DNA from: Isurus oxyrinchus
Lineage: Eukaryota
Direction of reading: 5' to 3'
Assembly (NCBI GenBank): GCA_026770705.1
Contig: JANJGN010000052.1
Span: forward strand, 1 to 64,000
DNA: 64,000 bases
In this document: positions 1-64,000 of the stretch, piece by piece
Layout of the letters: the number at the start of each line of letters is the position of its first letter
Position numbering within the stretch: the stretch's first letter is position 1
Notes under the pieces: model-generated
Told to the model about the DNA's origin: nothing
Database searches by the model: none
What the model saw: the letters and a program-made list of their open reading frames with translations, nothing else
Made by a program: the position numbers and the translations under genes

Positions 1-200
1 TGCACAGTCCTGTCACCGCCGGGCAGCTTTGAAAAGTTGATGTTGGCGTAGAAAAGCTCGTCTGGTTTGTCGGGGTTCCCATGTCCAACATCGCCTCCCA
101 CTGGACCTTCAGAGAGACCCCGGGGAGCTGGGGTCTCCCCCTCGCTAGTTGTGTCTCTGGTTGTGTTCCGGGCCTCAGTAATCAGCACGTTCTGTTTACC
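1..200 (-). CDS. Duplicated terminal cytoplasmic exon with canonical ITIM LFYANI (runs off the window edge)
   Basis: ctctgtag acceptor; GKQNVLITEARN...DKPDELFYANINFSKLPGGDRTV; open to position 1; ITIM at 39-56. Confidence 0.72.
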
Positions 201-627
201 CTACAGAGAAATAGAAACAGAAGACATCCTCACATCATTTACTGGTACTGATAGGGTTAAATTATTGTGCAGACTTGTTTAATTCTCTCTCTCCTATCGG
301 AAAAAAGACACCACCTATGGCAGTGCAGCACTCCCTCAGTACTGAGCTTCCAACAGTGCAGCACTCCCTCAGTGCTGACCCTCCGACAATACAGCGCTCC
401 CTCAGTACTGACCCTCTGTCAGTGCAGCACTCCCTCAGTACTGACCCTCCAACAGTGCAGCACTCCTTCAGTACTGACCCGCTGTCAGTCCCGCACTCCC
501 TCGGTAATGGCTCTGGTGAGTGACGGCTTGGATTCTGCGCTCAGGTGCCTGGTGTGAGGCTCAATAACATGAACCTTGTAATCAGAGAGAGGATGAGAGA
601 GAGGGATAGAGGAGGGATAGAGACAGA

Positions 628-1561
628 GTGTTATTAATCTATTAATGTTTGTATTGCAATTGCAAACTGTCTATTTAAACAGAGGTTTAGTCTGTGTGTG
701 TGTCTGTGTGTATTTTAATTGGATTAAAGCCAGCCAGTCTGTGTGCTTTGATGTATAGTAGTTTTGAGATGTAAACAAAGAGGTAAAGTGGTAATTTGCA
801 TTTTTAAATAAAACATTCAAAGTCTGAGAGTGAAATCTTAAACCAATCAACGTTTATATTACTAATAAAATTGATACGATGAAAGAGGATTTATTATTGG
901 AAGAGATGGAGTTCAAAGGTCCTGATGATACATTGCGAATTTACCTTCAAACAGAAGCCATAAGACCATAAGACATAGGAGGAGAAATTAGACCATTCGG
1001 TCCATCGAGTCTGCTCCACCATTCATACATGGCTGATATGTTTCACAAACCCCATTCTCCCACCTTCTCTCCTAACCATTGATCCCCTGACCAATCAAGA
1101 GCCCATCAATCTCCATCTTCTTCACACTCAAGAGCTGGGTATAACTTGAGCAGTTTTGTGTGTGCAGAGCAGAGGCTTGTAACATCAAAGCAGCTGTAAG
1201 CCTACACCTGTCTGCAAAGGAACCAAAGTGAAAGGAACCTCATTTGGAATTTGTGAGGTGAAAATGCTTTGCCTGGTGTCTGCTTAAAGTCTATGGGTTG
1301 TCTTGGAGGAGATTAGTTTGAGAATTTGTTATAAAGTTATGATAATACTAGTTTGTAGCCATGTGCATATGTTTAACTTGTGAAAATTAATAAATGTCTC
1401 ATTTAGATTGATATAAAATCATCTTGAGAACTGGTGGTCTTATTCCTGAATTTAGAGATGCATCTCAAACATTCCACTGCGAAATATAGGTTACGACAGC
1501 TGTTTAAAGTTTCCCTCTGGGATTTTAAGCAACAGCCTTTACCAGTTGCTGTGTCATAACA
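628..1561 (+). mobile_element. Solo LTR-like element with nested CR1 3' fragment
   Basis: TG...CA ends, internal AATAAA; resembles 32430-33357; partial copy at 3715-4027. Confidence 0.5.
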
Positions 1562-1696
1562 GAGAGACAGCATGATACTGAACCATTGCTGACTCCACAG
1601 GTACAAATCAGTGGGTAACTGGGCTGGGAATCTGGGACATATGTTGTCTACACACTGAGATTGAAGCTTTGGAGTGAGTGTAAACAGCTCCTGTAC

Positions 1697-1778
1697 CTGG
1701 TGCTTCACAGAGAGTGGACTGGGGGTCAATACAATGTCACTGGTCCCTGAAACTCTCTCCTCCATCGCTGTCTTTCTC
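1697..1778 (-). CDS. Duplicated cytoplasmic exon 1 (distal cassette of gene A)
   Basis: (K)RKTAMEERVSGTSDIVLTPSPLSVKHQ; intact splice sites; paralogous to 4163-4244. Confidence 0.7.
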
Positions 1779-1909
1779 CTGCAATAACAAAATATCACAC
1801 TGTGGTTATCATATAGCAGAGAGTCAGTGCAGCACAGACACAGAGCCCACTGTAACCTTACACCAATGACTGGACTCTCTCTTTAAATCACCTCTGCACA
1901 AAGCACAGA

Positions 1910-2375
1910 ATCAAGACGCTCGACACCATCCAGGACAAAGCAGCCCGATTGATCCATACCACATCCACCACATTAAACATTCACTCCCTCCACCATGAAC
2001 ACACAGTGGCAGCAGTGTGTGTACCATCTACAAGATGCACTGCAGCAACTCAGCAAGGCTCCTTCAACAGCACCTTCCAAATACGCGACCTCTACCATCC
2101 AGAAGGACAAGGACAGCAGACACATGGGAACACCACCACCTGGAAGTTCCCCTCCAAGTCACTCACCATCCTGACTTGGAAATATATCACCATTCCTTCA
2201 CTGTCGCTGGGTTAACATCCTGGAATTCCCTCTCTAACAGCACTGTGGGTGTACCTACACCACATGCACTGCAGCGGGTGAAGAAGGTAGCTCACCACCA
2301 CCTTCTCAAGGGCAGTTAGAGATTGGCATCAATGCGGACATCACCAGTGACAGCCACATTCGATGTAAGAATTAA
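1910..2375 (+). mobile_element. LINE 3' fragment (also at 4375-4845 and 57695-58745)
   Basis: Shared ctcgacaccatccagga...cagcagtgtgtaccatctacaagatg...ctcaccaccaccttctcaagggc. Confidence 0.7.
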
Positions 2376-2927
2376 AAATCTCACAGCTCAATGTATTTAT
2401 TGTGACCCTGCTGCACACACGCCCTGTCGAAGGAACCTCTGTGGTTCCATTGTTAATCGAAGCAGATCAGAGTTACTGCAACAACTTGCATTTATATAGC
2501 ACCTTCAATGTAGCAAAATGTCCCAAGGCTCATCCGGGGATTGTTAGTCACATTTCACCTGACTCTGAGGCACATGAGGAGATATTAGGGACAGGAGACC
2601 AACAGCTGAGTCAACAAAGTCAGTCATTAAGGGTCATCTTAAAGGAGGAGCAAGAGATAGAGAATGAGAGACTGACACAGAAAGAAAGAGAGAGACAGAG
2701 AGGAAGAGAGAGAGAGAGAGAGAGAGACAGTGAATCTCACTCCTCAATGGCTCAGCATCCAGTCCTCTCTGGAGAAGCATTTCATTCCAAACCACACCAA
2801 CCGCAGCCCAATTCCATCCCTTCCTCCCTCTCTCCCCCTCTCCCCCAGTGGGTTGTTTCCTGTTCCCAGGGATCTCAATCCCTACCCGCACACCCACATC
2901 TCCTCACTCCCACTCCCCATTTCTCAT

Positions 2928-3176
2928 TCAGTTATGCTCAAACCTGATCTGTGCGTATTCCATCTCCTCTTCCCTGTGGACAGACCCATCATCACTGGAC
3001 ACCCTCAAAACTTGGGGATTGGCGTAGAGAAACTCTTCAGGTTTGCCGGGGTTCCCAAGTCCAGCATCGCCTCCCACTGCATCTTCAGAGAGACCCCGGG
3101 GAGCTGGGGTCTCCCCCTCACTAGTTGTGTCTCTGGTTGTGTTCCGGGGCTCAGTAATCAGCACGTTCTGTTTACC
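2928..3176 (-). CDS. Gene A terminal cytoplasmic exon (proximal cassette; FLYANP, MEYAQI)
   Basis: ccgtag acceptor; GKQNVLITEP...EEFLYANPQV...EEMEYAQIRFEHN*; minus-strand AATAAA at 2396-2401. Confidence 0.8.
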   Translation of the reverse strand, partial: GKQNVLITEPRNTTRDTTSEGETPAPRGLSEDAVGGDAGLGNPGKPEEFLYANPQVLRVSSDDGSVHREEEMEYAQIRFEHN

Positions 3177-6100
3177 CTACGGAGAAATGGAAACAGAAGA
3201 CATCCTCACATTATTTACTGGCACTGATAGGGTTAAATTATTGTGCAGCTTCGTTAATGTCAGTCGTGTCTCAGTGAGTTTAACTCTCTCTCCCATGTCT
3301 TATGAAAGAAACCACCTATGGCAGTGCAGTGCTCCCTCAGGACTGACCCTCCAACAGTGCAGCACATCCTCAATAGTGACCCTCTGTCAGTCTCGCACTC
3401 CCTCAGTACTGACCCTCTATCAGTCTCGCACTCCCTCAGTACTGACCCTCCGACAGCGCAGCAAAAACCTCAGTACTGACCCTCTGACAGTGCAGCGCTC
3501 CCTCAGTACTGACCCTCCGATGGTGCAGCGCTCCCTCAGTACTGACCCTCTGTCAGTCTCGCACTCAATCGGTAATGGCTCTGGTGAGTGACGGCTTGGA
3601 TTCTGCACACAGGTGCCTGACGTGAGGCTCAATAACATGAACCTTGTAATCAGAGAGAGGATGAGAGAGAGAGAAAGAGAGAGAAAGAAAGGGAGGTTGA
3701 GATAGAGAGAGAAACTGGAATTTGTGAGGTGAAAATGCCTGGAATCTGCTTAAAGACTATGGGTTGTCTTAGAGGAGATTAGTTTGAGAATTTGTTAAAA
3801 AGTTATGATAATACTAGTTTGTAACCATGTGCATATGTTTAACTTGTGTAAATTAATATATGTCTCATTTAGTTTGATATAAACCCATCTCGAGAACTGG
3901 TGGTCTTATTCCTGAATTTAGAGATGCATCTCAAACATTCCACTGGGAAATATAGGTTATGACAGTTGTTTAAAGTTTCCCTCTGGGTTTTTAAACAACA
4001 GCCTTTACCAGTTGCTGTGTCATAACAGAGAGACAGCATGATACTGAACCATTGCTGACTCCACAGGTACAAATCAGTGGGTAACTGGGCAGGGAATCTG
4101 GGACATGTGTTGTCTACACACTGAGATTGAAGCTTTGGAGTGAGTGTAAACAGCTCCTGTACCTGGTGCTTCACAGAGAGTGGACTGGGGGTCAATGCAA
4201 TGTCACTGGTCCCTGAAACTCTCTCCTCCATCGCTGTCTTCCTCCTGCAATAACACAATATCACACTGTGGTTATCATATAGCAGAGAGTCAGTGCAGCT
4301 CAGACACAGAGCCCACTGAAACCTTACACCAACGACTGGACTGTCTCTTTAAATCACTTCTGCACAAAGCACAGAATTAAGAAGCTCGACACCATCCAGG
4401 ACAAAGCAGCCCGATTGATCTACACCCCATCCACCACATTAAACATTCACTCCCTCCACCATGAACACACAGTGGCAGCAGTGTGTGTAACATATACAAG
4501 ATGCACTGCAGCAACTCAGCAAGGCTCCTTCAACAGCACCTTCCAAACCCACGACCTCTACCATCTAGAAGGACAAGGGCAGCAGACACATGGGAACACC
4601 ACCACCTGGAAGTTCCCCTCTAAGTCACTCACCATCCTGACTTGGAAATATATCACCGTTCCTTCACTGTCGCTGGGTCAAAATCCTGGAGCTCCCTCTC
4701 TAACAGCACTGTGGGTGTACCTACACCACATGGACTGCAGTGGGTCAAGAAGGCAGCTCACCACCTCATTCTCAAGGGGCATTTAGGGAATGGGCAATTA
4801 GTATTGGCCACGCCAGTGACAGTCACATTCGATGAAAGAATTTAAAATCTCACAGCTCAGGAGGGAGCCACTCAGCCCATCGTGCCTGTGCTGGCCCTTT
4901 GTAAAAACTGTCCAATTAATCCTAAACAAATGTTTATATTAAAATCAAGTTAAATCTTCAGACTTACTTTCTCACACAGATGAAGATGAAGATTCCAGCC
5001 AGGAAAACACTCAACATGATCCCAGCCGTGAACAATCCTACTGTCCATTTACTGGAGTCTCTACCTGTAAAAACAGTCATTAATTACTGCACTACAGGTT
5101 TACAATGATGCTCCGATGTATCTCGAGAAGCGATACACTCACTCAGTGTTTAAATACTCATTCTCGGGCAATGCTGACATTTATTGTCCATCCCTAGTTT
5201 CCCCTTGAGAAGGTGGTGGGGGGTCTTCCTCCTGAACCACTGGTTTGTCCCAAACTGGGAGACCAGTTCAGAGGGCAGGTAAGAGTTAACCATGTTGGTG
5301 TTTGAGACTGGAGTCACATACACACCCAGACCTGTTAAAATGGACAGGTTTCCCTCACTAAATGTGTAATTATATCTTTAATTTCTATATATATGTATCA
5401 ACTAACATCACTAAAATAATCATTTATCACCTCATCTTCACACTGTTGTTTGTGGGATCTTGCTCTGCACAAATCAGCTGTTGCGTTTCTCAACGTAATC
5501 TATGTAACATTTATATATAATATTTATCAATGTAATCTATGTAACATTTATATATAATATTTATCAATGTAATCTATGTAACATTTATATATAATATTTA
5601 TCAATGTAATCTATGAAATGTTTATATATAATATTTTATCGTTTGGGAGGAGAACCTGAGTATTGCTGAGAAAGGACATTTTGTCAAAGCTTTCTGTCTT
5701 GCACCCAATGAAGCAGCTTATCTGGGGGAGAGGGTTCCAGATTTCCACTCCCCTTTGTGTGAAGAAGTGCTTCCTGACATCACCCCCTGAACGGCCTGGC
5801 TCCAATTTGACCAAGTGTTGCCATTGTCACATGAGGTCAGACGATTCAAAGCTTGGTCAAAGGGGTCAGTTGTAAAGAGCATCTTAGAGGAGGTAGAGAG
5901 AGAGTTGGAGAGGTTGAGGGAGCGAATTCTCGAGTTTAGGGATCAATCCAGCTGAGTGGAGATCGATCCTGAGCGAGTCTTTCACCTTTGACCCACAGAT
6001 ACATCTTGAACATGGCTTCCCCGTGTGGGTTTTGAACCGAGCAGGATGCAATCACTCCCCCCTCATCCTGGGGTCTCATCAGGGTGAGGGAACCAGTCAC

Positions 6101-9100
6101 CAGATGCCCATCTCTGACCTGCCACGACACAAAACCTCCGTGTGTTTGGTTACCACTGATGTTGGCACTGGGCAGGTGCCAGGTGAGGTCTCCGGGTGGG
6201 TTGGAGTTGGCCACACAGATGCAGGTGACCCCCTCTGACCTCCGAGTGCACTCTGACTGCTGGGAAATCTCCGGCTTATCTGAGGAGGGAAGGACAACAA
6301 TGAGACAACTTCATAGCAAAGTTAGAGCGTAAGATAGAATCTTCACACTGAAACACTCATTCCTGCCTTTGTTACCTCCGTACTCGACTATCGCAACACT
6401 CTCCTGCCCGACCTCTCATCTTCCACTCTCCGGAAACATCAGCTCATCCCAAACTCTGCTGTCCCCATGTCCTAACTCACACCGAGTCCCGTTCAGACAT
6501 CACTCCCTGTTGGTCACTGAGCTACACTGGCTCCCGGTCCGACAATGCCACAATTTTAAAATTATCATCGTTTCAAATCCCTCCTTACTCCCTCCCTATC
6601 TCTGTAACCTCCTCAAGCCCCTACAACCCTCCCTATCTCTGTAACCTCCTCCAGACCCTACAACCCTCCCTATCTCTGTAACCTCCTCCAGACCCCACAA
6701 CCCTCCCTATCTCTGTTACCTCCTCCAGCATCTACAACCCTCCCTATCTCTGTTACCTCCTCCAGCCCCTATAACCCTCCCTATCTCTGTTACCTCCTCC
6801 AGCCATCACAACCCTCCCTATCTCTGTAACCTCCTCCAGACCCCACAACCCTCCCTATCTCTGTAACCTCCTCCAGCATCTACATCCCTCCGAGGTCTCT
6901 GCGTTCCTCCAATTCCGGCCTCTTGACCATCCCCCGATTCCTACCGCTCCACCATTGGCGGCCGTGCCTTCAGCTGCCTGGGCCCCGAGCTCTGGAATTA
7001 CCTCCGTAAACCTCTCCATTTCTATCTCTCTCCTCATTTCAGACACTCCTTAAAATCCGGCCTCTTTCTCTGAGCTTTCAGTCCCTGTTCTAATATCTCC
7101 TTATGTATCTCGGAGAGGCGCAGGGTGAAAAAAGCAGGGAGGTGATGCTAGTTATGCTAAACCACAGCAAGGAAGCTGCCCTCAGACAGAAAGTGTTTGA
7201 GTTTTAAGCAGAGACAGGGGGAGTAAAATGCTTACATTGTACGTTCAGGTGGGTGATGTTGGAGGTGCTGTTACCCACTGGGTTCCTCGCTGTGCAGTAG
7301 AAACCTGCATCATTCTCCCGTGTTACAGGAGTGAAGGAGAGAGTGCGGCTACTTGTGTTTAACTGGGTGCTGGTGTTCCCCTCGATCCTGAACCAGGTGT
7401 AATGAGATATCGGTGGGACACTTTCACTGGAGCAGGTTAATGTGATATTGCTTCCCTCTCTTATCCCACCTGAGGATCTGCTGATGGACACCATCGTCTC
7501 CTGTGGGGAATCTGGAACAAAGACAGAGAACAATCAGCAGGTAATCCCCACACCCCACAGCTCTCCGAAATCTCTGCGCTCCTCCAATTCCGACCCCTTG
7601 CACATTCTCCCATTCCCATCTCTCCACCATTGGCGGCCGTGCCTTCAGCTGCCTGGACCCTAACCTCTGGAATTCCCTCCATCATTTCTCACCTCCTTCG
7701 GACAAAATCTGACCCCGAGTCACATTAGGAGATATTAGGAGAGGTGAGCAAAAGCTCGCTGAAAGCAGGAGGTTTTAATGGTGTGTCTTAATGGTTTTAA
7801 GGAGCATCTTAATGGTTGAGAAAGAGTTGGAGATTGTGTATCTCCCGCGCATCCCCCCTTGCAAATTCCTCTCCCTCCCAGAGCAATGTAAGGGTCCCTC
7901 CTGTCTTCACTTTTCACCCCACCAGCCTCCTCATTCAAAGGATCATTCTCCGCCATTTCCGCCAACTTCAGCATGATGCCACCACCAAACACATCTTCCC
8001 TTCACCACATCCGCCCCCCCCCCCACCCCCCCCCACGTTGGCATTCCATAGGGATCATTCCCTCCAGGACACCCTGGTCCACTCCTCCATCACCCCTAGC
8101 ATCTCAACCCTCTCCGATGACATCTTCCCATGCATTTGCAGAAGGTGCAACACCTGCCACTTTACTTCCTCTCCCCTCACTGTCCAATGACCCAAACACT
8201 CCTTCCAGGTGAAGCAGCGCTTCATGCAGACTTCCTTCAATATAATCTACTGCATTCACTGCTCCCAATGTGGTCTCCTCTACATTGGAGACACCAAACA
8301 CAGACTGGGTGATCGCTCTGATGAACACCTTCGGTCTGTCCACAAGCATGACCCAGACCTCCCTGTCGCTTGCCATTTTAACACCCCACCCTGCTCTCAT
8401 GCCCACATGTCCGTCCTTGGCCTGCTGCATTGTTCCAGTGAAGCCCAACACAAACTGGAGGAACAGCACCTCATCTTCCGACCTGGCACTTTACAGCCTT
8501 CCCGACTGAATATTGAGTTCAACACTTTCAGATCATGAACTCTCTCCTCGATCTTCACTGCTTTTTGAACCCTTTTTTTATGTATTCATTTTAATTGTTT
8601 TATTTGTTGACTGTTTTCCACTTATTTTTATTATTATTATTTGAAATTCATTTCCATTTTTATTGATTGTTTTATCCACAGATTTTAGTCTATTTTCGAT
8701 CTTTATTCCCTCCACTGTCCCCTCCCCCTGCCACACCCCCACAAGGGCCATCTGTCTCTTTCCAGAGTGCTTACCCTGGTCCGCCCATTATCACACTCTG
8801 CTTAATGTCACCATTAGCACCTCCTTTAACCAATACCACCACTGTTAACAACCCTTTGACCTTTTGTTTATGACATCTTCCACAATCTCTCCATTGCCTC
8901 CACCTATCGCTGGTTTTCTATCCAGCTCCACCTGTCCCATCGCCCCCCCTTAGACAGGATATATTTCACCACATGTCTACTTCCCTTTAGCTCTGAAGAG
9001 GAGTCTTACGGACTCCAAACGCTAACCCTGTCTTTCTCTCCACAGATGCTGCCAGATGCTCAGAATCAGCTGGATGGACAGAAAGACCAATGAGTGACTT

Positions 9101-10491
9101 AGATCAAGAGGAGATGTTCAGCAATTAAAAGGGTTGTTCAGGGCAGTTAGAGAGAGAAAGTTCATCAAGTACGGAGATTGGAAACGAAGACCTGACAGCC
9201 TTGTCCTCACAACCATTGAAGGAGAAACTGAGAGCAAAAACAGAAAGGGAGAGGAAAAATTGGGTGTGTGGATAACGTGGACTGAGCGAGGATTGAAGAA
9301 AACTGGATTAAAAACAACACGATCCCAATGGCTCCACGGAGACCACGGAGACAACAAACAAACAAATGTATCTCCACACTCACATTCCACAGTGATGGTT
9401 ATGAACCCCTCCACTGCTCCATGTTCATTCTCTGCCACACACTGATAGTCTCCAGTGTCCCTGGATGTAACGTGAGGAATCACCAACCACAGCTCATTGT
9501 TGGAACTTGTTCTGTTCATTGGGACATTAAGATGTCGCCACGTCAGGTTAGAAGCTGGGAAGCTCTCGACAGAGCAGATTATCACTGCAGAATTCCCCTC
9601 AATTATATTGATCGATGAAGCGTTAATCATATCAAGAGAAGTAATTGATGGGTTCCGTGGTGCATCTAAATACAAATAAAGGTTTCATTGTGAGCAAACA
9701 CAGTGCACAGCAAGACTCCAGGTATCATCTCTCTCCATCTGGTGTCTATGTGCATGTCAAGGCTTCTTTCTCCATTATAAGTTTCTATGTCACCATTTGT
9801 AACAGACACTGCCAGTGTGTTCCTTTTTGCATATTCATGGGAAGTGGATGTATCTATCTAGACCAGCATTTATTACCCATCCCTAATTGCCCTTGAGGAG
9901 GTGGTGGTGAGTTATTCACCCCCACAGAATTCCCAGCCTCTGACCGGCTCCTGTAGCCACAGTATTTATGGCCGGTCCAGTTAGTTGTTTGGTTAACATC
10001 CCCCAGGATGTGGATCGTGGGGGATTCAGCGATGGGAAAGTGATTGAATATCAAGGTGAGATGGTTAGATTCTCTCTTGTTGGAGATGATCACTGCCTGG
10101 TACTTGTGTGGTGTGAACATTACTTGTCATTTCTCAGCCCAAGCTGAGTGTTGTTCAGCTCTTGCTGCGTGTGGATATGTAAACTGTCACGCTGTAATTA
10201 CAGCCTTCCACCAGAGGAGACACTGTCAGGCTAGAAGAAAAGAAAGTGTCTTTCACATGATCAGGATGTTCACGGAGATTTCACCATGGAGGAATTGCTT
10301 TGGAATAATGGGGTATTGGGTGATAAACCTACAATTCACTGTTCAGGAGGTTGCTCCATCCAATTCAGTGTCTTGATGATCTGGAGTTTACCTTCCTTCA
10401 ACACAGAATCAGAGCTGCTACCGAGACTCGAGTGCAGCACTGAGACAGGAGAGGGAGCTGACACGTGTGTGTGTATGTGTGTTTGTGTGTG

Positions 10492-10549
<58 letters not shown>

Positions 10550-13500
10550 GTTGAAGTTTGCAGTAACTCACGTTCCACAGTGATGGTTATGAACCCCTCC
10601 ACTGCTCCATGTTCATTCTCTGCCACACACAGATAGTCTCCAGTGTCCCTGGATGTAACGTGAGGAATCACCAACCACAGCTCATTGTTGGAACTTGTTC
10701 TGTTCATTGGGACATTAAGATGTCGCCACGTCAGGTTAGAAGCTGGGAAGCTCTCGACAGAGCAGATTATCACTGCAGAATTCCCCTCAATTATATTGAC
10801 CGATGAAGCGTTAATCATATCAAGAGAAGTAAATGAGAGATTCTGTGGAGCATCTAAGAACAAATCAAGTATTTAATGTGAGCAAGCACTGTGCACAGCA
10901 AGACTCCATGCATCATGTCTCTGTATCTGATGCCTGTGTGCATTTCTAGGCACCTTCCCTCAAGATAAGTTCCTATGTCACATTTACAATGGGCACTGCC
11001 TATGTAAACTGTCACACTGCAGGAGCATTCTCCCACCAGAGACCCTGCCCATCCGGATTTAAAGAAACTCCCTTTCACATCCTCAGGATGTCCCCAAGGG
11101 CTTGACAGGCAATGAATTATATTTAATCGATGGAGCACTGAGGGGTAAATCTACAATTCTCTGTTAAGGATTTTGCTCATCCAATTCAGGGTCTTGTTGA
11201 TCTGGAGTTTACCTTCCTTCAGCACAGAATCGGAGCTGACACCGAGACTCCAGTGCAGCACTGAGAGAGGAGAGGGACCTCACATGAGTGTATGTGTGTG
11301 TGTGTGTTTGTGTTTCTGCACAAGTNNNNNNNNNNNNNNNNNNNNNNNNNNNNNNNNNNNNNNNNNNNNNNNNNNNNNNNNNNNNNNNNNNNNNNNNNNN
11401 NNNNNNNNNNNNNNNNNNNNNNNNNNNNNNNNNNNNNNNNNNNNNNNNNNNNNNNNNNNNNNNNNNNNNNNNNNNNNNNNNNNNNNNNNNNNNNNNNNNN
11501 NNNNNNNNNNNNNNNNNNNNNNNNNNNNNNNNNNNNTGTGTGTTGTCTGTGTGCGCGTGTGCATGTGNNNNNNNNNNNNNNNNNNNNNNNNNNNNNNNNN
11601 NNNNNNNNNNNNNNNNNNNNNNNNNNNNNNNNNNNNNNNNNNNNNNNNNNNNNNNNNNNNNNNNNNNNNNNNNNNNNNNNNNNNNNNNNNNNNNNNNNNN
11701 NNNNNNNNNNNNNNNNNNNNNNNNNNNNNNNNNNNNNNNNNNNNNNNNGTGTGTGTCTGTTGGTGCGTGTGTGGTCTGTGTAACCTGTAAACCTAACCCT
11801 TCCACACTGATGGTCACGAACACCCCCCACTGCCAACAAATTTATCTCAGTAAGGAACATGGCACTGCCAACCCCGTCAATACCATCTTCTAAACGGGGG
11901 ATTGGGTAGGAATCTGGTTTTATTGCTGCATTAACCTTTCTGTAATGTATGCAGAATCTGGTTGGAAATGAAATACCTGCTCCTTTTTACCTCCCTCCCT
12001 ACGATGGTATCGTTTTAACATATTGATGTGTCACAGCCGATTCTTTATTCTACAATCTGGGGTGTGTATCAAATAATTTACTTGACCAACCCTCCTAATT
12101 ACCTTGTGGGGACCACTGAACCGCGCTTTCAGAGGCTCCCCCTGCCAAGGCAATGATACTAACACGTCATCCCCCTGGTTGAGATGTTCGGGTCACAGCT
12201 TGCCTGTCTACCCCATTCCTTCATCTCTGTTTGAGAAACTATAAGATGTTCTTGTGCCACTTTGGAGGCTCCCATGAGCCGTTCCTGAAACATGGACACA
12301 TCATCTGAAATAGAGGATTCATCCCTCTGTCCGGAATATCTTTCTTTGATGAATTTCAGACAGCCTCTTATCTCGTGTCCATAAGTTATTCCAAAAAGAC
12401 TAAAACCTGCCGATTCAGTTGGTGAATCTCGTGTGGGAAATGCAAGAAAATCCAGTCCTTTGTCCCAGTCATGGGGAGTTCATGACAATAGCTTCAATCA
12501 TTGTTTTGAGGGTTTGTTGGTCCCTCTCTAAAGATCCCCGTGTCTATGGATGATATGCTGTGGACTTTAACTGTTTTATACCCAAATTACTCATTATGTT
12601 CGGAAAATTTTAAGACATAGAGATGGAACCTTGATCTGACTGGATCTCCAGCGGTAATCCATAATGGGTAAAAAATTGGGTTAACTTCCCTATTACTACT
12701 TTAGCTGTAATTGTTCCTAAAGGGATGGTCTCTGGAAATCGAGTTGTCATATCCATCATAGTGAGGCCATACTGGAGTCCGGCTTTCATTTTCGATAATG
12801 GTCTAACACAGTCCACTAATGCTCGTATCCAATGGTAACGGACAATTAACTCACTGGAGGAGGGGAATCCACAAATATCCCCATCCTCAATGAACGGGGA
12901 GCCCAGCACATCAGGGCAAAAGATAAGGCTGAAGCATTTGCTACAACAATTATCCATTTCTGTCTGGCGTAAAAATAAGTCAGGAAATGGTGCTCAACCA
13001 GGGCTTACAAAAGAAATTAGGGATAGTATTAGATCCAGAGAGGAGACATAAAATTGCCAGGGGAAGCAGCAATGCTGAGGATTGGGAGCAGTTTAGAATT
13101 CAGCAAAAGTGGACAAAAAGATTGATCAAGAAGGGGAAAATGGAACATGGGAGTAAACTTGCAGGGAACGTAAAAACCGACTGTAAAAGCTTCTATAAAT
13201 ATGTGAAGAGAGAAAGATTAGCAGTGACCGATGTAGGTTCCTTGCAGTCAGAAATGGGGGAAATTCTAATGAGAAACAAAGAAATGGCAGAAGAACTGAA
13301 CATATATTTTGGTTCTGTCTTCACAAAAGAGGACACAAATAATTTCCCAGGAATGTTAGGGAACCAAGTGTCTAGTGAGAGGGAGGAATTGAAGATAATC
13401 AGGATTAGTTTTAAAAAATGGAGCTGGAGAAATTAATGGGTTAAAGGTTGAACAGTCCCCAGGGCCTGAAAATCTACATCCCAGAGACTAACGGAAGTGA

Positions 13501-16500
13501 CCCTGGAAATATTGGAAGCACTGGTGGTCATCCTCCAAAATTCTATAGGCTCTGGAGCAGTTCCTATAGATTGGAGGGTGGCAATTGTAACCCCACTATT
13601 TAAAATAGAAGGGAGAGAAAAAAACTGGGAATTACAGATCAGTTAGTCTAACATGGGGAAAACGCTAGAGCCTATTATATAAGGTGTGCTAACGGAACGC
13701 TTGGAAAGCATTAATGGGATTAGACAAAGTCAGCATGGGTTAATGAAAGGAAAATCATGCTTAACTAATCTACTGGAGATTTTGAGGATGTAACTTGTGG
13801 AATAGATAAGGGATAACCAGTGGATGTGGTGTTTTTAGATTTCAAGAAGGCTTTTGATAAGGTCCCACATAAGAGGCTAGTGGGCAACATTAAAGCTCAT
13901 GGGATTGGGGGTAATTTACTGACATGGATTGAGAATTGGTCGACAGACAGGAAACAGAGGGTCAGAATAAATTAGTCTTTATCTGAGTGGCAGGCGGTGA
14001 CTAGTGGTGTACCACAGGGATCCGTGCTTGGGACCTAACGATTCACGATATATTTAAATGACTTGGGTGAGGGAGCCAAGTGCAATATTTCCAGGTTTTC
14101 TGATGACACAACGCTGGGTAAGGGTGTGAGCTGTGAGGAGGATGCAAAGAGGCTTCAAGGCGATTTAGACAAGTTGTGTGTGTGGGCAAACATATGGCAG
14201 ATGATGTGGATGAATGTGACATTGTAGGCTTTGGTGTGAAAAACAGAAAGGCAGAGTATTATTTAAATGGTGATATAATGGGAAATGTGGATGTACAAAG
14301 GGATCTGGGTGTCCTTGTGCACTAGCCAATGAAAGTAAACAGGCAGGTGCAGCAAGTAATTCGGAAGGCAAATGGTATGTTGGCCTTCATTGCAAGAGGA
14401 TTTGTGTTCAGGAGTAGGGATGTCTCACTGCAGTTATACAAGGTCTTGGTGAGACTGCACATGGGGTACTACGTGCCGTTTTGGTCTCCCTCCCTAAAAA
14501 AGGATAGACTTGCCATCGAGAGAGTGCAGAGAAGGTTCTCTAGGCTGATACCAGGGGCGGCAGGACTGTCGTATGAGGAGAATTGGTACGACTGGGTCTG
14601 TATTCACTAGAGTTTAGAAGAATGAGAGGAGACCTGAATAAACGTAAGAAATTCTAACAGAGATAGACAGACTGGATGGAGGGAGGATGCATCCCTTGGT
14701 TGGGGAGTCTAAAACCAAGGGCGACAATCTCAGGATACAGGGCAGGCCATTTTGGACTGAGATAGGGAAACATTTCTTCACTGAGAGGGTGGTCAATCTG
14801 TGGAATTCTCCATCACAGAGGCTGTGGAGGCCGGGTCACTGAGTGTATTCAAGAAAGAAACTGATAAATATTTTGATATTAGGGGCATCAAAGGGTACGG
14901 AGAGAAAGCGGGAATAAGGCTTTGAGATAGAGGGTCAGCCTTGATCATATTGAATGGCGGAGAAGGCTTGAAGGGCTGAATGTCCTAATCCTGCTCCTAG
15001 TTTCTATGTACCTAGGTATCTATAGAACTATCTCTCTCCGTGTTCTATTCTCATGTGACCTTGAGTAACTGATGATAAATACTATCTATTTACATTGTTA
15101 ATATTAAACTTTTATACTACATCTCCCCCAAAATCTTTGACATCAATGAAGACAATATTTATATTATCCTATATTGTCTTTTAAGTTCAACCTTGGCCCC
15201 CTCTGCCTTATCAGGTAGGCATAAACAATCCCAAGGCTCAATACAGGAAGAGCTCTCCCTGGTCAATATCACTAATAAAAAAGGACCTGTTTTGTCTTCA
15301 ACCCAGTGATGTTTGTGGGATCTTGCTCTGCACATTGTATCCTATTACAGCTAATATAGAATCAAGGGTGTCAGTACTTACCTTGTACAGTTAGTACAAG
15401 GGTCCGCTCCGATGAAACAGATGGATATCTCACTCTGCAGCAGAGTGTGTGTCCGTGGTGTTTGAGTGATGGGATCAGGGTCAGAACAGAAGTATAGGTC
15501 AGAGTGACACCATGCTGAGTTACAGTGTTTGAGACTGATCCACGTACGTCAGTGGGAGTGTCCCAGGTTAAGACAGGTGCTGCTGTTCCATTGCACGTTG
15601 TGTTGAAGGTGCAGCTTACATCCACACGCTTTCCTGCAATAATTTCAGCAGGGAATATCATGGGTTTATCTGTGAAATCTAACAGACAGAGAATGGATCC
15701 TTTTAGAGAAATATAATGTGAAGCATCAGTTCAAATAGAAATCACAGTCCCACAAGAGAAAGCACTTTTACAAGGATGATATCAGAACTGAGAGGTTACA
15801 ATGATCAGGAAAGATTTTCTTGCTCTTTGGCAGTAGTGTTTCTGTCTCTCAGCTTAATACATGTTCACTCCGAGACATGTGAATTGAGAACACTGGATGA
15901 GAGAAGAGGCTCAGACCAGAGATTGGAGTTAAAAGCAGAATACTGCGGATGCTGGAAATCTGAAACAAAAACAAAAATTGCTGGAAAGACTCAGCAGGTC
16001 TGACAGTATCAGTGGAGAGGAAGACAGGGTTAACGTTTCGAGTCCGTATGACTCTTCATCAGACCAGAGGTTTGAGTTCACTGGCTTCTCATTTCCTCAG
16101 TGATCTGGGTGATTTATTACATTGTGGTTTGTTGGATCTTGCTGTGCACAAACTGCCTGCTGTGTTTAACATCTGTGACTACAATTCAGGAATAATTTCA
16201 TTGGCTGTGAAGGGATTTGGATCCTCCTGAGGTGGTAAATTGCGCTGCAGAAATGTACATCTTTCTTTTATCGATACGTCAGACTTTTAAACAGGACAGG
16301 AGAGATTGATGGGAGTGGATAACCTGATAATACAGTTAATGCTTTTCATCATTGATATTAAAGTGAGTATTAGACGTTGCTTTAGGACTGAACTGGAAGC
16401 TATTGAGAATCAGACAGTGTGTTATAATAAGCTGTGTTTTGTGTTAATATGTAAACGTCACAGTTTGTGTTATTTCCCATTGAGTGTTGAATGTGAATTG

Positions 16501-17797
16501 TTGAGTAATTATAACACAGCACTTACCAGAAACATGAAGCTGGGTTACAGGGTAATAGTTATAGCGCGGACCATTGTCAAATTCTATTCTGAAAAAATAA
16601 GGTCCTGCATCTTCCCGTCTGATGTTGTTTATAATCAGGGAACAGTCGCCATCTTTCAGGTCTCCAGACAGCCGGGTCCGATTGTGGAACCGTGGTAACT
16701 CGTGACTGTGATCTTTGGAGTGAAAGGCAATGGGAGCCCAGGGAATCTGTTTCTCATTATTAAACCAGACTCCACCTCGCGGTTGGTTTTCCAAATGTGC
16801 TGGATAACTGTAATGACATGGAATCTGTACACACGAACCTTCCTGCGCTGTCACCTCTCGTGGAGTGTCACCTTTCCACTCTTGTGACAGTCCAACTGAG
16901 GAGAGAAATATCAAATATTTAATTCTGGATGGTTTGTAGATCCACTAGACTCGATATCCACCCCCTCCATCTCTGGAGCACAGTGGCTGCAGTGTGGACC
17001 ATCTACAGGACACACAAGGAACTCCCCAAGGTTTCACAATGGAGGGAAGAGAATCCTGGACACAGGAGTGGACAACTTCATTCTACATTGGCTCATGGTC
17101 CTCAGGACCCTGTTTAGTGAAGCCAGTCTTCCACCCAACACAGTGTCTACAAGATACACAGGGAAACTGTGTAAATATCTCATCTCTTTAAACTGACTGC
17201 TTTGGCTTCGGTTTAACTTTCAGTTATTTTACTTCCTTATTGTGGTTGCTATGGTGAAACTGTGCAGGAAGTGCGAGGGCTGGACTCTCTGTCTATTCTC
17301 ACTGCAGCTGTGATGTGGCCGTGGTGATTCTCAGTAAAATGAAACCCTCTGAGCTCCTCCATCCCCGAGGTTTAGGGAGTGAATTCCAGAGCTCAGGCCC
17401 CAGGCAGCTGAAGGCCCGGCCGCCAGTATTGGAGTGATGGGAATCGAGGGATGGTCAAGAGGCCGGAATTGGAGTAACACAGAGATCTGGGACGTTGGTT
17501 GGGAGAGTTGCAGGAGGTTACAGAGATAAGGACGCAGTGTGAGGCAATGGATGCATTTGAACAAAGAGATGTGTATTTTAAGTTTGAGATGTTGTAGGAC
17601 CAGGAGTCAGATAGTTTAGGGATGATGGGTGAATGGGACTTGGTGTGAGTTTGTACACTGGCTCACTGCTGAATCAGTTCCCAATCACAGCTCAATAAGA
17701 ATGTTCTTTTACAAAGACTATTCACCATAAATCTGTCCGAGCTGACAATGGTATTACCTTGGAGAAGTGACAGGAGGAAGTAAGATTTCCCGATCAT
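2928..17797 (-). CDS. Gene A: Siglec-like type I membrane receptor, inhibitory-type (leader, V-set, 5 C2-set, TM, Tyr-motif tail), about 755 aa, 10 coding exons
   Basis: Exons 17797-17758, 16895-16527, 15678-15382, 10853-10572, 9665-9384, 7511-7236, 6279-5986, 5064-4968, 4244-4163 and 3176-2928 are joined by GT-AG introns with compatible phases and sum to 2268 nt (756 codons) with no internal stop. Confidence 0.85.
4163..4244 (-). CDS. Gene A cytoplasmic exon 1 (proximal cassette)
   Basis: (K)RKTAMEERVSGTSDIALTPSPLSVKHQ; 82 nt, phase 2 to 0; ttgcag acceptor, CAG|gtacag donor. Confidence 0.8.
4968..5064 (-). CDS. Gene A transmembrane exon (uncharged)
   Basis: GRDSSKWTVGLFTAGIMLSVFLAGIFIFICVRK; ttttacag acceptor, AA|gtaagt donor; not in the ORF track. 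Confidence 0.88.
5495..5640. repeat. 37-bp AT-rich tandem repeat, about 4 copies
   Basis: gtaatctatgtaacatttatatataatatttatcaat. Confidence 0.85.
5986..6279 (-). CDS. Gene A membrane-proximal Ig exon (MAG domain-5-like)
   Basis: YKPEISQQSECTRRSEGVTCICVANSNPPGDLTW...SCSVQNPHG; the SxC-x8-CxC-xxxSNP pattern is typical of the last Ig domain of MAG and many Siglecs; 294 nt. Confidence 0.85.
6591..6885. repeat. 37-bp tandem repeat inside an L2-like fragment (6355-7110)
   Basis: ctccctatctctgtaacctcctccagaccctacaacc, about 8 copies. Confidence 0.9.
7236..7511 (-). CDS. Gene A C2-set exon (CD22/sialoadhesin-type YSP...EGSNITLTCSSESVPP)
   Basis: Ig C-W-C pattern (LTC, YTW, DAGFYC); 276 nt; ttccag acceptor, gtaag donor. 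Confidence 0.9.
7835..9058 (+). mobile_element. Penelope-like retroelement 3' fragment (GIY-YIG endonuclease)
   Basis: NIIYCIHCSQCGLLYIGDTKHRLGDR...HFN...EEQHLIFR..TLQP..LN; ends in a ctgaaga-gagtc/gactc terminal motif. Confidence 0.85.
9384..9665 (-). CDS. Gene A C2/I-set stalk exon (copy 2)
   Basis: Near-identical to 10572-10853; 282 nt, AG/GT flanks. Confidence 0.9.
10465..10546. repeat. (TG)n microsatellite next to a stalk-exon donor
   Basis: Direct inspection; the N runs at 11326-11748 and 59477-59661 also lie in TG-rich tracts. Confidence 0.9.
10572..10853 (-). CDS. Gene A C2/I-set stalk exon (copy 1)
   Basis: DAPQNLS...IICSVESFPASNLTW...DTGDYLCVAENEHG; 282 nt, AG/GT flanks. Confidence 0.9.
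11830..12830 (-). mobile_element. Gypsy/Ty3 LTR retrotransposon integrase fragment (decayed)
   Basis: VDCVRPL...DMTTRFPETIPL...FTHYGLPLEIQSDQGS integrase core. Confidence 0.8.
12975..15025 (+). mobile_element. CR1-type LINE, 5'-truncated and decayed
   Basis: KSFYKYVK, AEELNIYFGSVFTKED, RT motifs, LYKVLVRLH...ERVQRRF, and a CR1 3' end with a short-repeat tail. Confidence 0.88.
15382..15678 (-). CDS. Gene A C2-set domain 2 exon
   Basis: DFTDKP...VSCTFNTTCNG...LTW...CRVRYP; the extra Cys fits the Siglec V-C2 interdomain disulfide; 297 nt, phase 1-1. Confidence 0.9.
16527..16895 (-). CDS. Gene A V-set sialic-acid-binding-type Ig exon
   Basis: Siglec hallmarks: N-terminal Trp, GSCVQIPC, GDCSL (B-E disulfide), F strand YFFR with the essential Arg instead of YYC. 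ctcag acceptor, G|gtaagt donor, 369 nt. Confidence 0.93.
17758..17797 (-). CDS. Gene A leader exon (MIGKSYFLLSLLQ)
   Basis: ggacaATG with A at -3; 40 nt; CAAG|gtaat phase-1 donor; joins VGLSQ-EW of the V exon to complete a signal peptide. Confidence 0.85.
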
Positions 17798-18247
17798 TGT
17801 CCACTCCCAGATATTTCCTCAGCTTCTAACTCTGAAGTTCTGAAAGAGAAAGGAGTTAATGAGACCTCACCTCTTGTCCGAATGCTCTCGAGAGATCAGA
17901 ACTGCTTTTAGACAATGTCTTCACAGATTAATTTGATTCTCTGTGGGATGATAGGTGCTCTGCAGAGAGTTACAAGGCTTTAAGAAAGACAAACAATGAA
18001 GGATTTGCATTTCTATAGCACCTTTCACCACCTCAGGATGTCCCAAAGCTCATGTCTCTGCACTTCCCTCATCCCTTGAGCTAGAAAGATGTTCTGTACA
18101 ACAGACTTGAGCCTCACACCCAGATCTCAATAATCAGTAGAAATCTTTCAAAGGCATCAATCATTGGAATCTGTCTTTATAAAGTCACAACATCAACATA
18201 GGACGGTGTTGGTCGTGGAAGTGAATTCCAATCGTTCCGTTACTTAC

Positions 18248-18390
18248 CCAGGACCTGTCCGACTGCTCGCCTGGGGAGGAAGTGCCCACACGCTCTGCTT
18301 GGGCTGAATGACCTCTTCCTGTGCTGCCCCCTCTGTGTGTTTAATTAGAAAGGGTGGATGTGTCACTGTGAGACAAAATGAAGAAGTGGG
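18248..18390 (-). promoter_or_regulatory. Putative promoter/non-coding first-exon module of gene A
   Basis: Strong GG|gtaagt donor about 450 bp upstream of the leader; ETS/PU.1-like GAGGAAGTG at 18276-18284; the module is repeated upstream of every leader. Confidence 0.5.
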
Positions 18391-18604
18391 TAACCAGTGA
18401 GAAGTTCGAGGATGTTTTGTGCTCTCAGCAAAACGTTTACCATGTGTGATCTGTCAGCTCATATTTGGGCAGCTGTAGTCATGAAGCTTCTCAATTGGCT
18501 CCGTGGGATTAGACCCCTCCCCCTCATCTCAGAGGCTGAAGCGCAGGCGATAGAGTTCCCAATACAGGTCTCTGGCCGTATGATACATGTTGACAATCCC
18601 CGAT

Positions 18605-20030
18605 ATCATTACTGAAGGAGTGCTGCACTGTCAGGGGTATAGTACTGAGGGAGTGCTGCACTGTGTGAGGGTCAGTACTGAGTGAGTGCTGCACTATCAG
18701 AAGGTCAGTAATGTGGGATTGCTGCACTGTCAGAGGGCCAGTAGTGAAGGATTGCTGCAATGTCGGAGGGTCAGTACTGAGGGAGTGCTGCACTGTCAGA
18801 GGGACAGTAATGTGGGAGTGCTGCACTGTCAGAGGGTCAGTAATGTGGGAGTTCTGCACTGGAAGAGGGTCATTAATAAGGGAGTGCTTCACTGTCAGGA
18901 GTATAGTACTGAGGGAGTGCTGCACTGTGGGAGGGTCAGTACTGAGCGAGTGCTGCACTGTTAGTGGGGTCAGTACTGAGGGTCTGCTGCACTATCAGAG
19001 GGTCAGTAATGTGGGAGTGCTGCACTGTCAGAGGGCCAGTAGTGAAGGAATGCTGCAATGTCGGAGGGTCAGTACTGAGGGAGTGCTGCACTGTCAGAGG
19101 GACAGTAATGTAGGAGTGCTGCACTGTCAGAGGGTCAGTAATGTGGGAGTGCTGCACTGTCAGAGGGACAGTAATGTGGGAGTGTTGCACTGGAAGAGGG
19201 TCCTTAATGAGCGAGTGATGCACTGTCAGAGGATCAGTAATGAGGGAGTGCTGAACTGTCAGCGGGTCTGTACTGAGTGAGATTTGCACGGTCGGAGGGT
19301 CAGTATTGAGGGGGTGCCAGACTGTGGGAGGGTTAGTACTGAGGTAGAGAGGAGTGTGAGAAGATATCCTTTCATGGCAAAGTTTAACTGGAATTTATTT
19401 AAACAGAGATTCTAGTACTGTGTGTTATTGCTAAAGAAAGGATATGAGGAACTAAGTCTAGTTCCCCTCAGCCTAAAAATAATGTTCTCCGATTTCAATG
19501 ATTTAGCATTGAAACCTCCCTCTTTGGGCATCAGTCTTGATTTAAACAACTCGCACAGCACTGTGGGAGGGTGAGTACTGAGGATGTGCTGCACTGTGGG
19601 AGGGTGAGTACTGAGGGAGTGCTGCACTGTGGGAGGGTGAGTACTGAGGGAGTGCTGCACTGTGGGAGTGAGAGTACTGAGGGAGTGCTGCACTGTGGGG
19701 GTGAGAATACTGAGGGACAGCTGCATAGTGGGAGTTTGAATACTGAGGGAATGCTGCCCTGTCAGAGTGTCTGTACCTAGGGAGTGCTGAACTGTCGGAA
19801 AGTCATTAGTGATGGAGGGATACAGTATCAGAGGGTCAGTATTCAGGGAGTGTTGCACTGTCAGATTGTCAGCCATGAGGGAATCCTGCACGGTCAGAAG
19901 GTCAATGATGACGGGGTGAAGCACTTGAAAAGGGTCAATAATGAGGTAGTGCAGCACTGTCAGAGGGACAGTAATGAGGGAGCGCTGAACTGACGGAGGG
20001 TCAGCACTGAGGAAACGCTGCACTGTCAGT
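18605..20030. repeat. 33-bp minisatellite arrays (interrupted at about 19345-19555)
   Basis: Same unit; paralogous to 38885-39900. Confidence 0.9.
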
Positions 20031-20744
20031 TCTGAGTGTGGTCTGCACTGCCCTAAGTGCATTCTAGGCACTGCCCAAGATTCCGCCTGATGTCCGTGTA
20101 ACAACAACATCATGTACACGTCGAGAATATTTCTCACTGTGTCTGTGCAGCAAGACAGCTTTGGAATGGCACCACCACTGGCAGGAGTGTGCAACTACAA
20201 TGTGACATGTTTACATTGGAAGTTTCTATAATAAGGATGGGCACAGGAATTTATATAATAGAGAAAATGTGACAACAAGAAGCTTTTCTTTGAGGCAAGA
20301 ATTTGGCAGCAAAATAAGAATTTTAATCTATAAATATTTACAGAACAGGCTGAGCATTTTAATCACTTGTGTTAATCAATGTAATTTTATTCATAACCCA
20401 AATGCTTCTTACAATCTATCGCAGCATGAAAAAGGTGCAGCATTCAGAAAGCACATTCCAATCAGAGAACAGAGTTTAGCAACGTCACATTTCTGTTCAT
20501 TCCTATTCGACCATGTTGGCTGCACACAGCCAGACAATGCCGTGGTTATGATGTGTCCACACAGCAGGACTGGGGAGCACCAGGTATAAGGAAAAGTTTC
20601 AGCTTGCTGAGGAGAAGAAGGACAATCTCTCGTTCCAGGTTTCTCTCCGTACATTAAGAAGCAGGCATGCCGATGTTTCATTGCACTCTGTCTGCTGATG
20701 GGAGTCCGCTTGGAAATTGCTGTTTGTGCTGATGGAAAGAATAA

Positions 20745-21345
20745 GCTTTTCATAAATCGAGGGATTGAGTACAAACACAGGGAGGTTATGCTGAACATTT
20801 ATAAAGCTCTGGTTAGGTCACAACTAGAGTATTGTGTCCAGTTCTGGTCTCCTCACTTTGGGAAGGAAGTGAGGGTCCTTGAGAGGGTGGGGAGGAGATT
20901 GAGCAGAATGGGTCCAGGGATGAGGGATTTTAGCGACAAGGTTGGGTTGGAGAAGCTGGGGTTGTTCTCCTTGGAGCAAAGGAGATTGAGGGGGATCTGA
21001 TCGAGGTGTACAAGATGATGATGGGTTTAGATACGGTAGACAAAGAGAAGCTGTTGCCATTAGCTGATGGTACAAGGACTGGGGGACACAGATTGAAGGT
21101 TTTGGGCAGAGGGGGATGTGAGGAGGAACTTTTTTACACAGCGAGTGGTAATGAGCTGGAACTCGCTGCCTACGAGGATGGTGGAAGCGGAGACAATGAA
21201 CGATTTCAAAAGGAAATTGGATGGACACTTGAGGAGAAATAAACTTGAAGGGATACGGGGATAGAACGGGGGAATGGGACTGACTGGATTGCTTTACAGA
21301 GAGACAGCATGGAGTAGATGGGCCAAATGCCGTTCTTCTGTTCCA
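20745..21345 (+). mobile_element. CR1 3' fragment in the 3' UTR of gene B (copy at 40625-41225)
   Basis: YKALVRSQLEYCVQFWSPH...LERV...LGLFSLEQRRLRG. Confidence 0.8.
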
Positions 21346-21371
21346 TGATGAGATTGTTGCTGTCCAAATCT

Positions 21372-21511
21372 TTAAACAGTCTGTCGACTTCCTTTCACTG
21401 TTTGTCTCTCCCAGACACAGACTCCAGCGATAGTGATAACCACAGCCACAAGGAATATCACAGCTCGTATTCCCAGGATCAGGATCACGTGCAGAATCTC
21501 TCCTCCACTGT
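21372..21511 (-). CDS. Gene B TM/terminal exon with intramembrane Arg
   Basis: ttctctag acceptor; phase-1 reading (Y)SGGEILHVILILGIRAVIFLVAVVITIAGVCVWERQTVKGSRQTV*; Arg codon at 21465-21467; candidate AATAAA at 20386-20391. Confidence 0.85.
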
Positions 21512-24500
21512 CTAGAGAACACACAGAAAGAAATCATCACTGACTCTCCGCTTTCAATCTCTCACTCTGGCTGAACAATCAAGCTTCATATCACTGCAAC
21601 ATTTGCTGTAATATTGACCCATCCACTGGGATTCAATGTGGAATGAATGTTTTCATTGTAAACACTCTAAGAGTGGACAATCGGAACTTTCCCCTTAGCG
21701 TGGAACATTGGTGAGAATGGATCATTGTGCTGTTGGACTCCCTGTCCAATGTTTCTCTCCATCGCTGTGTACAGGATTGTGCTGTAGAAAATTCTGGAAA
21801 CGTTTAGTGCAGGGTGGAAATCCATCTCGGACGCATCTGCGAATCGGACAGGATCGAGATGGACTTCCTCACGGACTTACACCCCCCGCTTAATAAACAG
21901 TTCCAATCTTTACCCAGAGAGAGGGGAGAATGTGGAACTCGCTCCCACTGGGAGTGGCTGAGGTGAACAGTATCGATGTATTTAAGGGGCAGGAGGCTCG
22001 GTAACCAGAGGGACACAGATTGACGAACCGGAGGGGGAGATGAGGAGAATTTGTTTTGACAGAGCGAGTTGTTGTGATCTGGAAGATTCTGCCTGAAAGT
22101 GCGGTGGAAGCAGATTCAACAGGAACTTTCAAAAGGGAAATTGGATAAACACTTGAAGGAAGAAGATGGCGGCAAAGTGGAGTGGTGGTTAGTGGATCTG
22201 ATTGGATAGAACATTGAAAGATCTGGCACAGGCACAATGGGCTGAATGGCCTCCTCCTGTGCTGTATCATTCTCCACTTCCATGATCTCTCCCCCAGTTA
22301 GTAACCACTCCAGATCCCTCTTGAAGGCAACAGAGAGACAGCAACCACCACACCCACTGACAGCACATTCCCGAGGATCCCTACTCTCTGGGAAAAGATG
22401 AACTCCCCAACATCCAGCCTATTCCTGCTTCCTGGAGAGTGTAAACCCTTCCCAGAGCGTGGATGAACCTTTCAATAAACTGTATTATCAAATCTACTGT
22501 TTGATATATAAGTTAATTTCGATGAACTTACAGCATGTCTAGCAAATTGTGAAGTGAAGTTGGCTGAAAAGCAGGGAGGTGCAAGCTTAAGCACCACAGT
22601 GCCACCACTGGTGGGAGGACGTAAAGACAGTGTGACGTTTACATAGGATGCCCCCATTATAAACAGGGTCATTGGACATGATGGCAAAACTGAACACTGG
22701 AAAGGTGAGAAAATGAAGTAAGCTCTTCACTAACAGGAAATCCCTTCCTAAACTTCCTTATTTCTCCCTTTCTCTCAGATACACAAAAAATTTGACACAG
22801 GGCATTATAAGGAGGAGTTAGGACAGGCAAGAGTTAGGGAATAGGAAGCTTCTTAAAGGAGGAGAGAGATACATGGAGAGGTGGGGAGTATCAGTTGGAA
22901 TCTTTGTGCATGTGAGTTTCTGGAATAGACTTCGTAATTTGGATATTCTTCGATAAATATGAATGGGAACACATATCCCGGAATCCAGGAGAACTCTCCA
23001 GTGCAGTACTGGGGGAGGTCAGGTAACTCACAGGGAAGTGTGTACTACTGTGTTAGTGTGTGAGTGTGTCTTTCTGTGTGCTCATGAGTGTGGGATTGTG
23101 TGTGTGCATGCACTTTGGGTCTGTACATTTGTGAGTGCTTGTGTGTGTGTGTGTGGGAGTGCATCTGAGTATATGTGTTCGGAGATGAGAGAAATATTAA
23201 AGTCTGTGTAACTCACATTCCACAGTAATGGTTATGAACCCCTCCACTGCTCCATGTTCATTCTCTGCCACACACTGATATTCTCCAGTATCCCTGGATG
23301 TAACGTGAGGAATCACCAACCACAGCTCATTGTTGGAACTTGTTCTGTTCATTGGGACATTAAGATGTCGCCACATCAGGTTAGAAGCTGGGAAGCTCTC
23401 GACAGAGCAGATTATCTCTGCAGAATTCCCCTCAATTATATTGATCGATGAAGCGTTAATCATATCTGGAGAAGTAATTGAGAGATTCCGTGGTGCGTCT
23501 AAAAACAAATACAGATCAGTTAACTTACACTGACTGTGAAGCACTTTGAAAGACACTGAGAACGTGAAAGGTGTGATGTCAATGTAGGTTCTTTCACCAC
23601 ATAGCCCGTAATCCAGGCAGACACTTCAGTTCAGTATTGAGGGCGTGCTGCACTGTCAGAGGGTCAGTACTGAGGGAGTGCTGCACTGCCAGAGGTTCAG
23701 TACTGAGGGAGTGCTGCACTGTCAGAGGGTCAGTCCTGAGGGAGTGCTGCACTGTAGGAGGGACAGTACTGTGGGAGCGCTGCACTGTAGGAGGGTTACT
23801 GCTGAGATAAAACTGCACAGTCAGAGCGTCAGTTCTGATTGACCAGTGCAATGTTGGAGGAGCACTACTGAGGGATCATTACACTATTAGAGAGACAGTA
23901 ATGAGGGAGTGCTGCACTGTAGAAGGGTCAGTGCTGAGGAGGCAAACATGCTGTTATGTGTGTACTATAGGCCTCCTGTGATAATGTGGAGTGCCAGGTA
24001 CCTTTAAGAGAATACAAGTGGATAAACCATGTGACAGTACTGACCAATCACTGGACAGTGTGGGCCACTGGTTAACTGTAAGTCTGGAGCTGGAGGTGGT
24101 TGTGGGAGCAGGCAAGGATTTAGTGCTCTGCCCTCTGTTACAATAAATAATCAGCTTGTTCTAATGTCGGTCTCTCTTGGTTATTGATAGCGAGCATCAG
24201 CTAAGAATAACTCAACAGGTCTGGCAGCATCGGGGGAGAAGAAAAGAGTTGATGTTTCGAGTCCTCATGACCCTTCGACAGAACTGAGGTCATGAGGACT
24301 CGAACCGTCAACACTTTTCTTCTCCGCCGATGCTGCCAGACCTGCTGAGTTTTTCCAGGTAATTCTGTTTTTGTTTTGGATTTCCAGCATCCACAGTTTT
24401 TTTGTTTTTATCAACTAACAAGTGTATATGAAGGAATGCAATTCGAGTTTACTCAACCAGTGAACTCATAGACTCAAGATATAAAACCAACAAACAGTCA

Positions 24501-27500
24501 GGGAGAGATGGACAATCCAACATGTGATCACATTTCAGAGATGTGTAAGAATAATAAAGCAGTAATACTCAGGGATTTTAACTACCCAAATATTAACTGG
24601 GACAGCTTTAGTGAGCAAGGTAGGGAGGGAGAAAAATTCTGAAGTTGCATCCAGGAGAAGATTTTTAGTCTGTGCATAGAAAGCTCAACAAGGGAGGGGA
24701 CAGTTCTGGACCTAATATATGGAAAAGCGCCGGGGAAGTTGGAAAGCGTATCAGTAGGGGAGATGGTGACTGTAACTCAATTGGATTTAGGATAGTTATG
24801 GAGAAGGATAAGTTTGTGCTGGGAATAAAAATTCTAAACTGGGGAAAGGCTAATTTTACTAAGATGAGATATGATTTGGCCCAAGTGGACTGGGAGAAGC
24901 TCTTTGCAGATAAAACTGTGTCAGAGCAGTGGGAGGCATTCAAGGAGGGAATAGCGAGAGTACAGAGCAGATATCTTCCTGTAAAGACAAAGAGGGAGAC
25001 CAAGTCTGGAGAACCCTGGAAGACAAGGAACATAAAGGTTAGGATTGAGAAAAAAGAGAAGCTTATGGCAGATACTGAGGGCTCAATACAGCAGAGTCCC
25101 TAGAGGAGTATAAATAGTGCAGAGGGGAACTGAAAAAGGACATTAGGAAAGATAAGAGAGTGCATGAGAAAGCACTGGTGTGTAGAATAAAGCAAAACCC
25201 AGAGGGATTTTTTAAATATGTAAAGAGCAGCAGAATAACTCGGGAAAGAGTGGGGCTGATTAGGGACCATCGAGGTAATGTGTGTGTGGACCTGGAAGAC
25301 GTGGGTACAGTCCTCAATGAATACTTTGCATCAGTCTTCACTATGGAAAAGGATGATGCAGGTATAACATCAGGGTGGAGGACAGTGAAATATGAGAGGA
25401 AATTAACACAGAGAGAGGAGGTACTAGTGGGTTTAGCGGCCTGAAAAGTGGATAAATCCACAAGTCCGAATGAGATGAATCCAAAGCTGTTGAGGGAGGA
25501 AAGGGAAGAGATATCAGGGGCCCTGGCAGTAATTTTCAAATCCTCTCTGGCCACAGGTGACGTGCCAGAGGACTGGAGGATGGCTAATGTTGTCCCATTA
25601 TTAAAAAAGGGAGGAAGGGATAGATCAGGAAATTACAGGCCAGTCAGTCTAACCTCGGTGGTGGGGAAGTTACTAGGAAGACTTCTGAAGGACAGAATGA
25701 ATCTGCACTGGGAGAGACAAGGATTAATCTGGGATATTCAGCTGGATTTGTTAAGGGAAGGTCATGTTTGACAAACCTGATCAAATCTTTTGAGGAGGTA
25801 ACCAGGAGTGTTGATGAGAGTAATGCCTTTGATGTGGTCGACATGGGCTGAGGAAGGCTTTTGATAAGGTGCCTCTTGGCAGAGAGGCCAAGAAAGTAAG
25901 AGCCCATGGGATCCAAGGCAAAGTGGCACGTTGGATCCAATATTGGCTGAGGCAGGAAGCAGAGGGTGATGGTGGAGGGATGTTTCTGTGACTGGATGTC
26001 TGTTTCCAGTGGGGTTCCACAGGGCTCAGTGCTGGGGCACTTGCTGTTTGAGGTGTATATAAATGAATTGGACGTAAATATAGGGGGGATGATCACGACG
26101 CAAATGGACTTCAACCTGGAAAAGTGTGAGGTGATGCACTTAGGGAGGGAGTTGCTGACCAGAATGGACATGATGGGCTAAATGGCCTCCTTCTGTCCTG
26201 TAAGTGTCTATGAGTCTATGAGTCCAAGATGCACTGTCGGAGAGTCAGTAGTAAGGATGTACTGCCTGTCAGGGGTCACTTTTTCCCAGTTAAACACCAA
26301 TGGTTTGTTTATAAACAAAGTGCAGGATGTGGGAGCTTGCTGTGCACATTTGATACTATTCCAGCTAATGTAGAATGAAGGGTGTTTGTACTTACGTAGC
26401 ACAGTTAGTACGAGGGTCCGCTCCGATGAAACAGATGGATATCTCACTCTGCAGCTGAGAGTGTGTCCGTGGTGTTTGAGTGATGGGATCAGGGTCAGAA
26501 CAGAAGTATAGGTCAGAGTGACACCATGCTGAGTTACAGTGTTTGAGACTGATCCAGGTACGTCAGTGGGAGTGTCCCAGGTTAAGACTGTTCCATTGCA
26601 CGTTGTGTTGAAGGTGCAGCTTACATCCACACGCTTTCCTGCAATAATTTCAGCAGGGAATATCGTGGGTTTATCTGTGAAATCTAACAGACAGAGAATG
26701 GATCCTTTTAGAGAAATATAACGTGAAGCATCAGTTCAAATAGAAGTCACAGTCCCACAAGAGAAAGCACTTTTACAAGGATGATATCAGAACTGAGAGG
26801 TTACAATGATCATTAAAGAATTGTCTCTTTTTACACTTGTTGAATCTCTGTCACTCAGATTAATACACTCTCACTCAGTGACCCTTGATTTGACCAGACT
26901 GGGTGAGGGTGGAGGAACAGCTCACAGCTCGGGGAGAACAGACTCAGCATTTGGAAAAGGATATCGAGACACTGGAGAGGGTGGTAAAAAGCTTCACAAG
27001 GATGATCTCAGCAATGTGAGGCTTTACCTATCAGGAGAGGATGAACAGGCTGGGTCTCTGTTCTCTTGAACAGAGAAGGTTGAGGGGTGACCTCATTTGA
27101 CCTTTGAAGTAATGAAAGGTTTTGATCGAGTAGACATGGAGAGAGTGTTTCCACTCCTCACAATGAACAAAACCAGAGGCTGACAATATAAGATCGTCAC
27201 TAATAAATCCAATGGGGAATTCAGGAGGAACTTCTTTACCCAGAGAGTGGGGAGAATGTGTGCTTCAAGAATCACTTCATTGACTGTGAATCGATTTAGT
27301 ATCGTCCTGAGGTGGTGAAAGGCGCTATGGAAATGCGAGAATTGCTTTTGTATTTTGAAATCAGGTTTCCAAGGATGAGATGGGAACTGAGAGGTTACAA
27401 CAATCAGCAGCAACTTTCCTATTTTCAAACTTGGTGAGGAATGTGTCACTGAGCTGAATACACTTTCACTCCCAGACCCTTGAATTGCCAACACTGGGGT

Positions 27501-30500
27501 GTGGGTGATGGAGCAGCCCACAGCTCATGGAACCCTGGCTCATCATTCTCTCAGAGATCTGGGTCACTGATCCCATTGCTCTCTGTGGGAGCTTCCTGTG
27601 TACAAACTCACTGCCACGTTAGACAGTGACTATACTTCAAGAATTTCTTCATTGTCTGTGAAATGATTTGAAGTTTGCTGAGGTGGTGTAAGGCGCTATA
27701 GGAATGCACATCCTTCTTTTGTCAAATTGTTAGACATTTAAAAAGCATGAGGTAGACTGATGGGAGTGGATAACCTGATAACATTGATGGACACAGGCAA
27801 TACATTTAATCATTGATATTAAAGTGAGTATTAGAGGTTGCTTTAGGACTGAACTGGAAGTTATCACCCGGTTATTGAGAATCAGACAGTGTGTTATAAT
27901 AAGCTGTGTTTTGTGTTAATATGTAAACATCACAGTTTGTGTTATTTCCCATTGAGTGTTGAATGTGAATTGTTGAGTAATTATAACACAGCACTTACCA
28001 GAAACGTGAAGCTGGGTTACAGGGTAATAGTTATGGCTCGGACCATTGTCAAATTCTATTCTGAAAAAATAAGGTCCTGCATCTTCCCGTCTGATGTTGT
28101 TTATAATCAGGGAACAGTCGCCATCTTTCAGGTCTCCAGACAGCCGGGTCCGATGGTGGAACCGTGGTAACTCATGACTGTGATCCTTGGAGTGAAAGGC
28201 AATGGGAGCCCAGGGAATCTGTTTCTCGTCATTAAACCAGACTCCACCTCGCGGTTGGTTTTCCAGACACGATGGATAACTGTAATGACATGGAATCTGT
28301 GCACACGAACCTTCCTGCGCTGTCACCTCTCGTGGAGTGTCACTTTTCCACTCATGTGACAGTGCAACTGGGGAGAGAAATCTCAATATTTATCTCTGGA
28401 TGGTTTGTGGATCCACTAGACTCAAAATTTACAGATGAGGCTGAATTGGGGGGATGGTCAATACTGAGGAGAATGGCAACAAATTATTTTGGCAGGAAGA
28501 ATAGAAAAACAGAATATTATTTAAATGGAGACAGGCTGCAGAATGCAGTACAGAGGGATCTGGGTGTCCTTGTACATGAATCACAGAAAGTCAGCATTCA
28601 GGAACACCACGGAATGAGGAAGGCAAGTGGAATGTTGGCCTTTTTTGCAAAGGGATGGAGTATAAAAGGAGGGAAGTCTTGCAACAGCTGCACAGGGTGT
28701 TAGTGAGATTGTAACAGGATCATTGTGTACAGGCAGTTCAGAGAAGCTTCACTGGGCTGATTCCTGGGATTAAAGGGTTTGTCCTGTGAGGAAATGTTGA
28801 GCAGGTTGGGCCTGTATCCATTGGAGTTTAGAAGAATGAGGGGTGACCTTATTGAAACATATCCGATTCCGAGGGGGCTTGACAGGGTGGATGCTGGGAG
28901 GATGTTTCCCCGTCGTGGGGGAATCTAGAACCAGGGAGCACAGTTTCGGAATGAGGGCTCCCCCATTTAAGACTGAGATGAGGAGGAATTTCCTCTCTCA
29001 GAGGGGCGCTAGCCTGTGGAATTCTCTTCCCCAGAGAGCAGTGGAGGCTGGGCCATTGAATAGACTCAAGGCTGAGTGAGGCAGGTTTTTGATCGACAAG
29101 GGGGTCAAGGGTTTGGGGGACAGGCAGGAAAATGGAGTTAAGGCCACAACCAGATCAGCAAGAGCAGGCTCGAGGGGCTGAATGGCCTGCTCCTGTCCCT
29201 ATTTCTTATGTTCCTACATTCTTACCTTCTTAAAATATTAAAGCTGCAGAATAAACATGCAAGTGACTGACCCGCTCGACCCACCTTCCATCTGGGGGTC
29301 CCATGGGGAGGACCCTTCCTGAGCCAGATCCACCAGCCAACATGGTCTGGATCCGAGCACAGGAGACACGGGGGGGAGTGACTAACAGGCTCCTTGTGAC
29401 AGGCCCCGTCTGTCCAATGGCTGGCTTTCAGCTGCCAAGGCCAGAGTGGTCCTTGCTAAAACCGGCTCAGGACAGGCCAGGACCCCTGTGCAGACTCCCT
29501 CCAGCGCTGCAGCCTCTGTACAAACCCCTCATGCGCTTGTGGTGAGACACAAACAAGGCTGCACATTACCGAGGAGAATCCCCTCTACGGACTAAGGGGC
29601 TGACTCATCACCCTAAACTCGGCAAATGAGGAGGCTCTCGCTCGGTATCGGGGCTTGGCATTCGCTCAGTAAAAATAATCAAATGACATTTTGGTCAGAA
29701 ATCTAAGGAGGTTGTACATTCCCTCTAAAATAAGACTCGATCTGGGGTCGAGGGTCAAAGGACAACAACTTTGTTTACACAACAACTTTAACATGACAAA
29801 TCACCCCAAGGTGCTACACAGGAGCGTCATAAAACAAAGAATGTCACCCAGACACGTGTGGAGATATTAGCGACAGCTGACCAGAAGAGTTCGGTGTTAT
29901 GGAGAATCTTAAAAGGGGGATGAAATGGATAGTGAGAGAGAGAGAGATAGAGATAGAGAGAGAGAGAGATAGAGAGAGTGAGAGAGAGTGATGGAGAGGG
30001 GTTGAGGCCGGGTATTACAGAGCTCGGGCCCCAGGCACCTGAAGGCATGGTCGCCGATATTGCAGTGATGGGATCGGGGGATGGTAAAGAGGCTGGAATT
30101 GGATGAGCACAGAGACCTCAGAGGGTTGGAGGGGCTGGAGGAGGTTACAGAGATAGGGAGGGTTGTAGTGATTGGAGGAGTTACAGAGATAGGGAGGGTT
30201 GTAGAGGCTGGAAAATTTAAGAGAGATTGGGAGAGTGTAGGGTATGGAGGAGTTCGCAGAGCTAGGGAGGGTTGTAGTGGCTGGAGGAGGTTGCAGAGTT
30301 TGGTAGGTTTTTTGTGCAGGATGAATTTACAGATATAGGGAAGCAGCAGAGGCTTGAAGAGGTTACAGAGAATGGGATGGTTGTAGGTACTGGAGGAGGA
30401 CGAGGAGATTACAGAGATAGTGAGGAAACAAAGATGAAAATTGTGACATTGAGACTTTGCTTGACCAAGAGCCAGTCTCGGTCATCGAGCAGAGCGGGTG

Positions 30501-33500
30501 ATAAGGGAATGGGACTTGGTGTGAGTAAGGACATGGTCAGCAGTTTTGGATGGCCTCAACTTTATGGAGTGTAGAGCGTGTGTTGGAACAGTTGAGTCTG
30601 GAGGTAATGAAGGCGTGGATGAGGGTTTCAGCAGCAGATGAGCTGAGACAGGGTGATGTCGTGCGATGTTACGGAGGTGGAAATAGACAGTGTTAGTGAG
30701 GGCGCAGATATGAGGCCGGAAGCTCATCTCAGGATCAAATGGGACAACAAAGCTGTGAACAGATTGGCTTCAATCTCAGAGAGCTGTCAGGGAGAGGAAT
30801 GGAGTTGGTAGCGAGGGAACAGAGTTTGGAGCGGGGAATGAAGGCAATGGCTTCAGTCTTTCCAATATTTAATTGGAGGGAATTTCTGCCCATCCAGTAC
30901 TGGACGTCGGATAAGCAGCCTGATAATTTAGCAGCAGTGGAGGAGTCGAGAGAGGTGGTGGTGAGGTAGAGCTGGGGATCCTCAGTGGACAGGTGAAAAC
31001 TAACACTGTTCAGATGATGCTGCAAAGCCATTGCAAGTGATTCTCTGACTACGATGAGATGGATAAGAATGGAGCCAGGGGAGAGCAGTCCCACCCAGCT
31101 GGACGACAGTGGAGAGGTGTTGGAGGAGGATGGTGTGGTCGAGCATGTCAAAGGCTGCAGACAGATCGAGAAGGACGAGGAGGGAAAGTTGACCTTTGTC
31201 ACAGTCACACAGGATGCCATTTGTGACCTTGATAAGAGCTGTTTCAGCACAGTGGCTGGGGTGGGAACCTGATTGGAGGGATTCAAACATGGAGATCCGG
31301 GAAAGATGGGAACGGATTCGGGAGATGGAAACACGTTCAAGGACTTTGGAGGGGAAAGAGAGGCTGGAGATGGGACGGGGGTTTACACGGACAGTGTGAG
31401 GGGTGGAAGGTGTAGTGGGGAGGAGACACTTCACTCAGGGGGGAGGTGTCATCACCCCTCAGCTCGGTTTACGTTACAGCTATGATGTGGATCCAATCAC
31501 ACACAATAAGCTCATGGATCTGGGAGCAGAAATAGACAAATCATTAAAAATAGTGACGCTGGTTAACACGGCCAAAAAACAAGCAAATCAAACACTATTA
31601 TTTCCCATTGAGTGTTGGATGTGAATTGTTGAGTAATTATAACACAGCACTTACCAGAAACATGAAGCTGGGTTTCAGGACGGTCGTTGTATCTATTCCT
31701 GCTGTCAAAATCTGTTCTGAATAAATAATATCCTGCATCTTCCCATCTGACATTGTTTATAATCAGGGAACAGTCACCATCTTTCAGGTCTCCAGACAGC
31801 CGGGTCCGATGGTGGAACTGTGGTAACTCGCGATTATGATCCTTGGAGTGAAAGGCTATAGACCGTTCATTCCATGTTTCCCAATTCCTTCTCATATACC
31901 AGATTCCGACTGGTGATCTCGCTACTAAATATGATGGATAACTGTAATTACATGGAATCTGTACACACGAACCTTCCTGCGCTGTCACCTCTCGTGGAGT
32001 GTTGACTTTCCACACTTGTGATAGTCCAACTACGGAGAGAAATATCAATATTTAACTCTGAATGTTTTCTCAATCCACTATACTCAATATCCACCCCCTC
32101 CATCACTGGGGCACAGTGGCTGCAGTCTGGATAATCCACAGGTCACACAATGAATGCCCCAAGGTTTTACCACAGATCGAAGAGAATTCTGGACACAGGA
32201 GTGGACAAGTTCATTCTACATTGGCTCATGGCCCTCAGGAACCTATTTAGTGAAGTCAGTCTGCCACCCAACACAGTGTTTACAAGACGCACTGATTGAA
32301 GTGAGTTCACTGCTGATTTACAATGTAGGACAATGGATTTAGAGCCTTCAGAATTCCCCCATTATCACCATCATGAATCATGAATTGGCCTAGCTGTCCT
32401 AGATCCTCAGTGTCTAAGGCAGTGGTTCCTATTGTGATGTAAGTATAATAATTTTCATAATATTTTATAGTATATTGTGAAGTAGGTTTATGGGGGTACG
32501 CATGATGGGTCTGCATGTGATTTAAGTACATTTGGAGTTAATTAGATTGGAAGTTTAAAATGATCAAAAGGAGCTAGGTGCTTGACATGCTATTGAGGAA
32601 ACATGGATGCTGCTTAGCATGGAAGGTATGAAGAGAATTTGCATTTTTATTTCAATGAAGGGGTTGTTGGATTTCAAAGGAATCTTAGCTTGTTTACAAC
32701 TAGCCAGATAAGCAAGACTAATGAATGTGCTTATTTTTCTCAAAGGCTCCTGGCAATATGGGCACCACGAAAGAAATTGTTATGAGGAAGAGACAGTTTC
32801 AAAAACATTTGGAACAATAGAATTTTCATGTTACAAAGAGAGAAATATATATCTATCAGGGAGAATGAAAGGCTATGTGTCAGAATGCCATGTAAGATCT
32901 AACATGAGTGTGTGATATAGTCTTAATGAAACCTCTAGCATTTGTGCACAAGCCTGCTATCCAACAGAACTGAAGTTGGGGAAAAGCCACTTGGAATTCC
33001 TCTGTGCAGGGTATTGCTATTGTATTGTGTTAACTTGCTGAGTTGTTTTAAATCTAACATCTATTTTTAGTCTGTTGCCTTAAAGGGAGTGTAACTGGGA
33101 GTCAGGTTAATTTGGAATTTTAAGAATTATTATAGTGGTAATTGTAGAGTTATGTATGTGCTTGAAATCTTTTATTTTGAGAGCAAGAATTTTAATTTAA
33201 TTTTCAAATCTCTAAAGGTCTTGGTGTAATTATTGCTTCTGAATTCAGTGCACACATCTCATAATAAATACAAATTGCAAAATCATTATGATAGTGTGAC
33301 CACCTTTCTCTCATGGACTTGGTCTGCCTGGCACACATCACCTGTCAAGTGATAACACTGTTGTAATATGCCTTTCAGGGACAGCAGCATGACATCACTC
33401 GAGGGGAAGTGTGTCATGTGATTTTAGAACTGGGGATAGCTTAAGTACGTTCTATGTGTATTTGTGTGTGTTAGGGTTTAAGGTCTATCTTTAAGTTCAA

Positions 33501-36500
33501 GTTTAGTTTGATTTCTGTATTTGTGTGTTAAGAAAGGGGGAAACTTCAGTTTTGGTTTCATTTTCGTTTAGCAATCTAATGGGGTTTGATGTCTCTTGAA
33601 GGGAAGTCAAAACAAACACAAGGTGTAAGAAACTGTGCTGTTGCTAAGCAACAGTGATCCATAGGGACGGACTCATAGAGACAGAGAAAAACAGAAATGT
33701 GCTTTCAGTTTGGTTGAAAGGAGTTGCCAGGAGAAGCAGCAAAGGAGCGGGACAGATAGTCAGTCCCAAAGTAAAGAAGAAGCCAAAACCATCGAGTGGA
33801 ACAGGAGAAAGAGCCAAGAAGACCTTCTACTCCAAAGAAGATCAGGAATCTGAAAAAGGTCCTGTTAAGTCAAGTTAAGATTGAGGAGCAGAGGAGGGAT
33901 CCAAGCTAAAAGAGAAAAAGCAAAAGGACACAGACCTAAAGCAAAAAAGGCTGATTAGAAGCCAGAAGATCACAGGAGACAGCCAAATGTTGATGTCTTC
34001 TTACTATGACCATGTGAAGCCATGGTGTTCCATTGGCATGACTGAGCATTGGAGAGACAACGCGTAGAAGGAAGGCTGAATGCATGTGGCGATCCAGGGG
34101 GCAGGAACATGGGAAGGAGAGTTTGAAATCGTGGAAGTGGACCCTTGTGGAAGGTCTCTGAGTGAAAGTGTCATGTTGGAGAAGATTCCAAAGAGAGCAC
34201 TTGACGAGTAGAGATTGGAAACTCTCATGTGAAAGATACAGTTTTGTAAGACCAGTTGCCTCATGGTGTAACAAGTGTCTGGAGTCAGTTGAGCTGAAAC
34301 CCATAGCATTTGTTCCAATTGGGGTCTATCACTTGGTTACAGAATGTGGTGTCCCTGACACCAGGTCGTCTATTGGTTTGCATGAACTGTGTACTTAGTG
34401 TGAACATGAGAGTATAAGATAGTTATTGTAACTTGTATTCTACTTATGAATCTGTAAATGTATAGGTCTGGGTGAAGGAGTAATGTAATATAATCAGTCT
34501 TTCCTAATTTAATAAATGTTTTATTCTTTTGTTAGAAGGTCATCAGATGATTCCTGTGACTCTGTTCAGTAGCAGCACTCCACATTCCTAAATAAAAAAT
34601 AAAAGTTAGGACCTATCAAGCTGAGCTCCACCCTGGGATCTGACTTGCCCAGTAGTAACATCAGCTGGGATGATAACACCATCCAGTCCAAGTTTCACTT
34701 TGGCCTGTGAGCAGAACACAGCTCACACAGTTTGGCCGCAGGTGTCTCCCAGCTTTCTATCCTTGTTCTCATGTCCCTGTTCTAAATAAATGAACCCACA
34801 ATGCATTTACCCAATTCCGTATCAGTGGCTGGTGCCTTTATATCATTATAAAAACACAACATGGTGATCAGCGGTGGCCAAACATTCTGGCAGCAAGATT
34901 CAGTACAGGTATGACGTGGTGAACAGCCTTAGATCGAGCTACATGACATGAGATGACCCTCGACGCTTTGGTCAGACCACAACAGAGACACAGCATCAGA
35001 GAGGGTTGAAATCGCAGTGTACTGACTGCTCAGGAAACCTTTGAAGACACAGTGACGGGACAGAGCACAAGTAAAGAGCTGGGGAGCAGACGGATCCCTC
35101 GTGGTGAGATTACAGCACACGGCCTGTAGGTCAGTGAGTGGGACAGTGTGTATCGCCAGGACCAGCAGCGGGTTAGCTCAGTCAGGGAAGGCGAGTGACC
35201 AGAGTGTGGGCTGGATCGATAGTGAGCGAGGGAGAGTCAAACACACAAAAACCATTATAAAAATCAGGCCAGAGAAGTTAGTGATTATAACGGGTGGCTT
35301 CGAGATTGCTGAACAGCAAATTGAATAAAAAACAAAGACTCCATTACTCCGTGGTGTGTTCCTGCCACAACCCGTCTCCGTGGGCGGAGCTTCGGAAAAG
35401 CACACGAAAGGGGCTAAAGCGACACTCATCCCAGGTCCTGTAGGAGAAGGAATGTCAAAGGAATATTGTCAGAATGTCCACGAAATTCCCCAGTTTGAAC
35501 TGGGATGTAGCTGACCGACTATCTGAATTCAGAATGTTTAAACAGCGTACAGAGCTCTGGTTTCCTGATTCAGGTGTGACTGAACCAGACGAGCAAGCCA
35601 TAAAAATTCACCTCGCGATTGGGAATGAAGGTCTACACAGGCTGAACACGTCAGGATTAACAGCAGAAGAGCGAAAGGATCCCCAATAGATATGGACGAC
35701 ATTGGAAGACAGGTTCAGAATCAGGTTAAACTTCATATTCATCAACTAGAGTTTATGTCATTTCATCAGCCTACACAATCCATAGACCACTTCATCAGCC
35801 GATGTAGAGAAAAGGGTACGCACTGTGATTTCAAACACAGAGCCTGCAGACACAGTTGTTGAGTTGGTGATCGCATCCACTCCCATGGAAGCCTTCCAGA
35901 AAGATCTGCTAGATAAGACCAAAACCTACAGCATTGAAGAGCTACTCAAGGATGGACATAAATACGAAGTGATCCTCGCAGGTCAACGAAGCTTACAGGT
36001 CCTCAGTACAACATCAATTGTTGACACACTCACTAGAACATCCAGACCTAGTGAGACGTGTGGAAGGTGTGGCCTTCTGCAAGCACCAAGGAAATGCCCA
36101 GCTTTCCACCAATCCTGCAAGGCTTGTGGCAGAAAGGGCCATTGACAGCGGCAGGGCACTAGAGCAAAGGCTGATGCCGCTACAAAGAGCTGTGCGCTGA
36201 TCCAAACTAACCCTGCACAACGGGGAACCTTCAAGCAATAAGAATGACCATCCCCTATCCCATCAGGAACATAGACATGTGGTGACTGACAAACCAGGAA
36301 ATGGCGATGATGTGCACGGTGAGACGAGGAGCGGTGATCGATACTCCACCTCTCACACATATCCTGACGTGGCTTGCCAATAAATTGTGGATTGAGGTCT
36401 TTATTGATCTCTCTGGGCACATCAAATAAACTGAAAATGTCCCAAGGGGTGGGATTTGCTGGCCCCACCCACTGCCAGGATTGTCCGGACCAGCCGAAAG

Positions 36501-38066
36501 CCAAAGGATTTATGTGTGTCCCAGTCTCAGAAACTACTCCATCACCTCAGTTCATGACATAACATTGAAATATGCAGAAAGTTTCAACAATATTGGCAAT
36601 TTCAAGGGAGCTGGAACATCACACCTGCAGGAGAATGCAAGTCTGTCAGACTCCTTGCATTAAAATAATTGCAATCCAACTTTGCCATTCTATCTTCTGC
36701 CAATAATTTCTCTGCCTTCCACGTTCATTTGCTCTCTCTTCTAATTTTGGCTGTGCATCTCCCTTTGGTCAACCTCTTCTTGGGATCCCATCCCCTGCCA
36801 TGTTAGTTTAAAGCCTCCCCAGTTGCATCAAGGGTAAAATGCCAATTGAAACAAGGGGCAACATCGAAGAATGACAATCCCACAGATCAATGTGAGCAAT
36901 TAAAGACACCTCCAGACAAGGTTCCCACCACAAGACCTGGGCGTAACAGCAAATTACCTCTATGCTTTAGAGACTTAAATATTCAACAGATCTATACATT
37001 TATGTAATTGTCAAGAATTATGAAAATGTTACCAGAAACCTCTTGTTCCCTGTCCTTGTCAAAGATCCATCCCTGCAGCGGGAGGCTGAAGAGTTATTGA
37101 TGTGGGGCTTAATTTGTCAGATTGTAGAATGATCTGGAACAGAAGGAAGCCATTTGGTCCATCGAGCCTGCGCTGGGCCTTTGAAAGATCTGTCCAATTA
37201 GTCCCACTCTCACCTCTGCTCTCTCCTCCACAGCCCTGCAAAATGTCCCCTTCAAGTATTTATCCAGTTCCCCTTCTGAAAGTTCCTGTTGAATCTGCTT
37301 CCACCGCCCTTTCAGGCAGTGAGTCAATGGTCTCTCTCTGAGCTGCAAAGTGCTCAGATTCTGTGAAATTTAAACTCTGCAGCAGGTCAGAGACAATTAT
37401 GATAACTCAGAATATTTGACAGTTTTACACACAAACGGCTTTATCTTCTTCTCTCTTTCAGTTATCTTGCTCCCTTATTGAAGTTTCTAGCAAGGTGAGA
37501 ATGGACAGGAAGTGTGACACTGAACAGCCTGTCTATTCTAGGAGCTGCTGTGTTGTCTTCATGAGAAATTCTGACTAAAATCAGCAAAAGACACAAAATT
37601 TCAGCGCATTGTTATCCGTGTCCTAGCGTCGGGATAGACCTCAACCCCCAGTTTTTATCCCTGATTCTCTATTCAGCCGATCGCTTCCCTGTCACTCACT
37701 GACCTACACTGACTCCCAGTACAGCAATGACTCAAATTTCAAATTCTCATCATCGATTTCTTACCACACCATCCCCCCTCTACACTCTCTATCTGTGTAA
37801 CCTCCTCCAACCCTAAAACCCTCTAAGACCTCTGCTCTCCTCCAATTCTGCTGTCAGACAGGGAGTCAGTGTATATCAGTGAGCTTAGGGGTGATGGGTG
37901 AATGGGACTTGGTGTGTGTTTGTACACTGGCTCACTGCTGAATCGTTTCCCAATCACAGCTCAATAAGAATGATCTTTTACAAAGACTATTAACCATAAA
38001 TCTGTCCAAGCTGACGATGATATTACCTTGGAGAAGTGACAGGAGGAAGTAAGATTTCCCGATCAT
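21372..38066 (-). CDS. Gene B: activating-type Siglec-like receptor (leader, V, V, C2, C2, TM with Arg, short tail), about 497 aa (372-374 aa if only one V is used)
   Basis: Exons 38066-38027, 32029-31655, 28367-27999, 26683-26396, 23498-23217 and 21511-21372; GT-AG introns, phase 1, 1494 nt, no internal stop. Confidence 0.8.
23217..23498 (-). CDS. Gene B C2/I-set stalk exon
   Basis: APRNLSITSPDM...YQCVAENEHG; 282 nt; AG/GT flanks. Confidence 0.87.
23935..26225 (+). mobile_element. CR1-type LINE with nested LTR-like piece and Penelope-derived hairpin
   Basis: NWGKANF, FFKYVKS, PEDWRMANVVPL..KG...NYRPVSLTSVVGK, SGVPQGSVLG. Confidence 0.85.
26396..26683 (-). CDS. Gene B C2-set domain-2-type exon
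   Basis: Paralog of 15382-15678 with an in-frame 9-nt deletion (AAP); 288 nt. Confidence 0.87.
27999..28367 (-). CDS. Gene B V-set exon 2 (gene-A-like)
   Basis: 10 aa differences out of 123 versus the gene A V exon; YFFR retained; 369 nt. Confidence 0.88.
28420..29220 (+). mobile_element. CR1 3' fragment (copy at 45000-45790)
   Basis: QRDLGVLVHES, FKTEMRRNFLSQR...WNSLPQ, CR1 3' end. Confidence 0.8.
29800..31400 (-). mobile_element. L2-clade LINE RT/3' fragment
   Basis: RPISSLSFPSKVLER...QSG...ETALIKVTN...LLVLLDLSAAFD; duplicated at 46370-48060. Confidence 0.8.
31655..32029 (-). CDS. Gene B V-set exon 1 (divergent)
   Basis: VGLSQVWKVNTP...GSCVQIPC...GDCSL...YYLFRTDF; essential Arg present; 375 nt, open frame. 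Confidence 0.88.
32430..36660 (+). mobile_element. Nested LTR elements and decayed Gypsy-type gag in gene B intron 1
   Basis: TG...CA-bounded LTR-like blocks (about 32432-33357 and 33413-34678); LTR end aaca followed by PBS-like TGGTGATCAGCGG at 34862; gag with zinc knuckles CGRCG...CPA....CKACGRKGH. Confidence 0.7.
38027..38066 (-). CDS. Gene B leader exon (MIGKSYFLLSLLQ)
   Basis: Same coding sequence and donor as the gene A leader. Confidence 0.8.
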
Positions 38067-38516
38067 TGTCCACTCCCAGATATTTCATTAGCTTCTGACT
38101 CTCAAACTCTGAAAGAGAAAGGAGTTAATGAGACCTCACCTCTTGTCCGACAGCTCTCAAGAGATCAGAACTGCTTTTGGACAATGTCTTGACAGACTAA
38201 TTTAATTCTCTGTGGGATGATAGGTACTCTGCAGAGAGTTACAAGGCTTTAAGAAAGAAAAACAATGAAGGATTTGCATTTCTATTGCACCTTTCACCAC
38301 CTCAAGACGTCCCAAAGCTCATGTCTCTGCACTTCCCTCATCCCTTGAGCTAGAAAGATGTTCTGTACAACAGACTTGAGCCTCACACCCTGATCTCAAT
38401 AATCAGTAGAAATCTTTCAAAGGTATCAATCATTGGAATCTGTCTTTATAAAGTCACAACATCAACAAAGGACGGTGTTGGTCATGGAAGTGAATTCCAA
38501 TCGTTCCGTTACTTAC

Positions 38517-38660
38517 CCAGGACCCGTCCGACTGCTCGTCTGGAGAGGAACTGCCCACACGCTCTGCTTGAGCTGAATGACCTCTTCCTGTGCTGCTCCC
38601 TCTGTGTGTTTAATTAGAAAGGGTGGATGTGTCACTGTGAGACAAAATGAGGAAGTGGGT
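38517..38660 (-). promoter_or_regulatory. Putative promoter/first-exon module of gene B with PU.1-type site
   Basis: AAAATGAGGAAGTG at 38644-38657; donor after 38517. Confidence 0.5.
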
Positions 38661-38884
38661 AATCAGTGAGAAGATCGAGGATGTTTTGTGCTCTCAGCAA
38701 AACGTTTACCATCTGATGATCTGTCAGCTCATATATGGGCATCTATAGTCATGAAGCTTCTCCATTGGCTCCGTGGGATTAGACTCCTCCCCCTCACCTC
38801 GGAGGCTGAAACTCAGGCGATAAGAGTTCCCAATACAGGTCTCTGGCCTTATGATTCATTTCAACGATCCCTGTTATCATTACG

Positions 38885-39900
38885 GAGGGAGTGCTGCACT
38901 GTCAGTGGGACAGTACTGTGGGAGTGCTGCACTGTGGGAGGGTCAGTACTGAGGGAGTGCTGCACTAGCAGAGGGTCAGTAATGTGGGGGTGCTGCAATA
39001 TCAGAGGGTGAGCAATGTGGGAGTGCTGCATTGTCAGAGGTTCAGTAATGAGGGAGTGCTGCAATGTAGGAGGGACAGTAGTGAGGGAGTGCTGCACTGT
39101 CAGAGGGTCAGTAATGTGGGAGTGCTGCACTGTCAGAGGGTCAGTAATGTGGGAGTGCTGAACAGTCAGCGTGTCTGTACTGAGTGAGTTCCACACAGTC
39201 GGAGGCTCAGTATTGAGGGGGTGCCGGACTGTGGGATGGTTAATACTGAGGTAGAGCGGAGTAAGAGCAGATATCCTTTCATGGCAAAGTTTAACTGGAA
39301 TTTATTTAAACAGAGATTCTTGTACTGTGTGTTATTGCAAAAGAAAGGATTTGAGGAACTAAGTCTTGTTCCCGTAAGCCTAAAAATAATTTTCACTGAT
39401 TTCAATGATGTAGCAATGAAACCTCCCTCTTTGGGCACCAGTCTTGATTGAAACAACTTGCGCAGCACAGTGGGAGGGTGAGTACTGATAGAGTGCTGCA
39501 CTGTGGGAGGTTGAGTACTGAGGGAGTGCTGCACTGTGGGAGGTTGAGTACTGAGGGAGTGCTGCACTGTGGGAGGGTGAGTACTGAGGGAGTGCTGCAC
39601 TGTCAGAGAGTCTGTACCGCGGGAGTGCTGAACTGTCGGAAGGTCAGTAGTGAGGGAGGGATACAGTGTCAGAGAATCAGTACAAAGGGAGTGCTGTACT
39701 GTGGGTGGGTGAGTACTGAGGGAGTGCTGCACTGTCAGATTGTCAGCCATGAGGGAATGCTGCACTGTCAGAAGGTTAGTGCTGACGGGGTGCTGCACTT
39801 GAAAAGGGTCAATAATGAGGTTGTGCAGCACTGTCAGAGGGACAGTAATGAGGGAGCGCTGCACTGACGGAGGGTCAGCACTGAGGAAACGCTGCACTGT
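38885..39900. repeat. 33-bp minisatellite arrays
   Basis: Same unit. Confidence 0.9.
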
Positions 39901-41249
39901 CAGTTCTGAGTGTGGTCCGCAATGTCCTAAGTGCATTCTAGGCACTGCCCAAGATTCCGCCTGATGTCTGTGTAACAACAACATCATGTACACGTCGAGA
40001 ATAATTCTCACTGTGTCTGTGCAGCAAGACAGCTTTGGAATGGCACCACCACTGGCAGGAGTGTGCAACTACAATGTGACATGTTTACATTGGAAATTTC
40101 TATTATAAAGATGGGCAATGGAATTCATATGATGGAGAAAATGTGACAACATGAAGTAATGTCTTTGAGCCAAGAATTTGGCTGCAAAATAAGAATTTTA
40201 ATCTATAAATATCTACAGAACAGGCTGAGCATTTTAATCACTTGAGTTAATCAATGTAATTTTATTCATAACCCAAATGCCTCCTACAATCTATCGCAGC
40301 ACGAAAAAGGTGCAGTATTCAGAAAGCACATTCCAATCAGAGAACAGAGTTTAGCAACGTCACAGTTCTGTTCATTCCTATTCGACCATGTTGGCTGCAC
40401 ACAGCCAGATAATGCCGTGGTTATGATGTGTCCACACAGCAGGACTGGGGAGCACCAGGTATAAGGAAAAGTTTCAGCTTGCTGAGGAGAAGAAGGAGAA
40501 TCTCTCGTTCCAGGTTTCTCTCCGTACATTAAGAAGCAGGCATGCCGATGTTTCATTGCACTCTGTCTGCTGATGGGAGTCCGCTTGGAAATTGCTGTTT
40601 GTGCTGATGGAAAGAATAAGCTTTTCATAAATCGAGGGATTGAGAACAAACACGGGGAGGTTATGCTGAACATTTATAAAGCTCTGGTTAGGTGACAACT
40701 AGAGTATTGTGTCCAGTTCTGGTCTCCTCACTTTGGGAAGGAAGTGAGGGTCCTTGAGAGGGTGGGGAGGAGATTGAGCAGAATGGGTCCAGGGATGAGG
40801 GATTTTAGCTACAAGGTTGGGTTGGAGAAGCTGGGGTTGTTCTCCTTGGAGTAAAGGAGATTGAGGGGGGATCTGATCGAGGTGTACAAGATGATGATGG
40901 GTTTAGATAACGGTAGACAAAGAGAAGCTGTTGCCATTAGCTGATGGTGCAAGGACTGGGGGACACAGATTGAAGGTTTTGGGCAGAGGGGGGATGTGAG
41001 GAGGAACCTTTTAACACAGCGAGTGGTAATGAGCTGGAACTCGCTGCCTACGAGGATGGTGGAAGCGGAGACGATGAACGATTTCAAAAGGAAATTGGAT
41101 GGACACTTGAGGGGAAATAAACTTGAAGAGATACAGGGATAGAGTGGGGGAATGGAACTGACTGGATTGCTCTACAGAGAGACAGCATGGAGTCGATGGG
41201 CCAAATGCCGTTCTTCTGTTCCATGATGAGATTGTTGCTGTACAATGCT

Positions 41250-41389
41250 TCAAACAGTCTGTCGACTTCCTTTCACTGTTTGTTCCTCCCAGACACAGAC
41301 TCCAGCGATAGTGATAACCACAGCCACAAGGAATATCACAGCTCGTATTCCCAGGATCAGGATCACGTGCAGAATCTCTCCTCCACTGT
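41250..41389 (-). pseudogene. Gene C TM-Arg exon (intact frame)
   Basis: SGGEILHVILILGIRAVIFLVAVVITIAGVCVWEEQTVKGSRQTV*. Confidence 0.8.
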
Positions 41390-43073
41390 CTAGAGAACAC
41401 ACAGAAAGAAATCATCACTGACTCTCCGCTTTCAATCTCTCACTCTGGCTGAACAATCAAGCTTCATATCACTGCAACATTTGCTGTAATATTGACCCAT
41501 CCACTGGGATTCAATGTGGAATGAATGTTTTCATTGTAAACACTCTAAGAGTGGACAATCGGAACTTTCCCCTTAGCGTGGAACATTGGTGAGAATGGAT
41601 CATTGTGCTGTTGGACTCCCTGTCCAATGTTTCTCTCCATCGCTGTGTACAGGATTGTGCTGTAGAAAATTCTGGAAACGTTTTGTGAAGGATGGAAATC
41701 CATCTCGGACGCGTGTGCGAATCGGGCAGGATCGAGATGGACTCCCCCATGGACTTACACCCCCCGCTTAATAAACAGTTCCAATCTTTACCCAGAGAGA
41801 GGGGAGAATGTGGAACTCGCTCCCACTGGGAGTGGTTGAGGTGAACAGTATCGATGTATTTACGGGGCAGGAGGGTCAGTAACCAGAGGGACACAGATTG
41901 ACGAACTGGAGGGGGAGATGAGGAGAATTTGTTTTGACAGAGCGAGTTGTTGTGATCTGGAAGGTGCTGCCTGAAAGGGCGGTGGAAGCAGATTCAATAG
42001 GAACTTTCAAAAGGGAAATTGGATAAACACTTGAAGGAGGAAGATGGGGGCAAAGTGGAGTGGTGGTTAGTGGATCTCTTGGGATAGAACATTGAAAGAC
42101 CTGGCACAGGCTCAATGGGCTGAATGGCCTCCTCCTGTGCTGTATCATTCTCCGCTTCCATGATCTCTCCCCCAGTCAGTAACCACTCCAGATCCCTCTT
42201 GAAGGCAACAGAGCAACAGCAACCACCACACCCACAGACAGCACATTCTCGAGGATCACTGCTCTCTGGGAAAAGATGAACTCCCCAACATCCAGCCTAT
42301 TCCTGCTTCCCAGAGAGTGTAAACCCTTCAGGGAGGCACTGAGGAAGTTTTCAATAAAATGACATCAAATCTACCGTTTGAGAAATAATTTAATTCCGAT
42401 GAACTCACAGCTTGTGAGGCAAACTGGGAAGTGGATTTGCTTGAAAAGCTGAGAGATGCAAGGGTTAAGTGCTACCGTGCCACCACTGGTGGTACAGTGT
42501 AACTACAGCGTGACGTTTACATAGGCAATCCCTATTATAAACAAGGACATTGGACATCAGGTGAAATACGGGCAGTGGAAAAGTGAGAATATGATGTAAG
42601 CTTTTCACCAACAGGAATTCCCTTCCTAAACCTCTCCACCTCTCTCTTACTCTCAGATACTCAAACAAAATTTCACACAGATTCACGTAAGGAGGAGTTG
42701 GGACAATTGACTGGTCAAAGGGTTAGGTTTCAGGAAGCTTCTTAAAGGAGGATAGAGAGTTGGAGAGACAGAGAGTATCTGTGAGTGTCTCTATGCATCT
42801 GAGTGTCTGTAATAGACTTTGCAATTTCCATATTCTTCCATAAACATGAAAGGGAACAGAAATCTCAGAATCCAGGTCAACTCTCCGGTGCAGCACTGAG
42901 GGAGGTCAGGTAACCCACTGGGGAGTATTGTGCTAGTGTGTTTGTTTGTGTCTTTGTGTGTGCTCATATACGAGGGATTGTGTATCTGCAGGTGTCTATT
43001 TAGGTCTGTATATTTCTGTGTGTTTGTGTCATGTTTCAATCTGAGACAGATGATGAAATCTGTGTGCACTCAC

Positions 43074-43211
43074 ATTCCACAGTGATGGTTATGAATCCCT
43101 CCACTGCTCCATGTTCATTCTCTGCCACACACTGATAGTCTCCAGTGTCCCTGGATGTAACGTGAGGAATCACCAACCACAGCTCATTGTTGGAACTTGT
43201 TCTGTTCATTG
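43074..43211 (-). pseudogene. Truncated C2 stalk exon remnant
   Basis: Only the MNRTSSNNELW...ITVE half remains; the upstream half is replaced by about 200 bp of unrelated sequence. Confidence 0.8.
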
Positions 43212-43549
43212 TGATATTCAGATATCAGGGCAGGACTCAGCAAGACAGTTCGCATGTTTACCAACAGAAAGTGAACAATAATTTATATTTAAAGGGAAGA
43301 GAGTGCTGATTGGTTGGCAAGTGGTCTCTGATAGGTGGAGGTGTTGCCATGGAAAATAATGTGTGTGAGATGTAAAGTTTAGACAGCTTGTCTCTTCATT
43401 CAGCAACAATCAAATAAAGATCAGTTAACTTCTATGGACTGTGAAGCACTTTGAGAGGCATGAGAATGTGGATACTGAGAACGGGCTGCACTGTCAGAGG
43501 GTCAGCGCTGAGGGAGTGCTGATGTAGAATGAAAGGTGTATGTAATTAC

Positions 43550-43845
43550 CTTGCACAGTTAGTACGAGGGTCCGCTCCGATGAAACAGATGGATATCTCA
43601 CTCTGCAGCTGAGAGTGTGTCCGTGGTGTTTGAGTGATGGGATCAGGGTCAGAACAGAAGTACAGGTCAGAGTGACACCATGCTGAGTTACAGTGTTTGA
43701 GACTGATCCAGGTACGTCAGTGGGAGTGTCCCAGGTTAAGACAGGTGCTGCTGTTCCATTGCACGTTGTGTTGAAGGTGCAGCTTACATCCACACGCTTT
43801 CCTGCAATAATTTCACAGGGAATATTGTGGGTTTATCTGTGAAAT
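43550..43845 (-). pseudogene. Gene C C2 domain-2-type exon, frameshifted
   Basis: 296 nt versus 297; tttcacaggg versus tttcagcaggg. Confidence 0.8.
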
Positions 43846-44572
43846 CTAACAGACAGAGAATGGATCCTTTTAGAGAAATATAATGTGAAGCATCAGTTCA
43901 AATAGAAATCACAGTCCCACAAGAGAAAGCACTTTTACAAGGATGATATCAGAACTGAGAGGTTACAACGATCAGGAGAGAATTTCCTGCTTTAAGACTT
44001 TGGTGTTTCTGTCTCTCAGCTTAATACACGTTCACTCCGAGACACTTGAACTGATAATAGTGGGTGAGGGTGGAGGAGCAGACCAGAGTTTGGAGTGCAC
44101 TACCCCATCAGTCCCTCAGCGATCTGGGCCATTTATTACTTTGCAATTTGTGGGAGATTGCTGTGCGCAAATTGGCTGCTGTGTTTCTCACATTACAACA
44201 GTAACTACAATTCAGGAATCAGCTCATTGGCTGTGAAGTGACTTGGTACATATTGAGGTGGTGAAAGGCTCCATAGAAATGTGAATCTTTCTTTTGTCGA
44301 TATGTCAGACTTCGAGACAGGATTAGAGAGATCGACGCGAGTGGATAACCTGATAACATTGATGGACCCAGTCAATACATTTAATCATTGATATTAAACA
44401 AGTATTAGAGGTTGCTTTTGGACTGAACTGGAAGCTATCACCAGGTTATTGAGAATCAGACAGTGTGTTATAATAAGCTGTGTTTTGTGTTAATATGTAA
44501 ACGTCACAGTTTGCGTTATTTCCTCTTGAGTGTTGAATGTGAATTGTTGAGTAATTATAACACAGCACTTAC

Positions 44573-44938
44573 CAGAAATGTGAAGCTGGGTTGCAGGATA
44601 GTAGCTGTAACTATTACTGTTGTCAAATTCTATTCTGAAAAAATAAGGTCCTGCATCTTCCCGTCAGATGTTGTTTATAATCAGGGAACAGTCACCATCT
44701 TTCAGGTCTCCAGACAGCCGGGTCCAATGGTGGAACCGTGGTAACTCGTGACTGTGATCCTTGGAGTGAAAGGCTATAGACAATGTTCTCCGTTCCTCAT
44801 TATTAAACCAGACTCCACCTCGTGGTTGGTTTTCCAGACACGATGGATAACTGTAATGACATGGAATCTGTACACACGAACCTTCCTGCGCTGTCACCTC
44901 TCGTGGAGTGTCACCTTTCCACTCTTGTGAGGGTTCAG
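44573..44938 (-). pseudogene. Gene C V exon 2 with nonsense codon
   Basis: IINNI-TGA-REDAGPYFFR; paralogs have AGA at this position. Confidence 0.82.
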
Positions 44939-46369
44939 CTGGGGAGAGAAATATCAATATTTAACTCTGGATGTTTTATGGATCCACTGAACCCGATATT
45001 TACTGATGAGGCTGAATTGGGGGGATGGTCAATACTGAGGAGAATGGCAACAAATTATTTTGGCAGGAAGAATAGATAAGCAGAATATTATTTAAATGGA
45101 GACAGGCTGCAGAATGCAGTACAGAGGGATCTGGGTGTCCTTGTACATGAATCACAGAAAGTCAGCATTCAGCAACACCACGGAATGAGGAAGGCAAGTG
45201 GAATGTTGGCCTTTATTGCAAACGGATGGAGTATAAAAGGAGGGAAGTCTTGCAACAGCTGCACAGGGCGTTAGTGAGATTGTAACACGAACATTGTGTA
45301 CAGGCAGTTCAGAGAAGCTTCACTGGGCTGATTCCTGGGATTAAAGGGTTTGTCCTGTGAGGAAATGTTGAGCAGGTTGGGCCTGTATCCATTGGAATTT
45401 AGAAGAATGAGGGGTGACCTTATTGAAACATATCCGATTCCGAGGGGGCTTGACAGGGTGGATGCTGGGAGGATGTTTCCCCCTCGTGGGGGAATCTAGA
45501 ACCAGGGAGCACAGTTTCGGAATGAGGGCTCTCCCATTTAAGACTGAGATGAGGAGGAATTTCCTCTCTCAGAGGGGCGCTAGCCTGTGGAATTCTCTTC
45601 CCCAGAGAGCAGTGGAGGCTGGGCCATTGAATAGACTCAAGGCTGAGTGAGGCAGGTTTTTGATCAACAAGGGAGTCAAGGGTTTGGGGGACAGGCAGGA
45701 AAATGGAGTTAAGGCCACAACCAGATCAGTGAGAGCAGGCTCGAGGGGCCGAATGGCCTGCTCCTGTCCCTATTTCTTATGTTCCTACATTCTTACCTTC
45801 TTAAAATATTAAAGCTGCAGAATAAACATGCAAGTGACTGACCCGCTCGACCCACCTTCCATCTGGGGGTCCCATGGGGAGGACTCTTCCTGAGCCAGGT
45901 CCACCAGCCAACATGGTCTGGATCCGAGCACAGGAGACACGGGGGGGAGTGACTAACAGGCTCCTTGTGACAGGCCCCGTCTGTCCAATGGCTGGCTTTC
46001 AGCTGCCAAGGCCAGAGTGGTCCTTGCTAAAACCGGCTCAGGACAGGCCAGGACCCCTGTGCAGACCCCCTCCAGCGCTGCAGCCTCTGTACAAACCCCT
46101 CATGCGCTTGTGGAGAGACACAAACAAGGCTGCACATTACCGAGGAGAATCCCCTCTACGGACTAAGGGGCTGACTCATCACCCTAAACTCAGCAAATGA
46201 GGAGGCTCTCGCTCGGTATCGGGGCTTGGCATTCGCTCAATAAAAATAATCAAATGACATTTTGGTCAGAAATCTAAGGAGGTTGTACATTCCCTCTAAA
46301 ATAAGACTCGAGCTGGGGTCGAGGGTCAAAGGGCAACAAGTTATATTTACACAACAAATTTAACATGAC

Positions 46370-48060
46370 AAATCACCCCAATGTGCTACACAGGAGCGTC
46401 ATAAAACAAAGTATGTCACCCAGACACATGTGGAGATATTAGCGACAGCTGACCAGAAGAGGTCGGTGTTATGGAGAATCTTCAAAGAGGGATGAAATGG
46501 ATAGTGAGAGAGAGAGAGATAGAGATAGAGAGAGAGAGAGAGAGAGACAGAGAGAGTGAGAGAGAGGGACGGAGAGGGGTTGAGGGAGGGTATTACAGAG
46601 CTCGGGCCCCAGGCAGCTGAAGGCATGGCCGCCGATGTTGGAGTGATGGGATCGGGGGATGGTCAAGAGGCTGGAATTGGATGAGCACAGAGACCTCAGA
46701 GGGTTGGAGGGGCTGGAGGAGTTACAGAGATAGGGATAGTTGTAGGGGCTGGAAAAGTTAAGAGAGATTGGGAGAGTGTAGGGCCTGGAGGAGTTTGCAG
46801 AGGTCGGGAGGGTTGTAGTGACTGGGGCAGGTTACAGGGGCAGGGAAAGTTGTCGGGACTGGAGCAGGCTACAGTGATAGGGAAGCTTTTAGGGGCATGA
46901 GGAAGTTACAGAAATAGGGAGGTTTGTAGTGGCTGGAGGAGGTTGCAGAGATTGGTAGGTTTGTTGGGCAGGATCAATTTGCAGATATAGGGAAGTGGTA
47001 GATACTTCAAGAGGTTACAGAGAATGGGATGGTTGTAGGTACTGGAGGAGGACGAGGAGATTACAGGGATAGTGAGGAAACAAAGATGTAAATTTGGACA
47101 TTGAGACTTTGCTTGACCAAGAGCCAGTCTCGGTCATCGAGCAGAGCGGGTGATAAGGGAACGGGACCTGGTGTGAGTAAGGACGTGGTCAGCAGTTTTG
47201 AATGGCCTCAAGTTTATGGAGTGTAGAGCGTGTGTTGGAACAGTCGAGTCTGGAGGTAATGAAGGCGTGGATGAGGGTTTCAGCAGTAGATGAGCTGAGA
47301 CAGGGTGACGTCGTCCGATGTTACGGAGGTGGAAATAGACGGTGTTAGTGAGGGCGCAGATATGAGGCCGGAAGCTCATCTCAGGATCAAATGGGACAAC
47401 AAAGCTGTGAACAGATTGGCTTCAATCTCAGAGAGCTGCCAGGGAGAGGAATGGAGTTGGTAGCGAGGGAACAGAGTTTGGAGCGGGGAATGAAGACAAT
47501 GGCTTCAGTCTTTCCAATATTTAATTGGAGGGAATTTCTGCCCATCCAGTACTGGATGTCGGATAAGCAGCCTGATAATTTAGCAGCAGTGGAGGAGTCG
47601 AGAGAGGTGGTGGTGAGGTAGAGCTGGGGATCCTCAGTGGACAGGTGAAAACTAACACTGTTCAGATGATGCTGCAAAGCCATTGCAAGTGATTCTCTGG
47701 CTACGATGAGATGGATAAGAATGGAGCCAGGGGAGAGCAGTCCCACCCAGCTGGACGACAGTGGAGAGGTGTTGGAGGAGGATGGTGTGGTCGAGCGTGT
47801 CAAAGGCTGCAGACAGATCGAGAAGGACGAGGAGGGAAAGTTGACCTTTGTCACAGTCACACAGGATGCCATTTGTGACCTTGATAAGAACTGTTTCAGC
47901 ACAGTGGCTGGGGTGGGAACCTGATTGGAGGGATTCAAACATGGAGTTCCGGGAAAGATGGGGACGGATTCGGGAGATGGAAACACGTTCAAGGACTTTG
48001 GAGGGGAAAGAGAGGCTGGAGATGGGACGGGGGTTTACACGGACAGTGTGAGGGGTGGAA
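46370..48060 (-). mobile_element. L2-clade LINE fragment (duplicate of 29800-31400)
   Basis: Near-identical ORF translations. Confidence 0.8.
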
Positions 48061-48306
48061 GGTGTAGTGGGGAGGAGACACTTCACTCAGGGGGGATGTG
48101 TCATCACCCCTCAGCTCGGTTTATGTTACAGCTATGATGTGGATTCAATCACACACAATAAACTCATGGATCTGGGAGCAGAAATAGACAAATCATTAAA
48201 AATAGTGACGCTGGTTAACATGGCCAAAAAACAAGCAAATCAAACACTATTATTTCCCATTGAGTGTTGGATGTGAATTGTTGAGTTATTATAACACAGC
48301 ACTTAC

Positions 48307-48683
48307 CAGAAACCTGAAGCTGGGTTTCAGGGTAATAGTTATGCTCGGACCATTGTCAAATTCTATTCTGAAAAAATAAGGTCCTTCATCTTCCCGTCTG
48401 ATGTTGTTTATAATCAGGGAACAGTCGCCATCTTTCAGGTCTCCAGACAGCCGTGTCCGATGGTGGAACCGTGGTAACTCGTGACTGTGATCCTTGGAGT
48501 GAAAGGCTATAGACCATTTAGACCATTTGTTCTGTATGTACCTCCTCATATACCAGATTCCGACATGTGTTTTCTTTACCAAATGTGATGAGTAACTGTA
48601 ATGACATGGAATCTGTACACATGAACCTTCCTGCGCTGTCACCTCTCGGGGACTGTCACCTTTCCACACTTGTGACAGTCCAA
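48307..48683 (-). pseudogene. Gene C V exon 1, frameshifted
   Basis: 377 nt; atgctcg versus atggctcg in the paralog near 28033. Confidence 0.8.
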
Positions 48684-49744
48684 CTGGGGAGAGAAATATC
48701 AATATTAAACTCTGGATGGTTTGTAGATCCACTAGACTCGATATCCACCCCCTCCATCACTGGGGCACAGTGGCTGCAGTTTGGACCATCTACAGGACAC
48801 ACAAGGAACTCCACAAGGTATCACAATGGATGGAAGAGAATCCTGGACACAGGAGTGGACAAGTTCATTCTACATTGGCTGATGGTCCTCAGGACCCTGT
48901 TTGTGCACAACCTGCTATCCAACAGAACTGAAGTTGGGGAAAATCCATTTGGAATTCCACTGTCCAGGGCATTGTGTTAACTTGCTGAGTTTGTTTTAAA
49001 TCTAACATCTATTTTTGGTCTGTTGCCTTAAAGGGAGTGTAACTGGGAGTCAGGTTAATTAGGAATTTTAGGAGTTATTATAGCAGTCATTGTAGTCTTA
49101 TGTATGTGCTTAAAATCTTTTATTTTGATGACAAATATTTTAATTTATTTCTTTAAATCTCTAAAGGTCTTGGTTCCCTATCAGAGCTCCATAAGAATGT
49201 TCTTTTACAAAGACTATTAGCCATAAATCTGTCCAAGCTGACGATGTTATTACCTTGGAGAAGTGACAGGAGGAAGTAAGATTTCCCGATCATTGTCCAC
49301 TCCCAGATATTCCTTTAGCTTCTGACTCTTAAACTGTGAAAGAGAAAGGAGTTAATGAGACCTCACCTCTTGTCCGACAGCTCTCAAGAGATCAGAACTG
49401 CTTTTAGACAATGTCTTCACAGACTAATTTGGTTCTCTGTGGGATGATAGGTGCTCCGCAGAGAGTTAAAAAGCTTTAAAAAAATAAATCAATGAAGGAC
49501 TTGCATTTCTATAGCACCTTTCACCACCTCAGGATGTCCCAAAGCTCATGTCCCTGCACTTCCCTCATCCTTTGAGCTAGAAAGATGTTCTGTACAACAG
49601 ACCTGAGCCTCACACCCTGATCTCAATAATCAGTAGAAATCTTTCAAAGGCATCAATCATTGGAATCTGTCTTTATAAAGTCACAACATCAAAAAAAGGA
49701 TGGTGTTGGTGGTGGAAGTGAATTCCAATTGTTCTGTTACTTAC

Positions 49745-49890
49745 CCAGGACCTGTCCAACTGCTCACCTGGGGAGGAACTGCCCACACGCTCTGCTTGGG
49801 CTGAATGACCTGTTCCTGTGCTGCTCCCTCTGTGTGTTTAATTAGAAAGGGTGGATGTGTCTCTGTGAGTCAAAATAAGGAAGTTGGATC
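49745..49890 (-). promoter_or_regulatory. Promoter/first-exon module copy (gene C, proximal)
   Basis: Homologous to 18248-18390 and 38517-38660. Confidence 0.45.
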
Positions 49891-50446
49891 AAAGTGACAG
49901 AGCAGCTCATGTTTTGAGATGTTGGTGAACTGTTAACCCTTTGTGTCCTGACCCTGTGGTGATATTTCTGCTCACAGGTGGACAGTCATTGACCAGGAAT
50001 TTCTCCTGTGGGTCAGTGGGTTTCACAGCCAAATTCAGGGGGTCAGAATGTTGTGGGGTTCAAGACCCGATTCAGGGGACGTCTGCCCCACAGAGTAGAC
50101 TGAAACTCCCCAGTGTCAGTACTGAGGGAGTGCTGCACTGTCGGATGGTCATTACTGAGCGAGTGTTGCACTATTGTAAGGTCAGTACTGAGGGAGTGCT
50201 GCTGTATCAGAGGGACATTAATCAGGGAGTGCTGCAATGTTGGAGGATCAGTACTGAGGGAGTGCTGCACTGTTGGAGGGTCAGTATTAAGGTGCTGATT
50301 TACAAGACAGGACAATGGATTAGGAGCCCTCAGAACTCCCCCATTATCACCGTCATGAATCACTTATTAGCCTAACATTCCTGTCTGCTCCTCAACACAG
50401 CTGATTGGTTAATCTGATTCAATCTGATTGGTGCACTTTGTATGTT

Positions 50447-50767
50447 CATTGTCTAAGGAATCTCTTTGGATCCTCATTGTCTAAGGAAACTCTTTGGATC
50501 CTCATTGTCTAAGGAATCTCTTTGGATCCTCATTGTCTAAGGAATCTCTTTGGATCCACATTGTCTGAGGAATCTCTTTGGATCCTCATTGTCTAAGGAA
50601 TCTTTTTGGATCCTCATTGTTTAAGGAATCTCTTTGGATCCTCATTGTCTAAGGAATCTCTTTGGATCCTCATTGTCTAAGGAATCTTTTTGGATCCTCA
50701 TTGTTTAAGGAATCTCTTTGGATCCTCATTGTCTGAGGAATCTCTTTGGATCCTCATTGTCTGAGGG
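50447..50767. repeat. 28-bp tandem repeat (cattgtctaaggaatctctttggatcct), about 11 copies
   Basis: Direct inspection. Confidence 0.93.
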
Positions 50768-52034
50768 ATTATTTCTGATCCAAACCCCATATTGTTGTAT
50801 TGTTGATTCCGATGCAGCATTGTAGACTGACTTGTCCCCAAGCTCAGCACTGACCCTACTCCAGCAGACACTGTGAAACACACTAACAAAGTGCCTCTAG
50901 CCTGAGCTCTGCATGTGTCGAGAGAAAGACAAATATACAGACTGAATATTGACACCTTTACACACAGACAGCTTTACCTTCCTTCTCTCTTTCAGTTATC
51001 TTGCTCCCTTATTGAAGTATCTAGCAAGGTGAGAATGGACAGGAAGTGTGACACTGAACAGCCTGTCTATTCTAGGAGCTGCTGTGTTGTCTTCATGGGA
51101 AATTCTGATTAAAATCAGCAAAAGACACAAATTTCATTCCTTTGCTATCGGCGTCCAAGCATCAGGATAGACTTCATCCCCCAGTATTTATCACTGTTTC
51201 TCAACTCAACACCTCACACCCTCTGCCACTCGCTGACCTGCACTGGCTCCCAGTCCAGCAGAGCCTTGAGTTTAAGACTCTCATCCTCAATTTCCATTCC
51301 CTCCATTCCTCTTCTCCAATCACTTTCTCCTCCAACCATGCAAACCTCAAAGTCCTCTGCTCTCCTCCAATTCTGCTGTCAGACAGGGAGTCAGTGTATA
51401 TCAGTGAGCACAGGGGTGATGGGTGAATGGGACTTGGTGTGAGTTTGTACACTGGCTCACTGCTGAATCTGTTCCCAATCACAGCTCAATAAGAATTATG
51501 TTTTACAAAGATGATTAGCCATAAATCTATCCGAGCTGACAATGATATTACCTTGGAGAAGTGACAGGAGGAAGTAAGATTTCCTGATCATTGTCCACTC
51601 CCAGGTATTTCATTGGTTCTCAAGCTGTGAAAGAGAAAGGAGTTAACGAGACCTCACCTCTTGTCCGACACCTCTCGAGAGATCAGAACCACTTTTAGAC
51701 AATGTCTTCACAGACTAATTTCATTCTCTGTGGGATGATAGTTGCTCTGCAGAGAGTTACAAGGCTTTAAGAAAGTAACACAATGAAGGACTTGCATTTC
51801 TATATCGCCTTTCACCTGCTCAGGACACCCCAAAGCTCATGTCCCTGCTCTTCCCTCATCCCTTGAGCTAGAAAGATGTTCTGTACAACAGACTTGAGTC
51901 TCACACCTTGATCTCAATAATCAGTAGAAATCTTTCAAAGGCATCAATCATTGGAATCTGTCTTTATAAAGTCATAACATCAACAAAGGACGGTGTTGGT
52001 GGTGGAAGTGAATTCCAATCATTCCATTACTTAC

Positions 52035-52180
52035 CCAGGACCTGTCCGACTGCTCGCCTGGGGAGGGACTGCCCACACGCTCTGCTTGGGCTGAATGACC
52101 TCTTCCTGTGCTGCTCCCTCTGTGTGTTTAATTAGAAAGGGTTGATGTGTCACTGTGAGACAAAATGAGGAAGTGGTTAG
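52035..52180 (-). promoter_or_regulatory. Promoter/first-exon module copy (gene C, distal) with intact PU.1-type site
   Basis: AAAATGAGGAAGTG at 52162-52175. Confidence 0.45.
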
Positions 52181-52249
52181 TACCAAGTTAGGAAGCATCT
52201 CTTTGCCTCGCACAGTTAGAAAACTGTTAACCCTTTGTGTGCCAAGAAT

Positions 52250-53470
52250 GTGGCTGAAGGGCCATCGACTTTTCACATGCAACAAGCTCGAGGGGGTTGA
52301 ACGGGCCTCCTCCTGTTCCTGTGTAACAGGCTTGAGGGGCTGAATGTACCTCCTCCTGTTATTGTGTAAGAGGCTTGTGTGGCTGAATGGGCCTCCTCCT
52401 GTTCCTGTATAACAGCTTTGAGGCTGAATAAACCTCCTCCTCTGCTTCTTGTGTAACAGGCTCGAGGGGCTGAATGGGCCTCCTCCTGTTCCTGTGTAAC
52501 AGGCTCGAGGGGCTGAATGGGCTTCCTCCTGTTCCTGTGTAACAGGCTTGAGGGGCTGAATGGCCTCCTCCTTTTCCTGTATAACAGTCTCATGGGGCTG
52601 AATGGCCTCCTCCTGTTCCTGTGTAACAGGCTTAAGGGGGCTGAATGGCCTCCTCCTGTTTTGTGTAACAAGCTCGAGGGGGCTGATGGGCCTCCTCCTG
52701 TTCCTGTGTAGCAGGCTTGAGGGGCTGAATGGACCTCCTCCTGTTCCTGTATAACAGCTTCGAGGGACTGAATGAACCTCCTCCTCCTCTTCTTGTGTAA
52801 CAGGCTTGAGGGGCTGTTTGGGCCCCCTCATGTTCTTATATAAGATGCTCGTGTGGCTGAATGAGACTTCTCCTGTTCCTATGTAACTGACTTGAGGGGC
52901 TTAATGGACCTCCTCCTGTTCCTGTTCATCAAGCTCATGGGGCTGAAATGACCTCCTTCCGTTCTGGTGTTAGAGGCTTGAAGGTCTGAATGGGCCTCCT
53001 CCTGTTGCTGTGTAACAGGCTCGAGGGGCTGAATGGGCCTCCTCCTGGTCCTATGTAACAGGCTCGAGGGGCTGAATGGGCCTCCTCCTGTTCCTCTGTA
53101 ACAGGCTCGAGGGGTTGAATGGGCCTCCTCCTGTTGCTGTGTAACAGGCTCGAGGGGCTGAATGGGCTTCCTCTTGTTCCTGTGTAACAGGCTTGAGGGG
53201 CTGAATGGCCTCCTCCTTTTCCTGTATAACAGTCTCTTGGGGCTGAATGGCCTCCTCCTGTTCCTGTGTAACAGGCTTAAGGGGGCTGAATGGCCTCCTC
53301 CTGTTCCTGTGTAACAAGCTCGAGGGGGCTGAATGGGCCTCCTCCTATTCCTGTGTAGCAGGCTTGAGGGGCTGAATGGACCTCCTCCTGTTCTTGTGTA
53401 AGAGGCTTGTGTGACTGAATGGGCCTCCTCCTGTTCCTGTGTAACAGGGTCGAGGGGCTGAATGTCCTCG
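52250..53470. repeat. About 43-bp tandem repeat derived from a CR1 3' end
   Basis: Unit aacaggctcgaggggctgaatgggcctcctcctgttcctgtgt matches the CR1 terminus at 29163-29200. Confidence 0.9.
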
Positions 53471-54809
53471 TCTCATTAAAAATAAATACCGCAGATGTTG
53501 TAAATCTTAAATAAACACAGAAAATGCTACCTTAACTCAACAGGTCTGGCAGCAGCTGTGGAGAGATAAACCGAGTTCTTGCTTATAGACTCTGAAGAAG
53601 GATCATACGGACTCGAAATGTTAATTCCGTTTATCTCTCCACAGATGCTGCCAGACCTACTCAGTTTCTCCAGCATTTTCTGTTTTTATTTCAGGTACTC
53701 TCTTGTTCCTGTGTAACAGGTTCGAGGGGGCTGAATGGCCTCCTCCTGTTCCTATTCAATGGGCAGTCAAAGTATGCGTCTGATTTTGGACCTCAAACCC
53801 AATTCTGTCCTCAGGACATTGACAGATGGAGAGACCAGTTACAGGTTAAGGCCGGAGGATTATTTATTTTCCCAATCTTTCATCCAAGAATGTCATCAAA
53901 CATAGAGCAGAACCAGGATCAAGGAAGTTGGTCTCTGTAATCTGAAACACATCGCACAGTCCACCCATCCACTCAGCCTTCAGAATGGATGCTAATTGTA
54001 CTCTCCAAGTGTGAAGGACTAAAATGGTGGTTTATTGCAGCTCTATTTCATTCTGTTATCAAAGCTGTCTCATCCATCCATGACATATTGAAGAAGGTAA
54101 AGCTGGAACCAATTTTTGACATCATAATTTCCAATGTTCATTGGCAACATCAATGTAAACATGTCACGCTGAAATGATGTCCTCCCACCAGTGGTGGCAC
54201 TGTAGCACATCTGTTATCCTCTGAGCTGCAGAGAACTTCTCAAATCTCCAAACAAATTGTTTCCCTGTTTCCCAGATTGTTGTTCGTTTCACTGTTTAAC
54301 GATGAAGTGTAAAATCAAAATACATTTCTGAAAATACATTTGACTACAAAATGGTGAGTAAATTTTGCCAATCTCCTCTGCTCCAATTATCCACCGATCC
54401 TGCATTTCCTGAAGTCTACACTGGCTGATGAATATTCTGTAAACACTGACAGACAGGAAGGTGAATAACAGAATGAAAATTAACTCATAATCAAGGACAG
54501 GGGATTGAATTTGTCCGTTCTGTCCTGGTACATCATCGAACGATATCTAAAGACATTTACAATCAGATTGGAGAGAAGGATTTTTCCAACAGTGAGGGAC
54601 AATTCTGAAGGAGGATGTTCGAATTGAAGCCCACAGACAATCATCCTGGATAGATCATTCCGAAGAAATTCCATCAGATTGTAACAAGAGGTTTAAATCT
54701 ATTTCCTGGGAGTGAGTTCCTGTGGATATTAGGAAGGTAAGTTAGAGTTTTGAATGATTCTCCCGTTCTGTATTCTCCCCACACTGTGTGGGTCTCTTTC
54801 TTGCTCAGT

Positions 54810-54926
54810 TTATAAATTCCCATAAACAGAATCCTCAGCAAAATCACAGTTTGCGTAAAGATCATCATCTGTATCAGGATTGACTCCGCGGTTAGATTTC
54901 ATTTCCAGATCCTTCTCATCTTTCTG
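54810..54926 (-). CDS. Gene D terminal cytoplasmic exon (DLYANC...SVYGNL*)
   Basis: tttctattacag acceptor; QKDEKDLEMKSNRGVNPDTDDDLYANCDFAEDSVYGNL*. Confidence 0.72.
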   Translation of the reverse strand, partial: QKDEKDLEMKSNRGVNPDTDDDLYANCDFAEDSVYGNL

Positions 54927-57900
54927 CTGTAATAGAAACAGAAATGATCAGAGTGACAATCAGAGTGATCAGTGTTTAGAATTATTGATCCAAATCAAAA
55001 ATTCCACCCACAATAGATACATTAATTATTGATACTGAACAGGGTTTGATTATTGATACTGAACGGGGTTTGATTATTGATACTGAACGGAGTTTGATTA
55101 TTGATTCTGAATGGGGTTTGATTATTGATTCTGAACGGAGTTTGATTATTGATTCTGAACAGGTTTTGATAATTGATTCTGAACGGGGTTTGATTATTGA
55201 TTCTGAATGGGGTTTGATAATTGATTCTGAACGGGGTTTGATTATTGATACTGGAAGGGGTTTGATTATTTACACTGAACAGGGTTTGATAATTGATTCT
55301 GAAAGGGGTTTGATTATTGATACTGAACGGGGTTTGATTATTGAAACTGAATGGGTTTTGATTATTGATTCTGAACGGGGTTTGATTATTGATACAGAAC
55401 GGGGTTTGATTATTGAAACTGAACGGGGTTTGATTATTGATTCTGAACGGGGTTTGATTATTGATACTGAACGGGGTTTGATTATTGATTCTGAACGGGG
55501 TTTGATTATTGATACTGAACGGGGTTTGATTATTGATTCTGAACGGGGTTTGATTATTGATACTGAACGGGGTTTGATTATTGATTCTGAACGGGGTTTG
55601 ATTATTGATTCTGAACGGTGTTTGATTATTGATTCTGAACGGGGTTTGATTATTGATTCTGAACGGGGTTTGATTATTGATACTGAACGGGGTTTGATTA
55701 TTGATACTGAACGGGGTTTGATTATTGATTCTGAACGGGGTTTGATTATTGATACTGAACGGGGTTTGATTATTGATACTGAACGGGGTTTGATTATTGA
55801 TTCTGAACGGTGTTGGGTGTGAGTTTGGTTGGGTTTGGGAGTGACTGTATAAAACATTGCAGATACAGGACTGGAGCAGCCATATCAATAACCAGGCTAC
55901 TGGAGCAGCTGAGAGGCTGGGGATCCTGTGGTGTGTGACTCACCTGATTCCTCAAAGCCCAACCACACTCACAGTTTTCATAAACAGGATCTCGATATTC
56001 ATCAACACGGTGGTTCGATTTGATTCCTGCTTTCCCCTCACCTCTCTTCTGTAATAGAGATGGAAATGGACAGAGTGACAATCAACATGATGTGTATTCG
56101 GTGTTGGGTTTGATTATTGAGGAGAGAGTTCCAGATTTCCACTCCCCTTTGTGTGAAGAAGTGCTTCCTGAAATCACCCCTGAATGGCCTGGCTCCAATC
56201 TGAAGTTCCGGCCCCCTTGTTCTGGACTCCACCCGACCCCCACCACCCACCCCCACCCGAGGGAATAGCTTCTCTCTATCGACCCTTTCGAGTGTTTAAT
56301 CTTTTTGAATCCCTCAATTAGATCACTCCTTAATCTTCTAGACCTGAGGGAATATAATCGTAGACTGTGTGTAACCTGTCTGCATAATTTACCCAGAAAG
56401 ATGTTCTGTACAACAGACCTGAGCCTCACACCCAGATCTCAATAATCAGTAGAAATCTTTCAAAGGCATCAATCATTGGAATCTGTCTTTATAAAGTCAC
56501 AACATCAACAAAGGACGGTGTTGGTGGTGGAAGTGAGTACCAATCGTTCCGTTACTTACCCAGTACCTGTCTGACTGCTCGCCTGGGGAGGAACTGCCCA
56601 CACGCTCTGACTGGGCTGAATGACCTCTTCCTGTGCTGCTCCCTCTGTGTATTTAATGAGAAAGGGTTGATGTATCTCTGTGAGACAAAATGAGGAATTG
56701 GGGAACAATTGTGAAAACCCTTTCACTGAAACGTAAGGCCTTAGTGTTGTGTTGTAAGCAAACTGTTAACCCTTTGTGTCCTGAGTGTGTCGTGATTCCT
56801 GTGTAAATCTGAACAGTCGTTGAGCGAGTTTCAATTCACTGCTCGCTCCAGGTGTTGAGGTGGATCTTCTGAAGGAGCAGACGTTGCTCAGCGCTCCTTA
56901 AAATTGTGAGATACTGAACAATGTGTAAGAGGACGAGAGAAAGAATGAGAAGGAGAGCATTAGTGGAGATAAGAGAGAGAGTGAATGAGAGAGAGAGAGA
57001 ATGAGAAGGAGAGCATTAGTGGAGATTGGAGAGAGAGCGAATGAGAGAGAGAGAGAATGAGAAGGAGAGCATTAGTGGAGGTAAGAGAGAGAGTGAATTA
57101 GACACTGAAAATGGAAAGAGATTGCATTCACTAACAAAAGAAATGTCTTCATTTATATATCCCCTTTCACATCCTCAGGAAGTCACAAGGTATTTTATGG
57201 TCCAGGTCAACACTGCCAGTTACAGGACTGTGTTGTGAAACAGTGAGTGTTGGATGAGATGTGAAACAGTGAGTGAACATCAAAGCTCTTCAGGGGTTGT
57301 GAAGGGTTTTGGGTTGTGAAAGGTGTTATAGAAATGCAAGTTCTTTCTATAAGGAGAGAAGGTTGAAGAAAACATGTTCAAAAACAACCAATTAAACCTT
57401 CACACTTACTTTCTCACACACTTGAAGATGAAGAATCCACTCAGTCCAACACTCAAACAGATTCCAGCTCCAAGCAATCCTGCTTTCCATTCATTGGAAT
57501 CTCGCCCTGTAAAATCAGTCAATGAATGACTCCGGTACAGTTTGAGAATGGTTCCCTATGTACATGTAGTAATTCTGAACTTGTGAAGTGATATTGTCTA
57601 TGCATGAAAGGTCTATACAAATAACATTTATCTATGTAATATTTATTGATAATATCCATGTACATGCAGGTTTCTATAAGGAGGATTCACATATAACAGA
57701 GGTGCCAAGCTGCTGAGGTGACACACAGGACTACATACACACCAAACAGCGGAAACAACATGCTATAGACAGAGCAAAGCGATCCCACAACCAACGGGTC
57801 AGATCTAAGCTCTGCAGTCCTGCCACATCCAGTCATGAATGGTGATGGACAATTAAAGATCTAACAGGAGGAGGATGTTCCACAAATATCCCCATCCTTA

Positions 57901-60056
57901 ATGATGGGGGAGCTCAGCACATCAGTGCAAATGACAAGGCTGAAGCATTGGCAACCATGTTCAGCCAGAAGTGCTGAGTGGATGATCCATCTCGGCCTCC
58001 TCCAGAGGGTCCCAGCATCACAGATGTCAGCTTTCAGACAATTCGATTGACTCCACGTGACATCAGGAATCAGCTGATGATACTGGATACAGCAAAGGCT
58101 ATTGGCCCTGGCAACAGCCCGGCAACAGGAAATAATGTGGCTACAAATGCGGGTCAGAGGCTGGGAACTCTGTGGTGAGTAACTCACCTCCTGACTCCCC
58201 AAAGCCTGTCCACCATCGGACAAGGCACAAGTCAGGAGTGTGATGGAATAATCTCCACTTGGCTGGATAAGTGCAGCTCCAACAACACTCAAGAACCTCG
58301 ACACCATCCAGGAGCAGCTTGTTTGATCGACAGCCAATCCACCAGCATAAACATTCATACCCTCCACCACTGGCACACAATGGCAGCAGTGTGTGCACCA
58401 TCTACAAGATGTGCTGCAGCAACTCACCAAGGCTCCTTCGACAGCAACTTCCAAACACTTAACCTCTTCCACCAAGACAGTTCCAAGTCAGTGAGGGCTT
58501 TGACTTGGAGGTGAACTTGAGGTGGTGGTCTGCCCTGGGACTTGGAACTATATCGGCCGTTCCTTCACCGTCGCTGGGTCAAAATCCTGGAACTCCCTCC
58601 CTAACAGCACTGTGGGTGCGCCTTCACCACATGGACTGCAGTGGTTAAAGAAGGCAGCTCACCACCACCTTCTCAAGGGGCAGTTACAGATGGGCAATGA
58701 TTTCTGGTCTTGTCAACAATGCCCACATCCCATGAGCTAATAAAAACAGAATGTTGAATTCTGTGTAACTCACGTTCCACAGTGATGGTTATGAACCCGT
58801 CCACTGCTCCATGTTCATTCTCTGCCACACACTGATAGTCTCCAGTGTCCCTGGATGTAACGTGAGGAATCACCAACCACAGCTCATTGTTGGAACTTGT
58901 TCTGTTCATTGGGACATTAAGATGTCGCCACGTCAGGTTAGAAGCTGGGAAGCTCTCGACAGAGCAGATTATCACTGCAGAATTCCCCTCAATTATATTG
59001 ATCGATGAAGCGTTAATCATATCAAGAGAAGTAATTGAGAGATTCTGTGGTGCGTCTATAAACATATAAAGATTTTAGAGTGAGCAAGCGCAGTGCACAG
59101 CAAGACTCCATGTATCATCTCTTTGAATCTGATGTCTGAATGCATTTCCAGGCACCTTTCCTCAGAATAATTTCCTCTGTCACATTTATAATGGACACTG
59201 CCTATGTAAACTGTCACACTGCAGTTGCATTCTCCCACCAGTTGAGGTGCTGTCAATCTAGAATGAAAGAAAGTTCCATTCACATCTTCAGGAATTCGCC
59301 AAGGGCTTGACAGGCAATGAATTGTATTTGATTGATGGAGCACTGAGGGGTAAATATAAAATTCACTGTTCAGGAGCTTGCTCATCCAATTCAGGGTCTT
59401 GCTGATCTGGAGTTTACCTACCTTCAACACAGAATCAGGGCTGATACCGAGACTCCAGTGCAGCCCTGAGAGAGGANNNNNNNNNNNNNNNNNNNNNNNN
59501 NNNNNNNNNNNNNNNNNNNNNNNNNNNNNNNNNNNNNNNNNNNNNNNNNNNNNNNNNNNNNNNNNNNNNNNNNNNNNNNNNNNNNNNNNNNNNNNNNNNN
59601 NNNNNNNNNNNNNNNNNNNNNNNNNNNNNNNNNNNNNNNNNNNNNNNNNNNNNNNNNNNNNGTGTGCCTGTTTGTATACATCTGTTCATGAGTGAGTGTG
59701 TGTGCATGTGTATGTCTATGTGTGTGTATGTGCGTCTGTATGTGACAGTGTTATTGCAATTTGTGTTAACTCACGTTCCACAGTGATGGTTATGAACCCC
59801 TCCACTTCTCCATGTTCATTCTCTGCCACACACTGATAGTCTCCAGTGTCCCTGGATGTAACGTGAGGAATCACCAACCACAGCTCATTGTTGGAACTTG
59901 TTCTGTTCATTGGGACATTAAGATGTCGCCACGTCAGGTTAGAAGCTGGGAAGCTCTGGACAGAGCAGATTATCACTGCAGAATTCCCCTCAATTATATT
60001 GATCGATGAAGCGTTAATCATATCATGAAAAGTAATTGAGAGATTCTGTGGTGCAT
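54810..60056 (-). CDS. Gene D (3' part; 5' exons lie beyond the window): Siglec-like receptor with Tyr-rich tail
   Basis: C2 exons 60056-59775 and 59055-58774, TM exon 57506-57410, Tyr-motif exons 56048-55944 and 54926-54810; the linking exon after the TM is ambiguous. Confidence 0.7.
55025..55812. repeat. 24-bp tandem repeat (ttgattattgat[a/t]ctgaacggggt), about 33 copies
   Basis: 8-aa periodic ORFs on both strands; lies in the last intron of gene D. Confidence 0.95.
55944..56048 (-). CDS. Gene D candidate cytoplasmic exon (PVYENC)
   Basis: ttacag acceptor; KRGEGKAGIKSNHRVDEYRDPVYENCECGWALRNQ|gtgagt; homologous to the terminal exon; alternative donor at 55973 in another frame. Confidence 0.55.
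56560..56700 (-). other. Fifth copy of the first-exon module, inside gene D after the TM exon
   Basis: Homology over about 56400-56700 to about 18085-18390; the 85-nt form (56644-56560) is phase 2 to 0 and open. Confidence 0.5.
57410..57506 (-). CDS. Gene D transmembrane exon
   Basis: RRDSNEWKAGLLGAGICLSVGLSGFFIFKCVRK; 97 nt, homologous to the gene A TM exon; ttttacag acceptor, gtaagt donor. Confidence 0.85.
58774..59055 (-). CDS. Gene D C2/I-set stalk exon (second copy)
   Basis: 282 nt, AG/GT flanks. Confidence 0.88.
59775..60056 (-). CDS. Gene D C2/I-set stalk exon
   Basis: 282 nt, near-identical to the gene A stalk exons, AG/GT flanks. Confidence 0.88.
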
Positions 60057-60179
60057 CTAAAAACAAATAAAGATCAGTTACTTACATTGACTGTGAAGCA
60101 CTTTCAGAGACCCTGACAATGTTAAAGGTGTAATATCAATCCTTCACCACAAAGCACATAATTCAGGCAGACTCTTCAG

Positions 60180-61795
60180 TTCAGTACTGAGGGAGTGCTG
60201 CACTGTTGGAGGGTCAGTACTGAGGGAGTGCTGCACTGTTGGAGGGTCAGTACTGAGGGAGTGCTGCCCTGTTGGAGGGTGAGTACTGAGGACCTGCTGT
60301 ACTGATGGTGGGTGGGTACTGTGAAAGCTTCACTGCCGCATAGTCAGTACTGAGCGAGTACTTCACTGTCGGAGAATCAGTACTGATGGAGTGCTGCACT
60401 GTTGGAGGATCAGGACTGAGGGAGTGGTGCACTGTTGGAGGATCAGTACTGAGGGAGTGCTGCACTGTTGAAGGTTCAGTACTGATGGAGTGCTGCACTG
60501 TCGGAGGGTCAGTATTGAGGGAGAGCTGCACTGTCGGTGGGACAGTACTGAGGGAGTGTTGCACTATTGGAGGATCAGTACTGAGGGAGGGCCGCACTGT
60601 TGAAGGTTCAGTACTGATGGAGTGCTGCACTGTCGGAGGGTCAGTATTGAGGGAGAGCTGCACTGTCGGTGGGACAGTACTGAGGGAGTGTTGCACTGTC
60701 GGAGGATCAGTACTGAGGGAGTGCTGCACTGTCGGTGGGACAGTACTTAGGGAGTGTTGCACTGTCGGAGGGTCAGTACTGAGAGGGTGCTGCACTGTCG
60801 GAGGGTCTGTAATTAGGGAGCTCTGCACTGTTGGAGGGTCAGTACTGAGGGAGTACTGCACTGTCGGAGGGTCAGTACTGAGGGAGTGCTGCACTGTCGG
60901 AGGGTCAGTACTGAGGGAGTGCTGCACTGTCGGAGTGTCAGTAATTAGGGAGCTCTGCACTGTTGGATGGTCAGAACTGAAAGAGTACTGCACTGTCGGA
61001 GGGTCAGTACTGAGGGAGTGCTGCACTGTCAGAGTGTCAGTATTTAGGGAGTGCTGCACGGTCAGAGGGTCAGTAGTGAGGGACTGCTGCACTGTCGGAA
61101 GGTCAGTACTGAGGGAGTGCTGCACTATCGGAGGGTCAGTACTGAGGGAGCTCTGCACTGTCAGAGGGTCAGCACTGAGGGAGTGCTGCACTGTTGGAGG
61201 GTCAGTATTGAGGGAGTGCTGCACTGTCAGAGGGTCAGTACTGAGGGAGTGCTGCACTGTCGGTGGGTCAGTAATTAGGGAGCTCTGCACTGTTGGAGGG
61301 TCAGTACTGAGGGAGTGCTGCACTGTTGGAGGGTCAGTACTGAGGGAGCTCTGCACTATCAGAGGGTCAGTAATTAGGGAGTTCTGCACTGTTGGAGGGT
61401 CAGTACTGAGGGAGTGCTGCACTGTTGGAGGATCAGTAATTAGGAGCTCTGCTCTGACGGAGGGTCAGTAGTGAGGGAGTGCTGCACTATCGGAGGGTCA
61501 GTACTGAAGGAGTGCTGCACTGTCGGAGGGTCAGCACTGAGGGAGTGCTGCACTGTTGGAGGGTCAGTATTGAGGCAGTGCTGCACTGTTGGAGGGTCAG
61601 TATTGAGGCAGTGCTGCACTGTTGGAGGATCAGTACTTAGGGAATGCTGCACTGTCGGAGGGTCAGCACTGGAAGAGTGCTGCATTGTCGGAGGGTCAGT
61701 AATTAGGGAGCTCTGCACTGTCAGAGGTTCAGTACTGAGGGAGTGCTGCATTGTCGGAGGATCAGTAATTAGGGAGCTCTGCACTGTTGGAGGGT
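60180..61795. repeat. 33-bp minisatellite (cagtactgagggagtgctgcactgtcggagggt)n
   Basis: 11-aa periodicity in all ORFs; other arrays at 317-505, 3317-3570, 18605-20030, 23630-23940, 38885-39900, 50115-50290 and 62940-63850. Confidence 0.95.
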
Positions 61796-61799
61796 GATA

Positions 61800-62700
61800 A
61801 GACCATAAGACCACAAGACGTCAGAGCAGAAGGAGGCCATTCGGCCAATCAACTCTGCTCCGCCATTCAATGACACCATGGCTGATCTGACAATCCTCAA
61901 CTCCACTTTCCTGCCTCTTCCCCATAGCCTTTGATTCCCTGACTGATTAAAAAACTGTGTATCTCAGCCTTGAATACAATTAATGACCCAGCCTCTGCAG
62001 CTCTCTGCAGTAAAGACAAAAACAGAATTACCTGGAAAAACTCAGTAGGTCTGGCAGCATCGGCGGAGAAGAAAAGAGTTGACGTTTCGAGTCCTCATGA
62101 CCCTTCGACAGAACTCGAAGGGTCATGAGGACTCGAAACGTTAACTCTTTTCTTCTCCGCCGATGCTGCCAGACCTACTGAGTTTTTCCAGGTAATTCTG
62201 TTTTTGTTTTAGATTTCCAGCATCCGCAGTTTTCTTTGTTTTCAACTCTGCAGTAAAGAATTCCACACATTCACTACCCTCTGAGAGAAGAAACTCCTCA
62301 TCTCTGTCTTAAATGGGTGACCCCTTACTCGGAGATTATGCCCTCTGGTCCTAGACTCTCCCACAAGGGGAAACAACCTCTCAGCATCTACCCTGTCAAG
62401 CACCCTAAGAATCTTATATGTTTCAATAAGGTCAGCTCTCATTCTCCTAAACTCCAATGAGTACAGGCCCATCCTACTCAACCTCTCCTCATATGAAAAT
62501 CGCTCCATTACTGGGATCAACCTAGTGAACCTTCTCGGGACTGCCTCCAATGCCAGTACATCTTTCCTTAGATAAGGGAACCAAAACTGCTCACAGTATT
62601 CTAGGTGTGGTCTAACTAGTGCCTTGTATAGTTTTAGCAAGGCTTCCCTATTTTTATACTCCATTCCCTTTGAAATAAAGGCCAACATTCCAAATACTAT
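61800..62700 (-). mobile_element. CR1 3' fragment inserted in the minisatellite
   Basis: LYKALVRPHLEYCEQFW...RRMRADLIETYKIL...WNSL. Confidence 0.85.
62017..62245. mobile_element. Palindromic Penelope-derived short element with 14-bp target-site duplication
   Basis: Inverted arms; ctctgcagtaaaga at both 62003-62016 and 62246-62259; related copies at about 15930-16065, 24200-24410 and 53480-53695. Confidence 0.75.
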
Positions 62701-62939
62701 GTGCATTTAAGTAAAGAGCCATTAATTTTGTCTTTTTATCATTTCCCCCCCTCTGACACTATTTGCTGATGTATTTTTATGTTTGGACACTGTGTCCCTT
62801 CCTGTCACACACTGGGTATCATTGCCAAAACAGCTATCCTGCAATGCTAATAAATCCTTTTGGTTTGTAACTGAACATATACCCTCTCCAGAAACATTCG
62901 CCCCACACTCTATTTAGTTTAAAGCCAATAGTGAGGTAG

Positions 62940-63850
62940 TGCAGCACTGTCAAAGGGTCAGTACTGAGGGAGTGCTGCATGTGGGAGGGTCAGTACTGAG
63001 GGAGTGCTGCACTGTGGGAGGGTCAGTACTGAGGGAGTGCTGCATGTGGGAGGGTCAGTACTGAGGGAGTGCTGCACTGTGGGAGGGTGAGTACTGAGGG
63101 AGTGCTGCATGTGGGAGGGTCAGTACTGAGGGAGTGCTGCACTGTGGGAGGGTCAGTACTGAGTGAGTGCTGCATGTGGGAGGGTCAGTACTGAGAGAGT
63201 GCTGCACTGTGGGAGGGTCAGTACTGAGTGAGTGCTGCATGTGGGAGGGTCAGTACTGAGGGAATGCTGCACTGTCAGAGGTTCAGTACTGTGGAAGTGC
63301 TGCACTGTGGGTGGGGGGGAGATTCTGTACTGTGGAAGTGCAGCACTGTTTGAAGGACTCGACCGAGGATCTGTTGTATTTTCAGATGGTCAGTCAGGAG
63401 GGAGATATGAAATGTTAGATTTTCAGTCCTGACGGAGCACTGCAGAGTTGGAGGGTCAGCAGTGAAGGAGTGCTGCACTGTCGGAGAGTCAGTACTGAGG
63501 GATTGTTTCATTATTGGAGGGTCAGTACTGAGGCAGTGCTGCACTGTCAGAGGGTCAGTACTGAGGGAGTGCTGCAATGTCAGAGGGTCAGTACTGAGGG
63601 AGAGCTGCAATTTCAGCAGGTCAGTACTGAGGGAGTGCTGCACTGTCAGAGGGTCAGTACTGAGGGAGCGCTACACTGTCAGAGGGTCAGTGCTGAGGGA
63701 GTTCTGCACTGTTGGAGGGTCAGTACTGAGGGATTGCTGCACTGTTGGAGGATCAGTACTGAGGGAGTGCTGCACTGTCAGGCGGTCAGTACTGAGGGAG
63801 TGCTGCACTGTCAGGCGGTCAGTACTGAGGGAGTGCTGCACTGTCAGGGG
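62940..63850. repeat. 33-bp minisatellite (with 31-bp variant units)
   Basis: Same unit. Confidence 0.9.
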
Positions 63851-64000
63851 GTTAGTATATTGTGAATGATGCTCTGCTCTATCAGCTTCTTGGCTGGAAA
63901 AAAAAGCTCCAGTGTTAATGTTCAGAAACTGTCATTAACTGTTTTCTGGTTAGTGTTTTTCCCTAAACTACAGATGATCTGGTTCTCATCAGAATACCTT

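What the first reader, a model, noticed from the sequence alone, without database searches (positions are those of the whole stretch)
1..60056. Paired activating/inhibitory Siglec-like receptor cluster, probably in a cartilaginous fish
Seen: four head-to-tail minus-strand genes share leader, V and C2 exons but end in three different signalling modules: neutral TM plus ITIM-type tail (A), Arg-containing TM with a Tyr-free stub (B and pseudogene C), and neutral TM plus YxN-rich tail (D). The V of A and V2 of B differ at only 10 of 123 residues and both keep the essential F-strand Arg. Established: human Siglec-5/14 and Siglec-11/16 are inhibitory/activating pairs with near-identical ligand-binding domains kept similar by gene conversion, interpreted as a counter to sialic-acid-mimicking pathogens. 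Inference: this is an independently expanded, or very ancient, paired-Siglec system. I do not know of a description of one in sharks, but I cannot search.
Basis: partly seen in the sequence, partly recalled or inferred. Interest (0 to 1): 0.92.

Follow-up and report, generated by a model that had tools for sequence, protein, structure and literature searches.

The report
Shark Siglec-like paired receptor gene cluster
This stretch of a shark genome holds a tandem cluster of Siglec-type immune receptor genes whose very similar outer domains are joined to three different signalling ends, a lineage-specific parallel to the paired "brake and accelerator" Siglecs of primates that I found labelled in databases but in no paper.

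Summary
The genes are real and lie on the minus strand. Gene A has a leader, one V, one C2, four Ig exons, a neutral TM and a Tyr tail. Gene B has a leader, V1, V2, C2, one Ig and an Arg-TM with a 13-residue Tyr-free stub. Gene C is a copy of B with four disabling lesions. Gene D is only a 3' part: two Ig exons, a neutral TM and a tail with three YxN motifs.

V exons match solved Siglec V domains (E about 1e-16) and keep the F-strand Arg. A's V and B's V2 differ at 10 of 122 residues.

- D has no leader, V or C2 in the window.
- A's own tail has no canonical ITIM. The canonical LFYANI sits in a duplicated tail exon at 1-200.
- B carries an extra outer V1.

Paralogs are 84-93% alike in non-coding DNA, so they are not haplotigs. 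Mosaic site patterns fit gene conversion. Contigs of public runs show C2 spliced to the Arg-TM exon. B's own Ig-to-Arg-TM joint was not seen. Assembly gaps fall in introns.

Relatives are auto-annotated Siglecs in many sharks and rays. I found no paper on them. The scan has already found this family on other DNA of this genome.

The parts
17758..17797 (-). Gene A leader exon (MIGKSYFLLSLLQ, donor G|gtaata)
   Evidence: It matches the N-termini of shark RefSeq Siglec models.
16527..16895 (-). Gene A V-set exon (369 nt, phase 1-1). Keeps the F-strand Arg (YFFRIE) and three Cys.
15382..15678 (-). Gene A C2-set exon
11326..11748 (.). Two assembly gaps (11326-11536 and 11568-11748) inside A's C2-to-Ig1 intron, at a (CA)n tract
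   Evidence: Not filled, and continuity was not tested.
10572..10853 (-). Gene A Ig exon 1 (APQNLS type, 282 nt)
9384..9665 (-). Gene A Ig exon 2, a tandem copy 96.8% identical to Ig1
   Evidence: A matching Ig-to-Ig junction appears as a loose end in contigs.
7236..7511 (-). Gene A Ig exon 3
5986..6279 (-). Gene A Ig exon 4 (membrane-proximal)
4968..5064 (-). Gene A neutral transmembrane exon (GLFTAGIMLSVFLAGIFIFICVRK)
4163..4244 (-). Gene A cytoplasmic exon 1
2928..3176 (-). Gene A terminal exon with its stop codon. Motifs are FLYANP and MEYAQI, with no canonical ITIM.
   Evidence: The same NPQV variant occurs in a Carcharodon model, P0152.
1697..1778 (-). Duplicated cytoplasmic exon 1' (alternative or relic tail set)
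1..200 (-). Duplicated tail exon' with the canonical ITIM LFYANI. It runs off the window start.
38027..38066 (-). Gene B leader exon
31655..32029 (-). Gene B V1 exon (outer V). The Arg is kept (YLFRTD).
27999..28367 (-). Gene B V2 exon, 95.4% nt and 92% aa identical to A's V
26396..26683 (-). Gene B C2 exon (in-frame 9-nt deletion; donor C|gt)
   Evidence: Contigs of X1 and X8 carry the deletion.
23217..23498 (-). Gene B Ig exon
   Evidence: A C2-to-Ig joint is seen in X1.
21372..21511 (-). Gene B Arg-TM exon with its stop codon (SGGEILHVILILGIRAVIFLVAVVITIAGVCVWERQTVKGSRQTV*)
   Evidence: It is homologous to the C-termini of shark proteins P0006, P0022 and P0117.
49254..49293 (-). Gene C leader exon
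48307..48683 (-). Gene C V1 exon, 377 nt, with a 1-nt deletion that shifts the frame
44573..44938 (-). Gene C V2 exon with an in-frame stop (AGA>TGA)
43550..43845 (-). Gene C C2 exon, 296 nt, with a 1-nt deletion
43074..43223 (-). Gene C Ig exon remnant. The 5' half and the acceptor are deleted.
41250..41389 (-). Gene C Arg-TM exon, intact
   Evidence: The junction letters of the C2-to-Arg-TM joint fit this gene.
51552..51591 (-). Orphan fourth leader exon (MIRKSYFLLSLLQ, donor intact) with no V of its own
59775..60056 (-). Gene D Ig exon 1. D's leader, V and C2 are not in the window.
59477..59661 (.). Assembly gap in D's Ig1-to-Ig2 intron
58774..59055 (-). Gene D Ig exon 2
57410..57506 (-). 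Gene D neutral TM exon (GLLGAGICLSVGLSGFFIFKCVRK)
56560..56644 (-). Gene D cytoplasmic exon 1 (GSSTGRGHSAQSERVGSSSPGEQSDRYW)
55944..56048 (-). Gene D cytoplasmic exon 2 (contains VYENC). Its use is uncertain.
   Evidence: P0007 has the counterpart and P0016 lacks it.
54810..54926 (-). Gene D terminal exon (…DDLYANCDFAEDSVYGNL*)

Best explanation
The window holds part of a tandem, head-to-tail cluster of Siglec-family receptor genes of a shark. The closest relatives are in Carcharodon and Cetorhinus. The family is a radiation specific to sharks and rays.

Exon modules are combined in different ways:
- one or two sialic-acid-type V domains;
- a C2 domain;
- one to four further Ig domains;
- one of three signalling ends.

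Gene A ends in a neutral TM and a CD33/MAG-like Tyr tail, so it is probably inhibitory. That holds best if the duplicated exon carrying LFYANI is used. Gene B ends in a TM helix with a buried Arg and no signalling tail, so it probably pairs with an ITAM adaptor of the DAP12 or FcR-gamma type and activates. Gene C is a decayed copy of B. Gene D ends in a neutral TM and a conserved tail with two YxN tyrosines 11 residues apart. That tail probably recruits Grb2-type SH2 proteins or acts like an ITAM.

A's V-C2 and B's V2-C2 are kept alike by recent duplication plus patchy gene conversion, so the two would see similar ligands with opposite outputs.

Shown here: the exon anatomy, family membership by sequence, the divergence of the paralogs, mosaic ancestry, and splicing of a C2 exon to the Arg-TM exon. 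Inferred: sialic-acid binding, the adaptor, the signs of signalling, and co-expression.
For: - V exons: Pfam V-set and Ig_CD22. phmmer against the PDB gives Siglec-5, -7, MAG, -8, CD33, -10 and sialoadhesin at E 2e-16 to 8e-13, with YFFRIE aligned on the essential Arg.
- All exons of A, B and D are open, have lengths that fit their frames, and carry AG/GT borders in matching phase.
- A is colinear with a 751-aa Stegostoma model. B's end matches P0006 and P0022 (Ig to Arg-TM). D's end matches P0007 and P0016.
- All three tail types recur in sharks and rays.
- Non-coding identity between paralogs is 84-93%, against 95-99% in exons.
- Site patterns among A, B-V2 and C-V2 change along the alignment (chi-square 33.4, df 4, p about 1e-6).
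- A contig joint from C2 to the Arg-TM exon appears in three runs from three studies. A C2-to-Ig joint appears in one run.
- In the tree, the window's V exons fall in a 42-row clade whose named rows are all sharks and rays (support 90/86). The V1 and V2 types each have starred support (names).
Against: - No binding, expression-by-cell or signalling data exist.
- A's own terminal exon lacks a canonical ITIM or ITSM.
- B's outer V1 differs from A's V, so the ligand faces are not matched the way they are in Siglec-5/14.
- dN/dS between A-V and B-V2 is about 0.5, with no sign of positive selection.
- The C2-to-Arg-TM joint carries gene C's letters, not B's. B's own Ig-to-Arg-TM joint was not among the joints shown.
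- The runs are contigs whose RNA nature is only guessed.
- A's 5' and 3' halves are linked across unread gaps.
- The tree has 123 columns, a midpoint root and many unnamed rows.
Confidence: 0.72

Rival explanations
1. This is an ordinary birth-and-death multigene family with exon shuffling and no functional pairing. A and B look alike only because they were duplicated recently and their Ig exons are under purifying selection. The different tails serve different cell types or ligands, not a decoy-countering pair.
For: - B has an extra V1 and a different number of Ig domains. C is decaying, and orphan leaders and relic tail exons lie about.
- dN/dS is about 0.5.
- The genome holds many such clusters.
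Against: - A-V and B-V2 are closer to each other (95.4% nt) than B-V2 is to its duplication partner C-V2 (90.2%), although the B and C flanks are 98-99% alike.
- Site patterns are mosaic.
- The three tail types are conserved across sharks and rays on similar ectodomains.
Confidence: 0.2
2. These are Siglec-like in fold only. The V domains bind something other than sialic acid, such as a protein ligand, as some Arg-bearing Siglec relatives may do.
For: - No binding data exist.
- The family sits outside the tetrapod CD33-related-type clade.
- Identity to solved Siglecs is only about 35-40%.
Against: - The essential Arg is kept in all five V exons, even in the pseudogene.
- The N-terminal Trp of sialoadhesin and the 3-Cys pattern are kept.
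- The top PDB matches are all Siglecs.
Confidence: 0.1
3. The paralogs, or gene A's model, are assembly artefacts: haplotigs, collapsed repeats or a false scaffold join at the gaps.
For: Three gaps fall at microsatellites next to tandem Ig exons. Gap lengths are only estimates. A's V-C2 and its Ig-TM-tail lie on opposite sides of a gap.
Against: - Copies differ by 7-16% in non-coding DNA and by large insertions, far beyond allelic difference.
- A's exon order equals that of a full-length Stegostoma model.
- Contigs of independent runs carry B's private 9-nt deletion.
Confidence: 0.05

Closest known systems
Human Siglec-5/Siglec-14 and Siglec-11/Siglec-16 paired receptors (PMC4042635, PMC5701461)
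   Same: Neighbouring genes carry very similar N-terminal V-C2 exons. One has a Tyr-motif tail and the other an Arg/Lys-bearing TM with a short tail. There are signs of gene conversion, and one member has become a pseudogene.
   Different: - The shark system arose independently in a shark-and-ray clade.
- Identity is 92% aa in V, not about 99%.
- The activating-type gene has an extra outer V domain and fewer Ig domains.
- A third tail type is present.
- Function is untested.
Auto-annotated elasmobranch Siglecs in RefSeq (for example Carcharodon 'CD33-like' XP_041037177 and XP_041037180, Cetorhinus 'Siglec-12' XP_078389734, Stegostoma 'Siglec-10' XP_059497404, Scyliorhinus canicula 'Siglec-8' XP_038670873)
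   Same: Same leader, V, C2, Ig, TM and tail exons at 67-97% aa identity. The same three tail types occur.
   Different: These are machine names borrowed from mammals, not orthologues. I found no published analysis of the family.
Human Siglec-12 (two V-set domains)
   Same: Gene B has tandem V-set domains at its N-terminus.
   Different: The resemblance rests on my own knowledge. The shark V1 and V2 types are old paralogous lineages shared with Cetorhinus and with Mustelus and Scyliorhinus. They are unrelated to the primate duplication.
Conserved fish Siglecs: Siglec-1, CD22, MAG, Siglec-15 (PMC7226832)
   Same: Same superfamily. The A-type tail ends in a TEYAQIRF-like motif, recalling (from memory) MAG's …EYAEIRVK and CD33's …TEYSEVRTQ.
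   Different: That paper states that fish genomes lack CD33-related Siglecs, and it does not treat sharks. The family here is a large, multi-tail expansion, not one of the four conserved genes. V similarity to Siglec-15 (38 bits) and CD22 (25 bits) is far lower than to Siglec-5, Siglec-7 and MAG (59-63 bits).

Membership tests
Siglec (I-type lectin) family | N-terminal V-set Ig domain with sequence similarity to Siglec V domains | tested here: met
   Pfam V-set at E 6e-12 and Ig_CD22 at E 2e-9. The 18 best PDB hits are all Siglecs, at E 2e-16 to 2e-8.
Siglec (I-type lectin) family | Conserved F-strand arginine that binds the sialic-acid carboxylate | tested here: met
   YFFRIE and YLFRTD align on YFFRVE (Siglec-5), YFFRME (Siglec-7) and YNFRFE (sialoadhesin). 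The Arg is present in all five V exons.
Siglec (I-type lectin) family | Three-Cys pattern in V (intra-sheet B-E disulfide plus a Cys for the bond to domain 2) and a C2-set second domain with an extra Cys | tested here: met
   V reads GSCvqiPC…DCSL, exactly three Cys. C2 reads VSCTFNTTC…SCRV, with Pfam C2-set_2 at E 4e-9. The disulfide bonds themselves were not modelled.
Siglec (I-type lectin) family | Binding of sialylated glycans | not testable with these tools
   Needs glycan arrays with V-Fc fusions and an Arg mutant.
CD33-related Siglecs (tetrapod clade) | Groups phylogenetically with mammalian CD33-related Siglecs | tested here: not met
   In the V tree, marmot Siglec-12, Xenopus Siglec-12, other frog rows and turtle rows form a clade with 100/99 support that excludes the shark-and-ray clade. 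The root and bona fide human references are missing, so this is provisional.
CD33-related Siglecs (tetrapod clade) | Cytoplasmic ITIM plus a membrane-distal ITIM-like motif | tested here: inconclusive
   Relatives and the duplicated exon at 200-1 have L-x-Y-A-N-I and TEYAQI. A's own terminal exon has FLYANP and MEYAQI.
Paired activating/inhibitory receptors | Adjacent genes with closely similar ligand-binding domains | tested here: met
   A and B are neighbours. V is 92% aa identical and C2 is 97% nt identical. B has an extra V1.
Paired activating/inhibitory receptors | One partner has a charged TM residue and a short tail, the other has inhibitory Tyr motifs | tested here: inconclusive
   The Arg-TM and the Tyr-free stub are clear. 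The inhibitory partner's motifs are degenerate in the exon nearest the TM and canonical only in the downstream copy.
Paired activating/inhibitory receptors | Association with an ITAM adaptor, SHP recruitment, and co-expression | not testable with these tools
Paired activating/inhibitory receptors | Homogenisation of ligand-binding exons by gene conversion | tested here: inconclusive
   The high-identity A/B-V2 tract (92-99%) spans the V exon and about 220 nt of intron, and flanks fall to about 70%. Site patterns are heterogeneous (p about 1e-6). Donors may lie elsewhere in the family.

The most novel reading that the evidence does not exclude
Elasmobranchs evolved, independently of mammals, a three-way Siglec signalling system on shared, conversion-homogenised V-C2 exons. 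The three arms are an ITIM-type brake, an Arg-TM adaptor-coupled accelerator, and a third self-signalling class. The third class has a conserved C-terminal motif, [DE]x Y x N [CFW] x7 Y x N [ILVM]*, with ITAM spacing and Grb2-type Asn. It has no counterpart among mammalian Siglecs that I know of. If so, paired (or tripled) glycan-sensing receptors would be an early and recurrent solution in jawed vertebrates.
Probability: 0.3. Interest if true: 0.75.

Novelty: new variant of a known kind. Interest (0 to 1): 0.55.

Why it matters
Paired Siglecs are usually presented as a recent primate or mammalian answer to pathogens that mimic sialic acid. A paper on teleosts (PMC7226832) states that fish lack CD33-related Siglecs. 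A large shark-and-ray radiation of Siglec-type genes would show that this receptor logic arose separately in the oldest living jawed-vertebrate lineage. Its genes have inhibitory-type, adaptor-coupled and YxN-tail versions, share exons and show signs of conversion. The family gives comparative immunologists a defined gene set to test for glycan specificity, adaptor use and pathogen pressure. The value of this particular window is lessened because homologues are already in RefSeq under Siglec names, and because this scan has already reported the family elsewhere in the same genome.

Tried and rejected
- Haplotig or assembly duplication: rejected on 7-16% non-coding divergence and large structural differences between the copies.
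- Positive selection on V: Nei-Gojobori dN 0.040 and dS 0.079 between A-V and B-V2, so no support.
- Literature: five searches (Siglec with shark, cartilaginous, Chondrichthyes, teleost or paired receptors; DAP12 with cartilaginous fish) found no paper on shark Siglec expansions or shark ITAM adaptors. The whale-shark genome paper only lists Siglecs among Ig families.
It remains open.
- A leader, V or C2 for gene D above 60057: none found.
- Placing the family against true human MAG, CD22, Siglec-1, Siglec-15 and CD33-related sequences: no tool gave me these as usable sequences, so the tree uses only search hits.
No gap was filled.
- Structure prediction and complex prediction were judged redundant or impossible (no adaptor sequence) and were not run.
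Full report
**What is in the window**

The minus strand carries many Ig-type open frames. Five of them are V-set exons that also hit Pfam's CD22-type first Ig domain. Three are C2-set_2 exons, and several are Ig_3-type exons.

The V exon at 16895-16527 was searched with phmmer against all solved structures. The 18 best hits are all Siglecs: Siglec-5 (2e-16), Siglec-7, MAG, Siglec-8, CD33, Siglec-10, sialoadhesin and Siglec-15. The motif YFFRIE aligns on YFFRVE and YFFRME, the site of the essential arginine. The outer V of gene B (32029-31655) gives sialoadhesin as best hit, with YLFRTD on YNFRFE and the N-terminal Trp conserved.

An exhaustive HMMER search found 1457 relatives. The best are RefSeq models from Scyliorhinus, Cetorhinus, Mustelus, Chiloscyllium, Carcharodon, Pristis and Stegostoma. 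They are named Siglec-8, -10, -12, -13, -14, CD33-like or MAG-like. The host is therefore a shark, as other notes on this genome (NAR-TCR loci) also say. The closest proteins are from Carcharodon and Cetorhinus.

**Gene models**

I laid these proteins on the window with tblastn and read every border. All models are on the minus strand, with phase-1 AG/GT borders for the Ig-type exons.

- **Gene A:** leader 17797-17758 (MIGKSYFLLSLLQ), V 16895-16527, C2 15678-15382, Ig 10853-10572, Ig 9665-9384, Ig 7511-7236, Ig 6279-5986, neutral TM 5064-4968, cytoplasmic exon 4244-4163, terminal exon 3176-2928. It is colinear with the 751-aa Stegostoma model.
- **Gene B:** leader 38066-38027, V1 32029-31655, V2 28367-27999, C2 26683-26396 (in-frame 9-nt deletion), Ig 23498-23217, and a last exon 21511-21372. 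The last exon encodes SGGEILHVILILGIRAVIFLVAVVITIAGVCVWERQTVKGSRQTV*. That is a helix with a buried Arg and a 13-residue stub without Tyr.
- **Gene C:** a segmental duplicate of B, about 90% identical over more than 9 kb. It has a 1-nt deletion in V1, AGA>TGA in V2, a 1-nt deletion in C2 and an Ig exon cut at 43223. Its Arg-TM exon (41389-41250) is intact.
- **Gene D:** only two Ig exons (60056-59775, 59055-58774), a neutral TM (57506-57410) and tail exons (56644-56560, 56048-55944, 54926-54810). The tail ends …VYENC…DDLYANCDFAEDSVYGNL*.

The three signalling modules are real, and so are the pseudogene and the retained Arg. The count of 10 differences holds: 10 of 122 in-frame residues and 17 of 366 nt.

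Three points need correction.

- D has no leader, V or C2 in the window. The fourth leader, at 51591 (MIRKSYFLLSLLQ, donor intact), is an orphan downstream of D's stop.
- A's terminal exon reads FLYANP and MEYAQI, so it has no canonical ITIM or ITSM. A Carcharodon model has the same NPQV variant. The canonical LFYANI sits in a duplicated tail-exon set (1778-1697 and 200-1) that follows A's stop and runs off the window. Which tail A uses is unknown.
- B has an extra outer V1 that is only 83% identical in nt to A's V.

**Gaps**

The gaps at 11326-11536 and 11568-11748 lie in A's C2-to-Ig1 intron. The gap at 59477-59661 lies in D's Ig1-to-Ig2 intron. Both sit at a (CA)n tract at the same homologous place upstream of an Ig exon, within about 1-kb tandem exon units.

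No exon or frame is affected. Further Ig-exon copies could be hidden in the gaps. The link between A's 5' and 3' halves rests on the scaffold. It is supported only by colinearity with the Stegostoma model.

**Are the copies artefacts?**

No. Paralogous non-coding DNA is 84-93% identical and differs by kilobase insertions. Exons are 95-99% identical. Contigs of two public runs carry B's private 9-nt deletion.

**Gene conversion**

I made a three-way alignment of A, B-V2 and C-V2 with their flanks.

- A and B-V2 are 92-99% identical through the V exon and about 220 nt of the following intron. Further out they fall to about 70%.
- B and C are 98-99% identical just upstream of V2, yet B-V2 is closer to A (95.4%) than to C-V2 (90.2%).
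- Informative sites favour A+B in the V exon (29:7:9) but A+C in the introns (21:34:19 and 5:27:16). The heterogeneity gives chi-square 33.4, df 4, p about 1e-6.

This is mosaic ancestry, as expected from patchy conversion. The donor could be another family member elsewhere in the genome. The patches coincide with the C-C' and G-strand regions. dN/dS is about 0.5.

**Transcripts**

- A joint 21513>26399 appears in three runs from three studies. Once the aligner's offset is allowed for, it is a canonical splice of a C2 exon directly to the Arg-TM exon.
- The junction letters (ACTGTGCAAG|ACAGTGG) and one contig's 3' UTR fit gene C, not B. Gene C has no Ig acceptor left, so this is its expected splice. 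A near-identical paralog elsewhere could also be the source.
- A 219-aa shark protein (P0117) has the same C2-to-Arg-TM architecture, intact.
- A C2-to-Ig joint (23500>26399) appears in one run.
- A loose end at 23218 reads as an Ig-to-Ig junction like A's Ig1>Ig2.
- B's own Ig-to-Arg-TM joint was not among the joints listed. That architecture is present in proteins P0006 and P0022.

The Arg-TM exon is therefore used in spliced RNA with Siglec ectodomain exons.

**Place in the family**

I built a maximum-likelihood tree of 78 V domains (123 columns, midpoint root).

- The window's V exons fall in a 42-row clade whose named rows are all sharks and rays (support 90/86).
- V1-type sequences (B-V1, C-V1, Cetorhinus domain 1) form a clade with 100/98 support.
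- V2-type sequences (A-V, B-V2, C-V2, Carcharodon, Cetorhinus domain 2, Mustelus, Scyliorhinus) form a clade with 99/94 support.
- The ray-finned-fish 'MAG-like' and 'Siglec-6' proteins form a neighbouring clade.
- Marmot Siglec-12, Xenopus Siglec-12, other frog rows and turtle rows form a separate clade with 100/99 support.

This supports an independent expansion, not orthology to the primate pairs. True human references and an outgroup were not available to me, so it is provisional.

**Mechanism (inferred)**

The signalling roles below rest on motif rules recalled from my own knowledge.

- A-type tails in relatives read LxYAxINF…TEYAQIRF. That is the CD33/MAG-like arrangement of an ITIM plus a distal motif, so I infer SHP recruitment and inhibition.
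- The Arg sits in the outer third of B's helix and the tail is a stub. This is the mark of receptors that need DAP12 or FcR-gamma. Which adaptor is used cannot be read from the sequence.
- The D-type tail is conserved from sharks to rays as Y-x-N-[CFW]-x7-Y-x-N-[ILVM] at the C-terminus. It has ITAM-like spacing with Asn at +2, the Grb2 SH2 preference. I read it as a third, self-signalling class, with low confidence.

**Novelty**

Human Siglec-5/14 and Siglec-11/16 are established pairs shaped by gene conversion (PMC4042635, PMC5701461). A teleost study states that fish lack CD33-related Siglecs, and it does not mention sharks (PMC7226832). Five literature searches found no paper on this shark family.

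RefSeq already labels the homologues as Siglecs. This scan has reported the same family on several other pieces of this genome, two of them followed up. I therefore rate it a new variant of a known kind. It is of moderate interest, and this window adds one well-resolved cluster and splice evidence to a known lead.

Noticed in passing
window 18334, 38603, 49831, 52121 (minus strand), each about 0.5 kb upstream of a leader exon: Each leader (A, B, C and the orphan) is preceded by a relic copy of the D-type cytoplasmic exon 1 (RGSSTGRGHSAQAERVG…). The relics are 93-94% identical to D's real exon at 56644-56560. This suggests that the duplication unit began inside the tail of a D-type gene.
   Followed up: partly
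window 51552-51591 (minus strand): An intact fourth leader exon (MIRKSYFLLSLLQ, with its donor) has its promoter-like flank but no V exon before gene C's own leader. It is an orphan or an alternative first exon.
   Followed up: partly
window 260-560, 3260-3600, 18500-20110, 23520-24020, 38800-40000, 50040-50380, 60100-63900: Arrays of a 33-bp satellite, open in several frames (…SLSTDPPTVQH…), flank or sit inside every gene. They may promote unequal crossing-over in the cluster.
   Followed up: no
window 54880-55900 and 52200-53520: A 24-bp satellite (about 40 copies) fills the intron between D's last two tail exons. A 43-bp repeat array lies upstream of the orphan leader.
   Followed up: no
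window 30738-31434 and 47390-48086 (minus strand); 12616-12957: Reverse-transcriptase fragments lie at the same place in the V1-V2 introns of B and C, so the insertion predates the B/C duplication. An integrase-like fragment lies in A's C2-to-Ig1 intron next to the gaps.
   Followed up: partly
window 1-2390 compared with 2977-4859: A tandem duplication of A's two cytoplasmic exons (83-94% identical). The downstream copy keeps the canonical ITIM LFYANI, which the upstream copy has lost.
   Followed up: partly
window 11271-11326 and 59430-59476: The assembly gaps in A and D begin at the same homologous (CA)n/(TG)n microsatellite upstream of an Ig exon. The tandem Ig-exon units are therefore likely under-counted.
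   Followed up: partly

What the first reader, a model, noticed from the sequence alone, without database searches (positions are those of the whole stretch)
1..4860. Two tandem cytoplasmic-tail cassettes behind one TM exon: ITIM-dead versus ITIM-intact
Seen: a block of about 2.5-3 kb starting about 110 bp past the gene A TM donor is duplicated (junction near 2390/4858), copying both tail exons but not the TM. The copies are near-identical until the Tyr motif, where they diverge sharply: proximal EEFLYANPQVLRVS (no hydrophobic +3 residue) versus distal DELFYANINFSKLP (canonical L-x-Y-x-x-I). The proximal copy also has MEYAQI and its own AATAAA (2396-2401) right at the junction. All splice sites are intact. 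Inference: alternative last-exon or poly(A) choice could switch the same receptor between strongly inhibitory and attenuated forms.
Basis: partly seen in the sequence, partly recalled or inferred. Interest (0 to 1): 0.78.

Follow-up and report, generated by a model that had tools for sequence, protein, structure and literature searches.

The report
Shark Siglec gene with doubled tail
A shark immune-receptor gene of the sialic-acid-sensing (Siglec) type carries its two signalling-tail exons twice in a row, and the two copies are mainly spliced one after the other into a single long tail rather than used as an either/or switch.

Summary
Behind the TM exon (5064-4968, minus strand) a two-exon tail cassette is tandemly duplicated, with its junction at 2390/2391 and its other boundary at 4859/4860. 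The copies diverge exactly at the first tyrosine motif: 132/140 then 39/60 identical bases.

The gene is an intact multi-Ig Siglec.

The proximal "last" exon has an internal GT donor at 2943-2942, five codons before its stop. Contigs from two runs join 2944 in frame to the distal cyt1 acceptor at 1778, and the DNA run lacks that joint.

Twelve RefSeq models from great white and basking shark show the same in-series doubled tail. The first cassette lacks an ITIM in 12/12. One great white gene has six predicted isoforms: three in series, two distal-only, one proximal-only. A switch may therefore exist as a minor mode.

Each cassette copies the CD33-related Siglec design of two tyrosine motifs 23 residues apart. 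The distal exon runs off the window.

The scan found the same layout elsewhere in this genome (s1-865407, s1-865411). I found no paper on it. Interest is moderate.

The parts
2391..4859 (-). Proximal copy of the duplicated unit (2469 bp): part of the TM-cyt1 intron, cyt1, intron, cyt2, 3' UTR and poly(A) signal
   Evidence: blastn of the two halves; the repeat finder families D4, D5, D6, D9
1..2390 (-). Distal copy of the duplicated unit, cut off by the window start
   Evidence: a 156-letter X1 contig bridges 2390/2391
4968..5064 (-). Transmembrane exon (97 nt). It enters in phase 1 and leaves in phase 2, with donor AAA|GTAAGT. It is not duplicated.
   Evidence: tblastn with shark Siglec models gives 88-97% identity
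4163..4244 (-). Proximal cytoplasmic exon 1 (82 nt, 27 codons plus 1 base)
   Evidence: X1 contigs join its end to a cyt2 start (joint 3175->4163 and three loose ends at 4162)
2944..3176 (-). Proximal cytoplasmic exon 2 up to its internal donor (233 nt, ends in phase 2). It carries FLYANP (no ITIM +3 residue; YxN kept) and MEYAQI, with the two Tyr 23 residues apart.
   Evidence: joint 1777->2943 (cut +1) in X1 and X7
2942..2943 (-). Internal GT donor of proximal cyt2 (context CAG|GTTTGAG; weak by comparison with the consensus, which I recall rather than scored)
   Evidence: sequence; skipped-segment ends CT..AC on the + strand = GT..AG on the minus strand
2928..2943 (-). Read-through end of the proximal ORF if the donor is not used: the last base of an Arg codon, then FEHN and the stop (2930-2928)
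2391..2927 (-). Proximal 3' UTR if unspliced, or part of the 1165-nt intron 2943-1779 if spliced
   Evidence: X1 contigs here have depths of 82-160, against thousands on exon bins. The tool warns that depth cannot rank parts of a gene.
2396..2401 (-). AATAAA, the only poly(A) signal hexamer on the minus strand in 2300-2930, 5 bases from the duplication junction
1697..1778 (-). Distal cytoplasmic exon 1 (80/82 identical to the proximal one). Its acceptor at 1778 receives the proximal cyt2 donor.
1..200 (-). Distal cytoplasmic exon 2, first 66 codons. It carries LFYANI (canonical ITIM, also YxN). The open frame continues beyond the window.
   Evidence: Closest models continue for about 18-19 more codons with a TEYAQI/TEYTQI motif.
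622..1244 (.). 623-bp segment present only in the distal copy (repeat-like insertion in the cyt1-cyt2 intron)
   Evidence: high depth in DNA run X18 for bin 851-1020
5984..17797 (-). Upstream exons of gene A, all open. Boundaries are approximate, taken from tblastn: leader at 17797, V-set 16917-16528, C2-set 15691-15377, Ig exons 10857-10573, 9669-9385, 7533-7231, 6298-5984.
   Evidence: Assembly gaps at 11326-11536 and 11568-11748 lie inside this span.

Best explanation
Gene A is an intact multi-Ig Siglec of a shark close to the great white and basking sharks. Its two-exon cytoplasmic module (cyt1 + cyt2) was tandemly duplicated, together with the old 3' UTR and poly(A) signal.

The old terminal exon holds a GT five codons before its stop, in phase 2, the same phase as the TM-exon donor. 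The copied cyt1 acceptor downstream can therefore be used in frame. The last two bases AG of the proximal exon plus the first G of distal cyt1 make an Arg codon.

The main product is thus one receptor with a doubled tail carrying four tyrosine motifs:
- a proximal pair without a valid ITIM (FLYANP, MEYAQI);
- a distal pair of the ancestral inhibitory type (LFYANI, plus an expected TEYAQI-type motif just beyond the window).

Each pair has the 23-residue Tyr-Tyr spacing of mammalian CD33-related Siglec tails.

Shown: the duplication, the open frames, the in-series RNA joint, and the same design in annotated relatives.

Inferred: that the distal pair recruits SHP-1/SHP-2; that the proximal pair signals weakly or differently; and that the weak donor competes with the proximal poly(A) site, and with cassette skipping, to give minor short forms.
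For: 1.

2. In one search, joint 1777->2943 (cut +1, ends GT..AG on the minus strand) appears in X1 (1 contig, depth 5054, side 25) and in X7 (1 contig, depth 29, side 29). These are two studies and two organism codes. The joint is absent (0 contigs) in the large run X18, taken to be DNA. In X1 the exon bins reach 7,500-42,000 while unique intron bins stay at 86-122.

3. phmmer of the proximal cyt2 exon against 1.84 billion representatives gave 11 hits. The best, P0001, has two matched stretches joined as '...TEYAQIR|RKTA...'.

4. Doubled tails cover at least 98% of the query in 4 of 18 proteins and 3 of 37. With cluster members, 12 of 65 stored proteins have two cassettes, and none has more than two. 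All 12 are from Carcharodon carcharias (10) or Cetorhinus maximus (2).

5. Residues 32-66 of the window's proximal cyt2 match cassette 1 of P0015/26/27 best (29/35), and those of distal cyt2 match cassette 2 best (32/35). The two window copies match each other in only 16/35. The P-then-I order is therefore older than this gene.

6. The V-set exon matches Siglec-5, -7, -8, CD33 and MAG structures (E 2e-16 to 1e-14), with YFFRIE aligned to Siglec-5 YFFRVE. Pfam finds V-set and Ig_CD22.

7. The Tyr-Tyr spacing is 23. Human Siglec-9 has its ITIM at 431-436 and its ITIM-like motif at 454-459 (passages of PMC7165337).
Against: - The joints rest on one short Logan contig per run, with sides of 25 and 29 letters. 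The tool itself warns about sides under 30.
- The runs are only guessed to be RNA.
- Many paralogues share this tail at 95% identity or more, so the contigs cannot be assigned to gene A itself or even to the window's species.
- The XP_ models are automatic predictions; that they are computational is my own knowledge.
- The end of the distal exon is outside the window.
- The donor CAG|GTTTGAG looks weak.
- Exon identity between the cassettes (94-98%) is about the same as intron identity (93.7%), so the sequence shows no sign of selection on the proximal copy.
- The proximal second motif has M instead of T at -2.
Confidence: 0.7

Rival explanations
1. The two cassettes are mutually exclusive alternative ends. 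Each transcript carries either the ITIM-less proximal tail (ending at the proximal stop and the poly(A) signal at 2401-2396) or the ITIM-bearing distal tail (TM->1778 or 4163->200). This would toggle the receptor between attenuated and inhibitory forms.
For: - One Carcharodon gene has predicted isoforms of just these kinds: X4 (TM->distal cyt1), X5 (proximal cyt1->distal cyt2) and X3 (proximal cassette only, ending ...YAQISVNRTC).
- X1 has loose ends at 1778 (letters equal to 4968-4982) and at 4967 (two contigs carrying the distal-type cyt1 start).
- The donor looks weak, and a poly(A) signal is retained about 540 nt downstream.
Against: - The only listed joints with both sides laid on this stretch are the in-series one and cyt1->cyt2.
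- Three of the six isoforms of that gene, and every other doubled model, are in series.
- The loose ends are only 13-15 letters long, and the cyt1 copies differ at 2 of 82 bases, so paralogues or allelic variants can mimic them.
- X1 contigs over 2344-2642 run across the expected cleavage site at low depth, as an intron would.
Confidence: 0.17
2. Passenger relic. Only the distal, ancestral-type cassette matters. The proximal cassette is a neutral, slowly decaying insert that is tolerated because it stays in frame, or is skipped.
For: - The ITIM +3 residue is lost, and T->M at -2 of the second motif.
- Exons are no more conserved between the copies than introns.
- An earlier scan note (s1-865411) reports a fresh stop codon in the first copy of another gene of this genome. 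I did not check it.
Against: - The YxNP-type cassette is open and well conserved in many genes of two species. It is the first cassette in 12 of 12 doubled tails and the only cassette in 11 single tails among the lamniform-type tails picked by regex.
- It keeps TEYAQI in nearly all of these. That is not the pattern of free decay.
- The sample is biased, because it was gathered with tail queries.
Confidence: 0.1
3. Assembly artefact. The tandem copy is a mis-assembled allele or paralogue.
For: The region is rich in high-copy repeats, and the window has assembly gaps elsewhere.
Against: - An independent run bridges 2390/2391.
- The copies differ by 6-16% and by a 623-bp insertion.
- The in-series splice needs the tandem order.
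- Two other species have the same order in their models.
Confidence: 0.02

Closest known systems
Carcharodon carcharias 'myelin-associated glycoprotein-like' isoforms X1-X6 (XP_041037215-221; P0064, P0038, P0059, P0065, P0060, P0062), and 'sialic acid-binding Ig-like lectin 10' XP_041037239 (P0026)
   Same: They share the exon kit of V, C2, repeated Ig, TM and a doubled tail. They share the order of a YxNP-type cassette followed by a YANI-type cassette, and the same '...YAQIR|RKTA...' join. Identity to gene A is 88-98% in Ig exons, 77-84% for cassette 1 and 78-89% for cassette 2.
   Different: They are automatic predictions from another assembly or species, not identical to gene A. The window's proximal cassette has MEYAQI where they have TEYAQI, and SSDDG where they have SSGDG. 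The first 31 residues of the window's two cyt2 copies are 30/31 identical to each other, closer than either is to the models.
Mammalian CD33-related Siglecs (e.g. human Siglec-7/-9)
   Same: Both have an N-terminal V-set domain with the conserved Arg in a YFFR-x-E context. Both have a tail with a membrane-proximal ITIM and a membrane-distal ITIM-like xEYxxI motif 23 residues later (PMC7165337 passages).
   Different: Mammalian tails carry one such pair. Here the pair is doubled in series, and the first pair has lost the ITIM. The ectodomain has more Ig exons. Orthology to any mammalian Siglec was not tested.
CD22 (Siglec-2)
   Same: Both are multi-Ig Siglecs with a long tail carrying several tyrosine motifs, including a YxN type. 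There is a Pfam Ig_CD22 hit on the V exon. The CD22 motif list is recalled, not tested.
   Different: CD22 structures are only weak matches (E 1e-4) compared with Siglec-5/7/8/CD33/MAG (E about 1e-15). The tail here arose by a recent cassette duplication, not from the CD22 exon set.
Splice-versus-poly(A) competition at an internal donor of a terminal exon (immunoglobulin mu secreted/membrane choice; recalled)
   Same: A weak donor inside an exon that can also end the mRNA at its own poly(A) signal.
   Different: No evidence here that the choice is regulated or even made. This is an analogy only.

Membership tests
Siglec family (sialic-acid-binding Ig-like lectins) | N-terminal V-set Ig domain similar to known Siglec V-sets | tested here: met
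   phmmer against PDB: Siglec-5 2.2e-16, Siglec-7 3e-15, MAG 4e-15, Siglec-8, CD33, Siglec-10, sialoadhesin. Pfam V-set 5.8e-12 and Ig_CD22 1.9e-09.
Siglec family (sialic-acid-binding Ig-like lectins) | Conserved arginine of the sialic-acid site on strand F | tested here: met
   Window YFFRIE aligns column for column with Siglec-5 YFFRVE. That this Arg is the essential one is established knowledge, recalled.
Siglec family (sialic-acid-binding Ig-like lectins) | Binds sialylated glycans | not testable with these tools
   Needs glycan-array or cell-binding assays.
CD33-related-type inhibitory Siglec tail | Membrane-proximal ITIM (I/V/L/S)-x-Y-x-x-(L/V/I) | tested here: met
   The distal cassette has L-F-Y-A-N-I. 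The proximal cassette has F-L-Y-A-N-P and does not meet it. The consensus is recalled; the Siglec-7/9 examples are in PMC7165337.
CD33-related-type inhibitory Siglec tail | Second, membrane-distal ITIM-like/ITSM-like motif (T/N)-E-Y-x-x-(I/V) about 20 residues later | tested here: inconclusive
   The proximal cassette has M-E-Y-A-Q-I at +23, with M rather than T at -2. The distal cassette's second motif lies beyond the window. Closest models have TEYAQI or TEYTQI there.
CD33-related-type inhibitory Siglec tail | Recruits SHP-1/SHP-2 after tyrosine phosphorylation | not testable with these tools
   Needs phosphopeptide pull-down or signalling assays.
   The in-series joint 2944->1778 is seen in X1 and X7. 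All 12 doubled-tail models are in series. Single-cassette isoforms are predicted as a minority in one related gene, 3 of 6.
CD22 (Siglec-2) orthologue | Best similarity to CD22 among Siglecs | tested here: not met
   CD22 chains score E 1.2e-4 to 4.3e-4, far behind Siglec-5/7/8/CD33/MAG.

The most novel reading that the evidence does not exclude
The doubled tail is a three-way signalling dial. A weak in-exon donor, a retained proximal poly(A) site and cassette skipping would let one Siglec gene make three tails: a short ITIM-less tail (YxNP + xEYAQI), a purely inhibitory tail (ITIM + TEYAQI), or a four-tyrosine tandem tail. The YxNP cassette was seen only in lamniform sharks and is always placed first. 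On this reading it would be a new docking module (for example Grb2-type, through the retained YxN) rather than a dead ITIM.
Probability: 0.22. Interest if true: 0.55.

Novelty: new variant of a known kind. Interest (0 to 1): 0.36.

Why it matters
Inhibitory Siglecs are studied almost only in mammals, where the tail holds one ITIM / ITIM-like pair. Here a shark lineage has kept that design, down to the 23-residue spacing. It has then doubled it in series through a simple accident: a GT near the old stop codon sits in the same phase as the TM donor.

This is a clear natural example of a tandem duplication that includes a terminal exon being turned into internal coding sequence. It also supplies a natural set of tail variants (ITIM lost, ITIM kept, both) for testing how the number and order of tyrosine motifs tune inhibitory signalling.

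It is not a large surprise. Automatic annotation already predicts it in two sharks, and the scan has met it at other loci of this genome.

Tried and rejected
- **Assembly artefact.** Rejected, because an independent contig bridges 2390/2391 and the in-series splice needs the tandem order.

- **Fresh duplication private to gene A.** Rejected, because each cassette's 3' part matches the corresponding cassette of Carcharodon models better than its own sister.

- **Compensated +1/-1 frameshift as the cause of INFSKL versus PQVLRV.** A gapped alignment raises the score only from 9 to 12 on 45 bases. Although 0 of 2000 shuffles reach 12, the ungapped alignment already scores 9. This stays an idea, not a finding.

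- **Duplication by recombination between two copies of the high-copy repeat at 4379-4798 / about 1910-2330.** The only other window copy (58291-58698) does not define the repeat's end well enough to say that the junction lies at a repeat edge. Left open.

- **Short transcript-derived fragments that bridge the join.** The search for homologous proteins with the 77-residue exon found no candidate. That tool only sees proteins of 43-135 residues for this query.

- **P0017 and P0018 (both 458 aa, different tail types).** They are 89% identical along their whole length, so they are separate genes and not tail isoforms.

- **DNA of the relatives' loci.** I could therefore not test whether the donor is conserved, nor explain the X3 ending at the DNA level. 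I can only say that VNRTC-stop equals the +1-frame reading of the start of cyt2.

- **Literature.** Four searches found no paper on shark Siglec tails: Siglec+shark+ITIM (35 papers held the terms, 15 listed); Siglec+cartilaginous fish+CD33-related (2); Siglec+elephant shark+evolution (5 held, 4 listed); exon duplication+ITIM+cytoplasmic tail+Siglec (2). I saw listings and abstract starts only. Papers outside that library are not covered. A fifth search gave PMC7165337, of which I read three passages. No supplementary file was asked for, and none bears on a claim here.

Full report
**1. What is in the sequence**

The feature lies on the minus strand. The TM exon runs 5064-4968, enters in phase 1 and ends in phase 2 at AAA|GTAAGT. 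Two cassettes of two exons follow it.

| Cassette | cyt1 | cyt2 |
|---|---|---|
| Proximal | 4244-4163, 82 nt | starts at 3176, stop at 2930-2928 |
| Distal | 1778-1697 | starts at 200, still open at base 1 |

All four acceptors are AG and both cyt1 donors are CAG|GTACAG.

blastn of the two halves gives these matches (repeat finder agrees):
- distal 1245-2390 = proximal 3716-4859, 93.7% over 1151 columns;
- distal 43-621 = proximal 3019-3688, 83-88%.

The proximal unit is therefore 2391-4859 (2469 bp). It starts 108 bp past the TM donor and leaves the TM exon out. The distal unit carries an extra 623 bp of repeat-like DNA at 622-1244.

The cyt1 copies share 80 of 82 bases. The cyt2 copies share 132 of 140 bases up to the first tyrosine motif, then only 39 of 60.
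- EEFLYANPQVLRVS..MEYAQI in the proximal copy;
- DELFYANINFSKLP in the distal copy.

The only poly(A) hexamer on this strand between 2300 and 2930 is AATAAA at 2401-2396, next to the junction.

**2. What gene this is**

The exon at about 16917-16528 is a V-set domain. Its best solved relatives are:
- Siglec-5 (E 2e-16);
- Siglec-7, MAG, Siglec-8 and CD33 (E about 1e-15);
- CD22, only at 1e-4.

Its YFFRIE aligns with Siglec-5 YFFRVE, the position of the sialic-acid-binding arginine (recalled knowledge). Pfam gives V-set and Ig_CD22 for this exon, and C2-set_2 or Ig_3 for the exons at 15691-15377, 10857-10573, 9669-9385 and 7533-7231. A leader exon (MIGKSYFLLSLLQ) starts at 17797. Every exon I could see is open. 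Two assembly gaps (11326-11536, 11568-11748) lie inside the gene, and I left them alone. Gene A is an intact multi-Ig Siglec.

**3. How the two cassettes are used: reads**

I laid four public runs on 1-5100. All are stored as short Logan contigs.
- X1 (organism code A), X5 and X7 (code B) are only guessed to be RNA.
- X18 (code B) is large and I take it to be DNA.

In X1 the exon bins have summed depths of 7,500-42,000, while unique intron bins (2551-2720, 3571-3740, 4761-4930) have 86-122. That is the pattern of RNA, although the tool warns that depth cannot rank genes.

The key result is a joint from 1777 to 2943 (cut +1). The skipped segment reads CT..AC on the plus strand, which is GT..AG on the minus strand. 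Its support is:
- X1: one contig, depth 5054, side 25;
- X7: one contig, depth 29, side 29;
- X5 and X18: none.

Read on the minus strand, an exon ends at 2944 and the next begins at 1778. Position 1778 is exactly the distal cyt1 acceptor. Position 2944 lies inside the proximal 'last' exon at ...CAG ATC AG|GTTTGAG, five codons before its stop.

The proximal cyt2 exon up to that donor is 233 nt, so it ends in phase 2, the same phase as the TM exon. The final AG plus the first G of distal cyt1 make an Arg codon, and the frame continues through distal cyt1 and cyt2. The cassettes are therefore spliced in series.

Other junctions in X1:
- a cyt1->cyt2 junction (joint 3175->4163, with one variant letter);
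- three loose ends at 4162 that read into the start of a cyt2 exon.

Caveats:
- There is one short contig per run, and both sides are under the 30 letters below which the tool urges caution.
- Many paralogues share this tail, so the contigs show what the family does, not strictly what gene A does.

**4. How the two cassettes are used: relatives**

I searched exon by exon and did not join exons.

*First search.* The proximal cyt2 exon (77 residues) was run by phmmer against 1.84 billion representatives and gave 11 proteins at E <= 0.001.
- I read nine of them, and all nine are shark Siglec-type models.
- The other two (E 9e-5 and 5e-4) are weak. One of them, P0011, is unrelated by its motifs.
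- The best hit, P0001 from basking shark, has two matched stretches, and its sequence reads ...TEYAQIR|RKTATEER.... This is the same join as in the reads.

*Searches with the tails of stored proteins.*
- P0001 gave 18 proteins, 4 with at least 98% coverage.
- P0026 gave 37 proteins, 3 with at least 98% coverage.
- The other 34 of the 37 cover 56% or less. They include every model from Mustelus, two Scyliorhinus species, Stegostoma, Pristiophorus, Hemiscyllium and Rhincodon.

*Count over all stored proteins.* After adding cluster members, a local phmmer count over all 65 stored proteins gave:

| Matched stretches | Proteins |
|---|---|
| Two | 13, of which one (P0011) is the unrelated weak match, leaving 12 doubled tails |
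| One | 46 |
| None | 6 |
| More than two | 0 |

The 12 doubled tails are 10 great white and 2 basking shark models. They are not independent. Three are isoforms of one gene, and the set was gathered with tail queries.
- The first cassette is of the Y-x-(N/S)-P type in 12 of 12.
- The second cassette is YANI (a valid ITIM) in 8 and Y-x-N-P in 4.
- Single tails of non-lamniform sharks all show the ITIM-type context (YANI, YASI, YANV, YDNI) where the residues are readable.

The ITIM type is therefore ancestral, and the YxNP type is a derived form seen here only in lamniform sharks.

**5. Is there a switch after all?**

One great white gene ('myelin-associated glycoprotein-like', XP_041037215-221) has six predicted isoforms:

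| Isoform(s) | Tail |
|---|---|
| X1, X2, X6 | both cassettes in series |
| X4 | TM exon joined directly to the second cyt1 |
| X5 | first cyt1 joined to the second cyt2 |
| X3 | ends six residues after the first cassette's YAQI, with SVNRTC |

The VNRTC-stop part of the X3 ending equals the +1-frame reading of the start of a cyt2 exon. It looks like a splice from the internal donor to a cyt2 acceptor that skips cyt1.

In the reads, X1 has one loose end at 1778 whose 15 letters equal 4968-4982. It also has two loose ends at 4967 whose 13 letters match the distal version of the cyt1 start. This fits a TM->distal cyt1 junction. The two cyt1 copies differ at only 2 of 82 bases, and the run may be another species or paralogue, so I count it as a hint only.

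X1 contigs over 2344-2499 and 2501-2642 have low depth (82 and 160). The first runs straight across the expected cleavage site, as an intron would.

My reading: series is the main mode. Distal-only and proximal-only forms are plausible minor modes. A regulated switch is not shown.

**6. Age and origin**

For residues 32-66 of cyt2:
- the window's proximal copy is closest to cassette 1 of P0015/P0026/P0027 (29 of 35);
- the distal copy is closest to their cassette 2 (32 of 35);
- the two window copies share only 16 of 35.

For residues 1-31 the two window copies are each other's best match (30 of 31). So the order 'YxNP cassette first, ITIM cassette second' predates the split between gene A and these great white genes. 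The 5' part of the cassette has stayed, or been made, alike within the gene. Gene conversion is my inference.

The duplicated unit ends just past the old poly(A) signal. The simplest origin is therefore a tandem duplication of 'intron part + cyt1 + cyt2 + 3' UTR'. The GT near the old stop happened to be in the right phase to reach the new cyt1 acceptor.

**7. How it most likely works**

Each cassette has two tyrosines 23 residues apart. Human Siglec-9 has the same arrangement, with its ITIM at 431-436 and its ITIM-like TEYSEI at 454-459 (passages of PMC7165337).

- **Distal pair.** By analogy (inferred), the distal pair, LFYANI plus an expected TEYAQI-type motif just outside the window, is the SHP-1/SHP-2 docking unit.
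- **Proximal pair.** It has P at +3 of the first motif and M at -2 of the second, so it should bind those phosphatases poorly. It keeps Y-x-N, the Grb2-type core (recalled), and may recruit other partners.
- **In-series tail.** It carries four candidate phosphotyrosines on one receptor.

**8. Comparison and novelty**

The ectodomain and the single cassette are ordinary CD33-related-type Siglec parts. Three things differ:
- the in-series doubling;
- the way it arose, with a terminal exon turned into an internal one;
- the fixed position of an ITIM-less cassette in front.

Automatic annotation already contains this design for two sharks. Earlier notes of this scan report it at two other loci of this same genome: s1-865407, whose conclusion (series or skipping) my calls support, and s1-865411. 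I found no paper on it in four searches (listings only). I rate it a new variant of a known kind, of moderate interest.

**9. Limits**

- The end of the distal exon is outside the window.
- The species of the window is not known to me.

Noticed in passing
window 321-506 and 3322-3557 (also 18.5-20.2 kb, 38.8-40.1 kb, 60.2-61.8 kb, 63.3-63.9 kb): A 33-bp tandem unit (CAGTGCAGCACTCCCTCAGTACTGACCCTCCAA-like) sits in the cyt1-cyt2 intron of both cassettes, with 5.6 and 7.1 copies. It forms long arrays elsewhere that give false long ORFs on both strands. It is extremely abundant in the DNA run (bin depths above 10 million).
   Followed up: partly
window 10573-10857 and 9385-9669 (minus strand): Two almost identical Ig exons follow each other in gene A's ectodomain, so exon duplication also occurs in the stalk. 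Assembly gaps at 11326-11536 and 11568-11748 lie just upstream and could hide another copy.
   Followed up: no
window 17797, 38066, 49293, 51591 (minus strand): Four leader exons of the type MI(G/R)KSYFLLSLLQ. The window therefore holds at least four Siglec-type gene starts in the same orientation.
   Followed up: no
window 1-60 versus 2977-3036: The INFSKL versus PQVLRV difference can be partly aligned at the DNA level with a one-base shift over CAA-n-TTTT. This hints at a compensated frameshift as the origin of the ITIM-less type. The gain in score is small (12 versus 9).
   Followed up: partly
window 4379-4798 and about 1910-2330; also 58291-58698: A high-copy interspersed repeat lies inside the duplicated unit, close to its upstream boundary. 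Whether the duplication arose by recombination between repeat copies could not be decided.
   Followed up: partly
window 5936-6214 (minus strand): The last Ig exon before the TM gives no Pfam hit at E <= 0.01, although it aligns at 92-95% to the corresponding part of shark Siglec models. In one great white model (P0036) the ORF reads through its donor into ...GERLAQDRSPLSWID, as the window ORF does.
   Followed up: no
window 5486-5636 and 6590-6891: 37-bp tandem repeats (4 and 8 copies) lie in the introns flanking the last Ig exon.
   Followed up: no
stored proteins P0023 (Cetorhinus) and the window's proximal cassette: MEYAQI instead of TEYAQI occurs independently in a basking shark single-tail model, so the T->M change is not unique to this gene.
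   Followed up: no

Follow-up and report, generated by a model that had tools for sequence, protein, structure and literature searches.

A transmembrane exon with a predicted intramembrane arginine in a shark Siglec-like gene and its counterparts on SLAM-family receptors

The Siglec-like gene cluster and the terminal exon of gene B

The window, by which we mean the whole 64,000-nucleotide stretch of Isurus oxyrinchus contig JANJGN010000052.1 that was analysed, contains a tandem cluster of Siglec-like genes, every one of them on the minus strand. Gene B has the layout leader-V-V-C2-I-TM (TM, transmembrane), with canonical splice sites that are in phase 1 throughout. Its leader exon (38027..38066), located by its match to the N-terminus of P0051, encodes the signal peptide and has a phase-1 GT donor. 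It is followed by two V-set exons, V1 (31655..32029) and V2 (27999..28367), a C2-set exon (26396..26683), an I-set Ig exon (23217..23498), and a terminal coding exon (21372..21511) that we refer to as the Arg-TM exon. The first canonical candidate polyadenylation hexamer (20386..20391) is about 1 kb past the stop codon. Pfam searches assign V-set and Ig_CD22 to both V exons, C2-set_2 to the C2 exon, and I-set to the last Ig exon.

A close homologue, P0003, has CD33 as its best PDB match (E 1e-26), with MAG and Siglec-5, -8 and -10 also matched, and its F-strand Arg aligns with the YFFR motif of CD33. Both V exons of gene B have the same F-strand Arg together with three Cys, and the aligned residue is one we take to be the essential sialic-acid-binding Arg of Siglecs. 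Sialoglycan binding by the outer domain of gene B is uncertain because V1 has an Asp at the position of the G-strand Tyr of V2, and therefore lacks the aromatic residue there. With Siglec-type V-set domains followed by C2-set and I-set domains and one TM segment, gene B is, as judged from its exons, an intact shark Siglec-like receptor gene. The closest named proteins among the matches listed are from Carcharodon and Cetorhinus.

Gene A (2928..17797) comprises a leader, V, C2 and four further Ig exons, an uncharged 97-nt TM exon (5064-4968) and a tail with tyrosine motifs, and is the likely inhibitory partner. Its cytoplasmic exon pair is present twice in tandem (4244-2928 and about 1780-1, minus strand); the first copy terminates in a stop and its tyrosine motifs are non-consensus (near-consensus), a consensus ITIM is found in the second, which extends past the window start, and alternative tails are possible. 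Gene D has an uncharged, A-type TM exon of 97 nt (57410..57506) and, at 56040-55950 and 54930-54810 on the minus strand, candidate cytoplasmic exons; these encode three tyrosine motifs, and the third fits the ITIM consensus. Pseudogene C (41250..49293) is a tandem duplicate of B with frameshifted V1 (377 nt) and C2 (296 nt) exons, a stop in V2, and a partial I-set exon. An extra leader exon (51591-51552, minus strand) lies 2.3 kb upstream of the pseudogene C leader, with no intervening V exon. B and C each have two tandem V-set exons, and a motif count gives 4-7 V repeats in the related models P0010, P0011, P0012 and P0013; such tandem V exons could encode domains stacked one on another, or ligand-binding heads among which splicing chooses. 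Across the cluster, near leaders and in introns, there is a 33-bp minisatellite (18600-20060, 38870-39900, 60180-61800, 62920-63870 and other positions), which could promote unequal crossing-over.

The Arg-TM exon of gene B is 140 nt long and was delimited from its splice site, its frame, and homologous NCBI models of other sharks. The acceptor, a pyrimidine tract and TAG, is directly 5' of 21511, with a second AG 4 nt downstream, and the stop codon is at 21374-21372. The I-set exon has a phase-1 GT donor at 23217 that splices onto this exon, and V1, V2, C2, I and TM give one open reading across five exons with zero internal stops. Read in phase 1, the exon encodes a stalk and TM helix of 10 mostly hydrophobic residues, an Arg (codon at 21465..21467), and 18 hydrophobic residues, a hydrophobic stretch of 29 residues with the single Arg inside it, followed by a 12-residue cytoplasmic tail without Tyr. 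The ORF list gives solely a 245-aa ORF here (20824..21561), which is in another frame. The earlier note had proposed that the ORF track is misframed at this position, that the exon reads in phase 1 to the peptide quoted there, and that the tail is 12 residues long and lacks Tyr, and the acceptor, the donor, and the stop-free translation bear out all of this; the exon is real and correctly framed. Pfam and PDB searches with the exon gave 0 matches, and the ESM Atlas returned hypothetical proteins with a top score of 0.80, which is uninformative.

The TM exons of A and D are related to each other, with none of 500 shuffles reaching the observed score. In comparisons of the Arg-TM exon with those of A and D, 104 and 100 of 500 shuffles reach the score, and no relation is detected at the DNA level, in agreement with what had been claimed. 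Homology of the Arg-TM exon to the A and D exons was rejected, with no signal by DNA shuffles or by profile. The copy in pseudogene C (41250..41389) is intact, as had also been noted, being open and identical at 137 of 140 nt (3 differences), but it does not serve as a sign of selection. Its 97.9% identity is about that of the neutral B/C background, for which three blocks give 96.0, 96.6 and 97.4% and two more give 81 and 86%. With flanks of similar conservation, survival of the exon in the pseudogene is not evidence of selection, and that argument was rejected.

Homologues of the Arg-TM exon on Siglec, SLAM and CD22-type ectodomains

A word-index search with the Arg-TM segment returned 9 proteins out of 79 candidates, and an HMMER scan over 1.84 billion representatives, using a single 45-residue query that reaches only to about 65% identity, gave 10 matches, one of which (P0130) was a repeat artefact and was dropped prior to counting. 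The segment is in frame in 20 of 153 fetched proteins, and the Arg is present in all 20; all of these homologues are predicted gene models. The 17 for which the species is known come from six species in three galeomorph shark orders (Carcharodon carcharias, Scyliorhinus torazame, S. canicula, Mustelus asterias, Chiloscyllium punctatum and Hemiscyllium ocellatum), and NCBI models of several sharks already include the exon, under generic names. The segment is internal in P0132, which is probably a chimeric model and is counted among the 20 although not among the terminal tails; the tail is short and without Tyr in all 19 homologues in which the segment is terminal. At the junction with the upstream exon the codon is made of one upstream base and the first two bases of the Arg-TM exon, so that D, Y or N is expected, and 13 of 14 Siglec-type models checked have one of these residues, matching the phase-1 acceptor prediction.

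At least seven Arg-TM carriers are among the best 120 of 123 V-domain matches. None of the 43 ray, Heptranchias and Pristiophorus models among the V-domain matches listed has the segment, which is weak evidence of absence because annotation can miss or misframe the exon. There are no named non-shark relatives among the 10 HMMER matches, and no mammalian protein was matched in that scan, with its reach of about 65% identity, or in the PDB search. Among 16 distinct Arg-TM cores, eight of 31 columns are fixed, seven besides the Arg, and the Arg is not singled out by conservation because the surrounding residues are equally invariant. Identity between orders is 23-25 of 31 for Arg-TM as against 21-24 of 31 for the uncharged TMs, and by these comparisons the exon is conserved as a working TM exon and not exceptionally so. 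Three further Siglec models (P0104, P0107 and P0113, two of them from rays) have short tails with a different, uncharged TM, and no Arg-TM was seen in the ray proteins examined. Of 101 shark and ray Siglec models with a TM, 11, mostly long-tailed ones, have an acidic residue inside the TM helix (P0047, P0048, P0050, P0053-P0055, P0074, P0075, P0083, P0084 and P0105).

Four shark proteins with SLAM ectodomains also end in Arg-TM (P0129, P0131, P0133 and P0134). In three of the four compared, the TM core is identical to that of gene B at 19-20 of 31 positions (61-65%) without gaps, and the ectodomains are 50-72% identical to that of an ordinary galeomorph SLAM protein, P0135, resembling Siglecs only weakly, at a generic-Ig level (best E 2e-4). 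The S. canicula SLAM carrier is not a fused gene model, since the Arg-TM Siglecs and the Arg-TM SLAM gene of this species are on genome sequences of different lengths (165,189,515 and 163,470,629 bases, respectively). The Arg-TM segment is absent from the other 18 SLAM matches, or from 19 if P0139, whose end is in the other frame, is counted; four of the other SLAM matches have ITSM tails. Nearly the same exon is also present in six further models with CD22/sialoadhesin-type ectodomains, four of them from C. punctatum, and the V domains of the two that align are 31-34% identical to V2 of gene B. Mis-joined models are possible in this CD22-type group because at least one is on a genome sequence of the same length as that carrying CD33-like genes. 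As far as these models show, the Arg-TM exon is not Siglec-specific, a point that had been overlooked in the earlier note, and it would be a separate module that is not derived from the adjoining Siglec TM exon. As both carcharhiniform and orectolobiform sharks have Siglec and SLAM versions, we infer that the cross-family sharing predates the split of these orders.

A SLAM origin of the exon is only hinted at by the sequence comparisons. HHalign gives a probability of 44% for the Arg-TM profile against ordinary shark SLAM TMs and 0.6-2% against four Siglec TM classes. In pairwise shuffle tests, 13 of 28 comparisons against ordinary SLAM TMs and 6 of 40 against Siglec TMs come out at p<0.05; as the comparisons are not independent, this too is no more than a hint. 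One of 14 branches is starred in a tree of 17 TM segments, with support of 86/85 for the split between SLAM and Siglec versions, and the tree gives no direction of transfer because it has no outgroup. One scenario, which we put forward tentatively and regard as somewhat doubtful, is a portable galeomorph activation cassette, in which a SLAM TM exon moved into a Siglec cluster on another chromosome and then to CD22-type genes in bamboo sharks, giving rise to Siglecs coupled to FcRγ long before, and separately from, the DAP12-coupled ones of primates.

Predicted position of the arginine, proposed pairing with gene A, and probable adaptor coupling

The placement of the Arg was estimated with a position-dependent insertion-energy model, the parameters of which are approximate values of a published scale. 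In the best windows of 19-25 residues, the gene B Arg is at position 5-7 from the extracellular end, and windows that include it hold 0.98 of the weight, with a mean depth of 0.23 from the outside. The five homologues that were modelled have Arg-window weights of 0.91-1.00 and depths of 0.14-0.28, and in three SLAM carriers the Arg is at modelled position 1-7, with more polar residues upstream. This rough model thus predicts a basic residue within the gene B helix, in its outer quarter, and agrees with the earlier proposal that the Arg is intramembrane. The 19 residues after the Arg score -0.5 kcal/mol alone, which is slightly favourable, and the Arg could for this reason be at the membrane interface.

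The neighbouring gene A has a near-identical ligand-binding domain. V2 of gene B matches the V exon of A at 352 of 369 nt (95.4%) and its counterpart in the duplicate C at 90.2%; by the C2 exons, in contrast, B is closer to C (98.6 vs 97.2%). Of the V-exon sites, 29 place A and B together, against 9 for B plus C and 7 for A plus C (29/38, p=0.002). The pattern is compatible with gene conversion between A and B, such as has been described for Siglec-11/16 (PMC5701461, in the sections available), and divergence or replacement of the V exon of C could give the same site pattern. The first copy of the gene A tail, with its non-consensus motifs, counts against the paired reading, and the second has the consensus ITIM. 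From its sequence, gene B looks like one half of an activating/inhibitory pair, a shark version of the paired Siglecs.

The anatomy of gene B supports an adaptor-coupled activating receptor, given the short Tyr-less tail, the Arg in all 20 carriers, its predicted intrahelical place, and the near-identical neighbour with tyrosine motifs. That part of the earlier proposal stands; FcRγ, DAP12 and DAP10, which had been offered side by side, are not equally likely. Sharks possess FcRγ-, DAP12- and DAP10-type adaptors. We think it probable that gene B encodes an activating Siglec that couples to FcRγ/ζ and is the activating partner in a paired set. Within the bilayer, a dimeric ITAM adaptor, in the likeliest case FcRγ (or CD3ζ), would offer its two Asp to the Arg; clustering by ligand would lead to Syk-family signalling from the complex, and this signalling would oppose that of A- and D-type receptors with their own tyrosine motifs. 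The choice of FcRγ/ζ is suggested by an Arg within the N-terminal quarter of the helix in a type I protein, as in the reported FcRγ partners. In the available sections of Feng et al. (PMC1440944), the Arg of FcRγ partners is in the N-terminal segment, with that of FcαRI at position 3, type I DAP12 partners have a central Lys whose replacement by Arg lowers assembly to 15%, and NKG2D, a type II protein, is the only partner described for DAP10. A 2026 review (PMC13107469) agrees, in its accessible part, that this Arg position goes with FcRγ/ζ, and what is available of PMC8198044 gives the general rule only. The order FcRγ/ζ, then DAP12, with DAP10 least likely, is what we infer from this analogy. 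No statement on shark FcRγ or DAP12 was found in the full-text literature searched, including the accessible part of one elephant shark supplement file (PMC3964593).

There is a minor but genuine chance that gene B is activating and yet signals through DAP12 or DAP10 in place of FcRγ/ζ. Mammalian Siglec-14 has a TM Arg through which it pairs with DAP12, and its signalling via DAP12 is what makes this adaptor the runner-up. Human Siglecs 14, 15 and 16 all use DAP12 (PMC13358205, in the text available), Arg-TM lacks the NxxR motif found in known anchors that bind FcRγ, which counts against the FcRγ reading, and if the full 29-residue stretch spans the membrane then the Arg is the 11th residue and nearer the centre. 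Set against these points are the modelled positions near the outer end in gene B and in the three SLAM carriers, the preference of DAP12 for Lys in type I proteins, and the restriction of DAP10, as described, to a type II partner. It is unlikely that the Arg instead snorkels at the outer interface without any adaptor, and that gene B acts as a tail-less receptor with a decoy, adhesion or capture role, competing with A for ligand. The favourable score of the residues past the Arg, 18 of which are hydrophobic, would allow this, as would an Arg that is no more invariant than its neighbours, but windows containing the Arg dominate in all six modelled sequences, and the Arg is kept over unrelated ectodomain families with a short tail wherever the segment is terminal, a kept Arg with a short tail being the pattern of activating receptors.

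We consider it very improbable that the exon is not used in the TM frame, either because the acceptor 4 nt downstream leads into the Cys-rich 245-aa frame, giving a secreted form, or because gene B is unexpressed. The second AG is there, the alternative frame is open for 245 codons in B, and a SLAM model of Heterodontus francisci, P0139, ends in that frame (0 of 2000 shuffles reach the score). There are, however, 20 models in the TM frame against this one, the long ORF is just 142 aa in pseudogene C, and the stop codons of B and C differ synonymously. Back-reading of the P0139 peptide to the TM frame allows the gene B residue at 23 of 35 positions, and the remainder of the helix allows mostly hydrophobic residues or Thr. 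Arg is allowed at the Arg position, yet the protein sequence alone cannot prove it. Read in the TM frame, the last 36 residues of P0139 would also include another basic residue, two positions ahead of the Arg.

Coupling of a basic TM residue to an ITAM adaptor is a textbook principle; what is new here is the shark occurrence and one anchor exon common to Siglec and SLAM families. No account of shark activating Siglecs or of an Arg-TM exon was found in the full-text literature searched, which covers few subscription journals, and a term search for the word 'shark' found nothing in the available text of the Siglec papers PMC13358205, PMC6288428 and PMC7226832. If the FcRγ/ζ-coupled reading is right, cartilaginous fish have paired activating and inhibitory Siglecs, assembled with a borrowed anchor exon that another receptor family also carries, and this would be a second, apparently independent, case of cross-family TM sharing besides that in Xenopus. 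It would illustrate the making of new activating immune receptors and predict Siglec signalling by FcRγ instead of DAP12, and the short exon, which annotation can overlook or put in the wrong frame, would be usable for counting the activating receptors of shark genomes.

Comparison with known receptor systems

Gene B and its neighbour resemble the primate Siglec-5/14 and Siglec-11/16 pairs in having near-identical V-set domains in neighbouring genes, one of which has a tyrosine-motif tail while its partner combines a short tail with a basic TM residue, and in showing signs of gene conversion. They differ in that gene B is from a shark and has two V domains, that its anchor exon has no relation to the inhibitory TM exon and also occurs in SLAM genes, and that the position of its Arg predicts FcRγ/ζ and not DAP12. 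Siglec-15 is a single conserved gene, and it has a Lys in place of an Arg. It is likewise an activating Siglec with a basic TM residue and is conserved from fish to mammals (PMC7226832, in the part available), although the ectodomain of P0003 matches it more weakly than CD33 (E 8e-11 vs 1e-26).

Macaque activating KIRs bind FcRγ and not DAP12, and are thought to be recombinants that gained an Arg-bearing TM/tail region (PMC8102735, in its accessible sections). The likeness is in the movement of such a region onto another ectodomain; the difference is that recombination took place inside one family, not across families.

The nearest parallel to an anchor on several families is the NxxR-type TM, carried by LILRA, NKp46, GPVI, FcαR and OSCAR and, in Xenopus, by ILR, FCRL (XFL) and CD2/SLAM receptors. 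Its use across LRC, FCRL and CD2/SLAM receptors in Xenopus is described in the available portions of PMC4536121 and PMC6557307, and those of PMC2413239 report that it mediates FcRγ association and that XFL2 requires FcRγ for surface expression. As described there, NxxR-type TMs have an Arg near the outer end and a short tail, as does Arg-TM, and one TM exon type is found over several unrelated Ig families, SLAM included. They often have an acidic residue directly past the helix as well; a Glu is at +19 from the Arg in 12 of 16 Arg-TM cores, which as a single residue is weak evidence. Arg-TM differs in having Leu and not Asn at -3 in all 16 distinct cores, in lacking the DYT start (a feature noted in PMC6557307), and in occurring on Siglec ectodomains, which are not listed among NxxR carriers in the passages available. 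Membership of Arg-TM in the NxxR class was rejected by motif, on the Leu at -3 and the missing DYT; a distant relationship below the roughly 65% identity that the 45-residue query reaches would have escaped detection, and Arg-TM may still work like an NxxR-type TM.
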